From IMG/VR virus record IMGVR_UViG_3300006092_000342, positions 32,222-96,221 of that record: a DNA stretch of 64,000 bases; one strand, written 5' to 3'. Both the position numbers and the translations under genes were made by a program. The notes beneath the pieces were generated by a model. That model worked only from the letters and a program-made list of their open reading frames with translations. It had not been told where the DNA came from and searched no databases. Position 1 is the first letter of the stretch; the number at the start of each line of letters is the position of its first letter. Source of the DNA: a virus. Taxonomy: Duplodnaviria; Caudoviricetes. Shown here piece by piece: positions 1 through 64,000 of this stretch.

Positions 1-3000
1 GATCTCCTTTTTCAGATAAATCTTGTAATTTACTTAACATTTCTTCAATACTATTACTGCTATTTAATTGTCGTAATAGGGATTCAACTCGATCCTTTAA
101 ATTGAAATTAAACGTAAATAAATTAGAAATTTTATTATAAGAAACTCCTTTTAAATTACGAACATCAGTTTGTTTTACAATTTTCTTAGTTTCTCCTTGC
201 AAAACATAATTATTAGGATCTCCTTCTACATTGTCTGCAGAAATAGTATCAGGAATATTATAGAGTAAAACCCTAAGATTAATTCCTAGTTTTTGAATTA
301 CATCTGCTTCAGTTTCTTTTACTATTCCTAGTTTATCCTGTTCTAAATCGTAAATATCATAGTTTATCTTTAAACCGTAGCTATTTGCTAAATCTGCTCG
401 TAAATCAGCATGGAGTGCCGGTTCATTCATTAGTCTTAAAAGAGACTCTAACTTAGAAATGTCGCTTTGATTTAACTCGTTATTTTGCTTGGCAAGATCT
501 CGAATTATACTTCGAATATGGTTTTTAACATCATCATATAAATCTTCTAAGCTATTGCTGATATCATAAGTATCATCTCCTTTTAAATTATTAATTAATT
601 TTAATGTATTTAATTTAAAATTAATACTATTCCCATCTAGAATCTCCGGCAAATAATTCCTGTTAATAATATTTACAGCTTCTTTTCTTCTTTCATTATT
701 TAATGCCGAATATTCAGGAGATAAACTATATCTCACACCTTCTGATATTTTTTTTGGCTTTACATTCTTATAATATCCTGAATGAAAGCGATCACTAAAC
801 AATTGAATTGCATCTCTTTGATTAAAAAGGGTATTTAGAATTTCTTTCAAAATTGCAATAAACCGTTTAATAAATCCATCAGGTAAATCTCTTGGATCTG
901 CTCTAACAATCTGCATTAAAGCTTCCTCTAATTCAATTTCACTTGTTAAAGGAATTCCTGTACGTTCCGCTACCTCTAAGAATAATTGTTTTTGTTGTTC
1001 CGGACTTAACTGATCAAATATAGCATGACCGAATTCTTCTTTTAAAACTCCTGTACTAATAAAATCTTTAGCAAAACCTACCATTTTGGTTCCTCTATCA
1101 AAATATCCATTATAGAGATCTTCAATAAGTTTATCATAAAATGTAATCTCAAATCCTGGGAAATTTTGCTGGGCCCAAACTCTAGCTTGATCTACTGATA
1201 AAGTTTCTTGATCAATAGTTGAACTAAATAAAGGTTTTATTAAATCAGATTTAGGCTTAACCTGTTCCGTCCAAAATGTAAGATCTCCTGTAGGTCGATC
1301 ATCTGCTAAATTAGTAATTAATACTCCATACTTGTAGATATAATTTTTTAAGTATTTTTGATTATTAAAATGTTCAACACTAACTTGACTTCTTTTATTA
1401 GATAAAGTAGTAGGTTCCCCTAGATTATTTATTACAATATTAGTATCTTCTTGAAAAAATTTTTGATACAACGCATCTGCATTATCTCCAAATTCAGTTT
1501 TTTTGTAATCGCTTTTATATTTTTTGGCCGCAGTTAAAATATCTACAAAATCTTTTGTTATAATTTCTTGCATTCCTATAAATTCTCGAAGTGCTTGAAT
1601 TACATTAATAGGAGCTTCTGCAAATAATGAACTATAAACCTCTCCGGATATTTTAGGATTAACTGTTTTAAGATAATTTTTTAAATTTTCTTTAGTGGGT
1701 TCAATTCCTTGGGAATCTGCATAAATTTCAAACTGAATATTATATCTAGAATAAACACCTTCATTATTCCAAATTTTATCTACCCAACGATTTTGCATAT
1801 AATCTTTACCATCATTGAATTTAATGGTAGAATTATCTACAACATTTATAATTTGATATTTACCTTCGATCTTAACTACATCATAATTAATATCCCCTCG
1901 AAATATTTTTTTTATAATACCTTCAAACCGCTTTGCAAAAATTGGATTATCTCCCCATGATTTTGTGATCATCCGAATTGGGAAATAATGCTGTCCTTTT
2001 TCTACATAACTTTTTCCTGTATTAATATTGCTTGGTAATAGCAAATGAACATCTCCATTATTTAAGTTGTAAAATAAAGATTGATCTTCTATAAGATTTC
2101 CATTATTCAATTCTAAGTACTGACTCCCTGGATCTTTATCCTTTCGTCTTACAATACCTAATAACGGAACTACCTCTTTATTAAACCAGGACAGTACACT
2201 CAAATTCTTGAATTTTTGTTGGACTTGTTTTTGAGCTCCTGGAGTATCTTTTGAAACCAGATTTCCTTCTTGATCTGTATAAATTTCTTCATAATTAATT
2301 CTACGATTAAATCCTGCTAGAAATTTAACTTCTTCTGTAACTGCAGGACTGTAATGAATAATATCATTATTAGTAACAATACCATCGGTTTCTCCAATTT
2401 TCTTTTTATACTCAATTGCTTTTTTTTGCAAAGCTTGTCTTAATGCCTGATTTGATTGATTAGTAGCCCCTGCAAATTCATGAAAACTTCCAACATATTT
2501 GACTTGTGCTTTACCTTCTTCTAATAAAGTTCGCATCAATTTAAAATCTTGTGTAACTTCTAAAGGGTATGGATTATTAGAAGTATCTGTAAATACTACA
2601 GCTGTAAGTTTTGTAAATCGTAATTTATCAGAATTTTCTCTAGCAAGAGTTCTGAAATTTAAAAAACCATACTCTTGGTTATAAGGAGTTTTTTCGCTAT
2701 AAATAAAATGAACAGGAGTTCCTGATTTAAACTGAGCACTATTTACAAAATCCTGGCCCTCTCGATGTAATTGTAATGTAGGTGCATCTAAACTAGCAGG
2801 AGCTTCCAAATTAACTACTTGGAAGTCTTTACCACTATTATAAAAAAAGCGGTCTTTACTATGAATTTGAGTTAATACAGGTTGATTTCTTTGGAGTAAT
2901 CCATTTTGTGTTTGTGCTATTAAATTACTTTGAGAATTAGCATGAAGCTGTATGAACTGTTCTTTAGACAAAAAATCATAAACATCTGCATTCTGTGTAA

Positions 3001-3082
3001 CAAAATCTAATGCTTTTTTTTTGCTATCAAAACTCTGTGTACCTCCTCCAGGAAGTTTTACAATTTGACAAGGTTGACTCAT
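1..3082 (-). CDS. Large virion cargo protein (partial, runs off left edge) with degenerate zincin-like domain; crAss-like virion RNA polymerase/cargo module
   Basis: Not in ORF track. ATG at 3082 overlaps the TGA of the upstream gene, and hand translation gives 1027 open codons to base 1 (MSQPCQIVKLPGGG...). Contains KEEFGHAIFDQL...LEEAL (motif at 1025-1039), an EExxH variant of HExxH. Position after the muzzle/cargo genes matches crAss-like synteny. No RNAP catalytic motif seen within the window. Confidence 0.8.
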   Translation of the reverse strand, partial: MSQPCQIVKLPGGGTQSFDSKKKALDFVTQNADVYDFLSKEQFIQLHANSQSNLIAQTQNGLLQRNQPVLTQIHSKDRFFYNSGKDFQVVNLEAPASLDAPTLQLHREGQDFVNSAQFKSGTPVHFIYSEKTPYNQEYGFLNFRTLARENSDKLRFTKLTAVVFTDTSNNPYPLEVTQDFKLMRTLLEEGKAQVKYVGSFHEFAGATNQSNQALRQALQKKAIEYKKKIGETDGIVTNNDIIHYSPAVTEEVKFLAGFNRRINYEEIYTDQEGNLVSKDTPGAQKQVQQKFKNLSVLSWFNKEVVPLLGIVRRKDKDPGSQYLELNNGNLIEDQSLFYNLNNGDVHLLLPSNINTGKSYVEKGQHYFPIRMITKSWGDNPIFAKRFEGIIKKIFRGDINYDVVKIEGKYQIINVVDNSTIKFNDGKDYMQNRWVDKIWNNEGVYSRYNIQFEIYADSQGIEPTKENLKNYLKTVNPKISGEVYSSLFAEAPINVIQALREFIGMQEIITKDFVDILTAAKKYKSDYKKTEFGDNADALYQKFFQEDTNIVINNLGEPTTLSNKRSQVSVEHFNNQKYLKNYIYKYGVLITNLADDRPTGDLTFWTEQVKPKSDLIKPLFSSTIDQETLSVDQARVWAQQNFPGFEITFYDKLIEDLYNGYFDRGTKMVGFAKDFISTGVLKEEFGHAIFDQLSPEQQKQLFLEVAERTGIPLTSEIELEEALMQIVRADPRDLPDGFIKRFIAILKEILNTLFNQRDAIQLFSDRFHSGYYKNVKPKKISEGVRYSLSPEYSALNNERRKEAVNIINRNYLPEILDGNSINFKLNTLKLINNLKGDDTYDISNSLEDLYDDVKNHIRSIIRDLAKQNNELNQSDISKLESLLRLMNEPALHADLRADLANSYGLKINYDIYDLEQDKLGIVKETEADVIQKLGINLRVLLYNIPDTISADNVEGDPNNYVLQGETKKIVKQTDVRNLKGVSYNKISNLFTFNFNLKDRVESLLRQLNSSNSIEEMLSKLQDLSEKGD

Positions 3083-6000
3083 ATATTACAAGGTCTAATT
3101 AAATTAGAATTTTCAAAAAGTTCATCCAAAGAAACACTATCATTTATTAATGGTATTTCTACACTATCATCAACAGGAAAATCATCCAAAAATAAAGTTT
3201 CATCATTCTGAATCTCTGGAATTTCTTCTTCTCTATTTTCTCCTTGGGAATAAAAAGTATTTATAATGCGTTTTTCAACTTCATTACGATCCGGAGATAA
3301 TACCAAAGCTTTTAAATCTGTAGTATTTTTAACTTGAGATAAAGCTTCTACAAAACTAGAATTTACTCCAGGAACATTATTTAACTGGTTAACCAACATA
3401 GTGCGTTCTGGCATAAATAAAAAAGAACGTTGAGCTTCACTGTTATTATAACGTTGATCTACCTGTTCTGGTGTTTGGCTCCCTGCAGCATCTCTTAATC
3501 GAGATAGAGCTGCTTTTATAATTGCTTTTTTCTTTTCTTCAAAAAGCTTTTTAGTTTTTGGATCTGAAGTTAAATCTGCTAAAGATTCATTATAGCCTTT
3601 TATTAAACTTTCAAAAGTATCATGGTTTAATTCTTCTCGAAAACCCATAGCATTGTTCACACCTCCTTCTCTAAAAAAGGAATCTACTTGTCTTTGAAAA
3701 TGAGCAGTTTCTTGTAAAAATTTAGCTTCATTTTTAGCACTTTTTTTCTGATCTACTAAATTAGAAAGATCCGCAGCTTCTTGCTCTGTTTGACTTATCT
3801 CTGAAATAACAGCTTCCGGAGATTTTCCAGTTTCCTCGACAGCAGTTTCGATAATATGCGCTTTATGTTCATCACTATCTTTTTTTAGATTTTTATTGTC
3901 TTTGATTAAATTAGTTAAAACTTTAGTATATGCTTTAACATAAGCATCATTTAATTTAATATCCTGCTCAATATTACCAACTTGAATAGGGTCTCCTTGT
4001 GTTTTATTTTTTTGCTCTTCTAAAAATTTACCCACTGATTGAAATTCAGTTAAATTTCCTACAGCTTCAAAAACACGTTTCCTTAATTCCGGGGTAATAT
4101 TATAATTTTTATTATTGAGATCTTTAAAAATTCTTTGACTGTAATCATAAGTTTGAGCTGTGCTAGCTAATGCATTTTCAATTTCACTAAACTGTGCTTT
4201 TATATCGTTTTTTGAGATATAGGGCGTACTACTCTTTATATCTAAATCGCCGGTACGCGCTTTTAAAGCTCCCAAAATATGTTTAACAGTATCATTATGT
4301 TCTACTCCATTTTCCCGAGCTTGATAATATAATTTATTCAAACCCTCTTGTTCTAGAACATGACGCAATTGCCAATCTTTACTTTGCTCTGCAGCTCCCT
4401 TTGCTATTTCATTTTGCATAGCTTCAAAAGCAAATTTTAGATGGCCAATAACATTTTCATCCATATTCAATGGATCCGTAATTACTGAATTTATTTTGTC
4501 TGTATCAATAAATTTCAACTTTTCTTTAATTCCTTTTTGGCGCATTTCTCCAAATCCCCAACGTGCTGCATTAAATCCTCCGGAAGTAGCCGCGCCTGTT
4601 ATAAAAGACATTGTTACTTCTGGATCCAGATTATACAAATCTTTAAAAGCAGTTAATCCCCCTCCTATAATAGTCTCCATACTAGAATTACTAGCAGAAT
4701 CTTTACTCCCCTCATATTTAGTAATATCAGTTTGAATACTTTCTTCATAACCTTCTTTACCAAGATCTAACGCGGCTTTACCCCAACGACTGGTCCAGGG
4801 TGCAAATAATTCATTAGTAATGGGCGCCACTTCTTCCGTAGCATTCCTGGCAGCTATACTGCCATAAGCACGACTCATATTAGATTTAGGAAACAAACCT
4901 AAAAGCTTATAACTAGCTAAATTGCTCAAACCTAAAATGGCTAGATTAGCTTTTCCCACATTTTCAGCTTTTGCGCGAGCAATAACTTTAGCTTCTTCCA
5001 TATCAGAGTCTTCTACAATTTTAGTAGCTTGTTCTGGTGGAATCCCGGTATCTACTAATTCTTTAATTTTAGCTTGAGTTGCCTCTTGCATGTATTGATC
5101 ATAAGCCTGGAATTTTTCTAAATCAGCTTCAAATTTAGTACCGCCAATCATGGCCCCTGTACTTCCTATAACTTCTCCGGTATGTTTACCTCTAGCTGCA
5201 GCTTCTTCTAAATCAACAGTAACTTTTCCTACTCGAGACTTAATGTAAGCTTTTATAGAAGGAGATTCAAAATCGGGTTTATCTATATATTTCTGAAGGG
5301 TTTCTTTCCATTTTAAAGTTTCAGCTCTTTGTGCATTTTTTAAGTTTAAATTACCTTTAACGGTCCCTAAACCTTTTCCAACAGCCCCGGCACCTTTAGT
5401 TACTAAAAAGTTAGAAGCATACAATCCTCCCATAAAGCCAATACCACTTTGTAATCCTGAAGCAAAAGTAGAAGCTACCCATTCAGGATTTTGCCATGAA
5501 GGTTCTCCTTCTGGACTTTTAAAATCGACAGTAATATCTTTTTTGAATTTTTCAAAATCTTTAGTGTACTGATCGTTATAACTATTTTCAATTAATTGCT
5601 TCTCTTCTTGATTATAACTTGGTTGTATCGGAGAAGTTTTTTGTTCCCAAGTATTTTGTCGAACATCATACGCATTTTTTATAGTTTCTGGACTTGGGAG
5701 TTCTCCATTTTTAGCCCACGCACCTAAGAGTTCTTGAGATGCTGAAACCGCAGAACCCACTGCTCCAAATAAATTAAGAGCACCTCCATATAAATCTTTT
5801 AAGGTTTTGGTCACTCCGGGAACACCTCCGGTTACAATATCTTTACCTACACCATACGTACTTTCTACAGTATTTACAGCAGCTTCAACAAGACCATTGT
5901 ATCCAATAGCTCCGATAGTTTTTGCACTTCCTAGAAAACTACTCCCATCTGTTACTCCAAAACCGAATTGAGCTTCTAGACCTGTATTAGACTCTGGACT

Positions 6001-6411
6001 TTCCTGTGGATAGATCGGACCTGGAGTTCCTCGAGGAGCTTCCTTATTTAATCTTCGTTGAGTTCTATTATAATTTTCGACTAACTGCTTTCTATCGTAT
6101 TGACCTATAAGATCCAAATTAAATTTACCGCTTTGTAATGCTTGTATAATTTCAGCTTTGGTACCTTCAATTTTAGTGCTATCTGCTTTAAAATCGCGGA
6201 AACTAGGTATGACAGGATCGTAAATTAAATCATCATAATTTACTTTAGAAGACTCTTTTCTTATCTTAGGATTAATTTCATAAATACCTTTGGATCCGTT
6301 ATTCCCATAAATGATTCCAAATCCCCCATCATCTTTTGGAATAATTTTTAGATCCCCTTTGCCTGTTTTAAAACCTTCGAAAAGTTTTGATACAATTTCT
6401 TCGGGATTCAT
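3079..6411 (-). CDS. Large virion cargo (ejection) protein
   Basis: 1110 aa with Gly/Ala-rich amphipathic segments (ASGLQSGIGFMGG, FITGAATSGG) typical of podophage ejection proteins; position in cargo block. Confidence 0.6.
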   Translation of the reverse strand: MNPEEIVSKLFEGFKTGKGDLKIIPKDDGGFGIIYGNNGSKGIYEINPKIRKESSKVNYDDLIYDPVIPSFRDFKADSTKIEGTKAEIIQALQSGKFNLDLIGQYDRKQLVENYNRTQRRLNKEAPRGTPGPIYPQESPESNTGLEAQFGFGVTDGSSFLGSAKTIGAIGYNGLVEAAVNTVESTYGVGKDIVTGGVPGVTKTLKDLYGGALNLFGAVGSAVSASQELLGAWAKNGELPSPETIKNAYDVRQNTWEQKTSPIQPSYNQEEKQLIENSYNDQYTKDFEKFKKDITVDFKSPEGEPSWQNPEWVASTFASGLQSGIGFMGGLYASNFLVTKGAGAVGKGLGTVKGNLNLKNAQRAETLKWKETLQKYIDKPDFESPSIKAYIKSRVGKVTVDLEEAAARGKHTGEVIGSTGAMIGGTKFEADLEKFQAYDQYMQEATQAKIKELVDTGIPPEQATKIVEDSDMEEAKVIARAKAENVGKANLAILGLSNLASYKLLGLFPKSNMSRAYGSIAARNATEEVAPITNELFAPWTSRWGKAALDLGKEGYEESIQTDITKYEGSKDSASNSSMETIIGGGLTAFKDLYNLDPEVTMSFITGAATSGGFNAARWGFGEMRQKGIKEKLKFIDTDKINSVITDPLNMDENVIGHLKFAFEAMQNEIAKGAAEQSKDWQLRHVLEQEGLNKLYYQARENGVEHNDTVKHILGALKARTGDLDIKSSTPYISKNDIKAQFSEIENALASTAQTYDYSQRIFKDLNNKNYNITPELRKRVFEAVGNLTEFQSVGKFLEEQKNKTQGDPIQVGNIEQDIKLNDAYVKAYTKVLTNLIKDNKNLKKDSDEHKAHIIETAVEETGKSPEAVISEISQTEQEAADLSNLVDQKKSAKNEAKFLQETAHFQRQVDSFFREGGVNNAMGFREELNHDTFESLIKGYNESLADLTSDPKTKKLFEEKKKAIIKAALSRLRDAAGSQTPEQVDQRYNNSEAQRSFLFMPERTMLVNQLNNVPGVNSSFVEALSQVKNTTDLKALVLSPDRNEVEKRIINTFYSQGENREEEIPEIQNDETLFLDDFPVDDSVEIPLINDSVSLDELFENSNLIRPCNI

Positions 6412-6420
6412 ATATAAACT

Positions 6421-8766
6421 TTATTTTTTTGGTAATCCTGGTAATTCTAACTCAGATGTATCTTGTAAAATTAGATCCAGTTCTGTTTTTTGTTCTGGAA
6501 TTTCTTTATGAAATTCAACATGGAGATGAGGTAATACTTCAGGATTAATATGTTCTTCTATTATCTGACTTCCTTGTGATTTAAGATTATCTAAAACTAA
6601 GGCCCCCTCTTGATCATTAGATTCCAAAATAGCTTTACGATATTTACGAACACTCGCAGCATCCGGTCCTTCAAAAATTATTTTTTTAATTGATTTGGCA
6701 TAGTTATCATTAAATAACCTTAACCCCGCCACTACAGCTTTTGGATTCTGTCCCGTAAAATCTAACGCAGTTCCTCCTTGAAGATGGGCACTATCTGGAT
6801 TGCTATCTAATCTAATACCTTTTGTATCTGCAGCTCCGCTAATTGCTTGTTCTAAAATACCGGGATACTTATTACTTAAATCCTTTACTTTACTAAATAG
6901 TTGTGGATCTAAACTCAAAATTTGTTCCGCATTTAAATCTCTGAACTTAGTATTTTTTACAAATTCTATATTAGAAGGATCCTGTGAGTTTAATTTCAGA
7001 TTTTCATTTAATGCCGGTGTTGAACTATTTGTAGAAAATTCGCCCTTAGCTTTATACATTTTATAAACTTCTTGACCGGTTTTTATATTATCATCCGTAA
7101 GTACTTCTCCTTGAAATGGAGGAGAAAATATAATGTCTTTTATTCTAAAGCGAGGAATTCCATCTGATCCGGGTTTATCATAATCCATGCTTACTTTCTT
7201 ACGAATTTCTTCATTAGACAACCCTTGCTTACGTGCATTAGCAATATACTGCTGAACAATCTGTAAATTATTTGTTACAGCCTCTCCTACTGTAATGCTC
7301 ATACCTCCTATTTCATCATTACCTCCCATTGGAGTTTCATTTACAACATTCCAATATAATTCTTGCGGAGGTTTTCCCGGATATTGAATTGTTAAATTTC
7401 TATCCGGAGAAGGTCGTTTAATAACTGTATTATTAGAATCAAACGGTAAAAACCCTTTATCTACTATCGAAGTATTAGAACTTAAAGGTTTTCCATCAGG
7501 TAATGTAATAGCTTCAGTCCAATCTCCAATACCAGGCAAGTTAGATAAATCTCCTACCTGATTATCTGGAATTCCGATATCGTGAGTTTTTCGTGTACTT
7601 AAATCTTGAGTGCGTTGTCCTGGATTATTGTCTTCGCGTGGGTTTATAGAAACAACCTTGCCGTTATCAAAAACAGAAAGGACACGACCTGCTCTTTGAC
7701 TAGATTTACTTTCTACCCATTCTTTTGCTAACTCTTTTCGCTTTGTAGCTGGATTGGTCCAATAAATGCTAACAGCATTTCCTTCATATTTATTAGGACT
7801 GCCGGCTGCTCCCGGTACCATAAAGGTCTTCTCCATTCCTTCTTTAATACTCTTATCTACAATAGGATTTCCAGTTCCATAGTTGAAAGTCATACTACTT
7901 CCCGGAGTCATAGTATTGTAACTATATCTACTATTATTCCAAGCTCTCCAATGATCTTCTAAAGATCTCGGTTTAAATGTAGGATCTTCTTTTTGTTTTT
8001 GCAATTCATTTTTGTAAGATTCAAGAGCTCCTCCAAAGTCTATTAAATCATTCCCTTTTACACTTCCATTTGCAATTCCCATTTTAATAATACTAGGAAC
8101 CAATGGATCTGTTAAGATATCATCTATATATTTTTGGTTTTTCTTAGTTTGTTCTAAGGCATAATTCTTTGCAGTTGTATCTGCTAAACTTTCTTGTGTT
8201 GCAGCATTTGAATGGGCAATATTGGCATTAACAGCTGCATCTTGTAACTTCTGAGTCTGATCATCGAAATAGTCAGTAATATTCAGTCCTTCAAAACTAC
8301 TTCCTTTTGTATTTGCAATTTCATCTAACTTTCCATAGTAATTAACTGCATTTCTTCCTAATTTCTCTTTTAAAACTTCTCCTCTTTTTATGTATTCATC
8401 CATTTTCCCATAATCCAACATTGCATTACGCATTTCAGGATGTTGTAATGCAGAAAGAAGCTGAGATTGTAATTCAGTAGCTTGATCGATATTATGGACC
8501 CCCCGTTTTAAAGTTTCTTCTACAGGAGCTAAATGCATAGCTACTACATCTGCATCTTTAGGGAGATATTTTAAATTTTTAAATAACTCATGACTTTGGT
8601 ATAAATTCTCCGTCACGAACTTCTGTTCTTGAAGTTGTCTATTTTTTTCCTCGCCTATTAAAGCATACATCTTTAATAAAGCATTTGTATCTAATCCTCC
8701 ACGATCATCTCGCGCAATTCTAGGAGCATTAATAGGCGCTGGAAGAATTCCTTGTGTTAGTGGCAT
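6421..8766 (-). CDS. Virion cargo protein with C-terminal M15/LAS-type Zn peptidase-like domain
   Basis: SAHLQGGTALDF...PHLHVEF resembles the SxH...D...HxH signature of LAS peptidoglycan peptidases. Start moved to ATG 8766, just after the upstream stop. Confidence 0.6.
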   Translation of the reverse strand: MPLTQGILPAPINAPRIARDDRGGLDTNALLKMYALIGEEKNRQLQEQKFVTENLYQSHELFKNLKYLPKDADVVAMHLAPVEETLKRGVHNIDQATELQSQLLSALQHPEMRNAMLDYGKMDEYIKRGEVLKEKLGRNAVNYYGKLDEIANTKGSSFEGLNITDYFDDQTQKLQDAAVNANIAHSNAATQESLADTTAKNYALEQTKKNQKYIDDILTDPLVPSIIKMGIANGSVKGNDLIDFGGALESYKNELQKQKEDPTFKPRSLEDHWRAWNNSRYSYNTMTPGSSMTFNYGTGNPIVDKSIKEGMEKTFMVPGAAGSPNKYEGNAVSIYWTNPATKRKELAKEWVESKSSQRAGRVLSVFDNGKVVSINPREDNNPGQRTQDLSTRKTHDIGIPDNQVGDLSNLPGIGDWTEAITLPDGKPLSSNTSIVDKGFLPFDSNNTVIKRPSPDRNLTIQYPGKPPQELYWNVVNETPMGGNDEIGGMSITVGEAVTNNLQIVQQYIANARKQGLSNEEIRKKVSMDYDKPGSDGIPRFRIKDIIFSPPFQGEVLTDDNIKTGQEVYKMYKAKGEFSTNSSTPALNENLKLNSQDPSNIEFVKNTKFRDLNAEQILSLDPQLFSKVKDLSNKYPGILEQAISGAADTKGIRLDSNPDSAHLQGGTALDFTGQNPKAVVAGLRLFNDNYAKSIKKIIFEGPDAASVRKYRKAILESNDQEGALVLDNLKSQGSQIIEEHINPEVLPHLHVEFHKEIPEQKTELDLILQDTSELELPGLPKK

Positions 8767-8767
8767 G

Positions 8768-11545
8768 TTATTTAAAAGGTTGGCCTGTAGATAATTGTAT
8801 TCTTTTTTGAGCACTTATAGGCCCTTGCAATTGTTTAAATCGCATTAATTTTTGAAATCGCTTATCGTTATAAAAGTTAGTAGGATTGCTAGAAATAATA
8901 CTAGAAATTTCATTATCTGCACTTTCTTCGGTAAGATCTCCAAATTCATCTACAGTTGTATTACTTAAAGTTTTAGTAGGAGTTGCAGTTGAAACAGTAG
9001 AATTTATCCCCTTTAAAAAGGAAGAAGTTCCTACAGGCATTCCGGTCATTCTTCCAAACTTATCCATAACTTTCATCAGGTGCTTTGACATAATTAAATT
9101 AGAAATCTCACCTTCTTTTCCAGATTCAAAAGCTTGTTTAGCTTGAGATTCTTGTGCAGATAAATTTCCTAAATTAGAAATAGTATTTACCAAAGGCCTG
9201 GTAACATTAAAAATATACTGATTTTGGAACTCTTTGTTTTTATTAACTTGTGCTGTATAATTTGCTAAATTCTGATCTTCTGCTGCAGCCCTTTGTCGAT
9301 CTAATTGATCATTACGGATTCCTGCATTTAAAACAGCTTTGTTTCGTTCGTTTACATTATTATTACTAGAAAGATAAAAAGGAACTTTTTGTGCACTTAC
9401 CCCTTGATTTTCTAATACTTGCATTTTTATAGCATCTTGATCCGCTAAACTATTATCATATACTCTTGCAATTCTACTTACATCCTCTGGTTTAAATTTG
9501 CGAGCTTGCAACTCAGAACTCGTACTGTAAATATCATTAGCAGGATTTTGTAAAGCAGAAGCAGCACTTGCAGCTATCCCAGACCCTACTGTAAATAATC
9601 GAGCTGTATTTAAATTTGAATTATCAAAGTTTTTATTTTCTAAGTCTTTTAATCTTTTATTAATGTAATCTTCTATTTCACTTCCTTCTTCATAACGTCT
9701 AACTTCCATTCCTTTCTTAGCTTCGGGAATTTCAGCTTGTTCCGGAGTATCTCCACGCATGAGAGTATTTAAATCTTTAACCAAATCTAAATAAGGAATT
9801 CTGCTTTTTTTATTTCCTTCCCAAGCCATTTTATCGAAAATATCGGTTTCAACATTTTCCGGTTTTTTGTATTTGTTTAAAACTTTCTTTAAAATAGCTA
9901 CAGGAGTTAAACCTTTTGCTTTACCATAAAATTCACCTGCAAGAGTTTTTTCTTGTGCCTCCGGAAGTTTCAGGTCTTCACTATAAAATGCAGGAGTTAA
10001 TTCGGTTTTTATTTTCTCTGCTAGCTTACGAGGCACTTTTAGATTTTTGTCATTACTGACAACATAAGCCCCGGGAGCTATAATATTTCCCATTTCATCC
10101 CTTTCCAAGGGAGTTAAAGTATCTGTTACTTTATTAGAATCTCCACTTGATTTATATTCTTTATGAGTCTTTTTTGCACCAGGTTTTGTTACATCATAAT
10201 TAGGATGGATTACTAATTCCTCTTTACTAACTTGTAAAGGCACCAAATTATTTGCAGGAACTATCTCCGGAGCTTCTCCACCTGATTGTCTTATAGGAAT
10301 TTCAGTAACATAATCTGCACTAGGAAACATTATCCGTTTAACCCCTGCTTTCATAACCTTCAATTTACCTACATTTGGAATTCCTAAAACATCAAACGGT
10401 GTATTTTTCATAGTTAGGTGATTGCTTGGAATAATATTAAAATCATTTTCGAAACTGTCAGTTCCGGGAGTATATCCGGTTTTGTTTACATTTCCTCCGG
10501 CTTCCATGTATGCTACTCTCCCTGTATCGCCATTAATACTATTTGCGGCTAACCAGGCTTTATTTTGTTGTTCAGTCTGATCAGCTTTATTAGTAGCATT
10601 AATTGCATACTTCATTAAAGAAGCTGCTCCCTGTGTAATAGCTCCTATAGGCCCTGCAGTCATAAATCCTCCGATAGTACCTAAAGCAGTTCCCCCTATA
10701 ACTCCTTTTTTATCTCCTTGTAACCCTACTCCATCTGCCTGACTACTGATTAGACTGCCTAAAGGTGCTGTATATTTTGTATAATCCTTCCCGGTAAGAA
10801 AACCTAAAACATCCCTTTTTTTACCCTTTTCTGGATCAAAAGGAATATCATCAAAATTACTAGAAGCGGAAGCCACACTTCCGCTGACGCTGGGATTAGG
10901 TTCCGGAATTGGGTTAAAAGGCTTTAATTCAGGTTGTAAAAAATCATCTTCAGGCCGGGAATCTTCTCCATAAGTAGGAGAACCTTCTTGTCGCTTTGCA
11001 ACACGAGCTTTGGGATTGAAAGTATTAACATCTTTCCCATCCTGAATGATCTTATACATTTGCTCAATGTAATCGGTTTCTGCTTGGCGACTTGGCAATG
11101 ATTTTGCCATGGTATAATCAAACAGATAATTCTTGGTTGTTTGCGGAAAATCCGGATCTCCAATCGCCTTTTTAATATTACCCTGATATTTCTGATATAA
11201 ACTCCGGGCTTTGGTAGGTCCCATATTATAAGCAGCAGCATTCCAATGTTCATCCTTAAACCCGTACTCTGCTAGAATTGAAGAGTATTTCATGCCCCCG
11301 GCTAAAGCTTCTGGTCCGGTTAAACTCTTGTAATCTCTATTTTTAAAATAACCTTTTTTTTGGAGTTCTTCGAAAGCAATAGGACTTAATTGAAGGGGGC
11401 CTGCTTTTCCATTAGTTAAATCTGGTTTGGTTAGGTGTGCACTGTCATGACGACTTTCTACCCAGGCTAATCTCTCATAATGTTTGGGAGACATTAAAAG
11501 TCCCCCGTATGGAGATCCTCCCTGTTGTAGATTGTCATGTTTCAT
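8768..11545 (-). CDS. Virion cargo protein with N-terminal lytic transglycosylase (SLT-like) domain
   Basis: WVES (catalytic Glu), GPLQL, AAAYNMGP and TKNY are the SLT motifs; the rest is low-complexity with recurrent xxGG/xxGS motifs. Confidence 0.75.
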   Translation of the reverse strand: MKHDNLQQGGSPYGGLLMSPKHYERLAWVESRHDSAHLTKPDLTNGKAGPLQLSPIAFEELQKKGYFKNRDYKSLTGPEALAGGMKYSSILAEYGFKDEHWNAAAYNMGPTKARSLYQKYQGNIKKAIGDPDFPQTTKNYLFDYTMAKSLPSRQAETDYIEQMYKIIQDGKDVNTFNPKARVAKRQEGSPTYGEDSRPEDDFLQPELKPFNPIPEPNPSVSGSVASASSNFDDIPFDPEKGKKRDVLGFLTGKDYTKYTAPLGSLISSQADGVGLQGDKKGVIGGTALGTIGGFMTAGPIGAITQGAASLMKYAINATNKADQTEQQNKAWLAANSINGDTGRVAYMEAGGNVNKTGYTPGTDSFENDFNIIPSNHLTMKNTPFDVLGIPNVGKLKVMKAGVKRIMFPSADYVTEIPIRQSGGEAPEIVPANNLVPLQVSKEELVIHPNYDVTKPGAKKTHKEYKSSGDSNKVTDTLTPLERDEMGNIIAPGAYVVSNDKNLKVPRKLAEKIKTELTPAFYSEDLKLPEAQEKTLAGEFYGKAKGLTPVAILKKVLNKYKKPENVETDIFDKMAWEGNKKSRIPYLDLVKDLNTLMRGDTPEQAEIPEAKKGMEVRRYEEGSEIEDYINKRLKDLENKNFDNSNLNTARLFTVGSGIAASAASALQNPANDIYSTSSELQARKFKPEDVSRIARVYDNSLADQDAIKMQVLENQGVSAQKVPFYLSSNNNVNERNKAVLNAGIRNDQLDRQRAAAEDQNLANYTAQVNKNKEFQNQYIFNVTRPLVNTISNLGNLSAQESQAKQAFESGKEGEISNLIMSKHLMKVMDKFGRMTGMPVGTSSFLKGINSTVSTATPTKTLSNTTVDEFGDLTEESADNEISSIISSNPTNFYNDKRFQKLMRFKQLQGPISAQKRIQLSTGQPFK

Positions 11546-14500
11546 TATCTGAGGCTGATTTTATTTTTGTCAACACATATTTTAAAATCGTTTGGACAGA
11601 TTTGTCTAGATCTTGTCGTACAAAACGATACCTTAAATACTCATCAAAAAAGACACTATCATTGGCATTTCCAAAAGTTTTGTCAAATTTAATTAAATCT
11701 TTTAACATATTGGGTAATAAGCCGTTAACCTTTTCCAATACTGCTGTAAGATCTTCTGGAGTAGATACCTTATTTAGAACTTGATAAAATTCATACTGCA
11801 TTGAATTATAACTTGTTACAGCTAAATCTCGAGGATCTGATACTGAATTTGGATTCTCGACAAAAGTTTTTAGTAATCCTGAACTTTGGTAATTATTTAA
11901 AATTCCGATATAATCAAAAAACTTATCAACTCTTCTCCATTTACCGGCAAATTCATCCCAAATCATATTTTTTAATCCTACTAGCGTGCTTGCATATTCA
12001 AAACCACGCCCGAATCGATTATTAAATTCCCGCGAAACTATGTCAATGATAAACGGGTATTTTATATCATAGAATACCAAATAAGAGTCTTTATTGTCAG
12101 CATGGCGCCATAATTTTCCATCATTCCAGTTATACATGTAGTTCCGATCCCACGTATAATAATCAGGAACATAGCTATGAAATCCTACAAAAAAACGTTT
12201 TTCTTTCCCTATGTAATAACTTAAAGTAAAACTCCTATTTTCAAACCATTCAGGATTCCCTAATTCAATCACGGTATTCGTACCTTTTAAATAAAAAATA
12301 TCATTGACTAGCTTAAGCTTTGTTGGATTTTTACATTTCCAGTCTTTTTTGGTTATTAAAATACGACTAAATCTATGATCAATTCCTAAAGAGAAACCGG
12401 TTTTATGCCCTTGACTAATACCCGGGTAATCTGGGAAATCTTCTGCTAAATACATGCGGATATTATTTTTAAAAAAAGATTTAAGGCCCCTAGTACTCAA
12501 TTCGTCATTTGAGCCTGTCCAATTATTGATCGTTCTAGCTTTCCGATCGATAAAGAAATGACCCCATTCTGAGGTAATACTAGCGCTAGGATCAATACAT
12601 CCTCCTTTACCTTCAGCAATATTACCAAAAACGTCATAAGGCTTTCCAAAGAAACCACCATCTCCTAACCGAGCTTTATCCCCATTACTGATATCTATGC
12701 TCATTTGGCCGAAACGTAAATCTTTTATTGAATCTGATGTTTGCGCCCAAACTCTGTTTCCCCAATGAATTAGATTTTTGATCAATCCAAAATTGGTATC
12801 TAAATCAATGTAATTATTAATTTTAAATCTTCGGAAAGCATCTCCTTTACTAGCAACATTTTGCTTATTGCCAATATAAACACGCCCGTTAAGCTCCCCT
12901 AAACATTTGCACAAATTATATCCAATAGGGACACCATAGTTATACCAGAGCAGTGTGAAACTTTTTGACCAATCATACTTATTATGTAAGTCATGAAACC
13001 CTTTTATCCCTCCAATTTTGGGACCGCCATCTTGATCTCCTAAACAGCTATCAATTCCTAATAATAAAATTAAATTTGTGTTTCTAGTAATACTTAAAAA
13101 AATCACATAAAAAGCTATTCCTAAACCAATCATTACATATCCTAACACGCTGGTTAAACTAATCGCAGACATCGCTCCATACATTAAAATACCTACTGCA
13201 AGTCTAATAATAGTGTTTGCCCATAGAACTAATTTATCTAATTTACTCAACCCTACAATAGACCAGTACATTCTAGATAACCACGAAATTTCTTGATCAG
13301 TCTTTGGCGGAAAATTAGGATCTAACTCCTGATTCTTAAGTTTTGGATAATAGATTTCATTGAAAGGAGCTCTTTCATCTCCCAAGATTCTAGCATGTAA
13401 ATTGACTTTACATTCTACCATAAAGGTATTGTTACTAGTAAGAACTCCAGGCCAATATTGGCTTAAACCTCTATATCCTTGAAAAGGTGTAGTACCATCC
13501 CAAGGATTTCCAGGACGAAGCATATTATTGTTTCTAGGATCATCTTCCCCGCTTTGTGGAGGATCTCCGCAATCACTTACGCCAAAAATTTGTTCAAAAA
13601 AGTTAGAAGGATTTACATTAAGACCAACCCGATCTGATACTACAGAATGTCTCTTTACGGAATATTGTCCAATATAAACATCCCCCGCTAATAAATTAAC
13701 AGCACCACAAATACTTTCCGTTTCTGTCAATAAATGAATATCTGCATATTTTGCATTCTCAATCCTTCCATATTGATTTGGAATATTTCGAAGAAGAACT
13801 GCATAATGACAAGATGCATTATGAATATCTGCTTCATGATATTTTCCATCTCCCATAAAAGAAAAATCACATGTATTATTGGCAGCGAGATTTCCAAAAT
13901 TTCGATTGCCATTATAGCTATTATCAGATAAAAAAGGATCAATTCCATGTTTTAATGTCGGAAAACTTCCAGGTTCTAATTCTAGATATACACTTGATTC
14001 CCGAAATTTATTCATTAAACTAAAAGTGAATCGATCTTCTTTATTGACTATCTTATTAGCTTCTGCATATACTGCAGCTTTTACACAATATAAACTTGGG
14101 ACTTCTCTATATTTAGGTTCTCTACGATTTTTTGCAAAAACACAAACTTCTTTAAAAACTGAATTATTGTTTACATCATACGTTACGGTAAGTCCATTTT
14201 GCAATACTGCAGAATATAAACAACCTTCGTTTGTTTCGACCTCAATAAAACACTCACAAACAAATGTAGAATTAAAGGGTAAGTTCTTAGTTGTATTACT
14301 ATCTCTGTAATTAGTTTTTCCTAATAAATCTATGGTTAAGTCATTACCTTGATTATCTAATAAACGTAGTTTAAAAGTTTTGATTCCTGTAGGAGCTGTT
14401 ATAATTTTTACTTCTCTTACTATAACAAGTCGATTAGCTGGTAATTGATTAAGCTGAATAAAAAAGCTAAAACAAAGTTCTTGTGTACAATAACCTTCCT

Positions 14501-17500
14501 CTACTAGTATTTTACTACTATTCCTATCATAATGGTTTAAATGAATCGCTTGTCTACATCCTTTTCTATTATAGTATCTCGCGGAATAACTATCTGGTTC
14601 AGTCATTTTACTGCTGGTCCCGTGTCTTCTACCCGAACCGTATATTTCTAGTGGACACTTTATTTGAGAAATATTTAAAGGCGGTTTTCCATATTGTGTA
14701 TCTGGACTAAAAAACACATATGCTGGAACTGTTGGAAGTATTCCTCCACGACTAGGAGTTCTAGAATTGTCATTTAACCATTTAATATCCATGCTAAACT
14801 TCTCTAAAGAGTTTACACCATGGTTAGGATACATGAAAGATTGAGCATGCAATTGTCCTTGGAAACAACCGACTAACTTTCCCTTTGCAATAACTCGACT
14901 ATTACTATCATCCCTGGGCTCCATACCAATCTTCCATTGGCGAATATTACATCCAGGTTTTATATAATCTTCAGAGTCTAGATCTGGAATTCCTGTAATA
15001 ATATATCCCAATAAAATAACATAAGCATCATTACTTTCTAAATTCGCAGGATCTAATCGATGTGGCACCCCATTTTGAAAACTAATATAATGAGGAAGTA
15101 CACTTTCATCCGGACCCAGAATATGTCGTATAGGCATTCCTGCATCTTGCCCATAGATAAAATTACCATTACAATCTTTATCTAATGGATAAGTCTCCGT
15201 ACTTTCCCAATATCCGCACTCTCCTTCTGCAAAAATTGGAAGATCATAATCAATAATATTGCAACCTTTTTCATCATAAATAGGAACTGGTTCGCATATT
15301 TTACTATTAAGAGCCTGACTTAAAGTAGGAGTAGTTTTACGATCAAATTGATAAACAGGAGGTTGATAAACCGGACGTTCATATATTTTAACTTCTGTCC
15401 CATCTCTGCGACGAATTATTTGTGTCTTTAGATCTAATTCGGATTCATTTTCCCAAGGTATTGTCCATTTTTTTCCAAAGAGTTGCATTAAAGGTTCACA
15501 CTTTTCCGGAATACAGCAAAGAATTGCTTTAAAATCAAAACTTTCCCAAGGATTTAAAGCTCCATATTCTGATAAGATACACGTATTACTATCATCGTTA
15601 TACCAAATAGGATTTTTTGGATTTGTAGGTAAACACCCCTGTTCCGGACAATCTGTATTACATCCTGCACATCCAGAAGGACAATCTTCTTTTTTACATT
15701 TAGTTAAACATTCTATATAACTAGAATAGTCTCCGTTATCATCAGGTAAACACCCCTGATCAGTACACCTAAAACGGCCATCTTGACTATATTCACAAGT
15801 ACTTCTACATGCCAATAAACTGCTGAATTCTCCATCCTCGGCAGCTTCACAAGCCCCATTAGTACATCGATACCTCTCTTGCCCATTTATATTGCAATGT
15901 TTTGAACACTCAAATAAGGTACTATAAGGCCCTTCGAGATCTGTAACACAATTTCCATTTGCCGGATCACATCTCCATTTACTAGTACGCTCTGCAGAAC
16001 AATTATCTTTACATGCTTGATAACTTCTCCATTCTCCATTTTGTCCTGCAGCAATACAACCGGTTTCTCTACAATCATATGTTTCTTCAGGCTCCTCATT
16101 ACATTCGCACCATCCTGTTATAGCATTTACGAAATCATCCAGAGTTCGACCAACAACAATTGAATTACCACTCATGCAGTCAAACTCAAAGCTGATATCA
16201 ATATAATCTTTAGGATCTCTATCGATTACTACGAGATGTACATTATATTGAGGTAAAGCAGCTGCTAATTGTCCCCAAACACCGCTGGCATCAAAAGCAT
16301 CACATGCAGGACAATTTGGAGTTTTATTATAAGTAATAACAACATCACAAACTCCGAGTCCTATCTGCTCGTTCCCCGTATTGTAATAACTACTGCCTGT
16401 ACTATTACCAGAACAACCTTGACTGCATCCGCCGGTACAAGAAGTACCAGAACACCCGCCAGAACATCCTGAACATTTTGCACCACAATTTTGACATAAT
16501 CCATTTTTACAACAACCTAATCCATAGCAACTTTTACTACAAGTAGCAGTGCATGGTCCTTGAACCGCTATACCTTGATAAACACTTCCCGGATTACAAT
16601 GACGACCTTTAGGACATCCTGAATTAGGATCGGTTTCATCTTGTTTATCTATTTTTAAACTAAATGCAGATACCTGGGAATCTTCCATCATTTCGTATGG
16701 ATTTCCACAATACCACTTAGTAACACTTGCAGTATTTTCTACTTGCCAGCGTTCCAACTCGCATTCAGTACAATTTCTAGGATCGGAAATAGGTATTTTT
16801 TCCCGATCATATGGAGTGGCTCGTCTCCCTGGAATATGACCAAACCTACTATAAGTACCATCACACCATACTTTTGAAAGCGCCAAACTCATAACCTCAT
16901 CTCGAGGCATGCTAGTGTATTTATGCGCTTCTGATAGAGGTGCTAATTTTGCAAACCACCTTACTCTTAAATTCCGACTATATTTAAGTATTGGAAAATT
17001 AGGTTCTCCATACGTATTAAATAGTACAGCATGTCCGTCTATAATATCAATATCTTCTCCCCTAATATAAGCTATGTCTTTATTTCGGATATCATCTATT
17101 GTAATCGGTATTCCGCTAAACTGTCTATGATTTGTAAGAAGAACTTGTTGTTTAGTTCTCGTGAAAGGAATTTTTGGTAGAAGTTTTACACTTACCTCAA
17201 AACCAATATTCCGAACAATTGCTATTTCTATAAACTCAAAATGTGCACTTCTATTTCCTTCTACAACAATATCGATTGCGTTTTCTGAAACTTCTCCCGG
17301 AATTTGATTAGGACTATCTAAAATTAAAGGATCACTTCCCCAAAAGAAATTTGTATGGTTATTATCCTCATCTGTTAAACGAACAAAAGCATAATATTTA
17401 CCTCCAACAAGATCTAATCCTCCATACTTTACTTGACGTAATTTAACCAAAGGACCGCAATCACAAGGCAATAGAAGTAAATCTTCATAAGTAACATCGC

Positions 17501-17960
17501 AAAAACTTTTACTAATATTTAATACATAGTATGTACTACAAGCAACGAAAATAACATGATGTTCTCTACACTCTCCTTTTACAAAAAACTTAGGTTTAAT
17601 CTTTTTACTAATTCCAAAATTTAATTTTTTTGTGTACTTGGAATCGTTTAAATACGTACTATACTCTTTTGTAATTAAATTTACTTTTCCGATTTCAGAA
17701 GTACCTGTAGATTGATTATAACTAAAAACAAGTAATTCATTTTTGTCAGGAATTAAAATATCTCCTCTACTTACAAATCCTTCTGGAAGACTTGCTATGA
17801 ACTCTAAAGAAGGTTCACTTGCAATTCCATAATTCTCATGATCTTCAGTTTCTACTACTCCATTTAAAAGAAAAGACCATGTACCAGGTACTTGGTTTTC
17901 CTCAAGATTTGCTAACCATAAGCCCGCATTGAGATCATTTTGAATTTGGTCTTTCTTCAT
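11535..17960 (-). CDS. Tail muzzle / stabilisation protein (P22 gp10-like, crAss Tstab) with Cys-rich and thioredoxin-like insertions
   Basis: 2141 aa. C-terminal FTLSY...FVGFHSYVPDYY and CGYWESTETYP...IRH motifs resemble crAss-like Tstab; follows the tail-tube gene. Confidence 0.75.
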   Translation of the reverse strand: MKKDQIQNDLNAGLWLANLEENQVPGTWSFLLNGVVETEDHENYGIASEPSLEFIASLPEGFVSRGDILIPDKNELLVFSYNQSTGTSEIGKVNLITKEYSTYLNDSKYTKKLNFGISKKIKPKFFVKGECREHHVIFVACSTYYVLNISKSFCDVTYEDLLLLPCDCGPLVKLRQVKYGGLDLVGGKYYAFVRLTDEDNNHTNFFWGSDPLILDSPNQIPGEVSENAIDIVVEGNRSAHFEFIEIAIVRNIGFEVSVKLLPKIPFTRTKQQVLLTNHRQFSGIPITIDDIRNKDIAYIRGEDIDIIDGHAVLFNTYGEPNFPILKYSRNLRVRWFAKLAPLSEAHKYTSMPRDEVMSLALSKVWCDGTYSRFGHIPGRRATPYDREKIPISDPRNCTECELERWQVENTASVTKWYCGNPYEMMEDSQVSAFSLKIDKQDETDPNSGCPKGRHCNPGSVYQGIAVQGPCTATCSKSCYGLGCCKNGLCQNCGAKCSGCSGGCSGTSCTGGCSQGCSGNSTGSSYYNTGNEQIGLGVCDVVITYNKTPNCPACDAFDASGVWGQLAAALPQYNVHLVVIDRDPKDYIDISFEFDCMSGNSIVVGRTLDDFVNAITGWCECNEEPEETYDCRETGCIAAGQNGEWRSYQACKDNCSAERTSKWRCDPANGNCVTDLEGPYSTLFECSKHCNINGQERYRCTNGACEAAEDGEFSSLLACRSTCEYSQDGRFRCTDQGCLPDDNGDYSSYIECLTKCKKEDCPSGCAGCNTDCPEQGCLPTNPKNPIWYNDDSNTCILSEYGALNPWESFDFKAILCCIPEKCEPLMQLFGKKWTIPWENESELDLKTQIIRRRDGTEVKIYERPVYQPPVYQFDRKTTPTLSQALNSKICEPVPIYDEKGCNIIDYDLPIFAEGECGYWESTETYPLDKDCNGNFIYGQDAGMPIRHILGPDESVLPHYISFQNGVPHRLDPANLESNDAYVILLGYIITGIPDLDSEDYIKPGCNIRQWKIGMEPRDDSNSRVIAKGKLVGCFQGQLHAQSFMYPNHGVNSLEKFSMDIKWLNDNSRTPSRGGILPTVPAYVFFSPDTQYGKPPLNISQIKCPLEIYGSGRRHGTSSKMTEPDSYSARYYNRKGCRQAIHLNHYDRNSSKILVEEGYCTQELCFSFFIQLNQLPANRLVIVREVKIITAPTGIKTFKLRLLDNQGNDLTIDLLGKTNYRDSNTTKNLPFNSTFVCECFIEVETNEGCLYSAVLQNGLTVTYDVNNNSVFKEVCVFAKNRREPKYREVPSLYCVKAAVYAEANKIVNKEDRFTFSLMNKFRESSVYLELEPGSFPTLKHGIDPFLSDNSYNGNRNFGNLAANNTCDFSFMGDGKYHEADIHNASCHYAVLLRNIPNQYGRIENAKYADIHLLTETESICGAVNLLAGDVYIGQYSVKRHSVVSDRVGLNVNPSNFFEQIFGVSDCGDPPQSGEDDPRNNNMLRPGNPWDGTTPFQGYRGLSQYWPGVLTSNNTFMVECKVNLHARILGDERAPFNEIYYPKLKNQELDPNFPPKTDQEISWLSRMYWSIVGLSKLDKLVLWANTIIRLAVGILMYGAMSAISLTSVLGYVMIGLGIAFYVIFLSITRNTNLILLLGIDSCLGDQDGGPKIGGIKGFHDLHNKYDWSKSFTLLWYNYGVPIGYNLCKCLGELNGRVYIGNKQNVASKGDAFRRFKINNYIDLDTNFGLIKNLIHWGNRVWAQTSDSIKDLRFGQMSIDISNGDKARLGDGGFFGKPYDVFGNIAEGKGGCIDPSASITSEWGHFFIDRKARTINNWTGSNDELSTRGLKSFFKNNIRMYLAEDFPDYPGISQGHKTGFSLGIDHRFSRILITKKDWKCKNPTKLKLVNDIFYLKGTNTVIELGNPEWFENRSFTLSYYIGKEKRFFVGFHSYVPDYYTWDRNYMYNWNDGKLWRHADNKDSYLVFYDIKYPFIIDIVSREFNNRFGRGFEYASTLVGLKNMIWDEFAGKWRRVDKFFDYIGILNNYQSSGLLKTFVENPNSVSDPRDLAVTSYNSMQYEFYQVLNKVSTPEDLTAVLEKVNGLLPNMLKDLIKFDKTFGNANDSVFFDEYLRYRFVRQDLDKSVQTILKYVLTKIKSASDNET

Positions 17961-17975
17961 TAAACTTTAAATACA

Positions 17976-18944
17976 TTATTCTAAATAGTTCTCAAAATCC
18001 CCAAAATCATATCCTCTACGATACATATTTTCATAGCCATTTGTTGGAATTAATTGATTTAATTGTGCTGCAATAGAATCCCATCGATCAGGACTAATTT
18101 TAGATAATTCTCCAATTGCTGCATACTCTGTTTCATCTAATAACTGCTTACTTAATTTCAGACGAGCTTGTGTTTCATTGTCTAATTTATTGCGACTTCT
18201 CGCATAATCCCACCAAAAATCTAAATTAGCCCTAATAGCTGCAAATACTTTAGGATTATTTGGCACCTTCAAAAATCCATCCTGCATTGCATATCCTTTG
18301 TAGGATAACAATACCCAACCTTCATCAAAGTTTAAAACAATATTGGGCAAATCAATTTCATACGCAATTTCAGTATCTACATTTAAGTTTAAACATTCTT
18401 TTGTATAATATTGACTATTATGAAAAGCTCCTTGTGCTGGACGCATTATATGAAACCCAGGAGCTAATTTACAATTTCCATAAGGATGTAAAGGATCTGG
18501 ACTTTTAAAATTATGGAAATGAGGATAATTTTTTAAACGTAATTCCGGATAATCGAATTCCTGTAGATCGATTCGATATAATAAATCAGAACATTCACAT
18601 TCAGTTTTACCACACTTATTGCATTCTAGACTTACAACAAATTTACAATCATCTCCCAAATTGTATTGAATGTAATCTCTAATAATTGTACGAGTAGGAG
18701 GTACTTGTATTTGTGCAAAAGCTGCTAATGTCACATGACGAAACCCTGGAGGTAATACGCCTACTTTATTTTTTATAGGAATTAAGGCAATTCCTTTTAT
18801 AAAATTGTCCCCACGTAATAAATTTTGAATACAATCATTTATAACTGCATACGCCCAACGTTGTTTAGGCAAATCAGTATCATCTACTTGACGTGTTAAC
18901 CAATCTTTATAGGCTTCTTCTATATGTAAAAATGATGTTTCCAT
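17976..18944 (-). CDS. Tail tubular/ring protein (P22 gp4-like, crAss Ttub)
   Basis: Directly upstream of the muzzle; NFDEGWVLLSYKG...GFLKVPNN motif like crAss Ttub; 322 aa. Confidence 0.65.
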   Translation of the reverse strand: METSFLHIEEAYKDWLTRQVDDTDLPKQRWAYAVINDCIQNLLRGDNFIKGIALIPIKNKVGVLPPGFRHVTLAAFAQIQVPPTRTIIRDYIQYNLGDDCKFVVSLECNKCGKTECECSDLLYRIDLQEFDYPELRLKNYPHFHNFKSPDPLHPYGNCKLAPGFHIMRPAQGAFHNSQYYTKECLNLNVDTEIAYEIDLPNIVLNFDEGWVLLSYKGYAMQDGFLKVPNNPKVFAAIRANLDFWWDYARSRNKLDNETQARLKLSKQLLDETEYAAIGELSKISPDRWDSIAAQLNQLIPTNGYENMYRRGYDFGDFENYLE

Positions 18945-19405
18945 TAAACTCGGTGTAAAACTGTATCATAACTAGGAACAGATCTATCTGAATGACTTTC
19001 TAATATAAATTTACTTATAAGTCCTTTAATATTTTTATGCCATCGAAATTGGTAATAGTCTGAATTACGCATTTGTGTATATTGAAGTCTTGTATCCCAT
19101 TTTGTATAAAACATGTATCCAAAAGTTTCATAGTTTAATTTCATTATTAAAATCTTCTTTTGGACAGACTTCATTTTATCTCCATTGGTTAATAATCCAT
19201 GGCATGTATTTCTTGATTTACACTTAACAAGAGAAATAAAACCCATTCTTCTCGGAAAAATGAAAACCCCATTTTTATAAATAAACTCTTTGCAAATTAA
19301 AGTTAGGATAGATACAATTACTTTTTTCCAGACTTCAAACGTGTATTTATTATTGTCTGTAGCAATTATGTAATCTTCATATAAGATCTCAAAAGTTACG
19401 TCCAT
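18944..19405 (-). CDS. IHF/HU-like protein of the crAss tail module
   Basis: GVFIFPRRMGFISLVK resembles the HU/IHF arm; crAss-like phages carry an IHF-like gene at this position. Confidence 0.55.
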   Translation of the reverse strand: MDVTFEILYEDYIIATDNNKYTFEVWKKVIVSILTLICKEFIYKNGVFIFPRRMGFISLVKCKSRNTCHGLLTNGDKMKSVQKKILIMKLNYETFGYMFYTKWDTRLQYTQMRNSDYYQFRWHKNIKGLISKFILESHSDRSVPSYDTVLHRV

Positions 19406-19406
19406 C

Positions 19407-20129
19407 TTATTTATTTGTAGGATGAGGTATTACAGTGTTATCAATATTATCCTGAATATAATCCCCTCGCATTTGATTTTTTCTTGGATCTAAATAGCTA
19501 GTAATAACCATTTCTTTACAAATACGAAGCAAATCTTTGTCTAAAGGAAAAGATTGTTCTAAAATATCAATACATTTTTTTATAGAAGTATCATTGCATT
19601 CTGGAAACATAAGTACTTCTAAAGGATCCTCCGCTAAAAGTTTAACTGCAATTGCTTTGTCTTGAATTGTATTTAAAACATAAATATGGATTTTATTTCC
19701 TACATTCTGATAAGTATATGCTAAAAAATTATCAAAGTTAAATCGTCCACCTTCATAATCACTTATACTTTCCCATTTGATATAATCTAATTCTATATTA
19801 CCTTCTAGTGTTGTAACAGCTTCAAATTGACCCATTAAAGGTTTAGGCACCGGATTAACGGTTCTGAGAACTTTTTTACCTCCTCCTGGAATAAAAGGAC
19901 ATTCTGAAATACTAGCTTGTTGTAAACTAGCACAAGGAATAGTCTGAATATCAAAATCAGTATAACGTCTTGCTTTTAAATATTTCTCATGTAATAAATA
20001 AATACGGGCATCCATAAGATCAGAAAGTACTGCTCTTTCGGAGATTCGCGATTCTTCTACTTGTTTCCCACTAGCATTCGCAATCTTTACAATAATATCA
20101 TCTATTATTTTCCCGTAAGTTTCTGTCAT
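19407..20129 (-). CDS. Putative tail ring (neck) protein
   Basis: 240 aa, MTxxxIIDDI start, ends FPLD...QDNIDN like crAss ring proteins; synteny. Confidence 0.55.
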   Translation of the reverse strand: MTETYGKIIDDIIVKIANASGKQVEESRISERAVLSDLMDARIYLLHEKYLKARRYTDFDIQTIPCASLQQASISECPFIPGGGKKVLRTVNPVPKPLMGQFEAVTTLEGNIELDYIKWESISDYEGGRFNFDNFLAYTYQNVGNKIHIYVLNTIQDKAIAVKLLAEDPLEVLMFPECNDTSIKKCIDILEQSFPLDKDLLRICKEMVITSYLDPRKNQMRGDYIQDNIDNTVIPHPTNK

Positions 20130-20130
20130 T

Positions 20131-20901
20131 TTAAGGTCTTAATAAATACTTATCAATCATCGCAGGAACATTTTGTTCTGAAGGCCAAAATACTGTCGTT
20201 ACAGGAATCATTTTATTATGTTCTAAACTGTAGATAGCTTTTTGAGAATTAAATTCAAATAAACCTAATGCATTAAAATTAGGTTTTTTTGTGATATCTA
20301 ACGAAGCAATTCCTACATTATGTGCATGTATATATGAAGAACCCTTAACAAGAGAATGAACTTTTTTTGCATTTAAAAACTCAATATCAAATACTCTAGG
20401 ATCGTGCCCACGATTATTCCCCATAACAAAATCATAAAAGTATTGATCATATACATAGGCAGCATCTCCGCTTCCAGTAAGGTCCGTATAATATATTTTA
20501 GGAACTGAATTTTTATATGGATTTCCGGTAGGACAATAAATTTTTATAAAACATTCTGGTTTATTTTTCGGATGTATTGTGTAATATTTAGATTTTTTAC
20601 TATCTAAAATCCAAACCGTTAATGAAAAATCGATAGACTTCTTCCGATCATCCTTTACAATAAAAAGAGAATCATATTGTTCTAAATGAAGAAAAGTAGT
20701 ACCAAATTGTAAAAAAGATACCCCATTATAAGTTGCTACAATATTATAACTTAAGTTTTCTAAAATTTGTAAAGCACTCCTTTGTTCTTCCGAAGAAACG
20801 CTCGCAGTTCCAGATCCTATACAAGTTACTCGATTATTTGGAGTTTCAGGTATAAGAGATCTCCCTGAGTCAGAATTCGGTCCTAATATTGTAATACCCA
20901 T
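20131..20901 (-). CDS. Hypothetical protein
   Basis: 256 aa ORF tightly packed in the operon; no recognised motif. Confidence 0.7.
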   Translation of the reverse strand: MGITILGPNSDSGRSLIPETPNNRVTCIGSGTASVSSEEQRSALQILENLSYNIVATYNGVSFLQFGTTFLHLEQYDSLFIVKDDRKKSIDFSLTVWILDSKKSKYYTIHPKNKPECFIKIYCPTGNPYKNSVPKIYYTDLTGSGDAAYVYDQYFYDFVMGNNRGHDPRVFDIEFLNAKKVHSLVKGSSYIHAHNVGIASLDITKKPNFNALGLFEFNSQKAIYSLEHNKMIPVTTVFWPSEQNVPAMIDKYLLRP

Positions 20902-20913
20902 GATCTTTAATTT

Positions 20914-21129
20914 TTATTCCCAAACTTTTAAAATTACCAAAAAATTAGCCTCTTTCATCCCTACTCCCAAATTTGAAACACTAAATTTACAATCTTCTTT
21001 CGGTCCACCAAACATTTCTTCACATCTTATGCCCCGTTTAGTCAAATCTGTAGTCAATTCTCCTTGGTGCACATTCATCTCATCTTCTGTAAGATAGGGG
21101 TAAATCCGATAACTTTCAAAAAACTTCAT
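20914..21129 (-). CDS. Hypothetical protein
   Basis: 71 aa; ATGA overlap with the amidase stop. Confidence 0.6.
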   Translation of the reverse strand: MKFFESYRIYPYLTEDEMNVHQGELTTDLTKRGIRCEEMFGGPKEDCKFSVSNLGVGMKEANFLVILKVWE

Positions 21130-21719
21130 AATCCGTATAATTTACTAGCCTTAAAACCTGGACAAACCTTTGTAACTCCCGGGAATTCATTATGACCCAA
21201 TACTTTGGCTTTTGGAAACTGCAATTTTAAACCGGCTACTATTCGTTCTAGCTCTTTATCTTGATAAGGGGTTCTGTTATCTTGTCTCCACAAGGGATAA
21301 TCAATGTAACATCCATCAATACAAACTCCGATTGTTTTACTGTTATATCCAGCCACTGTCCAACATAATTCCTTGTCTTCTAAGACTTTATTACCATTTA
21401 AAGGTGTAAGAGTATCAGTTATTTTATCTCGCCTAATAAAAAAATGATAGGGATTTCTTTTAAATCCCCTCTCTTTAGCAATACGTAAAATATCTTTCCC
21501 TGTAAGAGGATGTTTACTATTGCTCACACTGCAATGAATGCTAATGTATAAGACTTCCTGGGGACCATCTGCATACTCATCTCCATACATATCTGGAAGA
21601 TATAAGTCATTGATAACTACTGATGTCTCTTTTATCCAATTTGTAACAGCAAAGGCCAGCCAAAGGCCGGCCCCCGCCGCAATCAGAAGAATGAAGAAAT
21701 TTTTTTTACTTTTTATCAT
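21126..21719 (-). CDS. Endolysin, N-acetylmuramoyl-L-alanine amidase (T7 lysozyme-like) with N-terminal transmembrane segment
   Basis: IHCS, YHFFI, GYNSKTIGVC, GHNE, KVCPGF motifs; N-terminal KSKK followed by FFILLIAAGAGLWLAFAV. Confidence 0.9.
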   Translation of the reverse strand: MIKSKKNFFILLIAAGAGLWLAFAVTNWIKETSVVINDLYLPDMYGDEYADGPQEVLYISIHCSVSNSKHPLTGKDILRIAKERGFKRNPYHFFIRRDKITDTLTPLNGNKVLEDKELCWTVAGYNSKTIGVCIDGCYIDYPLWRQDNRTPYQDKELERIVAGLKLQFPKAKVLGHNEFPGVTKVCPGFKASKLYGL

Positions 21720-22545
21720 TGTCTAGATTAAGTAATGTTCTGTAAATCTGAGGGTTAAGTTCCGTAGTTCTTCGAATTCGCGAACCCTGTCCTGTTGTAA
21801 GAGTATTTCTACAACTTGAATTACTGTAACTCATTAGATTGGTATTAAGAATTCTACTTTTCCTTTTACTTAATCCTGGGATAACGAAATCACAAAATCT
21901 AGTAAGATCCGGTCTTAACTCTGGACTGCTAGGGGTATCACAGACTTTATCCCCGGTTTTAGTATTGAGTCCATCCGTCATATCGGATTCATGCGTATGT
22001 AAACAACCTAAACAATGCAATAATTCATGAATAGTAGAAGAAGTCCATAAATACTGCCGTTGAACCGCACAGTTAACTGTTGGAATATCCGTACCGGCAC
22101 TGCCTTTAAAATCATCATAATCATTCTTTGTCAAATAAAGATTTAAGCATCTTTTTTTATTAAGATCTGTAAAACTCTCGAAATTACTAACACTTAATTT
22201 CCATAAAGGCAACTGCTCGCTACTATCAATTACATTATGATTCCTCCAAAATTCTCCAGATCGGGTTCCAATTACTTTAAAAAAGATATTCTCTTTATTC
22301 AAAGTATTAGGTTCTTCTGAATCAGAAAAACTATCTATGGCTTCTTGAAGCTCTTCTACCGTATAAGCTAAACTGTCATGATAAATTTGATGTACAAAAA
22401 CTTTATAAATCAATTTTGTGGTATCGTCAAAAAAGCGTTTATCCAATTTATAGCCTAAACAATCCCTGGGAGAAGGATCCCTATCATCAATTTCACAAGA
22501 CTTTATTCCTAAAATGAAAAAAAGTAGGACACAAAACACTTTCAT
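21706..22545 (-). CDS. Lipoprotein zinc metallopeptidase, M43 (pappalysin/ulilysin-like)
   Basis: HELLHCLGCLHTH = HExxHxxGxxH; GDKVCDTP and Met-turn NLMSY are M43 hallmarks; lipobox-like signal ...LGIKS-C. Confidence 0.85.
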   Translation of the reverse strand: MKVFCVLLFFILGIKSCEIDDRDPSPRDCLGYKLDKRFFDDTTKLIYKVFVHQIYHDSLAYTVEELQEAIDSFSDSEEPNTLNKENIFFKVIGTRSGEFWRNHNVIDSSEQLPLWKLSVSNFESFTDLNKKRCLNLYLTKNDYDDFKGSAGTDIPTVNCAVQRQYLWTSSTIHELLHCLGCLHTHESDMTDGLNTKTGDKVCDTPSSPELRPDLTRFCDFVIPGLSKRKSRILNTNLMSYSNSSCRNTLTTGQGSRIRRTTELNPQIYRTLLNLDNDKK

Positions 22546-22556
22546 GGAATGTAGTT

Positions 22557-23696
22557 TTAATCCTGGTTATCAATAATACCTGCACTCGCATCTCGACAAC
22601 AAGTAGCTACTTTAAGTTTTAAAGTTTCTAGTTCTTGGAGAATTGTGCGGATATCTAATTTTAAAGCACAAATATCATTTCCTGTTTTATATCCGAATTC
22701 TTGAATTGTAGTTTCGTAAGTTCTTTTTTCGCAATTTTGATCACAATCAATTGCTTGAATCTTTTCCTCTCCTATATTATCTAACCGACTGTAAATAGTA
22801 CATATATGTCCGCTATGAACTGCTGTAGCTCCCCCAATACTTTTATCATGATATGTAACTTTCTTGCATCCAGCTAAACCAATGAATCGATTGCTATCCA
22901 TTCTAGCATTCAATTGACAAATTGCAGCTTCTAAAAGTTCATTGTATTGTGTTTGACTTAAGCCGGAACCACTGTTTTTACTTGTACGATCTTCTACTTC
23001 TAAAATTGCAGAACTATCTTGAGGTTGGGGTGCGTCTAACGTTATTCGTTTTGACATAGTAACCAATCCTGCAGGCGTTCCAATATCTAAGGTAAATACT
23101 AATGCAATTGGAAACTGATCGCCTCTTAATTGAAATTGACCTATAAGATCATTAGTTTTTACAAGACGCGAATCTAAACTAGTTGTTGGATTATAACTGA
23201 AAGCCTCTACTTCCTTTCGAGAAACTATATAATCTGCAGGCAGATCTTTTATAGCTTCTTCCATATTATAGGTAAGGTTGGAGTGTCCTCGCTCTGTCGC
23301 ACTTACTGAGTAAATAATACCACGCGTTCCTAAAACTGCAGAATAAACAGAAGAAGTTCTTCCTAGACAAAATAAAGAATTTTTAACTTTGATTTTATCT
23401 GAATCTAGATCTGCTAAAAGTTCTAAAGCTAGCTCCGCAGCTTCTCCTGGAAGCATATCCTTATAAGGATAACCATCGGGATTTACATAATTTTTTTGAA
23501 TGTAATCTTGAACTCCTAAACCAATCTTTGTACACACTTCCTGCAGTGAGGTGCGATCAGATTCCTTCCAATCTTTTACATTGAAATGTGAAATTTCTGG
23601 CCCTCGGTAAAATACACAAGGGCCATAATTATAATCTGTACAACTGTGCTGACAATGATGACAATACTCCGATCCAAAATTCCCGACTGCTCCCAC
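22557..23696 (-). CDS. Hypothetical Cys-containing structural protein
   Basis: 379 aa, GTG start, Cys clusters at both ends, C-terminal coiled coil. Confidence 0.6.
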   Translation of the reverse strand: MGAVGNFGSEYCHHCQHSCTDYNYGPCVFYRGPEISHFNVKDWKESDRTSLQEVCTKIGLGVQDYIQKNYVNPDGYPYKDMLPGEAAELALELLADLDSDKIKVKNSLFCLGRTSSVYSAVLGTRGIIYSVSATERGHSNLTYNMEEAIKDLPADYIVSRKEVEAFSYNPTTSLDSRLVKTNDLIGQFQLRGDQFPIALVFTLDIGTPAGLVTMSKRITLDAPQPQDSSAILEVEDRTSKNSGSGLSQTQYNELLEAAICQLNARMDSNRFIGLAGCKKVTYHDKSIGGATAVHSGHICTIYSRLDNIGEEKIQAIDCDQNCEKRTYETTIQEFGYKTGNDICALKLDIRTILQELETLKLKVATCCRDASAGIIDNQD

Positions 23697-23700
23697 ACTT

Positions 23701-26700
23701 TTAACAATTTAAAGTTATAGATTCATTTGAACTAAAGGCTGTTGGATCTCCTAAACAAACTAATCTCACACTAACTGTAGAATTATATGGATATTCATAA
23801 TCAATAGTAGCTCCCGCTAGAGGACTTACAGTACCTCGATAGACATACCCACTGCCGGCATCAATATAAACTAATACAGTAGTATTATTTGTATTGTTGA
23901 CTCCCACTTTTCGATTTCCACCCACTACAGTGCAATATAAATCTCCCGGATCAAGTACTACAGCCCCGCAAGCTGCTCCATTAGAGCACTCTCCAATGCG
24001 TACTTCACATTGACAACCATCTCCCGGATATCCAATTAACTGGTAATGAATAACCCGATCACGATTTGTAATTGGAACCCCACTCACAAAGCCGGTACCT
24101 CCCGGTGCAATTGTCATGGTAGGACTTACCCAAATCGATTGATTAACGCAAGTATTGTTAAAGTCACTTTCTAAAATTCTTACAGTAACAGCGGCAGTAT
24201 GTGTTGCTAAACCGCTTAAATGAATAGCAAAGGCACTACCGCATGGATCTCCTGTTATCGAGAATAAGTCTCCAAAATCCATGCATGGGTCTCCGCTGCC
24301 ACCGCCGGCACTACAATTGACTGTAATAGTCTTCTCAACAGTACAGAATTCGCTATCAGTTATAGTACGAATTTGGTAAATTCCATTGCTTAAGAGATGT
24401 CCGGCTAAAACAGTCGTCCAAACACCGGCAATTTTAACTTGAACATCTGTACTTCCACCTGTCCATTGTAAACCAGGACTTCCGCCAGAACAATTATAGG
24501 TTACTGTTCCTAAATCATCTACTACTGTAAGAGTTTTGGTAACACTTCCTAATAAACAGTTTTGGCCGGGACAAGCCAACATAATATCAACTTGAAGAGT
24601 AGTACTAGCTTTTACTAGAACAAAATCGGTTTTAATAACTATTGGATCTATCCAAGAACCTGTTGGAATAGTATAAGCTGGCTGTGCTACTCCATCAATT
24701 TTTAATAAGAAATGTACGCTACAACCCGCCGGTAAAGCCGGAGTAGTAGGATCATCCAAGCCTGTAATACTCAATTCTCCATTAGAACAGTCTAAATCAA
24801 TATCAGGAGTTCCGATATCAATAGCTGCACAAGTATTACATTTTAAGGTAATACTCTTATAACAAGTTGGATTAGCTGCTACGCGAACATATATAGTTTC
24901 AGTAGCCCCAGGCGCTAATGCTGAAGGTAATGCAATCGGATTTGTGTCTGCAGCCCAAGCTCCGGTACCTCCAATAGAGACTTCATCCCAAGCCGGACTA
25001 CTTACGATCGTAGCTTCATCACAATCTGTATTTAAAGTTGCACTAGTAATAGTTAAAGCACAAGTATCGCAATTAACAACCAAATCTAAAGCTGTATTAC
25101 AATCGTGGTTATCCACTCTTCGTAATCTCACTTTTCCTGGATAAGTTGCATTGGATAATACAGAGGCAATTCGTTTTGTAGCCCCTAATAAATACCAATC
25201 CGTACCATTCAAGGAATATTCAGTAGGAATGCTTCCTAAACTATTTACAACAATTTGTTGTAAATCACAATCATAATTGACATTTGGATTTCCTAAATCA
25301 CAACAAGTCATTGAGAAATTCAAACGTTGTTCACATCCGAAAGCATCTGTAACTTTTACATACCAATCACCACTTTCCATCATTCCTGCAAAAGTGAAAG
25401 TATTTGGAACCGGTGCATCGTAAATAAAGCTATCAACTTCATGATCAATTGGAGGAATGGTTCTGACAACAACTACTCTATAAGGAGCAGTTCCTCCCGT
25501 AAGTTCATATTGGAACCCGGTCGTACAACTAGGAATTCCGATCAAACTTAAACTCATTGGAGTTACACTACAGTTACAAGGGTTATTGATACTGAATGTT
25601 TTTACAATATCGCAGATATTACACTCATCCCCTGGAACTTTTAATCGAACTTCCGTTACAGGAACACCATAATTTATGGTAATACCGCCTGTGAATAGTT
25701 TTCCAGAAGTTACTGTATAGCTTCCATATAAACTACCATTAATCCATAACTCATAAACTTTACCTTCATACAGGCTACATACTGTAGCCTCATCAATTGT
25801 AATTTCAGTATTACATAATGATTGATTAGGAGTTACAACTAAGTTTGGCGGCTGACAGAAACCAACTTTTGTAGGTCTGCTTTCATCTCCCCAACAACTA
25901 AAGAAAGTATCTTTATCACAACCACAATCAGTTAATAATTTTACATATTTTCCTATTTCAAGACCTTCCGCAGCGCCGAATATATCCCGATAAAAATTAC
26001 CCACTTTTAAAGCATAAGCTTCTCTGGCTTTTACTAGATTAGATAAAGCAGTTCCTTTGTACCAGGTAAATAAAGGTAATTTACAACCGGCACGTTTTAC
26101 CAAAGGAATAACTGCCGATTTAGTGGCTCCACAACCTGCAACACTTACTTTAGTACCTGCAGGAATAAAATATTTACAATTATTTTCAAACGTGAAATCA
26201 ATATCAGTTTTGATAATGAAATCGTAACGAATCACTGTAGCATTTACTACAGGGAGAGCGCATGCAGATTGATAGGCATACTGTAAATTATTTACAGGAA
26301 CATATCCCCAATCTTCTGTAAAAGTCTGAATAGTATCTTCAGAACCATTACTGTAAAAAGCTTTGATCTCAATATTGTTAACTCCTAGATTTGGCGGGAA
26401 ATCTTTGTAGATTCCGGTCATATCTAATAAGATCGAGTTTTGGTTATGGCCTTTACGTAACTTTCTGTTGAAAGATATCAATCCAGTAGAATCTACAGAA
26501 ATGTCTAAAGCATACCCAATGTCAGGACAGCCACAACAATCTTGTGTAGTTAATCTACCTTCTAATTTACAATTTAGATTGTCTTTAACGATTTTCAGTT
26601 CATCGAGACACTCTAATTTTTTATGTTCTTCACAAACTCCTGCAGGACAATCACAGCCATTTACCTGAGCACAAGTTGTACAATCAAAGCTATCACAAGG

Positions 26701-28065
26701 GTAACAACCTTTATCTTCCCAGCAACCACAACCCGTTTGGCATTGACCTCCATTTACACAGGAACCGGCACATGGGTTTTTCTTACATCTTTTAACCCCT
26801 TTATCACAATAACAACCCCACTCGCAATCTCCATTGTTCTCACAAGGACGATCACACTCATTACAACGGCCTGTATTTTTATTACAACCGCAAGTATCCG
26901 CACAATCTTCAGGTTTAGTACAAGGGCTATTGCAAGGATCTTCCTGACAACTTTGAGATAAATTTCCTACAGCAACCGGCCTACATTTACAACCTACTAA
27001 TTCTTCACAATTAGGAGTAGTACAATTTCTTGTATTACAATTTTCACAACGCTTTGTAAGCAAATTACATCCACAACCTTTAGCACATGGTGTATTTTCA
27101 TCACAATATGCATCACAAGGATCTTTGGCTTTAGGTCCACATCGATTGAAATCTTTACATTCACATCCTTCCGGACAACCCCCAACAGTAGTACATGCTA
27201 CATCGCAATTAACACAAATACAAATTAACCCTTTACGTACACAAGTATAGCCTGGAGGACAACTTGGATTAGAACAATCACAAACTAATTGACAACAATC
27301 AGAACCTACATGCACGCGACCTGGTAAACAACTTGTAGGAGCACAGCCATCAGGTGTGCACTCATAACAAGGAGGGCATTGTCCCGCTGTACAAGGAGGT
27401 TTTGCAATACATTTACCTGTAATTGGATCCCGATAATATCCGGTGCAACAATTACACATACCATTTGCATCACAACAAGTATTTTCTTCTAAACAATGGC
27501 TATTATTCCAACACTGCTTACACTCACATGTTTCTGGATTTAAATAACCTACAGCACAAGTTTTAGCAACACAATCATAAGCACTACATACCTCACAACC
27601 ATTACAATCTGTACTTTCAATACATCTTCTACAAATGCCAAACTGATCTATTCTCCATCCAGGAGGACATTCACATTTTCCTTGATTACAAACCTTTCCA
27701 TTTTTACAAGGATGTAATTCATTACACTCTACGCACTCATCTCCTGAACAAACACCGGTAGGACAAATATCTTCACAGACTTTATCCACTTCATTACAAC
27801 GATGACAACTCGGACATTGGAAATGATCATCACAAAAACATTTTACTACACGTAAAGGAGGACAATCTAAACAATTGCTACAACGTATCCAGGCTTCTAG
27901 ACATGCAATTTCGTCTGGTACAACATATACTACTACGGTACCATCCGGTTTTATACAAGCAATATCAACTCCGGTTATAGTTTTTACATCTATAATTGGA
28001 TTGGTACAGCTATAACCATCTAAGGTTATATTTTTAAATACCGCTAATCGTTTTTGCAGATCCAT
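23701..28065 (-). CDS. Very Cys-rich putative fibre/adhesin with SprB-like repeat
   Basis: About 93 Cys in the first ~478 aa (hand count) in C-x3-C-x5-C-x3-C-x-C modules. LTGGTAPY...YVKVTDAFGC (about 25330-25510) resembles the SprB repeat; beta-rich C-terminal half. Confidence 0.7.
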   Translation of the reverse strand: MDLQKRLAVFKNITLDGYSCTNPIIDVKTITGVDIACIKPDGTVVVYVVPDEIACLEAWIRCSNCLDCPPLRVVKCFCDDHFQCPSCHRCNEVDKVCEDICPTGVCSGDECVECNELHPCKNGKVCNQGKCECPPGWRIDQFGICRRCIESTDCNGCEVCSAYDCVAKTCAVGYLNPETCECKQCWNNSHCLEENTCCDANGMCNCCTGYYRDPITGKCIAKPPCTAGQCPPCYECTPDGCAPTSCLPGRVHVGSDCCQLVCDCSNPSCPPGYTCVRKGLICICVNCDVACTTVGGCPEGCECKDFNRCGPKAKDPCDAYCDENTPCAKGCGCNLLTKRCENCNTRNCTTPNCEELVGCKCRPVAVGNLSQSCQEDPCNSPCTKPEDCADTCGCNKNTGRCNECDRPCENNGDCEWGCYCDKGVKRCKKNPCAGSCVNGGQCQTGCGCWEDKGCYPCDSFDCTTCAQVNGCDCPAGVCEEHKKLECLDELKIVKDNLNCKLEGRLTTQDCCGCPDIGYALDISVDSTGLISFNRKLRKGHNQNSILLDMTGIYKDFPPNLGVNNIEIKAFYSNGSEDTIQTFTEDWGYVPVNNLQYAYQSACALPVVNATVIRYDFIIKTDIDFTFENNCKYFIPAGTKVSVAGCGATKSAVIPLVKRAGCKLPLFTWYKGTALSNLVKAREAYALKVGNFYRDIFGAAEGLEIGKYVKLLTDCGCDKDTFFSCWGDESRPTKVGFCQPPNLVVTPNQSLCNTEITIDEATVCSLYEGKVYELWINGSLYGSYTVTSGKLFTGGITINYGVPVTEVRLKVPGDECNICDIVKTFSINNPCNCSVTPMSLSLIGIPSCTTGFQYELTGGTAPYRVVVVRTIPPIDHEVDSFIYDAPVPNTFTFAGMMESGDWYVKVTDAFGCEQRLNFSMTCCDLGNPNVNYDCDLQQIVVNSLGSIPTEYSLNGTDWYLLGATKRIASVLSNATYPGKVRLRRVDNHDCNTALDLVVNCDTCALTITSATLNTDCDEATIVSSPAWDEVSIGGTGAWAADTNPIALPSALAPGATETIYVRVAANPTCYKSITLKCNTCAAIDIGTPDIDLDCSNGELSITGLDDPTTPALPAGCSVHFLLKIDGVAQPAYTIPTGSWIDPIVIKTDFVLVKASTTLQVDIMLACPGQNCLLGSVTKTLTVVDDLGTVTYNCSGGSPGLQWTGGSTDVQVKIAGVWTTVLAGHLLSNGIYQIRTITDSEFCTVEKTITVNCSAGGGSGDPCMDFGDLFSITGDPCGSAFAIHLSGLATHTAAVTVRILESDFNNTCVNQSIWVSPTMTIAPGGTGFVSGVPITNRDRVIHYQLIGYPGDGCQCEVRIGECSNGAACGAVVLDPGDLYCTVVGGNRKVGVNNTNNTTVLVYIDAGSGYVYRGTVSPLAGATIDYEYPYNSTVSVRLVCLGDPTAFSSNESITLNC

Positions 28066-28940
28066 TACGAAAGATTACAATCTGTTAAATAATTTGTGAA
28101 ATCTTGTTTATATTTTATTTTGCATAAATCATAAGTTTTATTCTCATGAATCATAAATAAACAAGTATCACGATATTCGAATTTCAAACCAGGATTACAA
28201 GTAACTACTTTGTAGATTTCCTCATATCCCAAGCCGCATTTTTTTAAATATGTATATGTATCTAAATTTAAAATACATACCTTTTTATCACTATACGAAG
28301 CATCTAATTTACATTTAGCTATAAAGTCCGTATAATTAAAGTCAATTTCGCAAGTTTTTTGAATTAATAACTCATACTCAGTTATACAAGAAGCATGATT
28401 AACATCTTGATTTGTAACTGATTTGGTTTTCATTACAAAATCAAAAAGAATTTCATTAGGAATTCGTTGCGTTTGCAATAAGTTAATAAAGTCTTCTACT
28501 TTATTTTGCTTTTCAAATTCTTGAAATGAAAAATCAAAAACATATTCACACGCAATTCCAATATCTTTTAAAAATCTAGAACGACTTCTACAACGTTGGT
28601 TATCCCAATCCGGGTTATCCGATACAAAAACATCAGAACGACATTCTTCTTTACACCCAACTACCCAATTTTTTAATGTTTCAATTAATCGACAGATATA
28701 AGCATCTTCTACACAACTCTCAAACCCTTGCTTTACTTTAAAATAATATCTTCTTAAACTTTCATAAACAAAACGAAATAATTGGATTTCTTTTTCATCT
28801 TGAACATCTCTAGTGCGCCATTGAAATATGCGAGCTTTTATCTCCATATTCCTAGAAATAACGATACCTGCTTTGTGTAAAAGCAGGTCAAGTTCGAACA
28901 AATCTATGTTACAACACTCGGATTTCATATCGTTACACAA
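28065..28940 (-). CDS. Hypothetical structural protein (tail hub-like region), Cys-rich
   Basis: 291 aa; coupled start/stop with neighbours. Confidence 0.55.
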   Translation of the reverse strand: MCNDMKSECCNIDLFELDLLLHKAGIVISRNMEIKARIFQWRTRDVQDEKEIQLFRFVYESLRRYYFKVKQGFESCVEDAYICRLIETLKNWVVGCKEECRSDVFVSDNPDWDNQRCRSRSRFLKDIGIACEYVFDFSFQEFEKQNKVEDFINLLQTQRIPNEILFDFVMKTKSVTNQDVNHASCITEYELLIQKTCEIDFNYTDFIAKCKLDASYSDKKVCILNLDTYTYLKKCGLGYEEIYKVVTCNPGLKFEYRDTCLFMIHENKTYDLCKIKYKQDFTNYLTDCNLS

Positions 28941-30934
28941 CTAGAAGTTTGAGCTGATGAAATTTTTACAAGTTCTAATGGAGTTCCTACATCACAAGAT
29001 TCTGTTAAATCTACATTAGTTCCTCCCATTCCATGACGGAAACTAATTGTAATTGTATCTTCGACTGCATCCCAATTAGCCGCAACTAATCCTGGAATAC
29101 CAATTGACAACAGTAAAGAAGGTAATAAAGTATAGCTTGTGGCTCCGAAAGAATAATCTACACCATCCACATTTATATTAGTAAGATCTCCATCAGGACA
29201 CTCAGATGCTACTTCCCAACAATCATAAAGGAAAGAAACTTCTAAGTTTCCATAACCGGTTGCAATTGCCCAGTTCTCTATATGAATATCCGCTAACAGA
29301 ATTACAGCCGTTTTTCCTAAACCAGCTAACGTACTAATAATATCTCCATCGTCTTGAACTGCAGTAACGCTTCCTCCTACAGGAGTAAAGTTTACAGAGG
29401 TAAATACTGTATAATCAATAGTAGCACCGACATTACCATTTTCTTGATTATTGATACCACTTCCGGCAATACCTTCATTTGTATCAATAAGCTGAAGTCT
29501 TCTTTGGGTAGGAATATCTGTTACTGTAATAGCCGTGGTTAAACTTGGATTATGAAGTCTGGAAACATTACCTCCACTATTGTCTAACCATACCCATCCT
29601 GCTTGACCAGTTAATTCGATCATTCTATTAGCCAAAGCTAATCCGGTTGCATGCAATTCATGGGTATCTCCTCCATAAGCCGACAGATCATAACTCATTC
29701 CCAGGAAGCCTACTGTGGTATTGATATTGGTATAAGTTAAATTGGTACCAACACCATCTTCTAAATAGACATAAACACTCGCAGTAGTATGAATAACTTC
29801 TATTGGAGCATACTCTTGTCCACAAACCCAATCTGCTAAAGCAACAGCACATCCAACAACTGTTACAGTTAAAGGCGTATCCAAAGCTGCAAATGCATCA
29901 ACAATATCTGAAGCATCTGCTACACTTACTACTCCTCCTCCATAAGGAGTTAAATCTATTTTTTGAAATTTGGTGAAATCTAAAGTACCTCCATCACAAT
30001 AATCAGGACAATCTCCGTCTGTATCTACTAATGGAATTAATAATTTAGTTAATATAGAATGAGGACTGTTTTCCCCTGCAATTGTAAAAACACACAAAGA
30101 ACTATTCCAACAAACACTAGAATCCCAAAAAGCTGAGTACGCCTCTTCTAATTCTTCAATGGTATCATATTGAACATAAGCTTCTTCTTCCCCAAAACTT
30201 ACTAGTAGTTTTGTTAAATCTATACAATCGCATCCTAACAAAGTACCTTCTCCATCTGTGAATGCAGAAAGTCCTTGTGTAGCCATTGCTACTCCAGCTA
30301 ATGTAAAAGGTCCGTAAGGTCCGTATGTGCATGTATCTTTATTACAAGTTACTTCTAAAGTTAAAAACCAATTACTTGACAAAGAATAAGGAATAATATT
30401 AATTACTCGAGTAACAGGATCTATACTCCAAGACAATACATTTTCTCTTCCAGTCTCTATATACTCATTTGTGAATCCATTATCACATTGAAAACATCTA
30501 GGAAGAGTTCTTGTAATTATATATAAACTTTCACAAGCTTTATACTGTATATCATGTGTACAAGCTTCACTTGTAACATCTTCACAACTATTAATGCACT
30601 CTTCCGCAGTTCCTTTTTGAAAGGAAACCGGTCCCCCATTATTATTTATAATCGTATCACAACCTGGAACAGAAACCGCTGTAGGAGTAACTGTGAAATT
30701 AATTTGACTGATATCCGTAATACGAACATTTAAAACGATATCAAATTCCATTCCATGAACTAAAGAAGGAATATTAATTACACCTCCGGAATAACTACCA
30801 TAAGGACTTACCATGGAATCAAATACAATTCCAGGAGAATAATTTACATTGATAATATAAGGACAAGTGTTTCCTGTCTTTTTTACATGTATAATTATGG
30901 CACGTATATCCCCGTTTCGACAAACTTTTATCAT
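28925..30934 (-). CDS. Putative fibre/surface protein with N-terminal DUF11-like Ig domain and internal repeat
   Basis: PGIVFDSMVSPYGSY...IPSLVHG...IVLNVRI resembles DUF11; repeated unit T(L/I)D(F/Y)TxFxxxxxTPxGG. Confidence 0.55.
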   Translation of the reverse strand: MIKVCRNGDIRAIIIHVKKTGNTCPYIINVNYSPGIVFDSMVSPYGSYSGGVINIPSLVHGMEFDIVLNVRITDISQINFTVTPTAVSVPGCDTIINNNGGPVSFQKGTAEECINSCEDVTSEACTHDIQYKACESLYIITRTLPRCFQCDNGFTNEYIETGRENVLSWSIDPVTRVINIIPYSLSSNWFLTLEVTCNKDTCTYGPYGPFTLAGVAMATQGLSAFTDGEGTLLGCDCIDLTKLLVSFGEEEAYVQYDTIEELEEAYSAFWDSSVCWNSSLCVFTIAGENSPHSILTKLLIPLVDTDGDCPDYCDGGTLDFTKFQKIDLTPYGGGVVSVADASDIVDAFAALDTPLTVTVVGCAVALADWVCGQEYAPIEVIHTTASVYVYLEDGVGTNLTYTNINTTVGFLGMSYDLSAYGGDTHELHATGLALANRMIELTGQAGWVWLDNSGGNVSRLHNPSLTTAITVTDIPTQRRLQLIDTNEGIAGSGINNQENGNVGATIDYTVFTSVNFTPVGGSVTAVQDDGDIISTLAGLGKTAVILLADIHIENWAIATGYGNLEVSFLYDCWEVASECPDGDLTNINVDGVDYSFGATSYTLLPSLLLSIGIPGLVAANWDAVEDTITISFRHGMGGTNVDLTESCDVGTPLELVKISSAQTSSCVTI

Positions 30935-31428
30935 GATATTGTGATCTCAGGTGTTGTAGGGTTAACAATAATTTCAGAAGCTTGTGGACCACAAAGTCCT
31001 GTACAAGGATCACATCCATCTAAGCAATTTTTCCCAAGACATCGATCTAGAATTGGAATTTCTACTATACTTTGAGCACTATATCCTTTAGCTGTTCCAC
31101 CTTTACAAACCCCTCTTACAAGAATTTTGTACGTATTATGAATTCCCGGAATAGCATAGTTAGGATGAGTACGTCCGTATAACACGTTTCCAACAAAATG
31201 ACAATCATAAAATGCAGGGTCAGCTTTAATAACACTGTATTCCACACTAGTACAATTGGTAGTACTAGCAAAAGCAACACTAAATTGCTCATTACAAGGT
31301 CCTACCGTATTTTTATAATTGATATACGGTTTTGATAATGCAAAACAATCTTCACATTCTCTTTCAACTACAGGAGGCTGAGGAGGCTCCGGGGTTAAAT
31401 TGCAGCAATTTGATAAAACGTTAAGCAT
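30931..31428 (-). CDS. Small Cys-rich structural protein
   Basis: ATG at 31428; ends in CLGKNCLDGCDPCTGLC. Confidence 0.65.
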   Translation of the reverse strand: MLNVLSNCCNLTPEPPQPPVVERECEDCFALSKPYINYKNTVGPCNEQFSVAFASTTNCTSVEYSVIKADPAFYDCHFVGNVLYGRTHPNYAIPGIHNTYKILVRGVCKGGTAKGYSAQSIVEIPILDRCLGKNCLDGCDPCTGLCGPQASEIIVNPTTPEITIS

Positions 31429-31430
31429 GA

Positions 31431-31943
31431 TCAACAATTACAGTCTAAAAATTTTAATTCTCTGTGTAACATTTCAATGTATTCTGCCGCTTTTTCAGTT
31501 TTACCGGCTTCTACAATATCTGGAATGTCTGTTATTAATCGGTCTACCAAAGTTATTTTTAATAAATTGGATTGTAATTCTCCCAATTTACTCTTTGCAA
31601 GATATGTGTCATAACAACAACGTGCTTTACAAAGTAGGACTCGATTTAGTGTATGAATTTTATCGCAGATAACTGCTTTTATACAGTAAATTCCATCCAT
31701 AAATTTGGAATCTCCATATCCCAACTGTTTCATTTCAAATACATTAGTAATTCCTGTTTTGATTTCTAATGGAATTCCTTGAACAGTATGGGGAAGAAAT
31801 AACTCGATTTCATAAGAGATTGGAATACTATATTTTTCATCTTCAATCCAATCACTTATATCTTGGATTAACAACTTTTTGCAATCCATACTCTTGAAGA
31901 GTAGATTAACTCTACCGGGAACTTCTATACAATGACAGGACAT
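31431..31943 (-). CDS. Putative tail hub protein
   Basis: IQDISDW...DGIYCI pattern like crAss-like hub proteins; synteny after the auxiliary capsid gene. Confidence 0.5.
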   Translation of the reverse strand: MSCHCIEVPGRVNLLFKSMDCKKLLIQDISDWIEDEKYSIPISYEIELFLPHTVQGIPLEIKTGITNVFEMKQLGYGDSKFMDGIYCIKAVICDKIHTLNRVLLCKARCCYDTYLAKSKLGELQSNLLKITLVDRLITDIPDIVEAGKTEKAAEYIEMLHRELKFLDCNC

Positions 31944-32218
31944 TATGGGCCTTCCTCCTCAACAAGGGTAATATCTACTGTATATTCTACACCATTGATT
32001 GTGGTGTACAATAAATCGTTTTTAAAATAAAGCGTATGTGTGTGTGTATTAGCTTGATCTGGGAGTCTTAATAAAGATCCACAATTATCACAAACAACCC
32101 CACAACATTGGCCTAAGTAGTTAAGACAGGCTCGCAGACTTTCCATCCCGATCCATTCTTTGCCGGACTTTTTATGGAAAAGTCCGGACATAATTTTGAT
32201 ATCATTAAACTTTGCCAT
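31943..32218 (-). CDS. Small hypothetical protein with CCxxxCxxC cluster
   Basis: 91 aa, coupled to both neighbours. Confidence 0.6.
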   Translation of the reverse strand: MAKFNDIKIMSGLFHKKSGKEWIGMESLRACLNYLGQCCGVVCDNCGSLLRLPDQANTHTHTLYFKNDLLYTTINGVEYTVDITLVEEEGP

Positions 32219-33870
32219 TAGTTACCAATTTGACGACCTGTAATTCGGCTCGCAGTTATCAATGCAGCATCCACATAACAACTTTGTGTGTTTGACTTAT
32301 ATGGAATTTTCGATTGGGCTAACATTGCATTATACATCGTTTGAAACGGTGTTAATGTAGCCGTATCTTTTGAAGGTATTACAAACAATTGAGTCCATCT
32401 TGGCTTGTATTGGTCCCCTTGAACAGATATACCGCTATAAAGGGTTCCTCCACCTAAAGTAAATACGCAGTAACTATCCCCACATTGAGTCAATAAATTT
32501 TTGATTCGAGATGTTTTTATAGTTTCTCCATACCAACCACGAACTAAAGTATAGTAATCGAAATTACGACCTTGTCCCCCGATTTCTTCGGAAAGCTCCA
32601 TATGCATTAACTGGTAACCGCTATTTTGAGGCATTACCATGGCTTGATCTTCCACCCATGCATAATGAGCACGATCCATTCCGATTACTTCAACATCGTA
32701 TTCAATACTATGAAAAGCTTTTCCAGGAAGATCTATGTCACAACCACACATGTAATCTTCTAAATCAAATGCAATTTCAATACCTGCTGCATACGTTTTT
32801 GTTGTTGCAGGAGCTTCATCATCACAACCGATACATGGAGCTTCAATCGGAACTGCAGCTAACATATTTCCGGTCGCACAAGGGTCTATTGCCACAGCCT
32901 CTTCTTCTGTACCACCTAATAATTTAACCGCTGAACAAGAAATAATAGAGATTTTTTCAGGGCAACAGTTATTAGCAGCTCCATGAGTTCTATATGCTTT
33001 GCCTAACAGAGATTTTGCAGCCATATCTGCATTAATCTGATCAATGATCAAATCAATTTGATCTTTAAAAGTTTTTGTAGAATCACTAGGATCTACTGTA
33101 TTGGTGAAGAAAGTATCTACATCCGCATCTTCTTCTCCGATTCCAACCCAGCGAACGCCTATGATTGCATCAAGTTTAATACAATTGGAACATGTTGTTA
33201 CAACTGGATTAAGACAAAACGCATATTTAGTCATACCGGTACTTATCCGAGTTACACTTAACGGTACTGTAGGACTTACAGGAATACCATAACTTCCCGT
33301 TGGTTTGGAAAAATCCGCAGGCTTAACTTTTAAGCTTTCTTCTAGTGCACAAGCATAGGCTAATGAATAGTCTGCTGTTGTACAAGCATCACAACTAGGA
33401 CATGCTTTAGAAGCATACAAAGTAATATGATCCCACTGATTTAAGTCTTTGAATTGCTCCGTATTATTATTACGATAACGAATTTTAACTGCAATATCAC
33501 TATCACAGTTTAAACAATCAAATAATAAACGCCCGGAGGGTGCCCCGGCACATCTAGGAGGACTTACAGTAGAGTAGTCAATACCATTGATATCAATAGC
33601 ATCATAAATACAAGTTTGTAAAAAATCTGCAGGACCGCCTACATGAGGCCCAACTCCTACACCGATCGCAACTTGATTCATGGTAGCTAATGCTCCTGAA
33701 CCGACAGATACTCCCGTTTCTGGATTGTACCACACCCATTGCCCTGCTTTTACCAGGGGTTTGGCAGGTGCTCCAAAACTAGTGGTAGGTACTGAAAATA
33801 CCGGGGTATCCGCAGGGTATAATACTTGATTGCCTGAACTTACAAGCTTTTTAAATCCAACATTTTGCAT
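32218..33870 (-). CDS. Putative auxiliary capsid protein (crAss gene 73-like position)
   Basis: 550 aa, third gene after MCP; NSGYQLMHME motif; 22 Cys by hand count. Confidence 0.55.
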   Translation of the reverse strand: MQNVGFKKLVSSGNQVLYPADTPVFSVPTTSFGAPAKPLVKAGQWVWYNPETGVSVGSGALATMNQVAIGVGVGPHVGGPADFLQTCIYDAIDINGIDYSTVSPPRCAGAPSGRLLFDCLNCDSDIAVKIRYRNNNTEQFKDLNQWDHITLYASKACPSCDACTTADYSLAYACALEESLKVKPADFSKPTGSYGIPVSPTVPLSVTRISTGMTKYAFCLNPVVTTCSNCIKLDAIIGVRWVGIGEEDADVDTFFTNTVDPSDSTKTFKDQIDLIIDQINADMAAKSLLGKAYRTHGAANNCCPEKISIISCSAVKLLGGTEEEAVAIDPCATGNMLAAVPIEAPCIGCDDEAPATTKTYAAGIEIAFDLEDYMCGCDIDLPGKAFHSIEYDVEVIGMDRAHYAWVEDQAMVMPQNSGYQLMHMELSEEIGGQGRNFDYYTLVRGWYGETIKTSRIKNLLTQCGDSYCVFTLGGGTLYSGISVQGDQYKPRWTQLFVIPSKDTATLTPFQTMYNAMLAQSKIPYKSNTQSCYVDAALITASRITGRQIGN

Positions 33871-33877
33871 GTTAAAA

Positions 33878-34594
33878 TTATTTATAAAGATTTTCTAATA
33901 AAGTAATTGCTTTAATTCTTAAATCCCATTGTGCTAGATTATCAAAATCCCTTTCACAGATTACCGCAGCTATATCTGTAATTCTTCTAAGTTGATAATT
34001 CTGAACTAATTCTGAAATTTGATCATAATCAATAATATTTCCATCATTTAGTTGATATCGATTCTCAGGAGTTTTACTCGCTGTTCGAAATTCTGTAGGC
34101 TTTCTATAATAATCAGACCAGATTTGAGTTATATCAAATTTTTTATCATGATATACTTTAAATCCGCTATGCACCAAACTAAAAAAAGTACTTGAAAATT
34201 CCCAACTTGGATTCCAATTTCTATTAATTAACATATTGGATTCTTCATGTCCTTTAACTAAAATTAACTTTCGTAACTTTTTTTCAGGACACTCCGGGCA
34301 TTTAATCTTACCCCCAAGTCGAATAAGTCGAAAATAATTATCAGGAAGTTTAAAAATTGTAGAAGTTTCTTTATCCGCAATTTTGACGAGGGATTCCTCA
34401 TCAATTTTTAAAACCCGAATATCTTCTTCGACTCTGTCATTAGTTTGTGCATAATTCGCACAGATTTCCATAAATAGTTGCTGCGCCTCATTTAATATTG
34501 AGTCTTTATATGCTATTGTAAATCGAGGGTTTTTAGACCATTTACTTACTTTATGACTCAGCATTTCTTCAACAAGAGCTGCATTAAACCCCAT
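33878..34594 (-). CDS. Putative ring protein (crAss gene 74-like)
   Basis: LNEAQ, LPDNY and DYYRKP motifs typical of this family; synteny. Confidence 0.65.
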   Translation of the reverse strand: MGFNAALVEEMLSHKVSKWSKNPRFTIAYKDSILNEAQQLFMEICANYAQTNDRVEEDIRVLKIDEESLVKIADKETSTIFKLPDNYFRLIRLGGKIKCPECPEKKLRKLILVKGHEESNMLINRNWNPSWEFSSTFFSLVHSGFKVYHDKKFDITQIWSDYYRKPTEFRTASKTPENRYQLNDGNIIDYDQISELVQNYQLRRITDIAAVICERDFDNLAQWDLRIKAITLLENLYK

Positions 34595-34596
34595 CG

Positions 34597-35595
34597 TTAT
34601 GAAGTTTCTTGACCTTCTTTACCTTTTAATTTCATTTCCAAGGCTAAAAAGGTTTTAACATTTTCTTCGTCCTTTGATCGGAAAAATTCTTCTACATCAT
34701 TCATATCCATACCTAGATGAATATTATTGAAACTAAATCCATTTCTTGTAGCACGAATTACATTACTACGAATACCTTCCCGGACAAAAGCTTTTACAGC
34801 TAAATCCCGGTTATTCATATTCATTAATTCGAGATAACTCTGAAGATAGGTTTGATCTGAATTAGGGATTTTTTTATTTTCAATAAGATAAAATCCAATT
34901 TGATCCTTTAAATTCTTTTCACTTGTATCTTCATTAAAATCAATAGACCAAATTATAGCAACCGTTTTTAATTCTTTCAGTTGAGAAACTTCAAGTCTTT
35001 GTAAAGCCTCCCGAATGCCCACACTTTTCTTTAATTTAGCATCCATTGTAAAGCTTTTACGACTTACAATGAATTCTACTTTATAGCTTATAAGCTCCGG
35101 GTCTGGTAACTCTTCTACATTTTCCAGAACTAAAAATCGAGGATCTGCTTTCATTAAAGCATATTTGATTTTGTTTATAGGTTCTGTATAGTCATAGCTA
35201 GTCTCAAAATCATCCAAAGATATTTTCAGTTCTTCAGCAGTAAAGAAAGGATCTCTTGGATCTTTGTGGTTAGCTGAGTCAATAATTTGGCCTATACGAA
35301 GTCCAGATTTATAAATTAGTTTACATTTTGGAACTTCTTTTTGCAAGTCCTCATCTGACATAGCTAATTTATAACCATTGACTAAACTAAATGGAAACCC
35401 AATAACTTGCTTAGTTTGTGTAAAAATTGTAGAATCATATGGCACTTTATCTGATTCTTCTAACACACCTTTTGCATTCATTGTGGTACTCCATTCTACG
35501 CCACTTAAAGGAACTCCGGCATCTTTACGAATACTACTTATATGTTTTATCGTAAAAACATCGCTCTGAACTACTGAATTTAATTTAGTTTGCAT
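34597..35595 (-). CDS. Conserved capsid-module protein (crAss gene 75-like)
   Basis: Immediately downstream of MCP; C-terminal KAFVREGIRSNVI...LG pattern. Confidence 0.55.
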   Translation of the reverse strand: MQTKLNSVVQSDVFTIKHISSIRKDAGVPLSGVEWSTTMNAKGVLEESDKVPYDSTIFTQTKQVIGFPFSLVNGYKLAMSDEDLQKEVPKCKLIYKSGLRIGQIIDSANHKDPRDPFFTAEELKISLDDFETSYDYTEPINKIKYALMKADPRFLVLENVEELPDPELISYKVEFIVSRKSFTMDAKLKKSVGIREALQRLEVSQLKELKTVAIIWSIDFNEDTSEKNLKDQIGFYLIENKKIPNSDQTYLQSYLELMNMNNRDLAVKAFVREGIRSNVIRATRNGFSFNNIHLGMDMNDVEEFFRSKDEENVKTFLALEMKLKGKEGQETS

Positions 35596-35617
35596 AATTC
35601 TTCTTCTGATTTAATTA

Positions 35618-37192
35618 TTAATGAGTAATAGTTGCACGCGCTACAATTGGTAATGTAACATCATTCAAATAAATTCCAAAACGAGATTCCAAAGCAACTA
35701 TATAACGTCTTCCTAAAGTAATTCGACATTGTGCATTAGCATTTTGGAAATTATTAGTAGGACCGGCTGGACTAAAGGTACCATATTCAATATTGTAATT
35801 CTCCCCATTTCTAACTTGTACGAGCCTTACATTATTTTTAAACCCATTACCGAAACCGCCGTCCCATATATTCGCTTCATAAGAACTTACTAAGTTGCCA
35901 TCGAAACGCATGGCACCATGTATGGTTTCATCGTCATAGAAAGGTTCCCACACAGCTTGGAATTCTCCGTAAGGAAATCCGACCCATTTAGTAAAATAGG
36001 CTGTTTGGAAAACCAATCCTTTGTATCCTTTTGCATAAGTAGGTCCATTGTCTGAAGTGAAATTCTTCATATCAGAAATATAACCGGATTGCTTATAAGC
36101 TTCAGTGATAATTTCATTAACCCAGGTTATGAACGCGGATCCTCCATTTGCAATCATTCCCCGCTGATCATAAGGGACCTTATTATCTTGGAAAGTCTTT
36201 AAAGAATTTTGCAAGTGTTTTAAGGAAGAAACTCCTGGCATGTAATCAAAACGATTACCAAACCGCAATAAGGGACGTAAACCTACTCCTGTTTTTCTAT
36301 GAAGACCGGTAGAACCATCAATCGCTAGTTTTTTGAAATCCTCACCTATCCACATTAATTTCTTTTTGTTATAGGCATGGCTTGCTACAAACTCTCCTTC
36401 AATAGAAGTAAAGAAGTTTGTACCTTGCTTTGGTGCAGATGTGTCTCCAGCCAATTGAGGCTCTGGTCCAACCATAGACATGGTTCCTCCCATTCCATTA
36501 GCTTGATTCATATAAACTGCAGAGTCTGTTACCTCGTAACTTTGACCTGTAGACCATTGAGTACCTTTGAATTCAATCCAACCGGTGTTAGACATATAGA
36601 ATCCTGCATAATCGCGAGAACCCTCAGAATAAGCACCTGTTCCTACACACCAACGGATGCCAGGCTTTAATAACTCAGGAGGAAAAAAGCCTAAATTGGC
36701 ATTTTTCGTAGTAGTATATATGAAACCGGTTCCGTCTTGTTGCCCGGCATTATCCACAATAACTTGTGCTTCAGGAGCCGATTCGGGCCAAATGTATGTA
36801 CCGGGACGTATCCAACCTACTGATAATTTTACACGCAATTTTGTGCTTCCTAAAGAAGGATTATCATTGTTTGGATATAGGTTTTCTTCTTGACGAATAT
36901 AAGAATGATTACGTCTGCGCAATCTCCAATTAAAATCGTAAGTGTCTATTTCCTTAATTCCGGAAGTTTCCTTCAAATAATCGAGAAATCCTCCATAAGC
37001 AGATTGTAATCCTGGGTTACTAGAACTAATAAATTCTACTACAGGATCAGTTAAATCTGTAATGTTTTTGAACTTATGCCAGTTATTGTGCAGAGTATTT
37101 TCTGAAACAAAACTTTGAATATTTCCCAAGGAATTTACATCGTGGGAATAAAAACTGTACTTTTTAACGTCAGCCGTTTGTGCTGTTATCAT
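35618..37192 (-). CDS. Major capsid protein
   Basis: 524 aa; GAYSEGS, TGVGLR and PFYDD patterns of crAss-like MCP; follows portal and scaffold genes. Confidence 0.8.
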   Translation of the reverse strand: MITAQTADVKKYSFYSHDVNSLGNIQSFVSENTLHNNWHKFKNITDLTDPVVEFISSSNPGLQSAYGGFLDYLKETSGIKEIDTYDFNWRLRRRNHSYIRQEENLYPNNDNPSLGSTKLRVKLSVGWIRPGTYIWPESAPEAQVIVDNAGQQDGTGFIYTTTKNANLGFFPPELLKPGIRWCVGTGAYSEGSRDYAGFYMSNTGWIEFKGTQWSTGQSYEVTDSAVYMNQANGMGGTMSMVGPEPQLAGDTSAPKQGTNFFTSIEGEFVASHAYNKKKLMWIGEDFKKLAIDGSTGLHRKTGVGLRPLLRFGNRFDYMPGVSSLKHLQNSLKTFQDNKVPYDQRGMIANGGSAFITWVNEIITEAYKQSGYISDMKNFTSDNGPTYAKGYKGLVFQTAYFTKWVGFPYGEFQAVWEPFYDDETIHGAMRFDGNLVSSYEANIWDGGFGNGFKNNVRLVQVRNGENYNIEYGTFSPAGPTNNFQNANAQCRITLGRRYIVALESRFGIYLNDVTLPIVARATITH

Positions 37193-37205
37193 CGCTTAAA
37201 ATTTT

Positions 37206-38441
37206 TTAAACCTGTCCAATAAATTTTCGATTCATATCCATAGGTACTCCTCCTTTATTGGAGGCCGGAGTTTCCTTTCCCATTCTGCTTTCCAATGCTT
37301 GAATTATAGATTGGCCAGCTGCTCTTTGGTTTTTTAATATGATATGATTTACATTTTCGTAACCTTTATTATAATAATAAAAAGCTAAAAGCTGCTTTTC
37401 TGGATTGTTATTTACTTCATTGAGAAATTTAACAAGTTTGCTAACCTTTACACTTTTTACTTGATCATTTTCTTTGTACTGAATAACATCTGCTTTTTGA
37501 TTAATAACCGCTTCTCTTAAGCCTAGCATATCTTCCTCTGGAATTTTGAATGTGCCAATTAATCCGGTATTCAAAATATTAGAAACAGCTTGATTATATA
37601 ATTTAGATTTTTCTTCTTTCGCAGCATTTTCTTTATTTTGAACAGCTTCCACATGCGCTTTAGCATCATTCATAATCTGGTCTCTATAAGCAGTTACTTC
37701 TTGAAGAGATTGTTCGAATTTTGAATCAAAAAGTTTATTTTCGTGGTAGGCTTTTAGATTGGTTTGAATTTCTAAATCCTCATTTCCTTTTAAACGTAAT
37801 GCAATAGCTATAACATGCTCTTTTAACTCTAAAGAATCCGGAGTCTCTTGAGTATAATCATAATTAATTAAGTTATTAAGCGGAGCTACTTTTCTAAGAA
37901 CTTCTTCGGGACCTCCTTTTTCTAAAAAGTCAATTTTAGCCTTATAATCTTCAAACTCTTGAATTCTAGCTTCAACTCCTTTTTGGATTTGTGCTTCTAA
38001 ACTAGCTTTAAGATTATTAACAAATAGATTTGCATCATTTGTCTCTTTTATAGGGAAATCTTCTGGTAGTATTCCAGCATCTTGTAATGCTAAAGCTGTC
38101 AACCCAAAAGTACTTAGATCCTCTAAATTTAGGTCTGGAGAATCATCTGGCTTCGGTAAGGCGCCCGGTTCTGGGTTTGGAGCTGCTTGGGCACTCCCAT
38201 TAGGAACAATAGGTTCTCCGGGATTTACATTTAAGTTTCCTGCATTATCTGGAAGTCCTGCCGGATTTAATCCTGGAGGATCTACATCAGAAGTAGCCGC
38301 TACAGCTGCAGGAGGAGGTGCAGGGGATGTTTGAATTGCATTAGGATTTATAGCTGGGTCTGTCATATAAAAAGGGATAGCATCTCCTTCAGTGCCTTGC
38401 CTTACTACAGTTCCTGCGAAATCGAAATTTTTATTCATCAT
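37206..38441 (-). CDS. Scaffolding-like protein (crAss gene 77-like)
   Basis: Pro/Ala/acidic disordered N-terminus and helical body; lies between portal and MCP. Confidence 0.6.
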   Translation of the reverse strand: MMNKNFDFAGTVVRQGTEGDAIPFYMTDPAINPNAIQTSPAPPPAAVAATSDVDPPGLNPAGLPDNAGNLNVNPGEPIVPNGSAQAAPNPEPGALPKPDDSPDLNLEDLSTFGLTALALQDAGILPEDFPIKETNDANLFVNNLKASLEAQIQKGVEARIQEFEDYKAKIDFLEKGGPEEVLRKVAPLNNLINYDYTQETPDSLELKEHVIAIALRLKGNEDLEIQTNLKAYHENKLFDSKFEQSLQEVTAYRDQIMNDAKAHVEAVQNKENAAKEEKSKLYNQAVSNILNTGLIGTFKIPEEDMLGLREAVINQKADVIQYKENDQVKSVKVSKLVKFLNEVNNNPEKQLLAFYYYNKGYENVNHIILKNQRAAGQSIIQALESRMGKETPASNKGGVPMDMNRKFIGQV

Positions 38442-38508
38442 ACAAATTTGAGTTTTTAGTTATCTAATAAATAATTTGCTTTTAGTAAAAAATTTTTATG
38501 GTCGCTTT

Positions 38509-41025
38509 TTACGACGATTTTGACTTAGAAGCCTTGATTTTGTCAACTTCTAGTTCTTTTAATCGGACATAAGTATCAATCTTATGCATCCGTTCTTTAG
38601 CATCACTCAGGATTTTTTGAGTTTCTTCTGCATTTGATTGCCCATCTTGATCGACATCAAATCCCCGATCTAAGGTTTCACTTTGCTTATCCGCTTTATA
38701 TCGATCCGTTTCTAGCCTAGATTCTAATAAATCCTTCTCATGTTTCATTTTTTTATCAGTCTCTTCAGCTTTGCTTCTTAATAACATTTCTTGAAGTTGC
38801 TGCTGCATAGCTTGCTCTTGTTGTCTCTGTTTCTCCATCCGAGCTTTTGCTTTTCGACCTATATTTAGGATTTTTGCAATAGACTTTGTCATTCTGATCT
38901 CTACAACTTCATCAGGTTCTAAGTATCCTGGTTGAACTCTGTTTTGTTCTAAAAGATCTCGTTTAGTAGCATCCAATAATTGAGCATCTTCTACTGAGTT
39001 TACTATTTTGACGTTAAGACTTGCCGCGGCTAAATCCTTTGCAGATTCTTTTGTAAAACTTAAAAAAGCTTTATCGCCATCGTCTGTCATATATCTTGTT
39101 TCCAAGGGATTATTGGAATAGACTTGAATAGCAAGATCAAAATAATTTTGCATTACGTTTTCTTCGATTTGATCCATTAATAGTTCTTCATCTAGAGTCT
39201 GAGCGTTACTCATTTCTATTGAATTTTCTACATTGGCATTGTTTTTATAGGGACTTGGATATCCTAATCGATCAGGATTATAATTCATAGACATAACTGC
39301 ATCATTTCGAATTTCTCTTAAATGTTCTCTTCGTGCTGTTGCATCTACTACATTATTAAAATCAAGAATTTTAATTGCATTAAGCTGATCTACGGTCATT
39401 CCTAATTTCTGGGCATCAATTGGAAGTATTTTTGCGCTTTTTAGATTTCTAGAAAATTCTTCAGGGGTACTTGTGCCTAATACATTAGTTAGTATTTGTA
39501 AAACTTTTCCGATATTATTAGCAATGTCTTTATCTAAAAGACTCGAATGTAAATCATAACTATATTGCATAGTTACTGCTTTCATCATAGGAGATGTATT
39601 AGTAGTATTTCCTTGAAGATTTGATAATGTACCTCCCGAATATTGAAGTTTTACTTTATCAAAAGGATGTAAAACATTTGTATATTGATAAGGCACTCGT
39701 CTTTGTTGAGTAAAAATTCCATTAAAGAATTCTGTAGTTTCATAAATTTCATCAATATTTACCCAATCAAATTTTATATCTCCTTCCCGAGGATTCAATT
39801 GATATTCTGCACTTAAATAATAAATTCCGACAGAACCATCTTCCTCCCAACGATATACTTCTTTTACAGGACGTAATCCTCTTATTTGGCTATGAGCCAT
39901 TGGAACTCCGGATCCATGCATTAAAGGATTAGTCCCATGCATTCCTAAAGTTTTTATCCAATCCATCATTCCTTGCGTACTATTAGTATCAAAACTAACT
40001 TGACCCATAGGAACATTTCCTTTGACAACATTTGCTAAGAATTGTCCTTGGATATCATTATGGCTTCCATGAGGGTTTCCTGTTACTGGAAATTGATTAG
40101 CTAACTTTTGTTCTGCAGGAGTGAGTTGAGGATAATATTCCATATAAAATTGAATAGGACTCATGAAATCTCTATAAACAACTGCATCTGCATTTTCAAA
40201 AAATCGTTCTTCTGGTTTTTTATAGATTTTAGCTTTTAAATAATTCTTATGTTCTAAATAGGGTTTGTTAAATCGAACACCTTGTTTAAATAAACAAGCT
40301 CCTGAAATCATCATACTTTTGTATGCTTCTCTATAATTATCGTAAGCATTTCCTTGCTTAATCAAATAATTAAGAAAGCGAGCACCTCGTTCTTCTACCA
40401 CTGAAACATAATCTTTATTGAATTTTTCAAAAATAGCTTCAGGTAATAAAGCTTGGGCTTGCTCTTGGGCTTGAGATAATAATTGTTTGCGATCATCCGG
40501 TGGAAGAGCTAAAGGATCTTCTACTCCATATTTTTGCAATTCTTGCATATAGAGTTGATTAATTAAAGGATCTACTGTAGTTTCACTTAACCACTGGGCA
40601 AGTTTTTCATTAATTTTTTGTTTAACTAAATTAGCAGTATAACCACTTGTATCGATTATTGAAAATTTAGATCTTCGTGCTGCACGTTCTCCGACTCGAT
40701 GTGCTGCAATTGGACCAATAATTGGAAAATGTCTGAATTTAATATTTGCCGGCAATCCAAAGGGTTGCTCTTTTATTACTTTATTAAAAATTTTACGGCT
40801 GTTTGAAAATCCATTTGAATTGTATAGATCATAACAAATTTCTATTTTTCTTCGCTGAATTTCTGTAAGCTCATTATCTTCTCCATTTTTATAAATGGTG
40901 TGCAATTGCTTATAAACTTCTTTTCGGATTTCTAATCCTTTTTTTTCGGTCAGAGTGTGAATTAAAGAAGACAAATTATAATTAATCCCAAATGTCGACG
41001 TTGATTTCAAGGTTTTCATAATCAT
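38509..41025 (-). CDS. Portal protein
   Basis: 838 aa; HFPIIGP motif, KLQYSG, RLG, Gln-rich coiled C-terminus; directly after terL. Confidence 0.85.
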   Translation of the reverse strand: MIMKTLKSTSTFGINYNLSSLIHTLTEKKGLEIRKEVYKQLHTIYKNGEDNELTEIQRRKIEICYDLYNSNGFSNSRKIFNKVIKEQPFGLPANIKFRHFPIIGPIAAHRVGERAARRSKFSIIDTSGYTANLVKQKINEKLAQWLSETTVDPLINQLYMQELQKYGVEDPLALPPDDRKQLLSQAQEQAQALLPEAIFEKFNKDYVSVVEERGARFLNYLIKQGNAYDNYREAYKSMMISGACLFKQGVRFNKPYLEHKNYLKAKIYKKPEERFFENADAVVYRDFMSPIQFYMEYYPQLTPAEQKLANQFPVTGNPHGSHNDIQGQFLANVVKGNVPMGQVSFDTNSTQGMMDWIKTLGMHGTNPLMHGSGVPMAHSQIRGLRPVKEVYRWEEDGSVGIYYLSAEYQLNPREGDIKFDWVNIDEIYETTEFFNGIFTQQRRVPYQYTNVLHPFDKVKLQYSGGTLSNLQGNTTNTSPMMKAVTMQYSYDLHSSLLDKDIANNIGKVLQILTNVLGTSTPEEFSRNLKSAKILPIDAQKLGMTVDQLNAIKILDFNNVVDATARREHLREIRNDAVMSMNYNPDRLGYPSPYKNNANVENSIEMSNAQTLDEELLMDQIEENVMQNYFDLAIQVYSNNPLETRYMTDDGDKAFLSFTKESAKDLAAASLNVKIVNSVEDAQLLDATKRDLLEQNRVQPGYLEPDEVVEIRMTKSIAKILNIGRKAKARMEKQRQQEQAMQQQLQEMLLRSKAEETDKKMKHEKDLLESRLETDRYKADKQSETLDRGFDVDQDGQSNAEETQKILSDAKERMHKIDTYVRLKELEVDKIKASKSKSS

Positions 41026-43351
41026 GACTAAATAGTTTTAAAATTGAACTTTGTAATTCTTCATATTCTTTCTGATCTGGTTGTGCTGCATCCGTACTTA
41101 GCTCTTGCATTAACCAATACATAAGAACTAACATACAGGAAACTGTATCGAAATTACCTCCGGGTTTGTTATGCCATTTCATAACTTGTTCAATTTGCAT
41201 TCTACAATAGATAGTTTGCAAAGTTGTTACAGGGTCTCCAAACTGATCATAATGATGAATTTGCTTGTAAAAACCATTAAGTAAAGGTAATGCAATACTT
41301 TTTCTTTCAGTTGTCATTACGACACCATATTTGTCTTTAGCAGATTGTCCTTTACTTAAAGCAGCATGAGGTGTAGGTTGTAATAAATGTAGCCAACCTT
41401 TTAATCGAGCTAAAGTCATGACAGGGCCCACATTACCTTCAAATAATAAAAAGCATTCATAATACATACAAGCATAAAACATAATCTCTAATCCAGCTTC
41501 TGCTTCATCTCTTCTACATATAATAGAAAATACAAGAGTACCTTCTAAACATTCACTATCTACTTTTTTATCCGGAATTCCTTTATAAATATATCCGCAA
41601 AAAAGAGAAACTTTTCCTTCAGTACCATCATCTTTTATAGGATCACAAATAGCTTTATGTAAATTACCATAAATTTTTCGAGTAGGTAGAATCGCCGCAG
41701 GATGTTCATAAACTACAGGAACTCCATATAAACTTTTTTCTTTTAAATGGGCATCATGCTCTGTAAGCATTTTATCCTTTAATTTATTGTCTTTTTCCCA
41801 GTGAACTGTTTTCTTTTCTTCATTATATACAAAATTACCTGTCTCCGCTTTTTTAATATAATCTTTTGTACGGTCTAAATAGATTAAATGTTGTGCTGCT
41901 AAATCTTTTGGAAGAGTATAAGATTTACCCGACCCAAACATCTCAGAAGGAATTACAGGATATCTTATTTTTTCTTTTGCTAGTTTCTCTGGATCATTTT
42001 TTAATAATTCTCTAACTTCCATACGAGCGAGAGCTGCTCGATCTAAATCCGTATTTCCCATTTCGTCTTTAACCTTTCGGTCAGTATATAGCGCCGAAAG
42101 GAAAAAAGCTATTTTACCTTCCCCAGGTTCATATTCATTGTCAAAAGCAAGTATATTATTTATTTCAGGATTATAAAAAAAATAGTAAGCATCTCCAACT
42201 TTATCTAACTCTCCAGAAGTTCCGGAATCAAAGCTACTTCCGAATTTAGAATCAATTGCCATACAAGCTTCTTCTAGCTCTCTACATCTTTTATAGTTGG
42301 GATTTTTACCTACTTCATCTCGAGGCATAACAGTATAACGTCCTCCTGTACCTGGTGCTGGATTTTCAGTAGTAGATAATGCCATATGAATCTCTGCTCC
42401 ACTCGCTAATTCATTAGGAGTTTGTTTTCCCTCTTCATCTAAAGCAGTATATTTAATTACATGTTTGTAGGGTCGTTTTACATTATTACCTTCTAATTTC
42501 CCCTCAGATCTTTGATGAAAAGCTCCCGGATAAATTCTAGGTCCATCTCTATAAGCTCCTAATTCATTTTTTACATAATTAAGATTAAGAGTTAATACTT
42601 GAATATAATCGTTTAGATTTTTCTCTACAGGAGTTGAAATTAATATTCTTTTTCCCGCTTTCTTTCGAGCTGCTTTAAAATAATCCGAATTATACCTATG
42701 CATACCATAGGTTTTATATTCATGCAACGTACAACAAATTGCACTAAAGGAAGTTTTAGTACCTCCCCGACTTCCAAAAGTTAATAAATCTAAAGCGGTA
42801 TTTTCATATAAAGGTAAACCCATCGCTTCTGGATGGGTTTGTTTCAAATAAGTAAGGGCATCTACATATTCTTTAAATGTTCCGTTCTTTTTTAGATAAG
42901 ATCCGTTACTCATGTCAATGCGATATTTATCATCCTCTGTAAGAGGTTGCTTTCGAATCATTTTTAATAAAGGACGAAAACAACTTCGTTTAGGATCATC
43001 TTCACATCCACTAAACCCTCGACAAGTCAACCAATTGTAACTAAAAATCCATTCTAAGTCATGACAAAATGGTTTGATAGGTACAAAGGTTTGTCCTCGT
43101 TGAACAGGAACAACAGCGCCATTAACAAAATAAAAAAGACAAGGAGGCATGTAACGCCAGCCTCCTAATGTTTTGTTTTTCTTCTTGATACCGTCAAATC
43201 CCCAAAGCCCTTCAACCATTTTTTGTTCGAAACGACCCCAATAATCGCGATATAATGCAGATTCTGGATGTAAATCAGTGGGATGATCTCTATCTACAAA
43301 TGGAGATAAATCATAAATAGTAGGGAGTAATTTTACTTTTTTAATCTCCAT
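40982..43351 (-). CDS. terL: Terminase large subunit
   Basis: Walker A-like GSRGGTKTS, Walker B-like RDEVG, coupling motif GTSG; nuclease residues in ICDPI, FEGN, NFDTV. Confidence 0.9.
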   Translation of the reverse strand: MEIKKVKLLPTIYDLSPFVDRDHPTDLHPESALYRDYWGRFEQKMVEGLWGFDGIKKKNKTLGGWRYMPPCLFYFVNGAVVPVQRGQTFVPIKPFCHDLEWIFSYNWLTCRGFSGCEDDPKRSCFRPLLKMIRKQPLTEDDKYRIDMSNGSYLKKNGTFKEYVDALTYLKQTHPEAMGLPLYENTALDLLTFGSRGGTKTSFSAICCTLHEYKTYGMHRYNSDYFKAARKKAGKRILISTPVEKNLNDYIQVLTLNLNYVKNELGAYRDGPRIYPGAFHQRSEGKLEGNNVKRPYKHVIKYTALDEEGKQTPNELASGAEIHMALSTTENPAPGTGGRYTVMPRDEVGKNPNYKRCRELEEACMAIDSKFGSSFDSGTSGELDKVGDAYYFFYNPEINNILAFDNEYEPGEGKIAFFLSALYTDRKVKDEMGNTDLDRAALARMEVRELLKNDPEKLAKEKIRYPVIPSEMFGSGKSYTLPKDLAAQHLIYLDRTKDYIKKAETGNFVYNEEKKTVHWEKDNKLKDKMLTEHDAHLKEKSLYGVPVVYEHPAAILPTRKIYGNLHKAICDPIKDDGTEGKVSLFCGYIYKGIPDKKVDSECLEGTLVFSIICRRDEAEAGLEIMFYACMYYECFLLFEGNVGPVMTLARLKGWLHLLQPTPHAALSKGQSAKDKYGVVMTTERKSIALPLLNGFYKQIHHYDQFGDPVTTLQTIYCRMQIEQVMKWHNKPGGNFDTVSCMLVLMYWLMQELSTDAAQPDQKEYEELQSSILKLFSHDYENLEINVDIWD

Positions 43352-43844
43352 CTTCTAGCTCTCTTTGGTCTCGCATACTTAATAATTCATTTCCACGAGT
43401 ATGTTTGCTTGAGACCTTTGCAGCTTTTTGTCTTCCATCTAGAAGAGTTTCTTTTAAATCATTAAAATCCCGGACTAATTCTCTAATGGCTTTAATTGTA
43501 GTACTACTAGTTTTATCCGAACTTGTGGAAATTTCAGAAGCTTGGCGCATTGTTTTGTCCAGAATGTGTTTGATATCAGCATAATATCGTAATTCTGTTG
43601 GAATACATTCATCTTGAAACAACCGCACTAAACCTTGCTTTTCAAGATCTGCATATTTGATTCCTCGTAAAATTTTAGATTCTACATGTTTAACCTTTTC
43701 ATCAAAAGGACGTTCAAAACTAATATTTAAAGGATGATAAATATACACTAATCCATTTATAATAGCATCTATATCTAATCCACTTTTATACAATGACTCT
43801 AATCGAATCATAAAATCTGATTGAGGATCTAGACGAATTACCAT
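43341..43844 (-). CDS. Candidate terminase small subunit
   Basis: Helical 167 aa protein immediately upstream of terL; positional inference only. Confidence 0.4.
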   Translation of the reverse strand: MVIRLDPQSDFMIRLESLYKSGLDIDAIINGLVYIYHPLNISFERPFDEKVKHVESKILRGIKYADLEKQGLVRLFQDECIPTELRYYADIKHILDKTMRQASEISTSSDKTSSTTIKAIRELVRDFNDLKETLLDGRQKAAKVSSKHTRGNELLSMRDQRELEDGD

Positions 43845-43846
43845 TA

Positions 43847-44005
43847 TTAAGCTAGTCTTACAAATTTCCCATTAATGATCTGAAATTTAAAAAGAGGTTT
43901 TTTCTTTTTTAAATCAGAACTTTTAATTTCTGTACACACGTTTATTTCAGCAACATTATTTGTTTTTAAATAATCTTGCTTTCCATTTTCAATTAAAACT
44001 TTCAT
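43847..44005 (-). CDS. Small hypothetical protein (52 aa)
   Basis: Below ORF-track cutoff. MKVLIENGK...GKFVRLA fills the gap, with TAATG coupling to the upstream gene. Confidence 0.6.
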   Translation of the reverse strand: MKVLIENGKQDYLKTNNVAEINVCTEIKSSDLKKKKPLFKFQIINGKFVRLA

Positions 44006-44496
44006 TAGTTTAAATCGATTATGTAATCTACTTGAATTTTACTTGTAAAACACATAGGATTATAACGTGCATATCCATCTGTACTAAAAATGAATTTTTC
44101 ATTTTCACTTTCTTTAAAAAAGACTTCAAAATCAAAACTACGTGCTACTTTTTTAGCTCCGTTTTGAACATCTTGACTTGCTTTTAAATCTTCTAAAGTA
44201 GGTACACTCAGTTCTGAAATAAATGCAAAAACTTTTCCCCAATCTTCATCTTCTTTGAATTTAATTTCCCAAACATTACTACACGCACATCCGGGAATCA
44301 CATGAGTTGGTGTAGTTTTTTGACCATTAAATCTTAATTTAATTGGTTTTTTCTCTCCAGGTTTTGTTAATCCAACACTTATTTGAATTTTAGAAGCTCC
44401 CATTTGAGCCCCCCATCCGCTATAAATATCAGATATAAATTCCTGAGCTTGTTTGTCTTTGTCATTAACTAATGACGTCATTTCTGATCTGTCCAT
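44005..44496 (-). CDS. DUF1573-like protein (PGCAC motif)
   Basis: VIPGCACS in a beta-rich context resembles the xSCGCT motif of DUF1573. Confidence 0.5.
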   Translation of the reverse strand: MDRSEMTSLVNDKDKQAQEFISDIYSGWGAQMGASKIQISVGLTKPGEKKPIKLRFNGQKTTPTHVIPGCACSNVWEIKFKEDEDWGKVFAFISELSVPTLEDLKASQDVQNGAKKVARSFDFEVFFKESENEKFIFSTDGYARYNPMCFTSKIQVDYIIDLN

Positions 44497-44504
44497 AAAT
44501 TGTA

Positions 44505-44942
44505 TTAATTAAAAAGTTTATTAAAATCTTCTTCTGAGATATCTTGAATTTTCTTTCGAGGTTTCTGAAATATTTTTAATTCAAAATGATTATCTCTTGC
44601 AAATTTTTGAAAATCAGGGAGCATTCCAAACCATTTACCTTTATGGCAATAATTATTTGCCGGTAATATATTAGCAGGAGTAGTACATCCACAACCATCA
44701 CAGAAACCTCTTTGCATACAATCTGAACATTGTAAATGTCGATAGACTATATAAAAAGCACGGTCTACTTCTGAGATAGGAACTTCTGTTTTTTCTCCGA
44801 GAATTTTTAAAATCGGATATTCGAGTAAATGGTAAATGATATAAATAAAGCGCTTGATATCTGCAATATAATATCCAACAAGGAAAGCTTTCCATTTATA
44901 TGGAGAAATTAAATCTTTATATTTCAGCCTTGTTATTTTCAT
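44505..44942 (-). CDS. Metal-binding protein, CxxC...CxxCGC...C.KGKW (DUF6171-like)
   Basis: RHLQCSDC-MQRGF-CDGCGC...YCHKGKW. Confidence 0.55.
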   Translation of the reverse strand: MKITRLKYKDLISPYKWKAFLVGYYIADIKRFIYIIYHLLEYPILKILGEKTEVPISEVDRAFYIVYRHLQCSDCMQRGFCDGCGCTTPANILPANNYCHKGKWFGMLPDFQKFARDNHFELKIFQKPRKKIQDISEEDFNKLFN

Positions 44943-45693
44943 CTACTAAAGATTGAAGGTGTTCTAAAACATAAGCTTTATTTAATTTGCCCCGGATAAA
45001 AGATTCTGGAACAAGAAATCGTGTATTAAAATTAGAATAAGCATCAAAAATGCTATCTGCAATTCCATACTCAATTGTCCATTCCATTATTTGACCCCAA
45101 TATCTTGGAGGTTCCCATCCTATTGCCATGGCCATATCTCCACGCTCTGCTGCAGCAACGGCATCACTACTTTTACGTCTTTCTGCCCACGAATTCCATT
45201 CCGGATTAGGTCCAAATTCCATAATGGAACTTTGAATTCGAACTAAATCATTCTTATTGTATCGCGATTCCATACCACTTGTTTGTATAACTTTCGCTAT
45301 TGGATAAATAATATGATTTAATTGAACTCTTCCTCTAGAATCTGTATAAGCGGTAGCAGGCATAGCTAAAGTAAATACATTAATTTCAATCCAACCTTGT
45401 TGAATAGTTTCATGCCAACTTTTATGGTCATGTTCTAAAAATTCTTTTTGAAAAATGGCTTGAATTTGCTCAAAAGGATTTTTCTTTTTTGTTGTAACCA
45501 ACCCACTTTCTGATTTCTCAAAAGCATTTAAGTCTTTAAAAGTAGATTTATGATGATCCTTTCCAAGAGGTGCTCCTCCATTTAGTTCATTATTATTCAC
45601 AGTGCCTACTTCTCCCGCAGCAAAATCCAAACCCGGATCCCTATCTATAACGGGTTCTGTACTTTTCCATTTTTCTTCTGTATTTTCCTTCAT
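44917..45693 (-). CDS. Divergent GroES-like co-chaperonin candidate
   Basis: Ordered GroES-like elements: GWIEINV / TDSRGRVQL / AKVIQTSG...NKNDLVRI / FLVPESFIRGKL, with an N-terminal extension and an insertion. Confidence 0.4.
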   Translation of the reverse strand: MKENTEEKWKSTEPVIDRDPGLDFAAGEVGTVNNNELNGGAPLGKDHHKSTFKDLNAFEKSESGLVTTKKKNPFEQIQAIFQKEFLEHDHKSWHETIQQGWIEINVFTLAMPATAYTDSRGRVQLNHIIYPIAKVIQTSGMESRYNKNDLVRIQSSIMEFGPNPEWNSWAERRKSSDAVAAAERGDMAMAIGWEPPRYWGQIMEWTIEYGIADSIFDAYSNFNTRFLVPESFIRGKLNKAYVLEHLQSLVDENNKAEI

Positions 45694-46000
45694 GTTTATC
45701 TAAATTTTTTGTATTATTTAATGCATTCTTAAAATGATTAATTACCATATCATGATATTCCTGTGTTACATCTCCCATAACTAGTGCATTTTTTATAGCA
45801 TCAAGCCTCTTAAAAATAGATTCTAGATTTTTTTCGAAATAGAAAAATTGATCTATTATTATTTTAGGCATTATAGGAAGTTGAATGTAAAATTTAATAC
45901 GTTCAAAAAATAAATCGTACATTTCTTCCACATCTTTTACAGGAATACCAAGCTGATTACTTACGTCTAAGCAAATTTGCTTTGTATCGATTCTTTTCAT
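45641..46000 (-). CDS. HU/IHF-like DNA-binding protein
   Basis: TKQICLDVSNQLGIPVKDVEEMYDLFFERI...KIIIDQFFYF follows the HU helix1-helix2-strand pattern. Confidence 0.6.
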   Translation of the reverse strand: MKRIDTKQICLDVSNQLGIPVKDVEEMYDLFFERIKFYIQLPIMPKIIIDQFFYFEKNLESIFKRLDAIKNALVMGDVTQEYHDMVINHFKNALNNTKNLDKHEGKYRRKMEKYRTRYR

Positions 46001-46383
46001 CCAGAAATAGTTAGGCTGTTATCTTCAATTTTTACTAAAAACTGAAATAGTTGCTCAGTATTAATATTTAATAACGGACCTATATTATCTTTAAAGTAAA
46101 ATACACATTCTTTGTCGCAATCTTGTACTAACCATTCTTTATCGATAAGGATATTTCGGTAGATAAACACATGCGCGTTTCGCCAACGCCGAAGCGCTAA
46201 TTGTTTCATACATTCTTTAGAAAATAAAACAACACCCATTTTCTGGCAAAACAGTAAACCGATTAAAAAATCCTTTTCTTTAGTTGCAAGACCTTGCTTT
46301 CCGGTCATAGCCGCTATGTAATCTAGAGCCCAGGCATAGTAATCCTCTAAATTTTTGAAAGATAGCTGAGGAATTTGACTCAT
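45997..46383 (-). CDS. Putative winged-helix DNA-binding protein
   Basis: LATKEKDFL...YRNILIDKEWL; first gene of the late operon. Confidence 0.4.
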   Translation of the reverse strand: MSQIPQLSFKNLEDYYAWALDYIAAMTGKQGLATKEKDFLIGLLFCQKMGVVLFSKECMKQLALRRWRNAHVFIYRNILIDKEWLVQDCDKECVFYFKDNIGPLLNINTEQLFQFLVKIEDNSLTISG

Positions 46384-46391
46384 ATTGGGTT

Positions 46392-46399
46392 CAAAATTA
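46392..46399 (-). promoter_or_regulatory. Bacteroidota -7 element TAATTTTG at the head of the structural operon
   Basis: Matches TAnnTTTG, 8 nt before ATG 46383. Confidence 0.6.
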
Positions 46400-46435
46400 A
46401 AATTTTTTACTTTAATTTACATAAAATTTTATTAT

Positions 46436-47254
46436 ATGATTTCATTTGACGAAATAAACCACATCTATCGCCATGATTCTCAGATAATTACCTCGGTTAC
46501 CCAAAGGCTAAAAACTTTTGCAAAAAGCTTTGAATCTCATTATTGGGCCGCTTATGGCGTTGTAAAAAATACCATGGGCGAAGCTGAATTCCAAGCTGCT
46601 AAACCTACAAAAATTCCAGATATCAAGTGGTTAGAAGAACAAATGCTTAATTTTCCAGATGTTGATTTTTCTAAATTAATTGAAGCTCAGGAAAATAGTT
46701 GGGAGGTAGGAGGTTCCAAAGCAAGTATAAAAGGTACTGCAGGTCATAAAGAAGAAGAAAAGCTAGCTTTAGAGGCAAAACAAAACAGAAGTCCTTTTAA
46801 CATGAAAATTTACGAAGTTCGAACTAGTGCTTATGTCCGGGAAGATGGCCTCAAAATAAGTAACATAGAGGATTTGGCTTTACTAGAAGATGGAATGTAT
46901 CCTGAGCAATTATGTTGGTATCTCCCTTTTTATATGGGAACCTCTGATCGAGTTTATATTGAAACTATTAATAGCAAACGTTATGTCGATCTTGTAGAGT
47001 TTAAATTTGTAAAAACTATTGATAAGACTTCCCAAGAAAAAATGCACTATCCCATTCAGCATGTAGCTAACTGTAGATATAACCGGTTTGCTCTACAACT
47101 AACCATGTATGCTAAATGTTTTGAAATTGCAGGATTTAATGTTCGGAAACTAGCGATTCTTCACAATACGAAGTACTTACCAGTACCTTATATGGAATTA
47201 GAAATGACTAGGATTGAACAGTATTTAAGGGATTCCCAAGAGGGGTTTTTATAA
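46436..47254 (+). CDS. PD-(D/E)XK exonuclease
   Basis: FDEINHIY, SVTQ, GTAGH, GTSD, VEFK and QLTMY motifs; real ATG at 46436. Confidence 0.85.
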   Translation: MISFDEINHIYRHDSQIITSVTQRLKTFAKSFESHYWAAYGVVKNTMGEAEFQAAKPTKIPDIKWLEEQMLNFPDVDFSKLIEAQENSWEVGGSKASIKGTAGHKEEEKLALEAKQNRSPFNMKIYEVRTSAYVREDGLKISNIEDLALLEDGMYPEQLCWYLPFYMGTSDRVYIETINSKRYVDLVEFKFVKTIDKTSQEKMHYPIQHVANCRYNRFALQLTMYAKCFEIAGFNVRKLAILHNTKYLPVPYMELEMTRIEQYLRDSQEGFL

Positions 47255-48854
47255 CAAATTGCCGGTATAAAAGAGCTTCTGTTAATAAGATCATAGTTGC
47301 TACTGAAACTCCATTTAATAAAGCTTCTTTTATAACTTTAAAAGGATCTATAATACCTTCTTGAATTAAGTCACATTCTTGTCCTGTTAAAGAATTGATT
47401 CCTACAGAATAAGAATAATGAAATAGTCTTTGTAAAACTTTTACTCCGGACTCATCTAGGACTAATGGAATAGTATTGGGATAGTCTGCATTTTTTTGAA
47501 TAGTACTTAATGGAAGTAATAAACAAGAACAAAAAGCTATCCCTATTTCATCATCTTCCGATAATTGTTCTCGGATTTCTAAAGCGGCTCTTCCTAGGGG
47601 ATATCCAGCACCTGGTAAAATTCCTTCAGCTAAAGCTGCTTTACAAGCTTGTTTAGCATCATCTACTCGGTCTTTCTTTTCTCGCAATTCTAAGTCAGTA
47701 GAGGCTCCTACATTAATTACGGCAACGCCTCCCAATAAACGGGTTAAACGTGCTTTTGCAAAATCTCTTTCAACACTACTTACAGTCTTTCCGATTTCAG
47801 TCTGAATTTCTGATACTAATTGATCTATAACTTCTTTTTTCCCATGGCCTCCCACAATAGTAGTATGAACTTCATTAACTTCAATCTTTTCTGCAAAACC
47901 AATATCAGAAGGTTTTAAGTTAGCTAAACTTTCGCGATCACACTCAATCACACGACCTCCTGTAGTTGCTGCAATATCTTGAAGACATGCTAGCTGATAT
48001 CTAATAGGTTTAGGTGTTTTTACACATACTCCTTGCCATCCATTAGAAATATAATTTTCAACTAAGATAGTTTGAACTCTTAGGTCATAATCATTTGCAA
48101 TAATTAAGATAGGTTGCCTTTTGTTATGGAAATTGTCTAAAGCATTTTGAATTTCATTTAAGCTAAATAATTTTCCATGAATTAAAAGGATATGACATTT
48201 ATCATATACTGCAGAAGCTATTTTAGGAGCATTGACAAAATAAGGACTAGTAAATCCGGCATTAATTTGAGCACCTCTTACCATATCAACATAAGTTTCA
48301 ATTGAAGAAGATTCTGCAATACTTACAATACCGTGTTTACCTATATCAAAAACAGCTTCTCCAATAAGTTTACCTAAACTAGGAGAATTATTACTAGCTA
48401 TTGTAGCAATTTGTACAAGTTTTTCTTTTGTAACATCCTTATCTACATATTTCGAAAGAATCTCTAGAGTTTTTTCGGCTAATTCATCCCATCTTTTTTT
48501 GATAATAACCGGTGAATTTTCTTTATTAGTTAATTCAATACCAATTTGAATTAATCCTTGAGCAAGAACTGTAGCAGTTGTTGTTCCATCTCCGGCACGT
48601 TCTGCTGTTTTTGCAGCTGCCTCTCGAATCATCATTGCTCCCATATTTTCGATAGGATCTAAGAGGATTACATTTTGAGCTACAGTTACTCCATCTTTTG
48701 TAGTATTTAATCTTTCATTCTCTCGTTTAATAACAACAGTTCTTCCAGAAGGACCTAATGTAACTTTAACGGCATTTGCTAACTTATTTATACCGATGAT
48801 TATTTTATCTCGAGCTTCCTTTCCTAAGAGTAAATCGTAATTATTTGTTGACAT
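47208..48854 (-). CDS. groL: Chaperonin GroEL (phage-encoded)
   Basis: VKVTLGPSGR, TKDGVTVA, AGDGTTTATVLA, EKKDRVDDA, GIIDP; no C-terminal GGM tail. Confidence 0.97.
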   Translation of the reverse strand: MSTNNYDLLLGKEARDKIIIGINKLANAVKVTLGPSGRTVVIKRENERLNTTKDGVTVAQNVILLDPIENMGAMMIREAAAKTAERAGDGTTTATVLAQGLIQIGIELTNKENSPVIIKKRWDELAEKTLEILSKYVDKDVTKEKLVQIATIASNNSPSLGKLIGEAVFDIGKHGIVSIAESSSIETYVDMVRGAQINAGFTSPYFVNAPKIASAVYDKCHILLIHGKLFSLNEIQNALDNFHNKRQPILIIANDYDLRVQTILVENYISNGWQGVCVKTPKPIRYQLACLQDIAATTGGRVIECDRESLANLKPSDIGFAEKIEVNEVHTTIVGGHGKKEVIDQLVSEIQTEIGKTVSSVERDFAKARLTRLLGGVAVINVGASTDLELREKKDRVDDAKQACKAALAEGILPGAGYPLGRAALEIREQLSEDDEIGIAFCSCLLLPLSTIQKNADYPNTIPLVLDESGVKVLQRLFHYSYSVGINSLTGQECDLIQEGIIDPFKVIKEALLNGVSVATMILLTEALLYRQFVIKTPLGNPLNTVQS

Positions 48855-48894
48855 ATTTTTATTGAATTAATTTAGTATAATTTGATATTTGGAA

Positions 48895-49512
48895 TTAAGC
48901 AGAATATGCTTTCATATCTGGCATTAAAGGAAATATCATTCCTCGTTTAATATCTAAAAAATAGCGCTCTCCTTTATGAATGGAACCTTGACCTGGTATA
49001 TGTAAAAAGAGAACTTCATCTACTATACCATTATTTGGATTATCAAATAATTTACGAGTTTCATAATTAAAATCAGAATCTTTAAAAAAGATTTCCACAA
49101 GCTCAAATACAACTCTTTCTATTTTGTCCTGGTTTTTATATTCATAAATTCTATAATGAGTTGGAGGTAATTTTTTTTGATCCTGTATAAATTTCTCCCA
49201 ATAAGTAAGTTCAATTTTTTTATCTGTCAATAGTTTTCGAATATCATGAATCGAAGGCCCGGTCTTATGATAAATTTGTTCCCCATTTTCAAAACAACGT
49301 ATAGCTGGAATACTTTTAACATCTTTAAAAATAGAAGTATTTCTGTCAATTTCATCTACTTCAATCTGATAAATAACTTCTTCTGGAAACTCTTGAAGTA
49401 TATTTTCAATCTCTGGTTTTAAATTACGGCAAGGACCGCACCACTCAGCACCTAAATATACGATTGTAAATTTCTTAGGGATTTCAAAGTTGTTTGGATT
49501 AATTTTGTTCAT
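48895..49512 (-). CDS. Thioredoxin with ~110 aa C-terminal extension
   Basis: AEWCGPC active site and SIP cis-Pro loop. Confidence 0.9.
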   Translation of the reverse strand: MNKINPNNFEIPKKFTIVYLGAEWCGPCRNLKPEIENILQEFPEEVIYQIEVDEIDRNTSIFKDVKSIPAIRCFENGEQIYHKTGPSIHDIRKLLTDKKIELTYWEKFIQDQKKLPPTHYRIYEYKNQDKIERVVFELVEIFFKDSDFNYETRKLFDNPNNGIVDEVLFLHIPGQGSIHKGERYFLDIKRGMIFPLMPDMKAYSA

Positions 49513-49529
49513 ACTTAAAATTTTTAATA

Positions 49530-49961
49530 ATGATATTTTTACCTTATAATGTTCCTAGCAAAAAAAATGGTCGTTGGATTGGAGGAAATAAAATCATAAA
49601 TAGTGAGGCTTATCATACTTATGTTAAAAATACAGAATGGCTTTGGATAAAGACTCGTCAAAAATGGCTGGACCAAATTAAAGATAAAACTCCTCCATAT
49701 CTTGTAGGTTTGCATTATGTCCGATCTACTAATCAAATATTTGATTATATCAATCCCAATGAAACCATTCAAGATCTCATGCAGAAATTTGAATGGATTC
49801 CTGTAGATGATTGCAAAACAATTATTACATTTCCTTTTATGATTGATGGTAAATGGTACCAAGTGAATAAGCATAACCCCGGAGTTTATATTAAACTGTT
49901 TCATTATCTGCCTTTTCAAGCGTTAAATCCTGTAGAGGACTACTATAATCCTCTTTTATAG
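49530..49961 (+). CDS. RusA-like Holliday junction resolvase
   Basis: NVPSKKN...FDYIN...QDLM...IPVDD acidic triad pattern. Confidence 0.7.
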   Translation: MIFLPYNVPSKKNGRWIGGNKIINSEAYHTYVKNTEWLWIKTRQKWLDQIKDKTPPYLVGLHYVRSTNQIFDYINPNETIQDLMQKFEWIPVDDCKTIITFPFMIDGKWYQVNKHNPGVYIKLFHYLPFQALNPVEDYYNPLL

Positions 49962-50373
49962 TTTCTACTTCTTCTAAGAATTCAAATCTAGGATCTGCTA
50001 CGGAGTTAATATTTTTGGGATTGTCTGTTTGAAGCTCGATCGGATCTGGATCAAAGTTTGGATACTTTGCTTTCATTTTTGCATGGTGCGTCTTTAACCA
50101 AAACAAGTACATAGGAATTCCGGCTTCCCCATGAATTTCAACATATTCTTTTAATTTTTTTCGGTGACTGAAGTACCTTGTTTTTGTAACTACTTGTCTA
50201 TAAGTAAGTTCTCCGTTTATTGGTTTTCCCGAAACTGTTAGGTGTCCTTGTTTTAGAAGTTCAGTACCGGTTATTCGGGAACCTTCTTTATACTCTTCAA
50301 TACAAGGTTTTAAATTTTTACTGGTTTGAGCTATAAGTGCTTTAAACCCCTTCATTCTTTTCTTCTGACCCAT
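49891..50373 (-). CDS. Hypothetical basic protein
   Basis: 160 aa; TAATTTTG element at 50378-50385 directly upstream, so possibly leaderless. Confidence 0.65.
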   Translation of the reverse strand: MGQKKRMKGFKALIAQTSKNLKPCIEEYKEGSRITGTELLKQGHLTVSGKPINGELTYRQVVTKTRYFSHRKKLKEYVEIHGEAGIPMYLFWLKTHHAKMKAKYPNFDPDPIELQTDNPKNINSVADPRFEFLEEVETIKEDYSSPLQDLTLEKADNETV

Positions 50374-50384
50374 AATACAAAATT

Positions 50385-50420
50385 AAAAAAGGGGGAAGTT
50401 AAAGCAACATAACTTCCCCC
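50385..50420 (-). terminator. Intrinsic terminator after the beta-barrel gene
   Basis: GGGGGAAGTTA/TAACTTCCCCC stem followed by T6 on the minus strand. Confidence 0.85.
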
Positions 50421-50426
50421 CATACA

Positions 50427-50906
50427 TTATAACTTCAACATCATACAAATGCTAGAAACTATCATAAAATCATTTGTATCTCCTAATTCGTAATTCAATT
50501 CCACTTTAGGAGATACGAGTAGGTACGACGTAATTTCTTTAATAAAACCTAATTCTCCGGAACCGAATTTGTATTCATTATTATTTTCTTTGGTGTATTT
50601 AAAACCTAATCCTGCATATAAAGATTTATAAATCATATGATTATACCCAATCTTATAATCTTGGTAATCATCCTTTTCTCTCACATTTAAATAGCCATAG
50701 ACTAGTCCTTTATTGCAGATTGAATAACCAATACTGGGACTAAATGCTAATTCAGAAAGTTGCGTCCCCGATACTTGCGTATTGATTCCCGCATAAATTC
50801 TTCCTTTAGTAAATCCCACATAACATGTTGAATCTTGGGCATTTATACTAGAAAACCCAATTAAAATAAAAAGACAAATGCTAAAAAATTTGAGAAATTT
50901 ATTCAT
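50427..50906 (-). CDS. Outer-membrane beta-barrel protein
   Basis: Signal peptide MNKFLKFFSICLFILIGFSSINA-Q from ATG 50906; alternating aromatic beta-strands (FSPSIGY, LYAGLGFKY); own -7 element TATTTTTG at 50939-50946. Confidence 0.7.
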   Translation of the reverse strand: MNKFLKFFSICLFILIGFSSINAQDSTCYVGFTKGRIYAGINTQVSGTQLSELAFSPSIGYSICNKGLVYGYLNVREKDDYQDYKIGYNHMIYKSLYAGLGFKYTKENNNEYKFGSGELGFIKEITSYLLVSPKVELNYELGDTNDFMIVSSICMMLKL

Positions 50907-50970
50907 AATTGAAAATTTACGTTTTACTTTCGCAGCAACAAAAATACATTTTTTTTGAAAAAGTAGTATA

Positions 50971-51042
50971 AAAATAAAAAGGGACCGATGCATTCACTCA
51001 AACAGTCCCTTTAATAAAATAAAAATGGTAGTCGCAAAGGTA
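50971..51042 (-). ncRNA. Candidate counter-transcribed small RNA (promoter plus terminator)
   Basis: Minus-strand TACCTTTG at 51035-51042; stem AAAGGGAC 50978-50985 / GTCCCTTT 51005-51012 with a minus-strand U-tract. Confidence 0.45.
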
Positions 51043-51813
51043 AATAAATTTTCGAAACTTTCACCCCTCCTTACTTTTTATAAGTTAAAAGTACTTGTAA
51101 CTCAACGAGGTAGCTACGGCGGTTTCCATAAAAATGAAATTAAAAACTTTGCAGAAATCCTATCTATAAATCGATATACCCTCTTAAACCATATTAAATA
51201 CTTGCTTTCCAATGGTTTATTACAACGGGATCTTACAAATAAGGATCATTTTAGAGTAAAAAGAATTCTTGATACCGGTTACAACATAGCTGGAATTGTT
51301 GAAAATAAAGTTTTGCTCTCCTGGAATATTAAAGATTTCAAAAGCTTTGCCCTGGAACTTGCTACAGAGAATTTGATTAAAAAGCTAGAATACCATTCCC
51401 GGAGAGTGCTTCGTAAAAATAAAGGAAATTTATCCCAATTAACTGATACTCAAAGGACTTATGTTAATAGCAGAAAGGGTCCTTGTGAACTTAATGGCGT
51501 TCTAAAAGGGAGCCAACTAAGTCAATCACAAAAACCCATTTCATGCCGTTATCAAGGTCTCAAACTCGATATTAACAAAAGTACGGTTTCTCGTTGGAGA
51601 AAACAAAGAACTGATCTTTATTTTAATCGAATAGAGGTTACGACTTTCCCTCCAGATGCCATACCACATCTTCTAAATTTAAAACAAAGTCTTCCCGATA
51701 AAGGGCAATTCTTTATTTCTAAAGAAGGTAAGGTATGTTATCGATATATTGGTATCCGGACTAATACAAATATTTCGAGAAGAGTCAGAAGAAAAAAGGA
51801 GAGATCCCTTTAA
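51025..51813 (+). CDS. Basic double-HTH DNA-binding protein, replication-initiator-like
   Basis: FAEILSINRYTLLNHIKYLLSNGLL and GLKLDINKSTVSRW HTH patterns. Confidence 0.55.
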   Translation: MVVAKVNKFSKLSPLLTFYKLKVLVTQRGSYGGFHKNEIKNFAEILSINRYTLLNHIKYLLSNGLLQRDLTNKDHFRVKRILDTGYNIAGIVENKVLLSWNIKDFKSFALELATENLIKKLEYHSRRVLRKNKGNLSQLTDTQRTYVNSRKGPCELNGVLKGSQLSQSQKPISCRYQGLKLDINKSTVSRWRKQRTDLYFNRIEVTTFPPDAIPHLLNLKQSLPDKGQFFISKEGKVCYRYIGIRTNTNISRRVRRKKERSL

Positions 51814-51887
51814 AGATTGTCTCATTTTTTATTACTGCTTTTAAATACGCCGAAGTATTTAGGATTTACTTTATCAATTATTAATTT

Positions 51888-52115
51888 ATGAAATATTTAA
51901 TATTTATATTTTTATTAGGTTTCAGTTGTAAAAAGCCAATACCTCCATTACCCTATAAAGAACATATCTTTTTGGTTTATTATCCTGGAAATACTGATAC
52001 TATTATTTTGTATGCAAGACGTGCATACAATTGGTCTTTTGCTGGAAGTAATTATATTTATCAAGACAGTACTAATATCGTAAGAACTACGGCTCCTATT
52101 TTATCCTTACAATAA
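51888..52115 (+). CDS. Small lipoprotein
   Basis: MKYLIFIFLLGFS-C lipobox. Confidence 0.65.
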   Translation: MKYLIFIFLLGFSCKKPIPPLPYKEHIFLVYYPGNTDTIILYARRAYNWSFAGSNYIYQDSTNIVRTTAPILSLQ

Positions 52116-52139
52116 TTATTTACCTTTTAAATTAAAAAT

Positions 52140-52917
52140 ATGTCTAAAATTAAACAAAAGCATTTAATAGGGAAAATTCAGAATTTCCCTTTAGAAGTCG
52201 TAAAAAAAAATGTTGAAAAGACAAAAGGAATGTTATGGAGAAAAAATATACAAGTTTTTCAAGAGAATCCTCTTTCATATGACAAAGGTTTTATTTGGGA
52301 ACATACTAGAGAAGGACATGCCTTTTGGGAAAAAATTCTTGTCCATGGAAATTTCGAGGAGTTTTTTGCTCGATACCCTAGAAAATTAAAATATCCTAGA
52401 GTTATGGAAGTTAGTAGAGATAATTTAACCTGGAGATCTCGTGTTGTATTTATGAAGAAAAACGATAGATTTCTAGCTTGGGATACTGCAGAAACAATAG
52501 CAGACTCCGAATACTCCATGCAGGTAAGTGCTTGGTCTTATGCTAGAGAAATTCAAAACTCTTCTTCTTGTAAAGATAACCTTGTCATTTCTGCAAAAAA
52601 TTCTAATTTAACTCCCGAACTTAAAAAAACTCTGCAGCAACTTATTCAGGAGGGTTATGATATTCAAATAAATAAATCTAACTTAAATACTAAAAAAACC
52701 AGATCCTTCTGCAGAAATAAACCCACGAACTAAACACTGTTTTGAGATTGAAATTAAATTGAACCAAGAAAGATCAGTTTTAAATTTCTCTACTGACGAA
52801 AGAGTAATAAATCCAGGATTTAAACACATAAGGCTTACTATGGATCCCTATGAATTTTTAAATACATTCCAGGATTGGCCATATGTTGAAAATATTCGTG
52901 TAAAAATTGATAACTAA
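52140..52917 (+). pseudogene. Frameshifted hypothetical gene
   Basis: ORF 52140-52733 continues in the +1 frame from the A7 run (52692-52698) to TAA 52915-52917, with no usable start near the junction. Confidence 0.5.
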
Positions 52918-53019
52918 TGAGAAATAAAAATTTAGAATGGGCAAACAATTGGTTAGCTGAACAACGTGCAAAAAAATAAATTTGGCAGTATCTAGAATCT
53001 ATTAAAATAAGGAATAAAG

Positions 53020-53286
53020 ATGAAACGTAGGAAATTTTTATCCGGGATTCTTCCGGCATTACTTACGGCAAAAGCTTTGGCAGAAATAATAAAAGAAGAT
53101 ACGCCTAAGCATGTTGGAGTTCAGGATCCCTGCAACCCAAAAAAAGGAGAAGTATGGGACGAATCTGGAAAATGGAGTCCTCGGGGACCTGTACCTGAAG
53201 GATGTGTTCCAGGTACTAGGAATCCTAGCTATGATCCAAAAACAGGATCGATCACATACATAGATCCGAAAGGTTTTACGATTTAA
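53020..53286 (+). CDS. Small protein with twin-arginine (Tat)-like signal
   Basis: MKRRKFL, then a hydrophobic stretch, then AKA. Confidence 0.6.
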   Translation: MKRRKFLSGILPALLTAKALAEIIKEDTPKHVGVQDPCNPKKGEVWDESGKWSPRGPVPEGCVPGTRNPSYDPKTGSITYIDPKGFTI

Positions 53287-53336
53287 ATGCAATATCATCC
53301 TTTTTTTGACGGTCCTTTACCTAAAGAATATCAGCA

Positions 53337-53675
53337 ATGAAAGAATTAAGATGGTTTACAAAAGATGATGGCACTAGGGTATTGATGTTTTTAGAACAAA
53401 CAGGTCCCTACTCTTTTAGATATGTGGATATTCCAAGAAAATATGAAAGTCTTTTGGCTAAGCATAATGAAACCGCTATGTTTAAAGTTAAAAAAGAGGA
53501 CATTGAAACCTGTAGTTTAGAAATAGGAGACGAATGCTGCATTACAATGAAACATTTACCTACAGGAGTTACTGTAAAAAAAGATAATATCAAAGTCACA
53601 TTTGAAGAACGAGAAGAATTATTAAACCACCTTTTAAATAAAATCAAACAACATCATGAAAAAATTAATTCTTAG
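53337..53675 (+). CDS. Hypothetical protein
   Basis: 112 aa; HLPTGVTV resembles the RF-1/ArfB strand but there is no GGQ. Confidence 0.6.
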   Translation: MKELRWFTKDDGTRVLMFLEQTGPYSFRYVDIPRKYESLLAKHNETAMFKVKKEDIETCSLEIGDECCITMKHLPTGVTVKKDNIKVTFEEREELLNHLLNKIKQHHEKINS

Positions 53676-53877
53676 TCTTTTATTGTTTACTAGTTGTGGT
53701 TATGAAGCCGCTATGCCTGACGCGAAAATTTATAAAATTAGTTTTCAAAAAGACAATCTTTGCCTTTATAAACTAGATAGATCAAGCAGTCTTATGTTTT
53801 TTAGCGTAAACAAGGGATGGTTTATTGATACCTGCGGAAAATTCAACATAGGCGATATTGTTAAACACACTAAATAA
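53656..53877 (+). CDS. Small lipoprotein
   Basis: MKKLILSLLLFTS-C lipobox. Confidence 0.65.
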   Translation: MKKLILSLLLFTSCGYEAAMPDAKIYKISFQKDNLCLYKLDRSSSLMFFSVNKGWFIDTCGKFNIGDIVKHTK

Positions 53878-54368
53878 TGATTATCTCTAAAGACAGCATA
53901 ATAACTGAGTCTGTTTTACAACAAGGTCTTGCAATTTTTTTAGACTACCGAAAAACTATAATAATTCCTAATGTAAGCTATGGCTGGCAATTAAAACATG
54001 AAGCAGATTTAATTTATATCAGGAATCGGAGTGCTACAGAAATAGAAATAAAAACTACTAGAACAGACTTTCTAAATGATTTTAATAAAAAACATGGGCA
54101 TGAAAACAAAAAGATAAATCGTTTGGTTTATTGCATTCCTAAAGACTTACAACAACTGGCTGAAAAAACTTTAAATAGTAAAATCGGAATTGTTTGTTTT
54201 GAACGGATACTATATACGTATAGTAATAAACACGATAAGCTTGTTTTTACCAAAATCAGACAAGGCTCGTTTAAAACTCCGAAACACATATTAACTGATC
54301 AGGAAATCATTGCTATCATGCGCCTTGGATGCATGAGACAATGGAACAAACACAATGTAACCTTTTAA
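53877..54368 (+). CDS. MmcB-like PD-(D/E)XK nuclease
   Basis: HEADL...EIEIKTTRTDFLND motif. Confidence 0.75.
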   Translation: MIISKDSIITESVLQQGLAIFLDYRKTIIIPNVSYGWQLKHEADLIYIRNRSATEIEIKTTRTDFLNDFNKKHGHENKKINRLVYCIPKDLQQLAEKTLNSKIGIVCFERILYTYSNKHDKLVFTKIRQGSFKTPKHILTDQEIIAIMRLGCMRQWNKHNVTF

Positions 54369-54378
54369 AATCTTTTAT

Positions 54379-54585
54379 ATGAAATTATCAATTTTTAAAT
54401 TAGCAATCCTTTTACATCCAACAGATGAAGAAGCAAAAAATGGAATTAAAACTACTTTTATTCAAGAACCTACTTATGTTTTAGCAACTAGTCAACAAGT
54501 AGCGGAACGCCAAGCCCTGGTAAGCCTAGATCCTAAGTATAAGGATAAACTTGAACAAATAGTAGTTGCTTGTGGTCCTTTTTAA
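54379..54585 (+). CDS. Small hypothetical protein, possibly extended by a -1 frameshift to 54839
   Basis: Ends CCT TTT TAA; the overlapping -1 frame is open to 54839. Confidence 0.65.
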   Translation: MKLSIFKLAILLHPTDEEAKNGIKTTFIQEPTYVLATSQQVAERQALVSLDPKYKDKLEQIVVACGPF

Positions 54586-54935
54586 AAGCTGTTAATACCG
54601 GGCAAGATATTAACAGCTTAAGTAACGAAGATAAATTTGCCAAAAAACTAAGTAACGATAAATACAATGATTCAACAGTTAATCTTTTGTCTTCTAGTGG
54701 AACTAATTTATCATCGAATATTGCAGAAAGTCTTAAGGTAAATGGTAACAGCCTTACTTTTTCAACTGCTGACGGTGTACAAGCTCTTTCAGCAAATCCG
54801 GCAACATATACCTGTGCTGCAAATATTATGCAAAAATAGAATTATAACTACTTGGACCACTAACTACCTACTGACTGTGGTTTAAATAAAACTCAGGGTT
54901 TTGCCTAGTAGTTTTTTTAATTTAAACACCTAACA

Positions 54936-55403
54936 ATGTCTAAAGAAAAATATTATACCCCTAGTCTAAATGAATTTCATATCGGGTTTAGATATGAAGC
55001 CTCTAGAGAAGCTAAGTTAATACAAGAAGGTAAAGGCAATACTTGGTATTCTAATTCAATAGAATGTTTACAGGATTTTGAAATTTTGGGACTTTGTGAA
55101 AATTTAAGAGTATCTTATTTAGATCGGACTGATATTGAAGACTTGGGTTGGAGTGGCTATAAAAGAAGTACATGTGATTGGTATTATATAAAAGGATTTT
55201 ATACGCTTAAAAACCAATTAAGATATAGAGCTTTTAGACTTCTTCATTGTCGTGATAGAAATACTGTGAAAATAACTGGCTTTGAATATGAACATCAACT
55301 TAATGAAAAAACTGAATTTGATGATCTTTTTAATGGAGAATGTAAGAATTATAATGAATTAAAAAATATAATGAGTGCACTTGGAATTATCCAAAAAACT
55401 TAA
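54936..55403 (+). CDS. Hypothetical phage protein
   Basis: 155 aa ORF with AT-rich leader. Confidence 0.7.
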   Translation: MSKEKYYTPSLNEFHIGFRYEASREAKLIQEGKGNTWYSNSIECLQDFEILGLCENLRVSYLDRTDIEDLGWSGYKRSTCDWYYIKGFYTLKNQLRYRAFRLLHCRDRNTVKITGFEYEHQLNEKTEFDDLFNGECKNYNELKNIMSALGIIQKT

Positions 55404-55446
55404 AATAAATATTTGAAGGATCCTGTTGGAAATTTATAAAATACCA

Positions 55447-55454
55447 TATATTTG
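55447..55454 (+). promoter_or_regulatory. Bacteroidota -7 element TATATTTG for the tRNA unit
   Basis: TAnnTTTG 3 nt before the tRNA-Met 5' end; GTTG at 55425-55428 is a possible -33. Confidence 0.75.
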
Positions 55455-55457
55455 TCA

Positions 55458-55530
55458 CGCGAGGTGGAGCAGTTGGCAGCTCGTTGGACTCATAATCCAA
55501 AGGTCGCAAGTTCGAATCTTGTCCTCGCAA
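55458..55530 (+). tRNA. tRNA-Met(CAU), initiator-like
   Basis: Cloverleaf CGCGAGG / GAGC-GCTC / TTGGA-CTCATAA-TCCAA / GCAAG-TTCGAAT-CTTGT / CCTCGCA-A; C1:A72 mismatch, A11-U24; no encoded CCA. Confidence 0.95.
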
Positions 55531-55547
55531 CAAAACCCTTAATAGCC

Positions 55548-55610
55548 ATGAAAGCTTATTTTAATCTGCAAAATTCGGAACGTTTTTCTACCAAAAGTGG
55601 ACCGGAATAG
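55548..55610 (+). CDS. 20-aa leader peptide MKAYFNLQNSERFSTKSGPE of a candidate attenuator
   Basis: ATG 55548 to TAG 55610, between the two tRNAs; its 3' end is complementary to the downstream terminator. Confidence 0.5.
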   Translation: MKAYFNLQNSERFSTKSGPE

Positions 55611-55640
55611 CTATGCATTAATTTAAGCAAGCAGAATTAA

Positions 55641-55674
55641 AAGAGCCCTGGTCCATGCCGGGGCTTTTGCGTTT
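55641..55674 (+). terminator. Terminator (probably conditional) immediately before tRNA-Glu
   Basis: AGCCCTGG-TCCATG-CCGGGGCT followed by TTTGCGTTT. Confidence 0.7.
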
Positions 55675-55676
55675 AT

Positions 55677-55751
55677 GGCGCTGTTGACAAATTGGAATAA
55701 GTCACCACACTTTCACTGTGGACAATATGGGTTCGAACCCCATCGGCGCTA
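55677..55751 (+). tRNA. tRNA-Glu(UUC)
   Basis: GGCGCTG / GAC-GTC / CCACA-CTTTCAC-TGTGG / ATGGG-TTCGAAC-CCCAT / CGGCGCT-A. Confidence 0.93.
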
Positions 55752-55860
55752 CTAAATATCCAAGTATAATTGGAAAACATCGATTTCCGATCACAATAGA
55801 TTCAAGCCTTATTACCCGGAATATTGCTATCTTGTATTTGTGAAACCCAGTAAATATATC

Positions 55861-56103
55861 ATGACTATAACTCAAACCAATGCTTTATTACTTAAAGCCG
55901 AACTCAAGAATCCCCAAATTTGGGATCCCTATCTGACAATACAATCTGAGAATGATGGGAGCCTGACTATGCTACAAGGCGCTAATTCCGAAATAAATGA
56001 GGATGCTGATATTCAGTGGCCAGCCGGGGAAGAACTCCCTCAAAATGGAATGGAATCCGGAATTATTTATAATAATTTTGAATTTCAGACTTATTTGAAT
56101 TAA
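55861..56103 (+). CDS. Small acidic hypothetical protein
   Basis: ATG at 55861 within the tracked ORF. Confidence 0.55.
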   Translation: MTITQTNALLLKAELKNPQIWDPYLTIQSENDGSLTMLQGANSEINEDADIQWPAGEELPQNGMESGIIYNNFEFQTYLN

Positions 56104-56218
56104 TTTTGAAGTCTCTGGTTAATTTTACAAACCTTTTTGCTTCAGATCAGAGTGTGCCCTGGATCTCCCGATCACAGGGCTCTTAAGAAATTTCATAAGC
56201 AGTTTTTAATAATCGAAC

Positions 56219-56248
56219 TAAGTAAGGGGAGAAATCCCCTTACTTTTT
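56219..56248. terminator. Terminator between convergent genes
   Basis: AAGTAAGGGGA-GAAA-TCCCCTTACTT followed by a T-run. Confidence 0.8.
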
Positions 56249-56562
56249 TAAGAAGTAGGTTTTTCTTTCTCAGGTTTCGAACCTACAGGTACTTCCAGGC
56301 CTAAATCTATACTTGCTTTTTTATACACGTTCAGGGCCCCTAGGACCAAAACAAAACCTATAAGCATTACAACACCTACACCAATCCACATCAGTATGTA
56401 CCGGTAATGTAATCCCGCGGATCCTATTAAAATTCCTACAAAAAACACTAGAACTCTTCGTATAATATGGACATGTTTTTTCAAAAATAGAGATCCTACA
56501 AAGGAAAGTACTATCCCAAGAATACTCAGGTTTAATAAAAATGGAACTACATTTGCTAACAT
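56248..56562 (-). CDS. Three-TM membrane protein (holin-like topology)
   Basis: Three hydrophobic segments and a charged C-tail; lone minus-strand gene in this block. Confidence 0.6.
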   Translation of the reverse strand: MLANVVPFLLNLSILGIVLSFVGSLFLKKHVHIIRRVLVFFVGILIGSAGLHYRYILMWIGVGVVMLIGFVLVLGALNVYKKASIDLGLEVPVGSKPEKEKPTS

Positions 56563-56614
56563 CTTGATTATTAATTTAATATAAATAATAAGCTAAGATA
56601 AAACTATTTATAAC

Positions 56615-56637
56615 AATGCTAAAAATTTTTTAGCATT
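56615..56637. promoter_or_regulatory. Perfect 11-1-11 palindrome (operator candidate)
   Basis: AATGCTAAAAA-T-TTTTTAGCATT between divergent genes. Confidence 0.55.
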
Positions 56638-56683
56638 TTATTTTACCTTTACGACAACAATTTTTATTAAAAATAATAAATCC

Positions 56684-57610
56684 ATGACAATCACACTATT
56701 ACAAGATTTGAGGATAACTGATACTATATTTTACATTAGTTCCCCCGATTTTTTAAATCGGCAATTATCTTTTAATTCCGAAGGAAAAACTTTTTCAATA
56801 AAGCTGACTGCTATCGTTAGCATGCAGCGAAACCCAGATTCTGGACTTATTGAAGTTGGCTACACTTTTATAGATATTTCCGGGGAGCGATTTGAAATGA
56901 AAGCCCAGAATGAGTTTGCAAAAATTGAAAGGCCCCGACAGCACTTACCTAATTTAGATGCTATCCCTGTTCCAGGCGACTCCCGAAATCCTACTTTGCA
57001 TGTATTGAAAGTTTGCCGGGATTATAACGAGAACGAAAACACCATTTTATTAAGTCTTCCCTATTTAAGTAATATGCTTGTTATTCATAACAAAACTCTT
57101 ATACTCAGACTTGGAAAAATGTTAACGCAGATAAAAAACAAATACTTATACGAGTGTATTCCTCGTTTAGATATTGTTAGATTTAAAAAAGGGGACATTG
57201 TCAGTGCTACTGAAGGGGCTGTTAATAATTCAGAAATAGCAATTAATACTTTATTTCAAAGAATTTTAAGACTAGCTCCTCATTTCTCCAAAGAGGTTCT
57301 TTTAGATTTTGATTTTACATTTGCACAGTTTGCCAAAGCTTATAGAAAAGAGCTAGTACTTGAATTTCAAAAACTTTCACCCATACATTCCCATTTTTTA
57401 TTTAAGGATTTAACAGAGTCTCCTACTTTTACTGAAAACGAAGCTATGTATGCAGATTGGAATAGAGCTTTAAGCAAAGTTTCCTTAGAAACTTTACAAG
57501 CAGCAGCATCCCGCATACCAATGATTCTGACCAAAGTTTATAATGGAAGTGCGATACGACCTACCGATCTAGATTTAAATAAAATTCCTGCAGATGACGG
57601 ACCTGAATAA
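56684..57610 (+). CDS. Hypothetical protein
   Basis: 308 aa; no motif recognised. Confidence 0.75.
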   Translation: MTITLLQDLRITDTIFYISSPDFLNRQLSFNSEGKTFSIKLTAIVSMQRNPDSGLIEVGYTFIDISGERFEMKAQNEFAKIERPRQHLPNLDAIPVPGDSRNPTLHVLKVCRDYNENENTILLSLPYLSNMLVIHNKTLILRLGKMLTQIKNKYLYECIPRLDIVRFKKGDIVSATEGAVNNSEIAINTLFQRILRLAPHFSKEVLLDFDFTFAQFAKAYRKELVLEFQKLSPIHSHFLFKDLTESPTFTENEAMYADWNRALSKVSLETLQAAASRIPMILTKVYNGSAIRPTDLDLNKIPADDGPE

Positions 57611-57914
57611 ATTAAAATTATGCATACGATTGTATCAGAAAAAAGAAACTAAAATTATTCTAGATTATCTTCATAATAAAACTTTCAAAAATAAAATTAG
57701 TCAGCTAGATATAATCTTTAGATTAAGAGCTCATAATCAATCAAACACCGCCCACACTTTACGTAAATTAAAAATGTTAGGTTTGATCCAATCAATGAGA
57801 CATGGTAAATATACCTTCTATCAAAAAACAGATCTTACACTTGTCAAAGTTATAATTCAACTTACACAAGACATTCAATTAAAACTAAAAACTGAAACGG
57901 AATCTGAATATTAA
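57594..57914 (+). CDS. ArsR-like winged-helix regulator
   Basis: QSNTAHTLRKLKMLGLIQSMRHGKYTFY matches the ArsR recognition helix and wing. Confidence 0.75.
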   Translation: MTDLNKLKLCIRLYQKKETKIILDYLHNKTFKNKISQLDIIFRLRAHNQSNTAHTLRKLKMLGLIQSMRHGKYTFYQKTDLTLVKVIIQLTQDIQLKLKTETESEY

Positions 57915-57945
57915 ACATTATTTTTAACTATCACAAATACTAATT

Positions 57946-58209
57946 ATGGATTCATCACAAAACACCGCGCCCACGCCCAAGCCTCTTTTAGTACAAATAG
58001 CTGACTACTTAGAGAATACCATCAGTGTTCAAAGAGAAATTAATGAAAGACTACTTACCATTTTTCCCCAGGAACGTCCGCTTAAGGCTGATTGTGATAC
58101 AGAATCACCTAAAGTTCTTCCCATTCCTGAAGACATCAAAAATCGCTTTATCCTTTTACAAAAATTAAGTCTTGAAAATCGTGATCTTCTAGGAAAGCTA
58201 ATTCCCTAA
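57946..58209 (+). CDS. Hypothetical protein
   Basis: 87 aa, helical. Confidence 0.6.
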   Translation: MDSSQNTAPTPKPLLVQIADYLENTISVQREINERLLTIFPQERPLKADCDTESPKVLPIPEDIKNRFILLQKLSLENRDLLGKLIP

Positions 58210-58285
58210 AATAGAGAAAGCCGACACGGCTGCCGGCCTCTCTGACGAATTTTAAAAATAACCTATTACAAAGATAATATTTTAT

Positions 58286-58771
58286 ATGACTTACTTTACT
58301 CTAAAACGATTCTATGTCTTTTTTAAACTCTTCATAGCTTCAAAATTCAATTATTGCATTTTTTGCCATGGCGACCTCTTCGCTTCTCTCTCATGCCCAT
58401 ATTGCCTTAATACAATCCCTCAAAAAATTCACTTCACCCAACTTAAACCTTACATCCCTTTCTTCCATCCCTTCCATATCATGCACATCCTTCGTAGTAT
58501 CATCTATCCCCTATCCGTCCTACTCCTATTCCACTCCTCTACTATCCTCTTTATTCTTTTTATCATCCTCGTCTGCTTCCATCTTATATTTTTGATCCTA
58601 TCCCAAAAATATATAGTATTCCTTCGCCTACATAAACAATTCTTTAAAGTAGGCGATGTCATAGTCTTTTCCTCTAAAGAAAGACTTCTTATCATTGATG
58701 ACTTCCATTCGAACTACCGAGCCATTTTCATTCCATTAATTCCTTCTAATTACTTAACTCCAAAATCTTAA
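58286..58771 (+). CDS. Hypothetical membrane protein with CxxC...CxxC
   Basis: CIFC...CPYC and a hydrophobic segment; lies in G-depleted DNA. Confidence 0.45.
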   Translation: MTYFTLKRFYVFFKLFIASKFNYCIFCHGDLFASLSCPYCLNTIPQKIHFTQLKPYIPFFHPFHIMHILRSIIYPLSVLLLFHSSTILFILFIILVCFHLIFLILSQKYIVFLRLHKQFFKVGDVIVFSSKERLLIIDDFHSNYRAIFIPLIPSNYLTPKS

Positions 58772-58774
58772 TAC

Positions 58775-59299
58775 ATGAATCCTATTACCTTTAATGCTAA
58801 TCAAAGCCTCCCTGACTACCTGACCTATCTCCAATTCATTTGCGCTAATTTAAAGCAATTCCATAACATCCAGGAACCTCCTAAAAATCACCCCTACTTC
58901 GCATACTACTCCCGAATATTTAATCTCTCTAAGATGCTTAATGAAATTAATACCTTCCAAAAAAATAATCCTAACTCTAAAAAAATAGATATAGATCTTC
59001 AATATTCATCCACTTTCTTCGCTCACAAATTCGTTCGATTTGTAATTACTATCGATAACATCCCTCTCCGAATTCTAGCTCATAATTTTGAGTATTTTCA
59101 ATTTACCGCCGCGCCCTCAAAAAAAGTACTAATATTCCCTAGCTCACATTCCGCTTACTATCCTGCCAAATTTTCCCAAATAATACAAGCTCTTGCAACA
59201 CCTTCCCTCCTCTCTTCTATCACCCTCACACTCCTCAAATTTAATAAACCTAAAATCGCTTTCGCCATTTTTAATAACTTCCTACGAATCCCTTCGTAA
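58775..59299 (+). CDS. Hypothetical protein
   Basis: 174 aa in G-depleted DNA. Confidence 0.5.
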   Translation: MNPITFNANQSLPDYLTYLQFICANLKQFHNIQEPPKNHPYFAYYSRIFNLSKMLNEINTFQKNNPNSKKIDIDLQYSSTFFAHKFVRFVITIDNIPLRILAHNFEYFQFTAAPSKKVLIFPSSHSAYYPAKFSQIIQALATPSLLSSITLTLLKFNKPKIAFAIFNNFLRIPS

Positions 59300-59328
59300 A
59301 TTTTAAAACCTATAAACTCTCCCTCACT

Positions 59329-59410
59329 TTCAGTACCCGGTAATTCGAATACCGGGTATTGAACCCCTATTTTTTTTCGATACCCCCCATGCGAGGGCGA
59401 TCGGAGAGTG
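59329..59410. other. Candidate genome terminus / packaging-site region
   Basis: 14-bp hairpin 59329-59363, then CCCCTATTTTTTTTCGATACCCCCC exactly at a C-rich to G-rich switch. Confidence 0.4.
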
Positions 59411-59718
59411 TCTTTTGGGTATGTTTGAAATAAAATAAAAGGAAGGTATTGTCTTGGTTTTAGTTTTGGTTTTGCCGACATAGAGTTGACGAGAGGATGA
59501 AAACAGAAATTGGAAGGAAGGATGTGTTTGTTTGAACAGAGAGCATGCATCTAAAAATATAACTGATATAAAGCTTGGGCCGGGGCGTGCCTGGGATATA
59601 AACGCTGACAGGCACACTGGGTTCAGTATCGATTGGTGTAGGAGAAGCGAAGCGAAGGAATGATCACCGGAGCCCGGCCCTACATCAATTGTTTTACTCA
59701 CCGTTTAAATCGTTTATC

Positions 59719-59835
59719 ATGCAACTGTCTATGATTCAAAGACATCTTGACAGAATAGCTGAAGCAGAAGTCCAACAGAAAATCCAGCGTGAGCTGGAAG
59801 AAGTAGGACATGTGACTGCGGCAGATTTCTGTTGA
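59719..59835 (+). CDS. 38-aa early peptide MQLSMIQRHLDRIAEAEVQQKIQRELEEVGHVTAADFC
   Basis: Below track cutoff; first plus-strand ORF after motif copy 1, AT-rich leader, amphipathic helix. Confidence 0.5.
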   Translation: MQLSMIQRHLDRIAEAEVQQKIQRELEEVGHVTAADFC

Positions 59836-59936
59836 TATGCCAAGGTTATGGAGTCTGGGACCTGGTAGGTTGGTTGTTGCCCAGGGAAGATCAGACTCCA
59901 TGGACCTTTTAAAATGTAACTTTTAAAAACTATTAT

Positions 59937-60398
59937 ATGAAATACGCATTGATCCTCGTCTCTATACTGTTAGTATTAGCAGTAGGGAGAGAAAAAGCTG
60001 CTGAGAAGCAGCTGGTAAAAATCCCCGAGCATATCGGGGCTTACACGAATCTCGATATTGTATGGGTTAATACCCATACGTACGAAATCTCCACGGAAAG
60101 TGGAGAGGTTTATGGAAAAGAAGAAAGCCTTGCAGAGGCTTTAGATTTCCAGGAATGGATAACCGCGCAGCATGCGGTTATCTATGATGAAATACCGAAA
60201 GGGAGTTTTACCCGCGGGAATTTTATGACAGATAGAAGACTTGAAGTATACCGGTCTATAAATCAGGAATCAATAGCATTTATCGGGTATCTGTACGTGA
60301 TGAAGCAAAAAGATACTGAAACAGACTATGATGTATACCAATACAAATTCCAATCTGAAACTCCTGAAATAAGAAATCGATTAACAACACAAATTTAA
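59937..60398 (+). CDS. Exported/membrane-anchored hypothetical protein
   Basis: MKYALILVSILLVLAVG signal-like N-terminus. Confidence 0.65.
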   Translation: MKYALILVSILLVLAVGREKAAEKQLVKIPEHIGAYTNLDIVWVNTHTYEISTESGEVYGKEESLAEALDFQEWITAQHAVIYDEIPKGSFTRGNFMTDRRLEVYRSINQESIAFIGYLYVMKQKDTETDYDVYQYKFQSETPEIRNRLTTQI

Positions 60399-60408
60399 AT
60401 TAAACAAC

Positions 60409-60735
60409 ATGCAAACAGACTTTTATTACATACTAGAGAAACTAGTAATATTGAAAGAACCTGCTCTCTATGAGCGAGCAAAAAAAATAGAATTGGGGTT
60501 AATAGAGACTCCAAAAACAGCCCTAATAAGGCTGTTCCCAGGAGATCCAAACTACCCTAAACCCGCAACAGGGTTTAAATTCAAACAAGATTTCAGTGCT
60601 GTAAACATATTAGTAGATGTTGAGGAATACAAGATCTATAAAGATGAAGTATTATTCGGCGGGCATTGGTATCCAGTAATGTCAGTAAATCCTACCGATT
60701 TAACTCAAATTCCTATAGAAACCTCTCAGAAATGA
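60409..60735 (+). CDS. Hypothetical protein
   Basis: 108 aa; ATGA-coupled to the next gene. Confidence 0.65.
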   Translation: MQTDFYYILEKLVILKEPALYERAKKIELGLIETPKTALIRLFPGDPNYPKPATGFKFKQDFSAVNILVDVEEYKIYKDEVLFGGHWYPVMSVNPTDLTQIPIETSQK

Positions 60736-60977
60736 AAACAGTAATTATTCTCGTATTCCTATTTGTTGGGCAGCTTCATGCCCAGCAAATAGTAGATCTA
60801 GATGTTCTGGATAAAACGCCAAAAACAGAACAACAACTGATCGGAAAGTCTGTAAAGACTGCCGACCAAGCTCGATTTAAAGGAAAACTATTCCCCATTT
60901 ACACTTCAGTAAATGGCAAACAATTTATCGTCTACCAGAATTCCCGCGGGAACTGGACGAAGAAGTATCTCAAATAG
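60732..60977 (+). CDS. Small secreted protein
   Basis: Real start ATG 60732: MKTVIILVFLFVGQLHA-Q signal peptide. Confidence 0.65.
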   Translation: MKTVIILVFLFVGQLHAQQIVDLDVLDKTPKTEQQLIGKSVKTADQARFKGKLFPIYTSVNGKQFIVYQNSRGNWTKKYLK

Positions 60978-61107
60978 TTTTTATAGAGCTCCTCGCCAAT
61001 GCAAACGTGCATTGACGGGGAGAGTAAACGCTGACCGATGCACTTCCTAATAGTATTGATTATTAATTATTAACTGCGCCGGGCAGTCCCCGGTATTTTA
61101 TTAGCTT

Positions 61108-61704
61108 ATGAGTAAATTAACTAACGAACAACTGTTGGCGAAGTACGCCGACTTTGTTCCAAACGAGGAAGGTGCCTCTCCGGTAATCTTTGCCGATTCA
61201 GACACGTCCCAGGTAGGACCCTGGGCCCTCTTTATTCAATTCGTTGCGTCAAAAGTGAAATCTATTCACCCATTAAAGGGTGAACAGGAATCGCTCCAAA
61301 TTGTAGTTGCACGAGTGATGTGCAACGCAACCGCAACAATTTTAGCGGATCTTCCAAACATTGGGGAAACTCTCCCCGATGATATTGGGTTATTCCGGGA
61401 TTTCCGCTTTGTAAAACAAGGTGCAAATGCACCAGAAGCGCGCTTCGGACTTCAATCCGGGTTTCAAGTCTTCACCAATTCATCGGGCATGGCATCGTTC
61501 AATGCAAAGGGAGAAATCCTGATGCTGAACGAATACATAGCGCCAAAGGCATCGGCTGGACATCCAAATCCTTTCCCAAGCGGAGAGCGCTTAACTTCCA
61601 TCCGCAAGGATAGCAATCCGGCCCTCTCCCAAAGAGAGGCTTATTTCGCAGCATACGCAAATGCGTATGGTGCTAAAATAACTGCGCCCGAACCTGTATT
61701 CTAA
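61108..61704 (+). CDS. Stand-alone early protein (possibly SSB-like)
   Basis: Own motif copy upstream, strong terminator downstream, higher GC than neighbours; function is a guess. Confidence 0.6.
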   Translation: MSKLTNEQLLAKYADFVPNEEGASPVIFADSDTSQVGPWALFIQFVASKVKSIHPLKGEQESLQIVVARVMCNATATILADLPNIGETLPDDIGLFRDFRFVKQGANAPEARFGLQSGFQVFTNSSGMASFNAKGEILMLNEYIAPKASAGHPNPFPSGERLTSIRKDSNPALSQREAYFAAYANAYGAKITAPEPVF

Positions 61705-61729
61705 ACCTAACCTGTATTTTAGATCCTAC

Positions 61730-61760
61730 AAAGACAGTCCTTTACCGGACTGTCTTTTTT
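61730..61760 (+). terminator. Intrinsic terminator
   Basis: AAAGACAGTCC-TTTACC-GGACTGTC followed by T6. Confidence 0.9.
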
Positions 61761-62138
61761 AATAAATACCATTCCAACCCTCCAACGCTGACCGATGCAC
61801 TTTATCCAACGCTGACCGACACACTTTCTCCCTCGCTCAATCTTTACCAGAAGGAACCTAATTGAATACAGTTAATATCTATCAATATTTTTAAACCGGC
61901 GGAAAAGATTATCTTTATACCATTAAATAACCTACTACTCTATTACAGTATTAAATAGGTATAACCAATGTCTCAAACCTTTAAATACTTCCACACATTC
62001 CCTCATCCTCCTCCTTATTTATCTCATAATTGCATAGGTCACCGAATTTAATTTGTACCTCTCGCCGATCATACAACCTATTGAACCTAATTTTTTATCT
62101 ATTTTCCAAATTCTATTACGCTAAAACGCAAATTCACA

Positions 62139-62459
62139 ATGAAAAATATAATATTATCCTATCTATTGGTCATACTTATCGCCATTACAATTAAACTCGG
62201 ATTCCATTTCGCTTACATACACCCTTCTCATACCTTTAATCCTTGCAATACCTCTAATCCTAAAATAGTACTTGTCTATTTTAACGCCGAATTAGTTCAG
62301 GTTTTAGTTGATTCTAATACATACTCAAAACCAATTTCAATATTCTATACTTCTGCACTACATACTCCCAATATTCACTCACATGTCGTCCCCTTCCTCT
62401 CAGATTCACTCCAAAACTTATATCATACTACCTTCTTTCCTCTCATTTCTTACGATTAA
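62139..62459 (+). CDS. Hypothetical membrane-anchored protein
   Basis: MKNIILSYLLVILIAI N-terminus; G-depleted DNA. Confidence 0.45.
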   Translation: MKNIILSYLLVILIAITIKLGFHFAYIHPSHTFNPCNTSNPKIVLVYFNAELVQVLVDSNTYSKPISIFYTSALHTPNIHSHVVPFLSDSLQNLYHTTFFPLISYD

Positions 62460-62679
62460 CACTCATTATCAGCTATTTATAACTGTTTCTCGAAGGGTCT
62501 CCCGATTCCCCGAGTGTAAATCCTATGGATACGTAGTCCGAAGTTATTGAGGTAACAGACAAATTTTTTGGGCAAAAAGTATATGGTAGAAGTATTAACT
62601 GGTGTAGGAATAGGATAGGTGTTTGGATTGGGGAGTTAGAAGGTTATAAATAATTGATTCACAAATAAATAAACAAAAG

Positions 62680-63243
62680 ATGAAAGAAATTAAAAATCAG
62701 TATGGAAAATGGCTATTGAATAGAGTTAAAGGCTATTTTGAAGATGCGTGGAATTGGTATAGATTAAGGAAAATAGGCAATCGATTAAGATCGCGAGGGC
62801 TTAAGGTGATCTTACAACAAAGTAAGATTAATCCGGAAGTAAAACGATTATGGGTAAATGCATTGTTATCGGGAGAATATAAAAAGACTCAACTTAAGTT
62901 AAGGGAAGAAGATTCTTATTGTGTAGTAGGGCTATTGTGTGAATTACATAGAAAAGAGACTGGGGTAGGAGATTGGAGAAATAAGAATAGTTATATAGGC
63001 TGGAGCTTGATAGCGCCTAGAGAAGTAAAGGAATGGGCAGGGGTAGTTAGTGATTATTTTCTTAATACTGTAGCAGAGTTTGAGTATGAAGTAAGAAATG
63101 AGAGAGGAGAGTTAATAAGAATGGAGAAAAGAGAGCTAGGTATAATGGGATTAAATGATTTTGGGAAAAGAGAGAAAGAAGAAGAGTTAGTAGGAGAGTT
63201 TAGCTTTGAAGAGTTAGGGTATGTAATAGAAAGAGCATTCTAG
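62680..63243 (+). CDS. Hypothetical phage protein, paralog A
   Basis: WVNALLSGEYKK...YCVVGLLCELHRKETG shared with the next gene. Confidence 0.8.
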   Translation: MKEIKNQYGKWLLNRVKGYFEDAWNWYRLRKIGNRLRSRGLKVILQQSKINPEVKRLWVNALLSGEYKKTQLKLREEDSYCVVGLLCELHRKETGVGDWRNKNSYIGWSLIAPREVKEWAGVVSDYFLNTVAEFEYEVRNERGELIRMEKRELGIMGLNDFGKREKEEELVGEFSFEELGYVIERAF

Positions 63244-63891
63244 GTTGTCATCCGCCGGATGGACTTTTTTGGTCCGGACAGTTCTGGATATCCTCCGGCG
63301 GATCTTTTTTAAACAATTAAATCAACAAAAATGAACAAAATTTCGGCAATTCAGACTTTAAAAGATACCTGGCTGAGGATACAGCTCATGTGGTATGGAA
63401 TATGGGCAAATCTAATCCTGCTAAAAACAGGGTATAAAATTATAGAGCAGGATCATAAAATGGATAAGCGTATAAAACTAAAATGGGCAGAAGCCTTACT
63501 TAGTGGAGATTATAAAAAGGGACAAGGATCTCTAAAAAAAAGAGACTGCTATTGTGTAATGGGAGTCTTGTGTGACCTACACCGAAAAGAGACAGGCACA
63601 GGGCGTTGGATAAATCTAGTAGGTTTTGATGAAAGTTATGAAAGTGAGGATACTATAAATCACTTTATGGTCACTGGTGGAGTATGTAATTGGGCAAAAG
63701 TTGATAATAGTTATTTTAATAGGAAAGTAGTAAGACATAAAAAATTAAAAGGGGTTGGCGAAATGATAGCAATCTCAGGTCTAAATCTAATACACTTAAA
63801 CGATCTCGCAAAATTTCAGGGAAGGTTTAAATTAGGATTTAAACAGTTAGCTTATATAATGTACAAATCGTACTAGGTTGTCATCCGCCGG
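63240..63891 (+). repeat. 19-bp direct repeat CTAGGTTGTCATCCGCCGG starting long hairpins
   Basis: Exact copies at 63240-63258 and 63873-63891, each containing a paralog stop codon. Confidence 0.9.
63331..63876 (+). CDS. Hypothetical phage protein, paralog B
   Basis: WAEALLSGDYKK...YCVMGVLCDLHRKETG. Confidence 0.8.
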   Translation: MNKISAIQTLKDTWLRIQLMWYGIWANLILLKTGYKIIEQDHKMDKRIKLKWAEALLSGDYKKGQGSLKKRDCYCVMGVLCDLHRKETGTGRWINLVGFDESYESEDTINHFMVTGGVCNWAKVDNSYFNRKVVRHKKLKGVGEMIAISGLNLIHLNDLAKFQGRFKLGFKQLAYIMYKSY

Positions 63892-63970
63892 GAGGGGTTT
63901 TTCGGACCAAACTGGTTCTGAATCTACCTCTCCCAGGTCGGTATTTTATAATTAAAATAGAAACATAGAA

Positions 63971-64000
63971 ATGGAAGTATTCAATCAACTTTTTACAGGA
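63971..64000 (+). CDS. Partial ORF running off the right edge
   Basis: ATG after an A-rich leader following the second hairpin. Confidence 0.45.
   Translation, partial: MEVFNQLFTG

Follow-up and report, generated by a model that had tools for sequence, protein, structure and literature searches.

Comparison of the cargo genes of this phage with those of other crassviruses points to a previously undescribed end-to-end tether between cargo proteins, probably a disulfide. We propose that three of these proteins, of 1110, 2918 and 1923 residues, are probably joined head to tail by pairs of cysteines at their facing termini, most likely as disulfides, and that these pairs stand in place of a peptide bond. 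No phages of the human gut are more abundant than crassviruses, and the question addressed here is how their polymerase-associated cargo of ~700 kDa is packed and ejected. The structural atlas of crAss001 could not resolve these cargo proteins, and it attributes the order of extrusion, as a probability, to their packing and mutual interactions (PMC10172136). Our literature search found no paper on terminal-cysteine pairing in crassviruses, and the accounts of phi14:2 and crAss001 consulted for it do not mention the terminal cysteines.

The 2918-aa protein is identified by its motifs, profile match and gene neighbourhood as a crAss-like virion RNA polymerase of the phi14:2 gp66 type. It carries the DFDAD motif at residue 2041 (in the context GFDFDAD), with a YRIPT-type strand of the second barrel (YRIPTE) ahead of it. 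BLASTP against gp66 across this YRIPTE-to-DFDAD stretch gave an E-value of 7e-5, and hhalign of the polymerase against a profile of the catalytic region from five crAss-like phages returned a probability of 98.2% (E = 2.7e-14). The genes follow the order GroEL, terminase, portal, major capsid protein, tail genes, cargo genes and polymerase, as in phi14:2. The 1110-aa protein, the polymerase and the 1923-aa protein are probably packed and injected by the phage, which is known from an uncultured metagenomic record; the cargo-block proteins of phi14:2 and crAss001 are packed in the virion. Searches of PHROGs and Pfam assigned no significant family to the 781-, 925-, 1110-, 2918- and 1923-aa proteins. 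A homologue search with residues 1–500 of the 2918- and 1923-aa proteins returned self matches only among full-length proteins, a search of viral contigs returned no relatives for the 1110-aa protein, either as a single sequence or as an alignment, and megablast of the window (the whole stretch of 64,000 nucleotides analysed here) against a phage collection gave no match. The 1923-aa protein is detectably similar to other crAss-like downstream proteins, those of the gp65 type included, only over its first ~60 residues (a CINxKH-type start); the HExxH motif is absent from it, so that it yielded no evidence of the zincin domain that gp65 orthologues are reported to have.

The cargo-block genes all lie on the minus strand (Table 1). 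The only cysteine of the 1110-aa protein, residue 1108, stands in the C-terminal sequence LIRPCNI, which is followed by the TGA stop codon at 3079–3081. The polymerase reading frame opens with the ATG at 3080–3082 and begins MSQPCQI, and an earlier in-frame start is impossible because an in-frame stop lies two codons upstream. The interval 3062–3096 extends exactly from Ile7 of the polymerase to Arg1106 of the 1110-aa protein, and Cys5 is the sole cysteine among the polymerase codons inside the window. Translation of the reading frames confirms what the initial annotation had described here: a single cysteine at the extreme C-terminus of one protein, one near the N-terminus of the next, an ATGA overlap of the two genes, and the lack of cysteine in the 781- and 925-aa proteins. 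Its further statement that these are the only two cysteines holds for the portion within the window, while the whole polymerase adds Cys1951 and Cys2916. The PCxI motif that it had noticed on both sides is real in the present genome but lineage-specific, relatives keeping only the cysteine. The 781- and 925-aa proteins are outside the cysteine chain; counterparts of the former in L002 and L016, and of the latter in L002, are also free of cysteine.

Table 1. Features of the cargo block within the window.
Feature	Position	Strand	Remark
First 1027 codons of the 2918-aa virion RNA polymerase	1..3082	(-)	Continues to record position 26547, beyond the window
TGT codon of polymerase Cys5 (MSQPCQI)	3068..3070	(-)	
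ATGA stop/start overlap of the 1110-aa and RNA polymerase genes	3079..3082	(-)	
TGT codon of Cys1108 of the 1110-aa protein (RPCNI-stop)	3088..3090	(-)	
1110-aa cargo protein gene, first link of the proposed chain	3079..6411	(-)	Position as phi14:2 g067 and crAss001 gp47
781-aa (797 from GTG) cargo-type protein, Cys-free	6421..8766 (8814 from GTG)	(-)	Without terminal Cys
925-aa cargo-type protein, Cys-free	8768..11545	(-)	Without terminal Cys

In the whole record the protein downstream of the 1110-aa protein is 2918 residues long, with three cysteines at positions 5, 1951 and 2916, and a second cysteine–cysteine junction lies outside the window. There the polymerase ends in YKKCMQ and its gene again shares an ATGA overlap with the next one, the 1923-aa gene, whose product starts MKKCI. 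The cysteines stand at −3 and +5 at the first junction and at −3 and +4 at the second. From the survey described below we took as an operational rule for a chain a cysteine in the last 10 residues of the upstream protein together with one in the first 8 of the next, the outer ends lacking cysteine and internal cysteines being very scarce, and both junctions of the present genome carry such a cysteine on each facing end. Four of the seven cysteines in the 5951 residues of the three proteins are placed at the two junctions and none at the two outer ends, the 1110-aa protein starting MNPEE and the 1923-aa protein ending VNKPK. The internal ones number three (polymerase 1951; 1923-aa protein 1742 and 1752), compared with a cysteine content of 1.5% in other ORFs.

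Conservation of the terminal cysteines as a pair in homologues had been set beforehand as the test on which the proposal could be refuted, and the outcome was favourable both in close kin and across the Crassvirales. All homologues of the 1110-aa protein whose C-terminus is complete contain a single cysteine, 1–3 residues before the end (among them P0002, which ends KPCNV, P0003, P0006 and P0007), and each next gene visible beside these homologues has a cysteine at position 3–5. In L014, a 1159-aa protein ending INCNFR precedes a polymerase of 2865 aa whose only two cysteines are residues 5 and 2864, and the protein after the polymerase starts MEMPC. Junction sequences are GKCD-stop/MSCY in L002 and KPCDL-stop/MKDCY in L017. 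In phi14:2, g067 has one cysteine, its last residue, the g066 polymerase has two, at positions 3 and 2179 of 2180, and g065 starts MSC. The single cysteine of crAss001 gp47 is residue 2339 of 2341, gp50 carries cysteines at residues 5 and 2404 of its 2412, and the only one of gp49 is residue 5; DAC17 and IAS show the same pattern. The series g067–g066–g065 and gp47–gp50–gp49 are identical to the present one in gene order after the structural module and in terminal-cysteine pattern, and in them, too, a giant polymerase with two barrels and a DFDxD motif occupies the middle. They differ in that the first link is much shorter in the present phage (1110 aa, against 1797–2341 aa in phi14:2 and crAss001) and has no detectable similarity to g067 or gp47. 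The upstream partner gene of crAss001, DAC17 and IAS runs convergently on the opposite strand, kilobases away, and its product nevertheless keeps the C-terminal cysteine; the constraint therefore acts on the proteins and not on translation.

Across 80 IMG/VR loci in 36 sequence clusters, the rows being related so that the counts overstate independence, the cysteine pair was found in 27 of 27 clusters where the polymerase stands as a separate gene and the one downstream encodes ≥1200 aa, unfused polymerases had a cysteine at position 3–7 in 22 of 22, and the N-terminal cysteine was absent from upstream-fused forms in 7 of 7. The terminal cysteines lie 0–4 residues from the C-terminus and at position 3–7 of the N-terminus. 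Background ORFs have a cysteine in 11% of their first-8 and 12% of their last-10 residue segments, from which a pair is expected at 1.4% of junctions. Where fusion has affected one side, the cysteines are missing on the fused side only (cr55_1, cr50_1, cr60_1, Fpv2, Azobacteroides phage, cr3_1), and the all-fused proteins of three clusters, with lengths of 5472–5711 aa, contain no cysteine at all. The sole BLAST match for a fusion point, in L068, places the N-terminus of a split-type polymerase at about residue 1150 of a 4631-aa fused protein, the only cysteine of which is C-terminal. Such a pair, conserved in the split forms and lost on fusion, gives strong comparative support for an end-to-end link. 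The giant polyproteins found in some crAss-like phages unite the same three components within one ORF, likewise arranged as upstream protein, polymerase and downstream protein, but with a peptide bond replacing the cysteine pair, and we read them as the covalent equivalent of the cysteine-linked chain; the phi14:2 preprint describes them as “likely cleaved”. Four loci were left out for broken or recoded frames (L038, L041, L062) or a frameshifted polymerase ORF (L072). L054 was also left out, and rejected as an instance of an unfused C-terminus free of cysteine, its ORF being shortened relative to that of the 91%-identical L056.

Mere chance placement of rare cysteines in cysteine-poor proteins is a negligible prospect, with their small number and nothing further to recommend it. 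For the present genome alone, the chance of seven cysteines in 5951 residues matching all four junction-facing windows of five residues is ~4e-10, and the unbroken row of clusters in the survey contradicts it as well when set against the background expectation per junction. A junction feature at the level of nucleotides or translation, be it a ribosome hop between matched cysteine codons, a reinitiation signal or a scar of gene fission, is also very improbable, even though both junctions do contain short, directly repeated sequences (two copies of ACCTTGT at a distance of 20 nt and two of AAATGTAT at 17 nt) and the TGT-to-TGT spacings of 20 and 17 nt each equal the frame shift between the adjoining genes. 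Their presence is accounted for by recurrent dipeptides (Pro-Cys, Lys-Cys) encoded with the preferred codons of an A+T-rich genome. Moreover, repeats of this kind are absent from L014, L002 and L017, where spacings and frames also differ, and these relatives together with the opposite-strand layout in crAss001, DAC17 and IAS contradict the hop, the scar and the DNA repeat alike.

It is unlikely, in our estimate, that the terminal cysteines instead bond another partner, such as the portal, the tail barrel, the inner capsid or a further copy of their own protein, and so anchor free ends. The virions of crAss001 do contain structural disulfides, many of them between proteins of the tail and portal vertex (PMC10172136), and the polymerases of L053, L058 and L060 have terminal cysteines with no visible adjoining partner gene, the upstream 787-aa neighbour in L060 having no C-terminal cysteine; the partners in these three loci may be encoded elsewhere. 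An anchor to a third protein, however, would be expected to survive fusion or to occur at outer ends, whereas the cysteines invariably match in number, neither outer end of the chain ever bears one, a one-sided fusion eliminates precisely the two cysteines of the fused junction, and the all-fused forms retain none. Still less probable is a docking of the termini by non-covalent contact or by way of a bridging metal ion, with the cysteine as a contact residue or ligand. The conserved first ~60 residues of the 1923-aa protein do suggest a conserved docking module, and in cyanopodophage A4 the C-terminal helix of gp27 lies in a cleft of gp26, the disulfide merely adding to that contact. Against this, the cysteine alone is conserved at the ends, which at such short distances from the termini are unlikely to be folded interfaces, and no second cysteine or conserved histidine stands nearby to complete a metal site, which leaves the metal clasp offered in the initial annotation unsupported.

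Given the disulfide tether that we favour, we infer a bonding scheme in which the polymerase would be bound at both ends, its Cys5 to Cys1108 of the 1110-aa protein and its Cys2916 to Cys4 of the 1923-aa protein, when the particle encounters an oxidising environment. For gut crassviruses, whose habitat is anoxic, the formation of disulfides is less self-evident, though crAss001 has disulfides in its tail. The cysteine link would take the role that the peptide bond has in the polyprotein relatives and hold the three proteins 1:1:1 in a single thread, so that one protein pulled through the tail would bring the next along. Because the overhangs amount to only 2–5 residues and there are almost no other cysteines, the linked chain would be nearly linear and, without internal cross-links, could pass a narrow channel partly unfolded; gp47, gp49 and gp50 of crAss001 are packed cargo for which partial unfolding is needed for exit (PMC10172136). 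In the host cytoplasm, reduction would then release the proteins from one another. More tentatively, it is quite possible that throughout the Crassvirales the polymerase and its two partners always form one covalent thread of ~5500–6000 residues, by way of either a polyprotein or terminal disulfides. If so, the disulfide version would be a redox switch, the thread being extruded whole and falling apart only in a reducing cytoplasm, where the polymerase would be released and perhaps activated. A cysteine pair interchangeable with a peptide bond would explain stoichiometry, exit order and release, as well as the otherwise near-complete purge of cysteine from these giant proteins.

A comparable bond has been seen in the cryo-EM structure of cyanopodophage A4, where a disulfide connects Cys1715 of gp27 with Cys5 of gp26, two ejection proteins inside the capsid (PMC12002296). 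A cysteine of a C-terminal region is thereby joined to a Cys5, a geometry like that proposed for the present cargo. In A4, however, this is a single bond in one phage, described as stabilising a pentameric pre-ejectosome ring rather than an order-wide rule, with no polymerase in the chain and no covariation between fused and split forms. Searches of PDB chains with the 2918-aa protein, the profile of the 1110-aa protein and the 1923-aa protein returned at E ≤ 1 only chance-level matches to unrelated proteins, and A4 is therefore an analogy and not a homology. A predicted complex of the C-terminal 151 residues of the 1110-aa protein (alignment of 3 rows) and the N-terminal 300 of the polymerase (2 rows) scored 0.18 against a mark of 0.32, the fold of the partner being itself uncertain, so that the score weighs neither for nor against the pairing. 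For crAss001, LC-MS/MS data on both non-reduced and reduced virions exist (PMC10172136). As a separate compositional feature of the surveyed termini, basic residues are mildly enriched beside the terminal cysteines (17% versus 12%).

ORF translations bear out the initial annotation, in coordinates and wording, for window 3062-3096, where two terminal cysteines were described as facing each other across an ATGA overlap. The only Cys of the 1110-aa protein lies at its C-terminus, and the polymerase ORF begins M-S-Q-P-C-Q-I from the ATG overlapping the 1110-aa stop; in the frame upstream of this ATG no earlier in-frame start is possible. The 925-aa and 781/797-aa ORFs, both upstream of the 1110-aa ORF, contain no Cys. 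In the whole record (96 kb from IMG/VR, with the window at positions 32222-96221) the polymerase has 2918 aa and three Cys (5, 1951 and 2916), the last of which faces a Cys of a 1923-aa protein at a second junction. The protein database gives the same length for this third protein, although an upstream ATG would provide an alternative start, M-Y-A-M-K-K-C. The outer ends of the chain (1110-aa N-terminus, 1923-aa C-terminus) are without Cys, and four of the seven Cys in its 5951 aa fall inside the four junction-facing 5-residue windows (chance ~4e-10). Cys content is ~1.5% in the genome's other ORFs and reaches 9.7% in tail proteins. The cargo block, at only 0.09%, contrasts sharply with the very Cys-rich outer virion and tail proteins. 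A further facing pair, between overlapping 669-aa and 291-aa proteins, may be due to chance, as both are Cys-rich (3-6%).

Features of the cargo junctions and of other loci in the record (L003 positions 6547-6559 are record 26547-26559)
Feature	Position	Strand	Details
1110-aa ORF	window 3079-6411	minus	single Cys, residue 1108; C-terminus R-P-C-N-I-TGA
ATGA stop/start overlap, 1110-aa ORF/polymerase ORF	window 3079-3082	minus	
Junction 1 direct repeat	window 3062-3096		ACCTTGT x2, spacing 20 nt
Junction 2, polymerase/1923-aa gene	record 26547-26559 = window -5674 to -5662 = L003 6547-6559	minus	...Y-K-K-C-M-Q-TGA / M-K-K-C-I, ATGA overlap
Junction 2 direct repeat	L003 6530-6565		AAATGTAT x2, spacing 17 nt
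1923-aa gene, first ~60 codons	L003 6370-6550		C-I-N-L-K-H-P; BLAST 37-46% identity to L067, L073, L077, L082, L084, L085
Cys-rich outer virion/tail protein region	window 11535-17960		80 Cys/2141 aa
Cys-rich outer virion/tail protein region	window 23701-28065		141 Cys/1454 aa (9.7%)
669-aa/291-aa protein junction	window 28925-28940		...S-S-C-V-T-I / M-C-N-D
GroEL-type chaperonin, phage-encoded	window 47208-48854		PHROG 5725, E 4.5e-115; cf. phi14:2 g105

The terminase is nearest to that of Cellulophaga phage phi14:2, a crass-like phage with the same gene order (GroEL, terminase, portal, capsid, tail, cargo). At residue 2041 the 2918-aa protein carries the motif Y-R-I-P-T-E...G-F-D-F-D-A-D, which aligns with the catalytic DFDID of phi14:2 gp66, and this region matched a five-phage profile of the gp66-type catalytic region with a probability of 98.2%. 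We assign it, from its sequence, as a virion-type RNA polymerase. The 1110-aa and 1923-aa proteins returned no family match in Pfam, PHROG or the PDB. The first ~60 residues of the latter, Cys included, resemble the N-termini of polymerase-downstream proteins in six crAss-like loci, with no BLAST link beyond them, and may form a conserved docking module beside the Cys.

Relatives of the 1110-aa protein are few, all from uncultured phages, and each one with a complete C-terminus has a single Cys 1-3 residues from its end (K-P-C-N-V, G-K-C-D, I-N-C-N-F-R, K-P-C-D-L). In the four related loci for which kin DNA was available, the next gene starts with M-S-C-Y (L002), M-E-K-P-C (L014, L016) or M-K-D-C-Y (L017). 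Only two Cys (5 and 2864) occur in the 2865-aa polymerase of L014, where the third protein of the chain starts M-E-M-P-C.

The same arrangement is found in cultured and named crassviruses. In phi14:2, the one Cys of g067 is its last residue, g066 has two (3 and 2179 of 2180) and g065 starts M-S-C. In crAss001, gp47 has one Cys (2339 of 2341), gp50 has Cys5, Cys2404 of 2412 and one internal Cys, and gp49 has one at position 5. All three proteins of DAC17 and IAS virus follow this pattern. Where fusion is partial, only the Cys of the fused junction is missing. The upstream partner is fused to the polymerase in cr55_1, cr50_1, cr60_1, Fpv2 and Azobacteroides phage; these five proteins lack the N-terminal Cys and keep the C-terminal one, and the next protein has Cys at position 3-5. 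In cr3_1, where polymerase and downstream partner are fused, the fusion protein keeps Cys3 and lacks a C-terminal Cys; its upstream partner ends in Cys.

The idea that such pairs chain consecutive cargo proteins, put forward in the initial annotation, gains support from a survey of crAss-like genomes in IMG/VR (80 loci, 36 clusters at 60% identity), in which the pair is kept where the genes are separate: it occurs in 27 of the 27 clusters whose polymerase is unfused to a downstream gene and whose downstream gene reaches at least 1200 aa. Cys stands at position 3-7 in all 22 unfused polymerases, the N-terminal Cys is absent from all seven upstream-fused forms, and three clusters of all-fused proteins (5472-5711 aa) contain none. 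Zero to four residues follow the C-terminal Cys in all clusters but one. Among ordinary ORFs of the same loci, 11% have Cys in the first 8 residues and 12% in the last 10. All these counts are of mutually related clusters rather than of independent events; even so, several lineages show the split and fused states. L089, L092, L094, L095 and L096 are single ORFs of 5472-5711 aa with the polymerase motif, no Cys and small genes after them. In L053, L058 and L060/L061 the polymerase has a terminal Cys and no adjacent partner with a matching one: no large gene lies downstream in L053 or L058, and the upstream 787-aa neighbour in L060 has no C-terminal Cys. These are possibly true exceptions, or their partners may be encoded elsewhere.

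Because short direct repeats flank both junctions, around the TGT codons, we considered a ribosome hop or a fission scar. In crAss001, DAC17 and IAS, however, the upstream partner is encoded on the opposite strand by a gene convergent with the polymerase operon, yet it retains its C-terminal Cys, and in relatives the repeats are absent and other spacings are used; both observations argue against a DNA-level origin. The repeats are identical dipeptides written with preferred codons, and the constraint on the terminal Cys, as read from these comparisons, is at the protein level.

The simplest reading would be that the terminal Cys pairs bond successive cargo proteins end to end, the C-terminus of one to the N-terminus of the next, as a stand-in for the peptide bond of the fused forms. 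The bond is likely a disulfide, since each end conserves a single Cys and has no other ligand nearby. Several inter-protein disulfides are present in crAss001 virions (PMC10172136), and in the cryo-EM structure of cyanophage A4 Cys1715 of gp27 is disulfide-bonded to Cys5 of gp26, both ejection proteins (PMC12002296), exactly the type of bond proposed here. With the paired Cys so near the termini and other Cys purged, a linked chain would stay linear, in agreement with crAss001 cargo having to unfold partly through constrictions of <50 Å (PMC10172136). We infer the existence of the bond, the ordering of ejection by it and its reduction in the cytoplasm. Full-text literature searches found no paper describing these cysteines, and neither the crAss001 atlas (PMC10172136) nor the phi14:2 polymerase preprint mentions them; the fused polyproteins are remarked on in the preprint, which takes them to be cleaved.

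When translated with table 11, L008 (cr60_1) and L062 show many stops within the polymerase frame, 55 of them in the fused protein of cr60_1, as would fit reassigned stop codons in these crAss-like lineages; with TAG read as sense, the frames of L062 and L064 remain open much further. The terminal Cys rule holds in cr60_1 despite the interrupted frame.

What the first reader, a model, noticed from the sequence alone, without database searches (positions are those of the whole stretch)
11535..49512. Candidate disulfide-armoured virion with its own folding/redox kit
Seen: cysteine is sharply partitioned. Proteins predicted to face outward are loaded with Cys (fibre ~93 Cys in 478 aa, muzzle insertions, auxiliary capsid 22 Cys, genes at 28-32 kb). 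MCP and portal have 2 each, the scaffold has 0, and the four cargo ORFs have 2 in total. Upstream of terL on the same strand lie GroEL, a GroES-like protein, a WCGPC thioredoxin fusion and two small Cys-motif proteins. Known: phage particles assemble in the reducing cytoplasm and are usually Cys-poor; poxviruses solve this problem with a dedicated E10/A2.5/G4 pathway. Inference: this lineage may keep Cys-rich parts reduced and chaperoned during assembly and lock them by oxidation at or after lysis, or it uses massive Zn binding. No Erv/DsbB-type oxidase is visible in the window.
Basis: partly seen in the sequence, partly recalled or inferred. Interest (0 to 1): 0.85.

Follow-up and report, generated by a model that had tools for sequence, protein, structure and literature searches.

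The report
Cysteine-armoured crass-like phage, no dedicated kit
An uncultured crass-like phage loads its outer capsid layer, tail tip and fibre with cysteine and keeps its shell and injected proteins almost cysteine-free, but relatives show this does not depend on the phage's own GroEL and thioredoxin genes.

Summary
The cysteine partition is real and very strong. Tail and decoration proteins hold 345 Cys in 6,884 aa (5.0%). MCP, portal, scaffold and two neighbours hold 0.38%, cargo proteins 0.09%, and the rest of the genome 1.5%. The 550-aa protein is a fold homologue of the ΦcrAss001 auxiliary capsid protein. The first ~500 residues of the fibre (97 Cys in 478 aa) model as an array of short beta-hairpins whose nearest solved folds are EGF-like repeats. 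In its family almost only Cys is invariant. Structural disulfides in the released virion are the most likely reading. They are already documented, on a small scale, in ΦcrAss001, Milano and Pam3.

- 18 IMG/VR records carry a homologous fibre (97-153 Cys). Only one has GroEL and none has a thioredoxin above the Pfam cut-off.
- A DTR-complete relative with neither gene has a 2,141-aa protein with 277 Cys.
- Two GroEL-bearing relatives are Cys-poor.
- No Erv, DsbB, VKOR, DsbA, glutaredoxin or GroES is detectable.

GroEL-Trx is a lineage-restricted accessory cassette. The scan had already noted the Cys-free cargo on this genome. The finding is an extreme variant of a known theme, and how the disulfides form remains open.

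The parts
23701..28065 (-). 1,454-aa tail fibre or appendage protein. Residues ~36-513 are an array of Cys-rich modules (97 Cys); the C-terminal ~930 aa has 43 Cys.
   Evidence: The family alignment A2 has almost only Cys invariant. The AF2 model of the N-terminal part (pLDDT 75) is made of short beta-hairpins, and its nearest PDB folds are EGF-like arrays. No Pfam or PHROG hit.
11535..17960 (-). Muzzle protein (2,141 aa, 80 Cys) with a Cys-rich insertion at residues ~440-865. The insertion holds a CPAC segment and four ~33-aa 4-Cys repeats.
   Evidence: PF25731 crAss_MUZ 5.3e-7. Cys profile. Relatives align to residues 1-439 and 864-2141 only.
32218..33870 (-). Auxiliary capsid protein (AUX) homologue, 550 aa, 22 Cys. 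In ΦcrAss001 AUX forms the outer capsid layer.
   Evidence: The AF2 model (pLDDT 74.7) hits 7qof_a, a 333-residue chain of the ΦcrAss001 capsid, at E 3.6e-10, prob 1.00. Its position matches gp36. Orthologues hold 12-34 Cys.
28065..32218 (-). Five Cys-rich ORFs between AUX and the fibre (291, 669, 168, 170 and 91 aa; 69 Cys in all). By position they are candidates for tail-hub and fibre-docking proteins.
   Evidence: Orthologues keep the Cys. The identity with THA/THB rests on synteny only: no sequence match to PDB or to gp38.
17976..20129 (-). Ring protein 1 (8 Cys in 322 aa), a 153-aa ORF, and ring protein 2 (5 Cys in 240 aa).
   Evidence: PF25702 Ring_2 2.8e-16; PF24228 Ring_1 6e-4, below its cut-off. 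In ΦcrAss001, R1 and R2 are disulfide-linked (PMC10172136).
34597..41025 (-). Cys-poor shell block: 332-aa ORF (1 Cys), MCP (2), 411-aa scaffold-position ORF (0), portal (2).
   Evidence: PF23898 Crass_capsid 6.5e-16. Counts. Orthologues are equally Cys-poor.
2..11545 (-). Four cargo or ejection protein ORFs with 2 Cys in 3,859 aa. The first runs on upstream of the window to 2,918 aa.
   Evidence: The same depletion is seen in relatives and in ΦcrAss001 gp45-gp49.
47208..48854 (-). Phage GroEL (548 aa).
   Evidence: PF00118 2e-53; phrog_5725 4.5e-115. Patchy among relatives.
48895..49512 (-). Thioredoxin with a WCGPC site (residues ~13-90) plus a non-conserved ~110-aa tail.
   Evidence: PF00085 2.4e-13. 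Sequence. Orthologue comparison. The tail has no Pfam hit.
44505..44942 (-). 145-aa protein with a conserved CxxC...CxxCxC...C motif, probably metal-binding.
   Evidence: Orthologues with 6-8 Cys occur in relatives with no GroEL/Trx within 10 kb upstream of terL (L006, L007) or none in the record held (G002, G027) (G027).
40982..43351 (-). Large terminase. It served as the anchor for finding relatives.
   Evidence: phrog_6681 6e-36. Homologues.

Best explanation
The window is the virion and packaging half of an uncultured crass-like podovirus; the whole record is 96 kb.

Parts exposed to the medium have been loaded with cysteine. These are the AUX capsid decoration, the ring and hub-position proteins, an insertion in the muzzle, and a long fibre that begins with ~500 residues of EGF-like modules. 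These Cys most likely form intra- and inter-chain disulfides once the particle is outside the reducing cytoplasm. That would stiffen the surface parts and protect them from proteases. It is the mechanism seen in ΦcrAss001 (tail hubs, R1-R2, portal-vertex dimer), Milano and Pam3, taken much further here.

The reverse also holds. The capsid shell, the portal, the scaffold-position ORF and above all the giant cargo proteins avoid cysteine. In ΦcrAss001 the cargo proteins are thought to be threaded, partly unfolded, through the tail. A stray cross-link would plausibly jam ejection.

The trait belongs to a wide clade and is independent of the GroEL-thioredoxin cassette upstream of terL. That cassette is a lineage-restricted accessory module: a general folding aid plus a reductase-type thioredoxin. 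Oxidation therefore probably needs no phage-encoded enzyme.

Shown: the partition, its conservation across the clade, the AUX identity, and the lack of association with GroEL/Trx. Inferred: the disulfide chemistry, its timing, and the reason for the Cys-free cargo.
For: - The partition statistics are.
- AUX identity by fold: 7qof_a at E 3.6e-10.
- In the fibre family, invariant columns are nearly all Cys, plus a few Gly and Pro.
- Consecutive Cys are mostly 1-5 residues apart, with many CxC and some CC, and there are only 6 His in residues 36-513.
- An EGF_2-type pattern occurs twice, against 0.07 expected in shuffles.
- The AF2 model is all short hairpins. Its top PDB matches are extracellular disulfide-bonded EGF arrays: DLL1, NELL, integrin beta, Jagged, Pfs25.
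- ΦcrAss001 has experimentally seen tail and vertex disulfides (PMC10172136). It shows a weak form of the same partition: THA 11/215, R2 5/225, cargo 0-2 Cys per 534-2,341 aa.
- Milano and Pam3 virions lose stability or their fibres in DTT (PMC10491603; PMC9942802).
- Independence from GroEL/Trx:
  - Of 18 records with a fibre homologue (97-153 Cys), one has GroEL and none has Trx above the cut-off.
  - DTR-complete G035 has neither, yet carries proteins with 277/2,141 and 125/1,912 Cys.
  - GroEL-bearing G013 and G015 have one or two Cys-rich proteins each, of ~190-250 aa.
  - A 2x2 table of the near-complete records gives p = 1.
- No Erv in any of 23 relatives, and no glutaredoxin above the cut-off.
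- GroEL occurs in 253 cultured phage records of many hosts.
Against: - No disulfide has been observed.
- The EGF-like fold matches are weak (best E 6.7e-4, prob 0.28), and Pfam finds no EGF domain.
- How roughly 50 disulfides per fibre N-terminus form correctly without an oxidase or isomerase is unexplained.
- Trx next to GroEL is conserved in the closest relatives (terL 43-61% identity). A helper role within that narrow lineage cannot be excluded.
- Many relatives are incomplete contigs, and the sample of complete genomes is small and phylogenetically non-independent.
- The Erv search had no positive control.
Confidence: 0.58

Rival explanations
1. GroEL (with a hidden co-chaperonin), the WCGPC thioredoxin and small Cys proteins are a dedicated kit. 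The kit keeps Cys-rich virion parts reduced and soluble during assembly. Alternatively, with thioredoxin running in reverse when its reductase is limiting, it oxidises them. In function this would parallel the poxvirus E10/A2.5/G4 pathway.
For: - Trx sits directly upstream of GroEL, on the same strand as the structural genes.
- The Trx-GroEL order is kept in relatives with terL 43% and 61% identity.
- The CxxC site is kept in all three Trx orthologues.
- The record holds no ribonucleotide reductase, a usual thioredoxin client.
Against: - Relatives with equally or more Cys-rich fibres, AUX and muzzle lack both genes. They include DTR-complete G035.
- L006 and L007 keep 17-27 Cys in AUX with no GroEL or Trx within 10 kb upstream of terL.
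- GroEL-bearing G013 and G015 are Cys-poor.
- GroEL and Trx occur separately, in G017 and G001.
- No Cpn10 is found.
- No Erv-type oxidase is found.
The 145-aa Cys-motif protein is conserved where GroEL and Trx are absent.
- The Trx tail is not conserved.
Confidence: 0.12
2. The Cys-rich modules are metal-thiolate (Zn, Cu or Fe) binding arrays, like metallothioneins or zinc ribbons. They fold in the reducing cytoplasm around metal ions, so no oxidation is needed.
For: - ~20% Cys with CxC, CC and CxxC spacings and few aromatic residues in fibre residues 36-513.
- No oxidase anywhere in the clade.
- This would solve the cytoplasmic-folding problem.
Against: - No His, Asp or Glu is conserved beside the Cys.
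- The predicted modules are regular beta-hairpins at pLDDT 75-88, and their nearest solved folds are disulfide-bonded EGF arrays, not metal sites.
- In AUX and the 669-aa protein the Cys are scattered, many as close doublets, through otherwise ordinary domains.
- The homologous ΦcrAss001 tail parts use disulfides.
Confidence: 0.12
3. The Cys act as a redox switch, not as armour. Surface disulfides hold the muzzle and fibres in a locked state. They are reduced on contact with the host envelope or periplasm to trigger ejection. The CPAC thioredoxin-like segment in the muzzle might do this.
For: - In Pam3, DTT detaches the fibres and triggers tail contraction.
- Qβ is described as destabilised by reduction (cited in PMC13576161).
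- The ESM Atlas places the CPAC segment (window 16086-16373) nearest to Trx/Grx clusters, at 0.85-0.88.
Against: - The CPAC segment has no Pfam match.
- It is absent from all relatives' muzzle proteins.
- Atlas scores below 0.9 are leads only.
- Most Cys lie in the fibre and AUX, far from the ejection channel.
Confidence: 0.08

Closest known systems
ΦcrAss001 (Kehishuvirus primarius) virion, PDB 7QOF-7QOL, PMC10172136
   Same: - Same gene order and parts: terL, portal, MCP, AUX, hub position, R2, R1, muzzle, cargo.
- Disulfides stabilise the tail barrel, the fibre hubs and the portal-vertex dimer.
- Cargo proteins are nearly Cys-free.
   Different: - ΦcrAss001 AUX has 1 Cys against 22 here, the muzzle 10 against 80, and the fibres ~1.2% Cys against 9.7%.
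- It has no EGF-like array.
- It comes from the gut; this lineage is known only from metagenomes.
- No cultured phage matches the fibre.
Agrobacterium phage Milano and cyanophage Pam3 (disulfide-networked virions)
   Same: Cys is enriched in structural proteins, and the disulfides are needed for robustness or fibre attachment, as shown with DTT.
   Different: - Both are myoviruses, unrelated to this phage.
- Milano's 2.4% Cys in structural proteins was reported as unusually high. Here the exterior set has 5.0%, and single proteins in the clade reach 9.7-12.9%.
- Neither paper, in the passages read, reports a Cys-free cargo counterpart.
Poxvirus E10R/A2.5L/G4L cytoplasmic disulfide pathway
   Same: Both face the same problem: viral surface proteins with disulfides are made in a reducing cytoplasm. 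Both include a thioredoxin-fold CxxC protein.
   Different: No Erv1/ALR FAD oxidase is present in this record or in 23 relatives. The thioredoxin is absent from most Cys-rich relatives.
Phage-encoded group I chaperonins (e.g. Flavobacterium, Cellulophaga, Vibrio and Bacteroides phages; Pseudomonas phage EL from my own knowledge)
   Same: A full-length Cpn60 with no recognisable Cpn10 partner. Best cultured-phage matches are 35-39% identical.
   Different: None of the characterised cases known to me is tied to Cys-rich virions. Here too the distribution is patchy and unrelated to Cys load.
Eukaryotic EGF-like repeat arrays (Delta/Jagged, NELL, integrin beta I-EGF, Pfs25)
   Same: Rod of small hairpin modules with ~6-8 Cys each, CxC and C-x-C-x2-G-aromatic motifs, and the nearest solved folds.
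   Different: No Pfam EGF hit. The fold matches are weak. The protein is made in a bacterial cytoplasm, not in a secretory pathway.

Membership tests
Crassvirales-type virion module | Crass-type MCP, muzzle protein, ring proteins and terL/portal in conserved order | tested here: met
   PF23898 6.5e-16, PF25731 5.3e-7, PF25702 2.8e-16, terL phrog_6681 6e-36. The order matches ΦcrAss001.
Crassvirales-type virion module | Auxiliary capsid protein (gp36 fold) encoded downstream of MCP | tested here: met
   AF2 model against 7qof_a: E 3.6e-10, prob 1.00, TM by target 0.49.
Poxvirus-like viral cytoplasmic disulfide pathway | Erv1/ALR-family FAD sulfhydryl oxidase | tested here: not met
   PF04777 has no match at E<=1 in the 96-kb record and none in 23 relatives (where no control genome matched either).
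Poxvirus-like viral cytoplasmic disulfide pathway | Thioredoxin-fold CxxC relay protein present wherever the Cys-rich substrates are | tested here: not met
   Trx is present here. It is absent above the cut-off from all 18 records with fibre homologues and from 20 of 21 terL relatives.
Bacterial periplasmic Dsb/VKOR oxidation system | DsbA, DsbB or VKOR homologue | tested here: not met
   PF01323, PF02600 and PF07884: no match at E<=1.
GroEL/GroES chaperonin pair | Cpn60 subunit | tested here: met
   PF00118 2e-53 over positions 1-485 of 490.
GroEL/GroES chaperonin pair | Cpn10 co-chaperonin | tested here: not met
   PF00166 has no match at E<=1 in six frames. The 258-aa candidate has no Pfam hit at E<=10 and no Atlas support. 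A gp31-like analogue without sequence similarity cannot be excluded.
Thioredoxin (reductase type) | Thioredoxin fold with a WCGPC active site | tested here: met
   PF00085 2.4e-13; WCGPC at residues 24-28. Orthologues carry WCGPC and WCPPC.
EGF-like domain arrays | Match to an EGF sequence profile | tested here: not met
   No Pfam family at E<=0.01 for the fibre. The A4 profile finds no PDB sequence.
EGF-like domain arrays | EGF-like fold and Cys framework | tested here: inconclusive
   The top Foldseek hits are EGF arrays, but the best is E 6.7e-4 with prob 0.28. There are two EGF_2-type motifs against 0.07 expected. The pattern was written from memory.
Disulfide-stabilised phage virions (ΦcrAss001, Milano, Pam3) | Cystines observed in particles; loss of integrity on reduction | not testable with these tools
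   The phage is uncultured, and model coordinates were not returned.
Metallothionein-like or zinc-binding arrays | Cys clusters with conserved metal ligands and no disulfide-type fold | tested here: inconclusive
   No His, Asp or Glu is conserved beside the Cys, and the model is hairpin-rich. Metal content cannot be computed.

The most novel reading that the evidence does not exclude
A wide clade of environmental crass-like phages builds its capsid decoration, tail tip and fibres from EGF-like and other Cys frameworks. These would need tens to more than a hundred disulfides per chain; single proteins hold up to 277 Cys. The proteins are made in a bacterial cytoplasm, and no known oxidase, isomerase or thioredoxin is encoded. 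If so, an undescribed route of oxidative folding exists for phage particles. It could be assembly-templated air oxidation after lysis, a collapse of host redox control late in infection, or a virion-embedded thiol-disulfide module such as the CPAC segment of this muzzle. The same clade would be under strong selection to purge Cys from everything that passes through the tail.
Probability: 0.25. Interest if true: 0.8.

Novelty: new variant of a known kind. Interest (0 to 1): 0.5.

Why it matters
Disulfide cross-links in phage particles have been found one structure at a time and on a small scale. Here a whole uncultured clade of crass-like phages shows the principle at an extreme. Exterior proteins hold 5-13% Cys, beside cargo proteins of up to 5,419 residues with zero or one Cys. 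That makes two questions testable:
- How can disulfide-rich extracellular-type modules be produced from a reducing bacterial cytoplasm without a viral oxidase?
- Is cysteine avoidance a general signature of proteins that must be threaded through a phage tail? If so, it would give a cheap way to predict cargo proteins.

The result also removes an attractive but wrong link. Phage GroEL and thioredoxin should not be annotated as a virion redox kit on the basis of this genome.

Tried and rejected
- A single-protein scan of IMG/VR with terL found only one short relative. The alignment-based scan was needed.
For L003-L009 only the +/-10 kb around terL could be judged.
No environment metadata or read-level evidence was obtained, so the oxic-habitat idea is untested.
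- Model coordinates are not exposed. Cys-Cys distances could not be measured.
- Presence/absence covariation of Cys columns in AUX gave only three independent co-varying pairs: 95-522, 174-346 and 375-463. The other pairs come from a domain deletion shared by three short forms.
- PDB sequence searches with the 170-, 168- and 669-aa proteins and the fibre profile found nothing. BLAST of the 170-aa protein against ΦcrAss001 THA was negative. The hub assignment therefore rests on synteny alone.
- Pfam at E<=10 found nothing for the muzzle CPAC segment, the 4-Cys repeats, the 258-aa ORF, the thioredoxin tail or the 145-aa protein.
- The fibre N-terminus has no match in 50,697 cultured-phage records.
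This was uninformative, because cellular GroELs at ~40% identity swamp the list.
- The SprB-repeat resemblance in the fibre C-terminus is visible by eye only. Pfam does not detect it, so it is not claimed.


Full report
**What the window is**

The window is bases 32,222-96,221 of a 96,221-bp IMG/VR virus record. Profile searches identify a crass-like podovirus:
- muzzle protein (PF25731), 11535-17960(-)
- ring protein 2 (PF25702), and weakly ring protein 1
- an amidase and an M43 peptidase
- crass-type MCP (PF23898), 35618-37192(-)
- large terminase, 40982-43351(-)
- GroEL (PF00118, 2e-53), 47208-48854(-)
- thioredoxin (PF00085, 2.4e-13; WCGPC), 48895-49512(-)

The gene order matches ΦcrAss001 from terL to the cargo block. 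The lineage is remote from cultured phages. The MCP finds only Leptolyngbya phage Lbo-JY46, at 27% identity. The fibre finds nothing.

**The observation**

Per-ORF counts confirm the partition.

| Class | Cys / residues | Cys % | Fisher p against the rest |
|---|---|---|---|
| Exterior and tail set: muzzle, R1, R2, three neighbouring ORFs, fibre, five ORFs at 28-32 kb, AUX | 345 / 6,884 | 5.0 | 8e-46 |
| MCP, scaffold-position ORF, portal, two neighbouring ORFs | 9 / 2,343 | 0.38 | 1.7e-6 |
| Six giant cargo-position ORFs, including two upstream of the window | 8 / 8,501 | 0.09 | 1.5e-32 |
| All other ORFs of the record | 198 / 13,363 | 1.48 | - |

- The fibre has 141 Cys, 97 of them within residues 36-513.
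- The muzzle Cys cluster in residues ~440-865. Relatives align only to residues 1-439 and 864-2141, and they have about half as many residues in between. This block is a lineage-specific expansion.

**Where the Cys-rich proteins sit**

- The 550-aa protein was modelled from 17 orthologues (pLDDT 74.7). Its best PDB match is a 333-residue chain of the ΦcrAss001 capsid, at E 3.6e-10 and prob 1.00. By length and gene position that chain is the auxiliary capsid protein gp36, which forms the outer capsid layer (PMC10172136).
- Ring and muzzle assignments come from Pfam.
- The small Cys-rich ORFs at 30.9-32.2 kb lie where ΦcrAss001 has its tail-hub genes. No sequence similarity supports this.
- The exterior location of the fibre is inferred from its place in the tail module and its domain make-up.

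**Disulfide or metal**

In two alignments of the fibre family (19 and 15 sequences, 25-57% identity) the invariant columns are almost all Cys, with a few Gly and Pro and no His. Consecutive Cys are mostly 1-5 residues apart, and CxC is frequent. An EGF_2-type pattern, written from memory, occurs twice against 0.07 expected.

The AF2 model of residues 1-520 (pLDDT 75, pTM 0.30) is a chain of short hairpins. Its nearest solved folds are extracellular EGF-like arrays: DLL1, NELL, integrin beta, Jagged and Pfs25. These matches are weak: the best is E 6.7e-4 with prob 0.28.

ΦcrAss001 has experimentally seen disulfides between hub proteins, between hubs and rings, between R1 and R2, and in the portal-vertex dimer. 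Milano and Pam3 virions lose stability or their fibres in DTT.

I therefore read the exterior Cys as structural disulfides of the released particle. Metal-thiolate binding is the main rival.

**The kit hypothesis**

*Closest relatives.* Relatives with terL 61% and 43% identity keep Trx, GroEL, an opposite-strand exonuclease and terL in the same order.

*Next relatives out.* At terL 32% identity (L006, L007) the head-gene order is the same and the Cys are kept. AUX has 17 and 27 Cys, and the small downstream proteins have 10/158, 14/164 and 10/162. Neither has GroEL or Trx within 10 kb upstream of terL.

*terL relatives in IMG/VR.* A terL alignment recovered 80 IMG/VR loci. Of 21 records that could be searched whole, GroEL is in three and Trx in one, never together.

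*Records with a fibre homologue.* A fibre alignment recovered 18 IMG/VR records whose fibres hold 97-153 Cys. GroEL is in one of them (G031). Trx is above the cut-off in none.

*Genome by genome.*
- G035 is complete with terminal repeats and has neither gene. It encodes a 2,141-aa protein with 277 Cys, a fibre with 125, and an AUX with 23.
- GroEL-bearing complete genomes G013 and G015 have only one or two Cys-rich proteins of ~190-250 aa. That is close to the ΦcrAss001 baseline, where THA has 11 Cys in 215 aa.
- A 2x2 table of the near-complete records shows no association (p = 1).

*Other redox genes.* No Erv, and no glutaredoxin above the cut-off, is found in 23 relatives. The window's own record has no Erv, DsbB, VKOR, DsbA, glutaredoxin, ribonucleotide reductase or Cpn10.

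*Remaining items.*
- GroEL is common in cultured phages: 253 records, many from Flavobacterium, Cellulophaga, Vibrio and Bacteroides hosts.
- The 258-aa 'GroES-like' ORF has no support.
- The thioredoxin tail is not conserved.
- The 145-aa Cys-motif protein is conserved in relatives with no GroEL/Trx in the DNA held.

**The complement**

Cysteine avoidance in cargo proteins holds across the clade.
- G035: 4,289 aa with 0 Cys, and 885 aa with 0.
- G031: 5,027 aa with 0.
- G027: 5,419 aa with 1.
- ΦcrAss001 shares it: gp46 0/534, gp47 1/2,341, gp49 1/1,349.

The ΦcrAss001 study proposes that cargo is extruded partly unfolded through the tail. I infer that Cys is purged because oxidative cross-links would block extrusion. 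I confirmed the depletion and did not test the tether idea.

**Verdict**

Its core mechanism, disulfide stabilisation of exposed virion parts, is a known kind taken to an extreme in an uncultured clade. The proposed phage-encoded folding/redox kit is not supported. The open problem is how such disulfide-rich modules are oxidised correctly.

Noticed in passing
window 2-11545 and upstream (record 20779-35303); G035, G031, G027, G013: Giant cargo-position proteins are almost free of cysteine across the whole clade. Examples are 5,027 aa with 0 Cys, 4,289 aa with 0, 5,419 aa with 1 and 3,513 aa with 1. ΦcrAss001 gp45-gp49 show the same. This may be a usable signature of proteins that pass through the tail.
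   Followed up: partly
window 16086-16373 (-), muzzle residues ~530-625: A segment with strand-CPAC-helix order lies inside the Cys-rich muzzle insertion. The ESM Atlas puts it nearest to thioredoxin and glutaredoxin clusters (0.85-0.88, a lead only). It has no Pfam match, and there is no CPxC in the muzzle proteins of seven relatives.
   Followed up: partly
window ~15619-16085 (-), muzzle residues ~626-780; G035 74309-80734: Four tandem ~33-aa repeats with 4 Cys each lie in the muzzle. They match repeats in the 2,141-aa, 277-Cys protein of G035 (E 1e-5). This suggests a Cys-repeat module shared among tail proteins of the clade.
   Followed up: partly
window 44505-44942 (-): A 145-aa protein with a CxxC...CxxCxC...C motif lies upstream of terL. 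It is conserved (6-8 Cys) in eight relatives, including ones without GroEL or Trx. It is probably a metal-binding packaging or regulatory protein.
   Followed up: partly
window 46385-47254 (+) against 47208-48854 (-): An exonuclease-like gene on the opposite strand converges on GroEL and overlaps its 3' end by ~47 nt. The arrangement is kept in relatives L003 and L005.
   Followed up: no
terL homologues P0018, P0006, P0010; G027 85209-88625: Several relatives have enlarged terL genes (1,049-1,266 aa). One carries intein and homing-endonuclease Pfam domains, so inteins seem to invade terL in this clade.
   Followed up: no
window 21126-22545 (-): An M43 (pappalysin-family) metallopeptidase gene overlaps the start of an amidase endolysin gene within the tail module. 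Both are moderately Cys-rich (10/279 and 5/197).
   Followed up: no
fibre homologue P0040: One fibre homologue is deposited as a protein of a Saprospiraceae MAG, on a 141-kb contig. This is a possible host hint (Bacteroidota) or a mis-binned phage contig.
   Followed up: no
G001 28823-29050; G017 14046-15533: In relatives, the slot just upstream of terL holds either thioredoxin alone (G001) or GroEL alone (G017). It looks like a variable accessory-gene site.
   Followed up: partly

Follow-up and report, generated by a model that had tools for sequence, protein, structure and literature searches.

Thioredoxin (PF00085), Thioredoxin_2 (PF13098), the a domains of protein disulfide isomerase (PDI) and DsbA share one architecture, in which a strand, a CxxC motif, a helix and a second strand are followed by a strand–strand–helix unit, and helix 1 has the CxxC at its N-terminus. 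In the sheet of the thioredoxin fold the strands are ordered 4-3-1-2, and strand 3 runs antiparallel to the other three. SelW follows the order β-α-β-β-β-α, with its CxxC/U site placed after strand 1. The thioredoxin oxidoreductases are free enzymes, and SelW/Rdx (PDB 2npb), 4o32 and BCE_0499 (PDB 4euy) are free cytosolic proteins of 86–89 residues.

A thioredoxin-fold protein with a CxxC has been described in the virion of mimivirus. This protein, R443, is a polypeptide in its own right rather than a domain of a tail component, and its CxxC is dispensable for the fitness effect (PMC13186993). A CXXC motif is also found in an entry machine: in the SU of gamma-type retroviral Env, receptor binding leads to isomerization of a labile disulfide, which releases the next conformational step (PMC9967133). 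In crassviruses, the tail muzzle is known from PhiCrAss001 gp44 (PDB 7qok/7qol/8ckb), whose IG2/crass region lies at the distal tip and likely contacts the cell. The IG2 and crass domains carry insertions that differ among crassviruses, resulting in length variation and altered surface properties. The PhiCrAss001 tail structure reports stabilizing disulfides, not metal sites.

Here we describe a module bearing a CxxC and very probably adopting a thioredoxin-like fold that is embedded in a virion protein of a phage. The window, that is, the whole stretch of DNA analyzed (64,000 nucleotides), derives from a 96-kb virus record. Its gene P0001 (11535–17960, minus strand) encodes a protein of 2141 residues that is homologous to gp44. 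P0001 scored 28.6 bits against the Pfam family crAss_MUZ (PF25731), just above the cut-off of 27, and a profile comprising P0001 and 11 homologues (12 sequences in all) matched gp44 of PDB 7qok at E=2e-28. A gene with a weak ring-protein match is located immediately upstream (17976–18944), so that membership in the muzzle-protein family is backed both by an over-threshold sequence match and by a ring-protein-like neighbor in the structural module. A crassvirus major capsid protein is encoded at 35618–37192. Sequence comparison thus assigns P0001 as a crassvirus muzzle (tail-tip) protein; the earlier note on this DNA had named a tail muzzle protein as the host of the module, and the crAss_MUZ score and the gp44 profile match agree with it.

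The same kind of evidence marks the phage as a very divergent crass-like virus. Among 50,697 phage records, tblastn with the capsid protein found a single weak match. Megablast of the P0001 gene against phages matched nothing, and tblastn with the whole of P0001 matched the C-terminal propeller region alone, in three distant phages. Cysteine makes up 1.2 to 9.7% of the tail and fiber proteins of this phage and at most 0.4% of the capsid and cargo proteins examined. The phage also encodes a thioredoxin of its own together with GroEL (a Trx–GroEL pair).

P0001 contains 80 cysteines, 46 of which fall within residues 441–860. This region lies in a lineage-specific Cys-rich insertion of roughly 480 residues (residues ~420–900; 15261–16703, minus strand). 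The insertion is absent, appearing as a gap, in eight more distant muzzle homologues, themselves composed of about 1% cysteine; in P0005 and P0006 the stretch is partly filled by other Cys-rich material that lacks the module. Profile matches to gp44 residues ~394 and ~555 flank the insertion, and neither the insertion nor the module has a match in gp44. By this mapping, the insertion appears to occupy the IG2/crass-domain region (IG2 and the beginning of the E–F insertion, which makes up the crass domain), at the muzzle's distal end.

The arrangement of cysteines around the module is regular. Upstream lies a Cys/Gly-rich tract (residues 449–516; 16413–16616, minus strand), delimited from the translation and its cysteine positions. 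Downstream, a regular-expression search located four tandem repeats of ~33 residues with the spacing C-x4/6-C-x13/14-C-x3-C (residues 630–654, 664–689, 699–722 and 732–755; 15696–16073, minus strand), and these are followed by a second Cys/Gly-rich tract, delimited like the first (residues 760–821; 15498–15683, minus strand). The module is therefore set between two Cys-rich blocks, as had been remarked from the sequence at the outset. All four repeats are kept in the muzzle homologue P0004, and each is predicted to form a β-hairpin plus a helix in an AlphaFold2 (AF2) model of residues 533–760. Searches with the repeats gave no match in Pfam or among PDB sequences, and the ESM Atlas offered no named protein resembling them. 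Likewise, the whole insert gave no usable match in Pfam, NCBIfam or PDB sequence searches, and a word-index homologue search with it returned the query itself alone. In the most divergent member of the P0004 cluster, 42 of 76 differences fall within the Cys-rich region, which fits an exposed, fast-evolving surface.

The minus-strand translation (11535–17960; 16026–16388) contains GVCDVVITYNKTPNCPACDAFDASGVWGQLAAALPQYNVHLVVIDRDPKDY, residues 540–581 of P0001, identical to the peptide quoted in the earlier note. The placement of CPAC given there (residues 550–553; 16302–16313) is likewise exact, and the span 16110–16350 corresponds to residues ~538–617, the core of the module. AF2 models, Foldseek, VIA, hhalign and the ESM Atlas together delimit the module to residues 533–622 (16095–16364, minus strand). 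Its predicted elements are β1 (538–546), α1 (551–568, kinked at SG), β2 (572–580), β3 (590–595), β4 (598–602) and α3 (607–617). Translation and hhalign place Cys550-Pro-Ala-Cys553 between β1 and the N-terminus of α1; in the module numbering of the first AF2 model, the strand spans 14–22, the cysteines are 26 and 29, and the helix begins at 27. Four further conserved cysteines are present, namely Cys538 (16347–16349, minus strand), the first residue of β1 in the alignment and AF2 model; Cys595 (16176–16178, minus strand), the last residue of β3; and the pair in Cys618-Glu-Cys620 (16101–16109, minus strand), a CxC immediately past α3. In the MAFFT alignment, the cis-Pro position preceding β3 is taken by Ile589 (16194–16196, minus strand). 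A bare CxxC is within chance expectation, because P0001 has 80 cysteines and other CxxC motifs (CTEC, CQNC, CSGC and CAGC). The context surrounding CPAC, as judged from the alignments, lies beyond chance. A single thioredoxin-like module was found in the phage, followed downstream by the predicted hairpin–helix repeats and not by further thioredoxin-fold domains in tandem, as in the a-b-b'-a' array of PDI.

Several lines of prediction converge on the thioredoxin fold. An AF2 model computed from a 3-sequence alignment showed the order strand-CxxC-helix-strand-strand-strand-helix, with a core pLDDT of 70–84 and a mean of 67, and the second model (residues 533–760) gave an identical order of secondary structure. 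The input alignments were shallow (3 and 5 sequences), and the confidence of the models is accordingly moderate. Against the PDB, Foldseek returned for both models almost only thioredoxin-fold chains, including PDI, ERp46/57 and Trx h, with probabilities of ~0.99–1.0 and E-values of ~1e-2. Consistently, nearly all of the top 50 matches of VIA-align among 48,161 representative chains have the thioredoxin fold (Z 6.0–7.4, 75–97 residues aligned), examples being ERdj5, DsbA, Bacteroides fragilis TrxP and SelW; Z below 8 is only middling, and the weight of this result rests on the uniformity of the match list. The free cytosolic proteins 2npb, 4o32 and 4euy, close to the module in size, align over most of their length (Z 6.0–7.3, rmsd 2.9–3.2 Å, 75–79 residues), and they have no detectable sequence relationship to it; SelW shares its order of elements.

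Supporting this assignment from sequence profiles, hhalign of the module alignment against nine phage thioredoxins gave a probability of 93.7% and a score of 41.0 over 42 columns, and it placed CPAC on the CxxC of WCGPC. In 200 column shuffles, the maximum score was 24.4. When the CxxC block was held fixed in another 200 shuffles, the maximum was 26.7 (mean 13.4, sd 3.0), so that the observed score exceeds these shuffles by ~9 sd, indicating that the similarity exceeds the motif alone. The alignment is confident over the N-terminal half (42 columns), not the C-terminal half. Weaker leads point to the same clan: Pfam Thioredoxin_2 matched the homologue P0015 at E=0.019 (15.7 bits, cut-off 27), and the nearest ESM Atlas clusters are of the Glutaredoxin/Thioredoxin families, several of them viral, with a score of 0.88 that we take as a lead only; PF00462 occurs in 36% of the members of the nearest cluster. 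Against Escherichia coli NrdH, GrxA or both, templates of one or two sequences, hhalign gave probabilities of 4–35% and scores of 18–25, in the N-terminal part only, values too low to place the module in one subfamily. Matches to a myomesin FnIII domain (E=0.018), to SAKe and to a transfer protein involve chance or unrelated columns. The possibility that the module was copied from the thioredoxin encoded by the phage itself was rejected, as the two show no close similarity; a search for shorter homologues with that thioredoxin yielded no candidates, and a viral-contig scan with it found none.

Taken together, residues ~533–622 very probably form a thioredoxin-like fold. The predicted domain has a four-strand mixed sheet built from β-α-β and β-β-α units, and both AF2 and hhalign place the CxxC after strand 1, at the N-terminal end of helix 1. 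The strand-CxxC-helix-strand order of thioredoxin and PDI that the earlier note had read from the sequence is thus recovered by two AF2 models, Foldseek, VIA and hhalign, and its two reservations were also well founded: the residue at the cis-Pro site is Ile589, and the fold is minimal, neither model having a helix to link strands 2 and 3. In these two features, and in its four extra conserved cysteines, the module differs from the thioredoxin oxidoreductases; it also scores above threshold with no Pfam or NCBIfam model and has no usable match among PDB sequences. Embedded in a protein of 2141 residues, it further differs from those free enzymes in setting.

In an exhaustive HMMER search over 1.84 billion representative proteins, just two true relatives of the module emerged, P0004, a muzzle homologue of 2395 residues that is 42% identical overall to P0001, and P0015, a fragment of 141 residues on a 575-bp contig. 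Scans of viral and metagenome contigs for the module or its relatives confirmed nothing. Both relatives keep the CxxC, as CVPC in P0004 and CVYC in P0015, and the module's full set of six cysteines (538, 550, 553, 595, 618 and 620); CVPC is invariant in 10 of the 10 P0004-cluster members that cover the motif. At the cis-Pro site, the MAFFT alignment pairs DISFEFDC of P0001 with MPEFYVDC of P0004 and NPYFEISC of P0015, so that both relatives have a proline six residues ahead of the conserved Cys595 where P0001 has Ile589. Between P0001 and P0004, no segment is less conserved than the module (34% identity), and each of the three sequences has its own dipeptide within the CxxC (PA, VP and VY). 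Conservation of the CxxC in homologues, which had been suggested as a check, was indeed found, but it is not diagnostic of catalysis, because P0001 and P0004 share 45 of the 53 cysteines within residues 380–940.

The fold topology suggests how the six cysteines are disposed. Cys538 at the start of strand 1 and Cys595 at the end of strand 3 would be cross-strand neighbors, given the strand order of the thioredoxin fold, and may pair with each other. From the same topology, we infer that Cys618 and Cys620, past the last helix, lie at the same end of the domain as Cys538 and Cys595, with the CxxC at the opposite end. The four cysteines outside the CxxC would thus cluster where the domain joins its neighbors. 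With the CxxC at one end and the other four cysteines at the other, a zinc site shared between them, which the earlier note had listed among the outcomes that would speak against its reading, would be unlikely.

We propose that the module is a minimal, divergent thioredoxin-superfamily domain (order β-CxxC-α-β-β-β-α, residues ~533–622) and that, along with Cys-rich mini-domains, it was recruited to the distal, IG2/crass-domain part of the tail tip as part of an insertion specific to this lineage. CPAC would occupy the place of the canonical active site, where helix 1 begins, and act as a redox-labile pair, undergoing thiol/disulfide exchange in cis with the Cys-rich modules around it. The particle would be assembled in a reducing cytoplasm, and later, outside the cell, the ~46 cysteines of the insert would have to find their correct partners; a CxxC tethered nearby could catalyze or proofread this pairing as an oxidase or isomerase, requiring no external redox partner. 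The proposal builds on computed features, namely the sequence with its conservation and rarity, the fold prediction, the profile match to thioredoxins and the position mapped on gp44; the disulfide bonding of the neighboring blocks and every step of the chemistry we infer. We put the probability of the whole explanation, comprising the fold, its recruitment into the distal insertion and a redox-labile CxxC acting in cis, at about 40%. A catalytic role of the CxxC, such as the isomerase or redox trigger suggested in the earlier note, is plausible, though putative.

Purely structural degenerate thioredoxin-like domains, among them the b domains of PDI, KaiB, mitoribosomal proteins and NDUFA2, usually lose the CxxC. 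This pattern counts against a serious rival to catalysis, structural exaptation, according to which the thioredoxin fold serves as a compact scaffold or surface decoration and the CxxC is another structural disulfide or an unused pair. Such an origin is quite possible. The CxxC is not special in a region where most cysteines are conserved; P0001 has no cis-Pro, the dipeptide within the motif varies, and strands 2 and 3 are not joined by a helix. Mimivirus R443, which resembles the module in having the thioredoxin fold and a CxxC within a virion, functions without its redox cysteines and provides a direct precedent (PMC13186993), and the variation of the IG2/crass insertions reported with gp44, which changes surface properties, also fits a decorative role. 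Exaptation does not, however, readily explain why the CxxC is retained at its canonical site although the three sequences share only 34–44% identity, or why the cis-Pro is retained as well in two of the three.

Two further explanations concern the cysteines themselves. Cys550 and Cys553 might bind Zn or an Fe–S cluster together with ligands of another domain or subunit, and the flanking 4-Cys repeats would then be zinc-finger-like rather than disulfide knots. Assembly in the reducing cytoplasm fits this idea, as do the spacing of the repeats and their predicted hairpin-plus-helix form, which recall C2H2 fingers. The cis-Pro, as Su et al. reportedly found in 2007, prevents metal binding by thioredoxin-family thiolates, and its absence from P0001 points in the same direction; its presence in the two relatives points the other way. 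Given in addition that no metal-binding family was matched, that the fold topology would hold the other four module cysteines far from the CxxC, and that the PhiCrAss001 tail structure reports disulfides instead of metal sites, we consider metal binding unlikely. Less likely still is the absence of any thioredoxin fold, in which case a chance CxxC in a Cys-rich stretch and a shallow alignment would have led AlphaFold to a common α/β arrangement. The 3 and 5 sequences behind the models and their mean pLDDT of 67, together with the middling VIA Z (<8), the Foldseek E-values and the family matches, all below threshold, leave some room for such an artifact; yet the hhalign score, which uses sequence alone, far exceeds the CxxC-preserving shuffles, the structure match lists are nearly homogeneous for one fold, and the Pfam and language-model leads agree on the clan.

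Within the preferred redox-active reading, the CxxC might also operate as a latch at the tail tip, a sub-case modeled on the gamma-type retroviral Env CXXC. In the resting virion, one cysteine of the CxxC would be held in a labile disulfide with a neighboring Cys-rich module or subunit; once the tail met the host envelope, its reducing surface or its periplasm, the second cysteine would resolve this bond, the IG2/crass domains would rearrange, and the muzzle gate would open. Mutants of DsbA at P151 accumulate a long-lived mixed disulfide, and the Ile in place of the cis-Pro would by analogy favor such a bond. The likeness to Env SU lies in a CxxC within an entry machine (PMC9967133); it is an analogy only, since Env SU has no thioredoxin fold and belongs to an unrelated, enveloped animal virus, and no partner motif was identified here. 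We regard the latch as improbable.

Full-text literature searches found no report of a thioredoxin-type domain in phage tail, fiber or crassvirus proteins, in line with the initial impression that none had been described in a muzzle protein. The thioredoxin fold itself is well known; a CxxC-bearing copy inside a phage muzzle is, as far as we could find, new. If the domain is structural only, it would be another metabolic fold exapted into a virion, whose chief use would be to mark one deep-branching lineage of crass-like phages. If the proposed activity is real, it would be the first built-in thiol–disulfide catalyst or switch that we could find for a phage tail. It would then bear on how the muzzle gate opens in the podovirus-like crassviruses and on how correct disulfides arise in particles that come from a reducing cytoplasm, and both questions would become testable with a small, expressible domain.

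A sharp division in cysteine content separates the protein groups of the structural module (window positions 1–43351). The four cargo-like giants (1–11545), the capsid protein (35618–37192) and three other large proteins of the capsid region contain 0–0.4% Cys, whereas proteins of the tail and fibre block (11535–34594) contain 1.2–9.7%. A single 1454-aa protein at 23701–28065 carries 141 Cys.

The insertion of the muzzle protein P0001 includes four tandem repeats of ~33 aa (15696–16073, minus strand) with the pattern C-x4/6-C-x13/14-C-x3-C, each predicted to form a hairpin and a helix. Their spacing is similar to that of C2H2 zinc fingers, but the ligand positions in the repeats are all Cys, and searches of Pfam, PDB and the ESM Atlas found no match for them. 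The homologue P0004 has at least one additional copy further downstream. Comparison of P0004 with its variant P0023, both 2395 aa long, placed 42 of 76 amino-acid differences inside the Cys-rich region (430–1160), which covers 30% of the length; this bias suggests that the region is the fastest-diversifying part of the muzzle in this cluster. In P0015, a 141-aa fragment from a 575-bp contig, residues about 106–141, past the thioredoxin-like domain, are His/Tyr-rich, unlike the 4-Cys repeats. This end may reflect a frameshift or assembly error, and therefore only the first ~105 residues were trusted.

Outside the insertion, P0001 has a second CxxC, CTEC (residues 397–400; 16761–16772, minus strand), closely followed by RWxVENTA, a motif of the muzzle core that hardly varies. 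This CxxC is conserved: P0004 has CSLC at the site, and P0005, a homologue without the thioredoxin-like domain, has CSDC.

The phage also encodes a free-standing 205-aa thioredoxin-domain protein (48895–49512, minus strand) with WCGPC (Pfam PF00085, E = 2e-13) and an unassigned 100-aa C-terminal half. Directly adjoining it on the same strand is a Cpn60/GroEL gene (47208–48854, E = 2e-53). The two could be a folding-helper pair serving the Cys-rich tail proteins.

Follow-up and report, generated by a model that had tools for sequence, protein, structure and literature searches.

A candidate leader-peptide attenuator between two tRNA genes of a crAss-like phage

The control of tRNA genes is generally assumed to act at the promoter, through growth rate or the stringent response, and phage tRNAs tend to be regarded either as a constitutive supplement or as spares that counter anticodon nucleases. 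How, then, is a phage tRNA gene expressed if it lies immediately behind a terminator-like hairpin and shows no promoter motif of its own? This question is raised by a locus in the stretch of viral DNA analyzed here (the window), which covers 64 kb at the right end of an IMG/VR virus record of 96 kb. The record contains two tRNA genes only, tRNA-Met and tRNA-Glu, and the spacer between them holds a short ORF followed by the hairpin. An initial annotation of the locus had proposed that the spacer is a translation-sensing attenuator that gates the tRNA-Glu gene. We find that the geometry of such an attenuator is present and unusual, and we regard leader-peptide (ribosome-mediated) transcription attenuation before a tRNA gene as the best single reading of the unit, with a probability that falls a little short of even.

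The stretch is present in public sequencing runs of activated sludge and wastewater. The large terminase of the phage is nearest to that of Cellulophaga phage phi14:2 (29% identity) and to those of Flavobacterium and Bacteroides crAss-like phages, and the real gene starts of the phage lack Shine-Dalgarno sequences and lie in A/T-rich, G-poor contexts. On these two grounds the host almost certainly belongs to the Bacteroidota. Long ORFs are intact under translation table 11, and stop-codon recoding is not suggested.

Elements of the tRNA unit

The elements discussed below are as follows; all lie on the plus strand, and L013 and X5 denote two related sequences that are described in a later section.

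55447–55454, plus strand: Bacteroidota sigma-A type -7 box TATATTTG (consensus TAnnTTTG), ending 4 nt before the tRNA-Met 5' end; probable promoter
55458–55531, plus strand: tRNA-Met(CAT), initiator-like (ARAGORN and Rfam, 64.6 bits), with no encoded CCA
55548–55610, plus strand: putative leader ORF MKAYFNLQNSERFSTKSGPE, with 20 sense codons from ATG at 55548 to TAG at 55608–55610
55574–55606, plus strand: "1:2" hairpin (UUCGG/CCGGA plus an inner 7-bp helix), present in the minimum free energy (MFE) and centroid structures; -7.1 kcal/mol
55578–55580, plus strand: GAA codon 11, the only Glu codon at which ribosome stalling would keep the antiterminator strand accessible
55597–55612, plus strand: region 2, the candidate antiterminator 5' strand GUGGACCGG..GCU, formed by the last four codons and the stop; unchanged in both L013 and X5
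55641–55676, plus strand: intrinsic-terminator-like hairpin and tail (stem-loop 55641–55668, 12 bp, loop CCAU, tail UUUU-GCG-UUUAU)
55644–55656, plus strand: region 3, the candidate antiterminator 3' strand, formed by the G+C core of the terminator 5' arm and the loop
55677–55752, plus strand: tRNA-Glu(UUC), crAss-type (ARAGORN and Rfam, 54 bits), the gene proposed to be gated
55861–56103, plus strand: orphan 80-aa ORF that accompanies the tRNA module; a hairpin with a U-run follows at 56220–56245

The -7 box is the probable promoter of the whole unit. The Flavobacterium consensus TAnnTTTG occupies positions -12 to -5 (PMC9723704), and with this spacing transcription would start at, or within a base of, the tRNA-Met 5' end, giving a nearly leaderless pre-tRNA. 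A motif scan identified this box as the sole plus-strand TAnnTTTG between 54632 and 56073, with none in 55455–55676 and hence none before tRNA-Glu; genome-wide, the motif is not enriched (46 found versus 41 expected). At the level of motifs, the tRNA-Glu gene thus shares one transcription unit with the leader and has no promoter between the two. It should therefore have to be transcribed through the hairpin, which by its position would be a gate of some kind.

Both tRNAs have distinctive features. The tRNA-Met carries the C1 x A72 mismatch and the G29-G30 of the anticodon stem that mark it as initiator-like. The tRNA-Glu, unusual in its long D-loop, AATTGGAATAA, is homologous to the tRNA-Glu of the human-gut Crassvirales phage cr126_1 (L008, 1492–1566), with 86% identity over 58 nt; its anticodon loop, CUUUCAC, matches the usual tRNA-Glu loop.

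Folding and coordinates both bear out the annotated terminator, 8 nt before tRNA-Glu(UUC). The stem-loop at 55641–55668 (-19.2 kcal/mol) is present in the MFE and centroid structures and is followed by GCGUUUAU. It has the G+C-rich stem, short loop and 3' U-tract of an intrinsic terminator, the tract consisting of four U and then GCG, and polymerase would be expected to terminate there. Because an A-tract precedes the stem and a U-tract follows it, the hairpin is as terminator-like on the minus strand as on the plus strand. Other strong U-tailed hairpins of the phage have a longer unbroken T run, for example six T at 56220–56245 and at 61730–61757.

These properties would also suit a constitutive, leaky intrinsic terminator or insulator, possibly bidirectional, with the ORF and the complementarity described below being coincidental. 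Such an element would end most tRNA-Met transcripts, stabilize their 3' ends, fix a lower dose of tRNA-Glu and block antisense transcription from the minus-strand gene at 56248–56562. Its flanking A- and U-tracts would let it act on either strand, and the short U-tract fits partial termination. Moreover, unrelated phages use nearly the same hairpin with a U-run, AGCCCyGG...CCGGGGCTTTTT, as an ordinary gene-end terminator (L006, 12523–12547; L007, 5889–5914). Those terminators follow protein-coding genes, whereas the hairpin studied here lies 8 nt upstream of a promoterless gene. We consider this explanation possible but rather unlikely, for reasons that follow from the geometry of the leader.

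Searches of the spacer for other kinds of element gave little. Rfam, run over 55380–55900 with E values up to 10, matched the two tRNAs only, with no leader, riboswitch or T-box match. A degenerate third tRNA in the spacer was rejected, there being no tRNA-like score at E up to 10, and so was an origin from a repeat or mobile element, as the spacer contains no repeats. Taken whole, the spacer does not fold significantly better than its shuffles (z = -1.8).

The 20-codon ORF with two GAA codons that had been annotated after tRNA-Met is present at the coordinates given above. Its start context falls at the 94th percentile of all ATGs and at the 39th percentile of real starts, and it lacks a Shine-Dalgarno sequence, like the real genes of the phage; the ORF may be translated. 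Two GAA codons are no enrichment, and this agrees with a leaky terminator preceded by an incidental ORF: GAA makes up 5.4% of phage codons, such that about 1.0 is expected in 19 codons and two or more occur with a probability of about 0.27 (binomial). One of the two, codon 11, is well placed, but the second, codon 20 (55605–55607), lies inside region 2, and a stall there would therefore favor termination. The leader also has no run of cognate codons, whereas classical attenuators do, although a single GAA codon could suffice as a sensor. In cr126_1, the spacer upstream of tRNA-Glu likewise contains a small ORF between crAss-type tRNAs, but it has 12 codons, no Glu codon and a hairpin without a U-run, and thus lacks such geometry; this, too, is in line with a leaky terminator and a coincidental ORF.

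Competing helices and a proposed switch

The pairing on which the initial annotation had based its attenuator, between the last codons of the leader and the terminator, withstood examination. Nucleotides 55597–55605 pair with 55648–55656 in a helix of 9 bp, including two G-U pairs, with an energy of -11.6 kcal/mol; because this helix overlaps the 5' arm and loop of the terminator, the two are mutually exclusive. The helix extends through pairing of GCU (55610–55612) with AGC (55644–55646) to 12 bp and a duplex energy of -16.4 kcal/mol. In this form it is the best upstream duplex with the 5' arm and loop, and it covers the whole G+C core of the arm. Its 5' strand is a segment that a ribosome at the end of the ORF would mask. 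At -11.6 or -16.4 kcal/mol the antiterminator is weaker than the terminator (-19.2 kcal/mol), and the same is true of the trp attenuator. In the naked leader, part of region 2 is occupied instead by the 1:2 hairpin, which corresponds to the 1:2 element of the trp scheme.

An energy of -16.4 kcal/mol was reached by 3.3% of random 109-nt genome windows and by 1.7% of dinucleotide shuffles of the spacer. The joint geometry is much rarer. We defined it as an ATG-initiated ORF of at least 10 codons, a duplex strand lying under a ribosome parked at the stop codon, and a Glu codon far enough upstream; it occurs in 0.05% of random genome windows at a threshold of -16.4 kcal/mol and in 0.5% at -12 kcal/mol, although these definitions were set after the case had been seen and the true figure is therefore less extreme. 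The phage has six U-tailed hairpins of about -14 kcal/mol or stronger, and the ratio of competitor to hairpin energy is 0.90 for the one studied here versus 0.29–0.67 for the other five. A constitutive leaky terminator would thus have to accommodate a complementarity to the last ORF codons that is unusual in itself (p 0.017–0.033), a joint geometry that is much more so, and the absence of such a competitor from the other strong hairpins of the phage.

We then folded the leader with ribosome-covered segments masked. With GAA codon 11 in the A site (55563–55592 masked) and the RNA ending at 55657, the MFE structure contains the antiterminator; with the ribosome at the stop codon (55593–55622 masked), the MFE structure lacks it. 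This is the behavior that an attenuator of this type would need to show.

Together, these elements suggest a leader-peptide attenuator that would operate as follows. Host RNA polymerase would start at the -7 box and transcribe tRNA-Met, with almost no 5' leader, and then the 145-nt spacer, while a ribosome would load at the AUG at 55548. When Glu-tRNA(UUC) is sufficient, the ribosome would reach the UAG at 55608 and cover approximately 55593–55620, hiding region 2 (55597–55612); the hairpin at 55641–55668 would then form, and many polymerases would stop 8 nt before tRNA-Glu. When GAA codon 11 is slow, the footprint of the ribosome would end near 55590 and region 2 would be free to pair with 55644–55656 as this segment emerges. 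The antiterminator would take the G+C core of the terminator 5' arm, and polymerase would continue into tRNA-Glu and the 80-aa ORF. If the leader is not translated, 55574–55578 would pair with 55602–55606 and the terminator would again be favored. The net effect would be a negative feedback by which the supply of tRNA-Glu is matched to the demand of the phage. Such a demand-driven loop for tRNA-Glu(UUC) would make sense, because 81% of the Glu codons of the phage are GAA.

The trp-like geometry of the original proposal is therefore real and unusual, and it is more complete than had been described, as it includes a candidate promoter, a 12-bp antiterminator and a 1:2 hairpin; its sensor, in turn, is reduced to one usable GAA codon. 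Two further suggestions fared less well. We found no evidence that synthesis of the tRNA is restricted to conditions in which host translation is compromised, and demand-driven Glu-tRNA feedback fits the geometry equally well. The supposed link to anticodon nucleases gained no support beyond general background (e.g., PMC10264068).

Relatives and mosaicism of the locus

Three lineages could be compared with the window (L002, L013 and X5). L002 is 94% identical over 53639–55389, after which similarity ends abruptly, and it has no tRNAs there; the tRNA unit thus appears to lie within a variable island. tRNAs are absent from the corresponding place in L002–L005, the relatives of the upstream 155-aa gene.

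The orphan 80-aa ORF led us to L013. Resemblance to the window starts exactly at the -7 box, which is kept at the same distance from tRNA-Met, and the sequence upstream of the box is unrelated. An unrelated gene lies there, and its product shares 27% identity with the C-terminal portion of the 2141-aa tail protein of the window, indicating that the unit sits in a distant crAss-like phage. Behind the same box lies a second initiator-like tRNA-Met allele (approximately 70% identical). Identity then rises from approximately 75% to approximately 100% near 55585, and because the sequences are identical from there onward, L013 is uninformative on regions 2–4.

The diverged half of L013 does bear on the leader. 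Its ORF, MKSYFNHQQPERLSTKSGPE, keeps the ATG, the frame and the 20-codon length despite nine substitutions in codons 2–13, and the sole indel in the leader, of 5 nt, falls just upstream of the ATG. In a simulation, an ORF of 15 or more codons survived in approximately 10% of trials (14 substitutions were used versus 13 observed). The survival of the ORF is not what a coincidental ORF before a leaky terminator would lead one to expect. GAA codon 11 is also kept, although the recombination breakpoint is near. Of the 1:2 hairpin, the outer helix is kept in L013, with C-G in place of one U-G pair and without the terminal pair, whereas a mismatch weakens the inner helix. Within the diverged half, a block of 12 nt, CTTATTTTAATC, shows no change.

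The conservation of the ORF, its good start context and the invariant block could also mean that the spacer makes a product of its own, either a 20-aa peptide, encoded by a small gene that has its own terminator, or a stable RNA that tRNA processing releases from the spacer, with tRNA-Glu expressed by incidental read-through. With a hairpin on its 5' side, then an A/U-rich linker and finally a terminator hairpin, the spacer has a layout like that of a small RNA. In E. coli, the 3'ETS of leuZ and the internal spacer of metZ-metW-metV are tRNA-spacer small RNAs that act as sponges for small RNAs and are not known to contain a conserved ORF. The phage spacer resembles them in being a piece between or after tRNAs that processing would release and that ends in a terminator hairpin, but it differs from them in containing a conserved ORF. 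Between the window and L013, 5 of 12 codons change the amino acid, and a pN/pS of 0.61 on nine differences suggests that the peptide sequence is not clearly constrained. Rfam gave no small-RNA match at the permissive threshold used above, and a product of the spacer would leave unexplained both the complementarity between the ORF end and the terminator arm and the missing tRNA-Glu promoter. We therefore consider a product of this kind improbable.

The X5 variant is a 913-nt contig from a wastewater run. It matches 55593–55679 with nine substitutions and two insertions and then continues into different sequence. Its leader end (55593–55622) is identical to that of the window, and the A/T-rich linker accounts for four of the changes. 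The stem has three (G43A, C48T and T49C), each of which preserves pairing; the loop has gained one base and the tail one U. The X5 hairpin is equally stable, and its antiterminator duplex has an energy of -14.2 kcal/mol versus -16.4 kcal/mol in the window. C48T and T49C are no independent test of the antiterminator, because their partner is a G in both helices. Across the three lineages, the terminator thus shows three pair-preserving stem changes, and the antiterminator is kept without independent covariation. Structure-preserving changes of this kind fit any functional hairpin, a leaky terminator included.

In X5 the switch to another tRNA falls exactly at the tRNA 5' end, and the sequence beyond the hairpin begins as a tRNA would. 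The 22-nt D-arm of this tRNA occurs exactly in 34 Chryseobacterium genomes, within tRNA-Glu(UUC) in 33 of the 34, whereas BLAST of the 30 available letters of the tRNA against phages was ambiguous between Gln and Glu. Judging by the identity of the D-arm, not by an anticodon, the X5 leader end and hairpin very probably gate a second, unrelated tRNA-Glu gene. The match also points, tentatively, to Chryseobacterium or one of its close relatives as the host or as the donor of the X5 tRNA.

The -7 box, tRNA-Met, leader, hairpin, tRNA-Glu and 80-aa ORF (55390–56291) behave together as a mobile cassette, which is absent from the 94%-identical L002 and in part approximately 100% identical in L013, with breakpoints at 55389/55447 and near 55585. 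Mosaicism on this scale could in principle also have created the arrangement by chance: the hairpin would be a relic of cassette shuffling, originally the terminator of tRNA-Met, behind which tRNA-Glu genes later recombined in, and would have no regulatory role. The end of L002 homology at 55389, the start of L013 homology at the box and its shift in identity near 55585, the switch of X5 exactly at the tRNA 5' end and an identity of only 27% between the structural proteins of the L013 phage and the window would all agree with shuffling. Yet the two tRNAs that follow the hairpin both seem to be tRNA-Glu, the changes in the hairpin stem preserve its pairing, and a tRNA without its own promoter implies that the junction would be under selection to allow expression. 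A relic without function thus seems very improbable.

Slightly more tentatively than the attenuator itself, we propose that the phage tRNA-Glu is autoregulated through the speed at which GAA codons are translated, and that a promoter-tRNA(iMet)-leader-terminator-tRNA(Glu) cassette moves between distant crAss-like phages with different tRNA-Glu genes plugged in.

Further relatives were sought in several ways. Exact or degenerate DNA patterns of the hairpin, the tRNA 3' halves and the leader end identified no relatives in viral, metagenome or genome contigs, the degenerate hairpin pattern giving two matches only, both to unrelated gene-end terminators. Searches for related loci with the 155-aa, 308-aa and TerL proteins found nothing, and GenBank phages matched through the tRNAs themselves only. 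The 308-aa and 80-aa ORFs are orphans, and neither Pfam nor PHROGs matched the neighboring small proteins.

Comparison with known attenuators

Leader-peptide attenuators of amino-acid operons (Gollnick and Babitzke 2002, cited by PMC9723704) are the closest known systems. Like the E. coli trpL, hisL, pheL, thrL and leuL attenuators, the phage unit combines a (probable) promoter, a short ORF and alternative 1:2, 2:3 and 3:4 helices, in which the ORF ends inside region 2 and an intrinsic-terminator-like hairpin immediately precedes the gene to be regulated. It differs from the trpL class in that it would regulate a tRNA rather than an enzyme operon, such that the product itself would close the loop, and in having a single cognate codon, not a run. 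In addition, the phage leader follows another tRNA instead of occupying a 5' end, it belongs to a Bacteroidota phage that lacks Shine-Dalgarno sequences, and it shows no sequence similarity to Rfam leader families.

The pyrBI and pyrE leaders couple ribosome and polymerase without special regulatory codons, and a ribosome that follows closely prevents the terminator. As in these systems, read-through in the phage unit would depend on the position of the ribosome relative to the terminator and not on a codon run; unlike in these systems, a ribosome that reaches the stop codon would favor the terminator.

To our knowledge, gene regulation in Bacteroidota phages is almost unstudied. Leader-peptide attenuation is reported to be likely in a flavobacterium, where it was inferred upstream of amino-acid operons (PMC9723704), which makes the mechanism plausible in Bacteroidota. 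We searched the literature and found no description of a tRNA gene, from a phage or otherwise, under leader-peptide control. If the attenuator reading is correct, a translation-sensing switch before a tRNA gene would constitute a direct supply-and-demand loop for decoding capacity. Phages would then meter their tRNAs, and leader-peptide attenuation would reach a new class of target, in Bacteroidota phages, in a minimal form consisting of one tRNA and one codon. The unit measures approximately 300 nt, making a simple reporter test feasible.

Several minor features of the window were recorded in addition. Contigs identical to 56241–56427, part of a minus-strand, membrane-like ORF of 104 aa for which one relative was found, occur in two activated-sludge runs labeled metatranscriptomic; contigs from these runs otherwise cover just tRNA-Met look-alikes, and they are probably DNA. 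A diverged 633-bp tandem duplication (62840–63275 and 63473–63908, 70–75% identity) yields two paralogous genes, at 62680–63243 and 63331–63876, each of which has behind it a GTCATCCGCCGG... hairpin with a T-run. Finally, the motif AACGCTGACCGAYRCACTT is present in four copies in the plus-strand gene region (59599–59618, 61024–61047, 61781–61804 and 61805–61828), where it may represent a phage-specific promoter or a protein-binding site.
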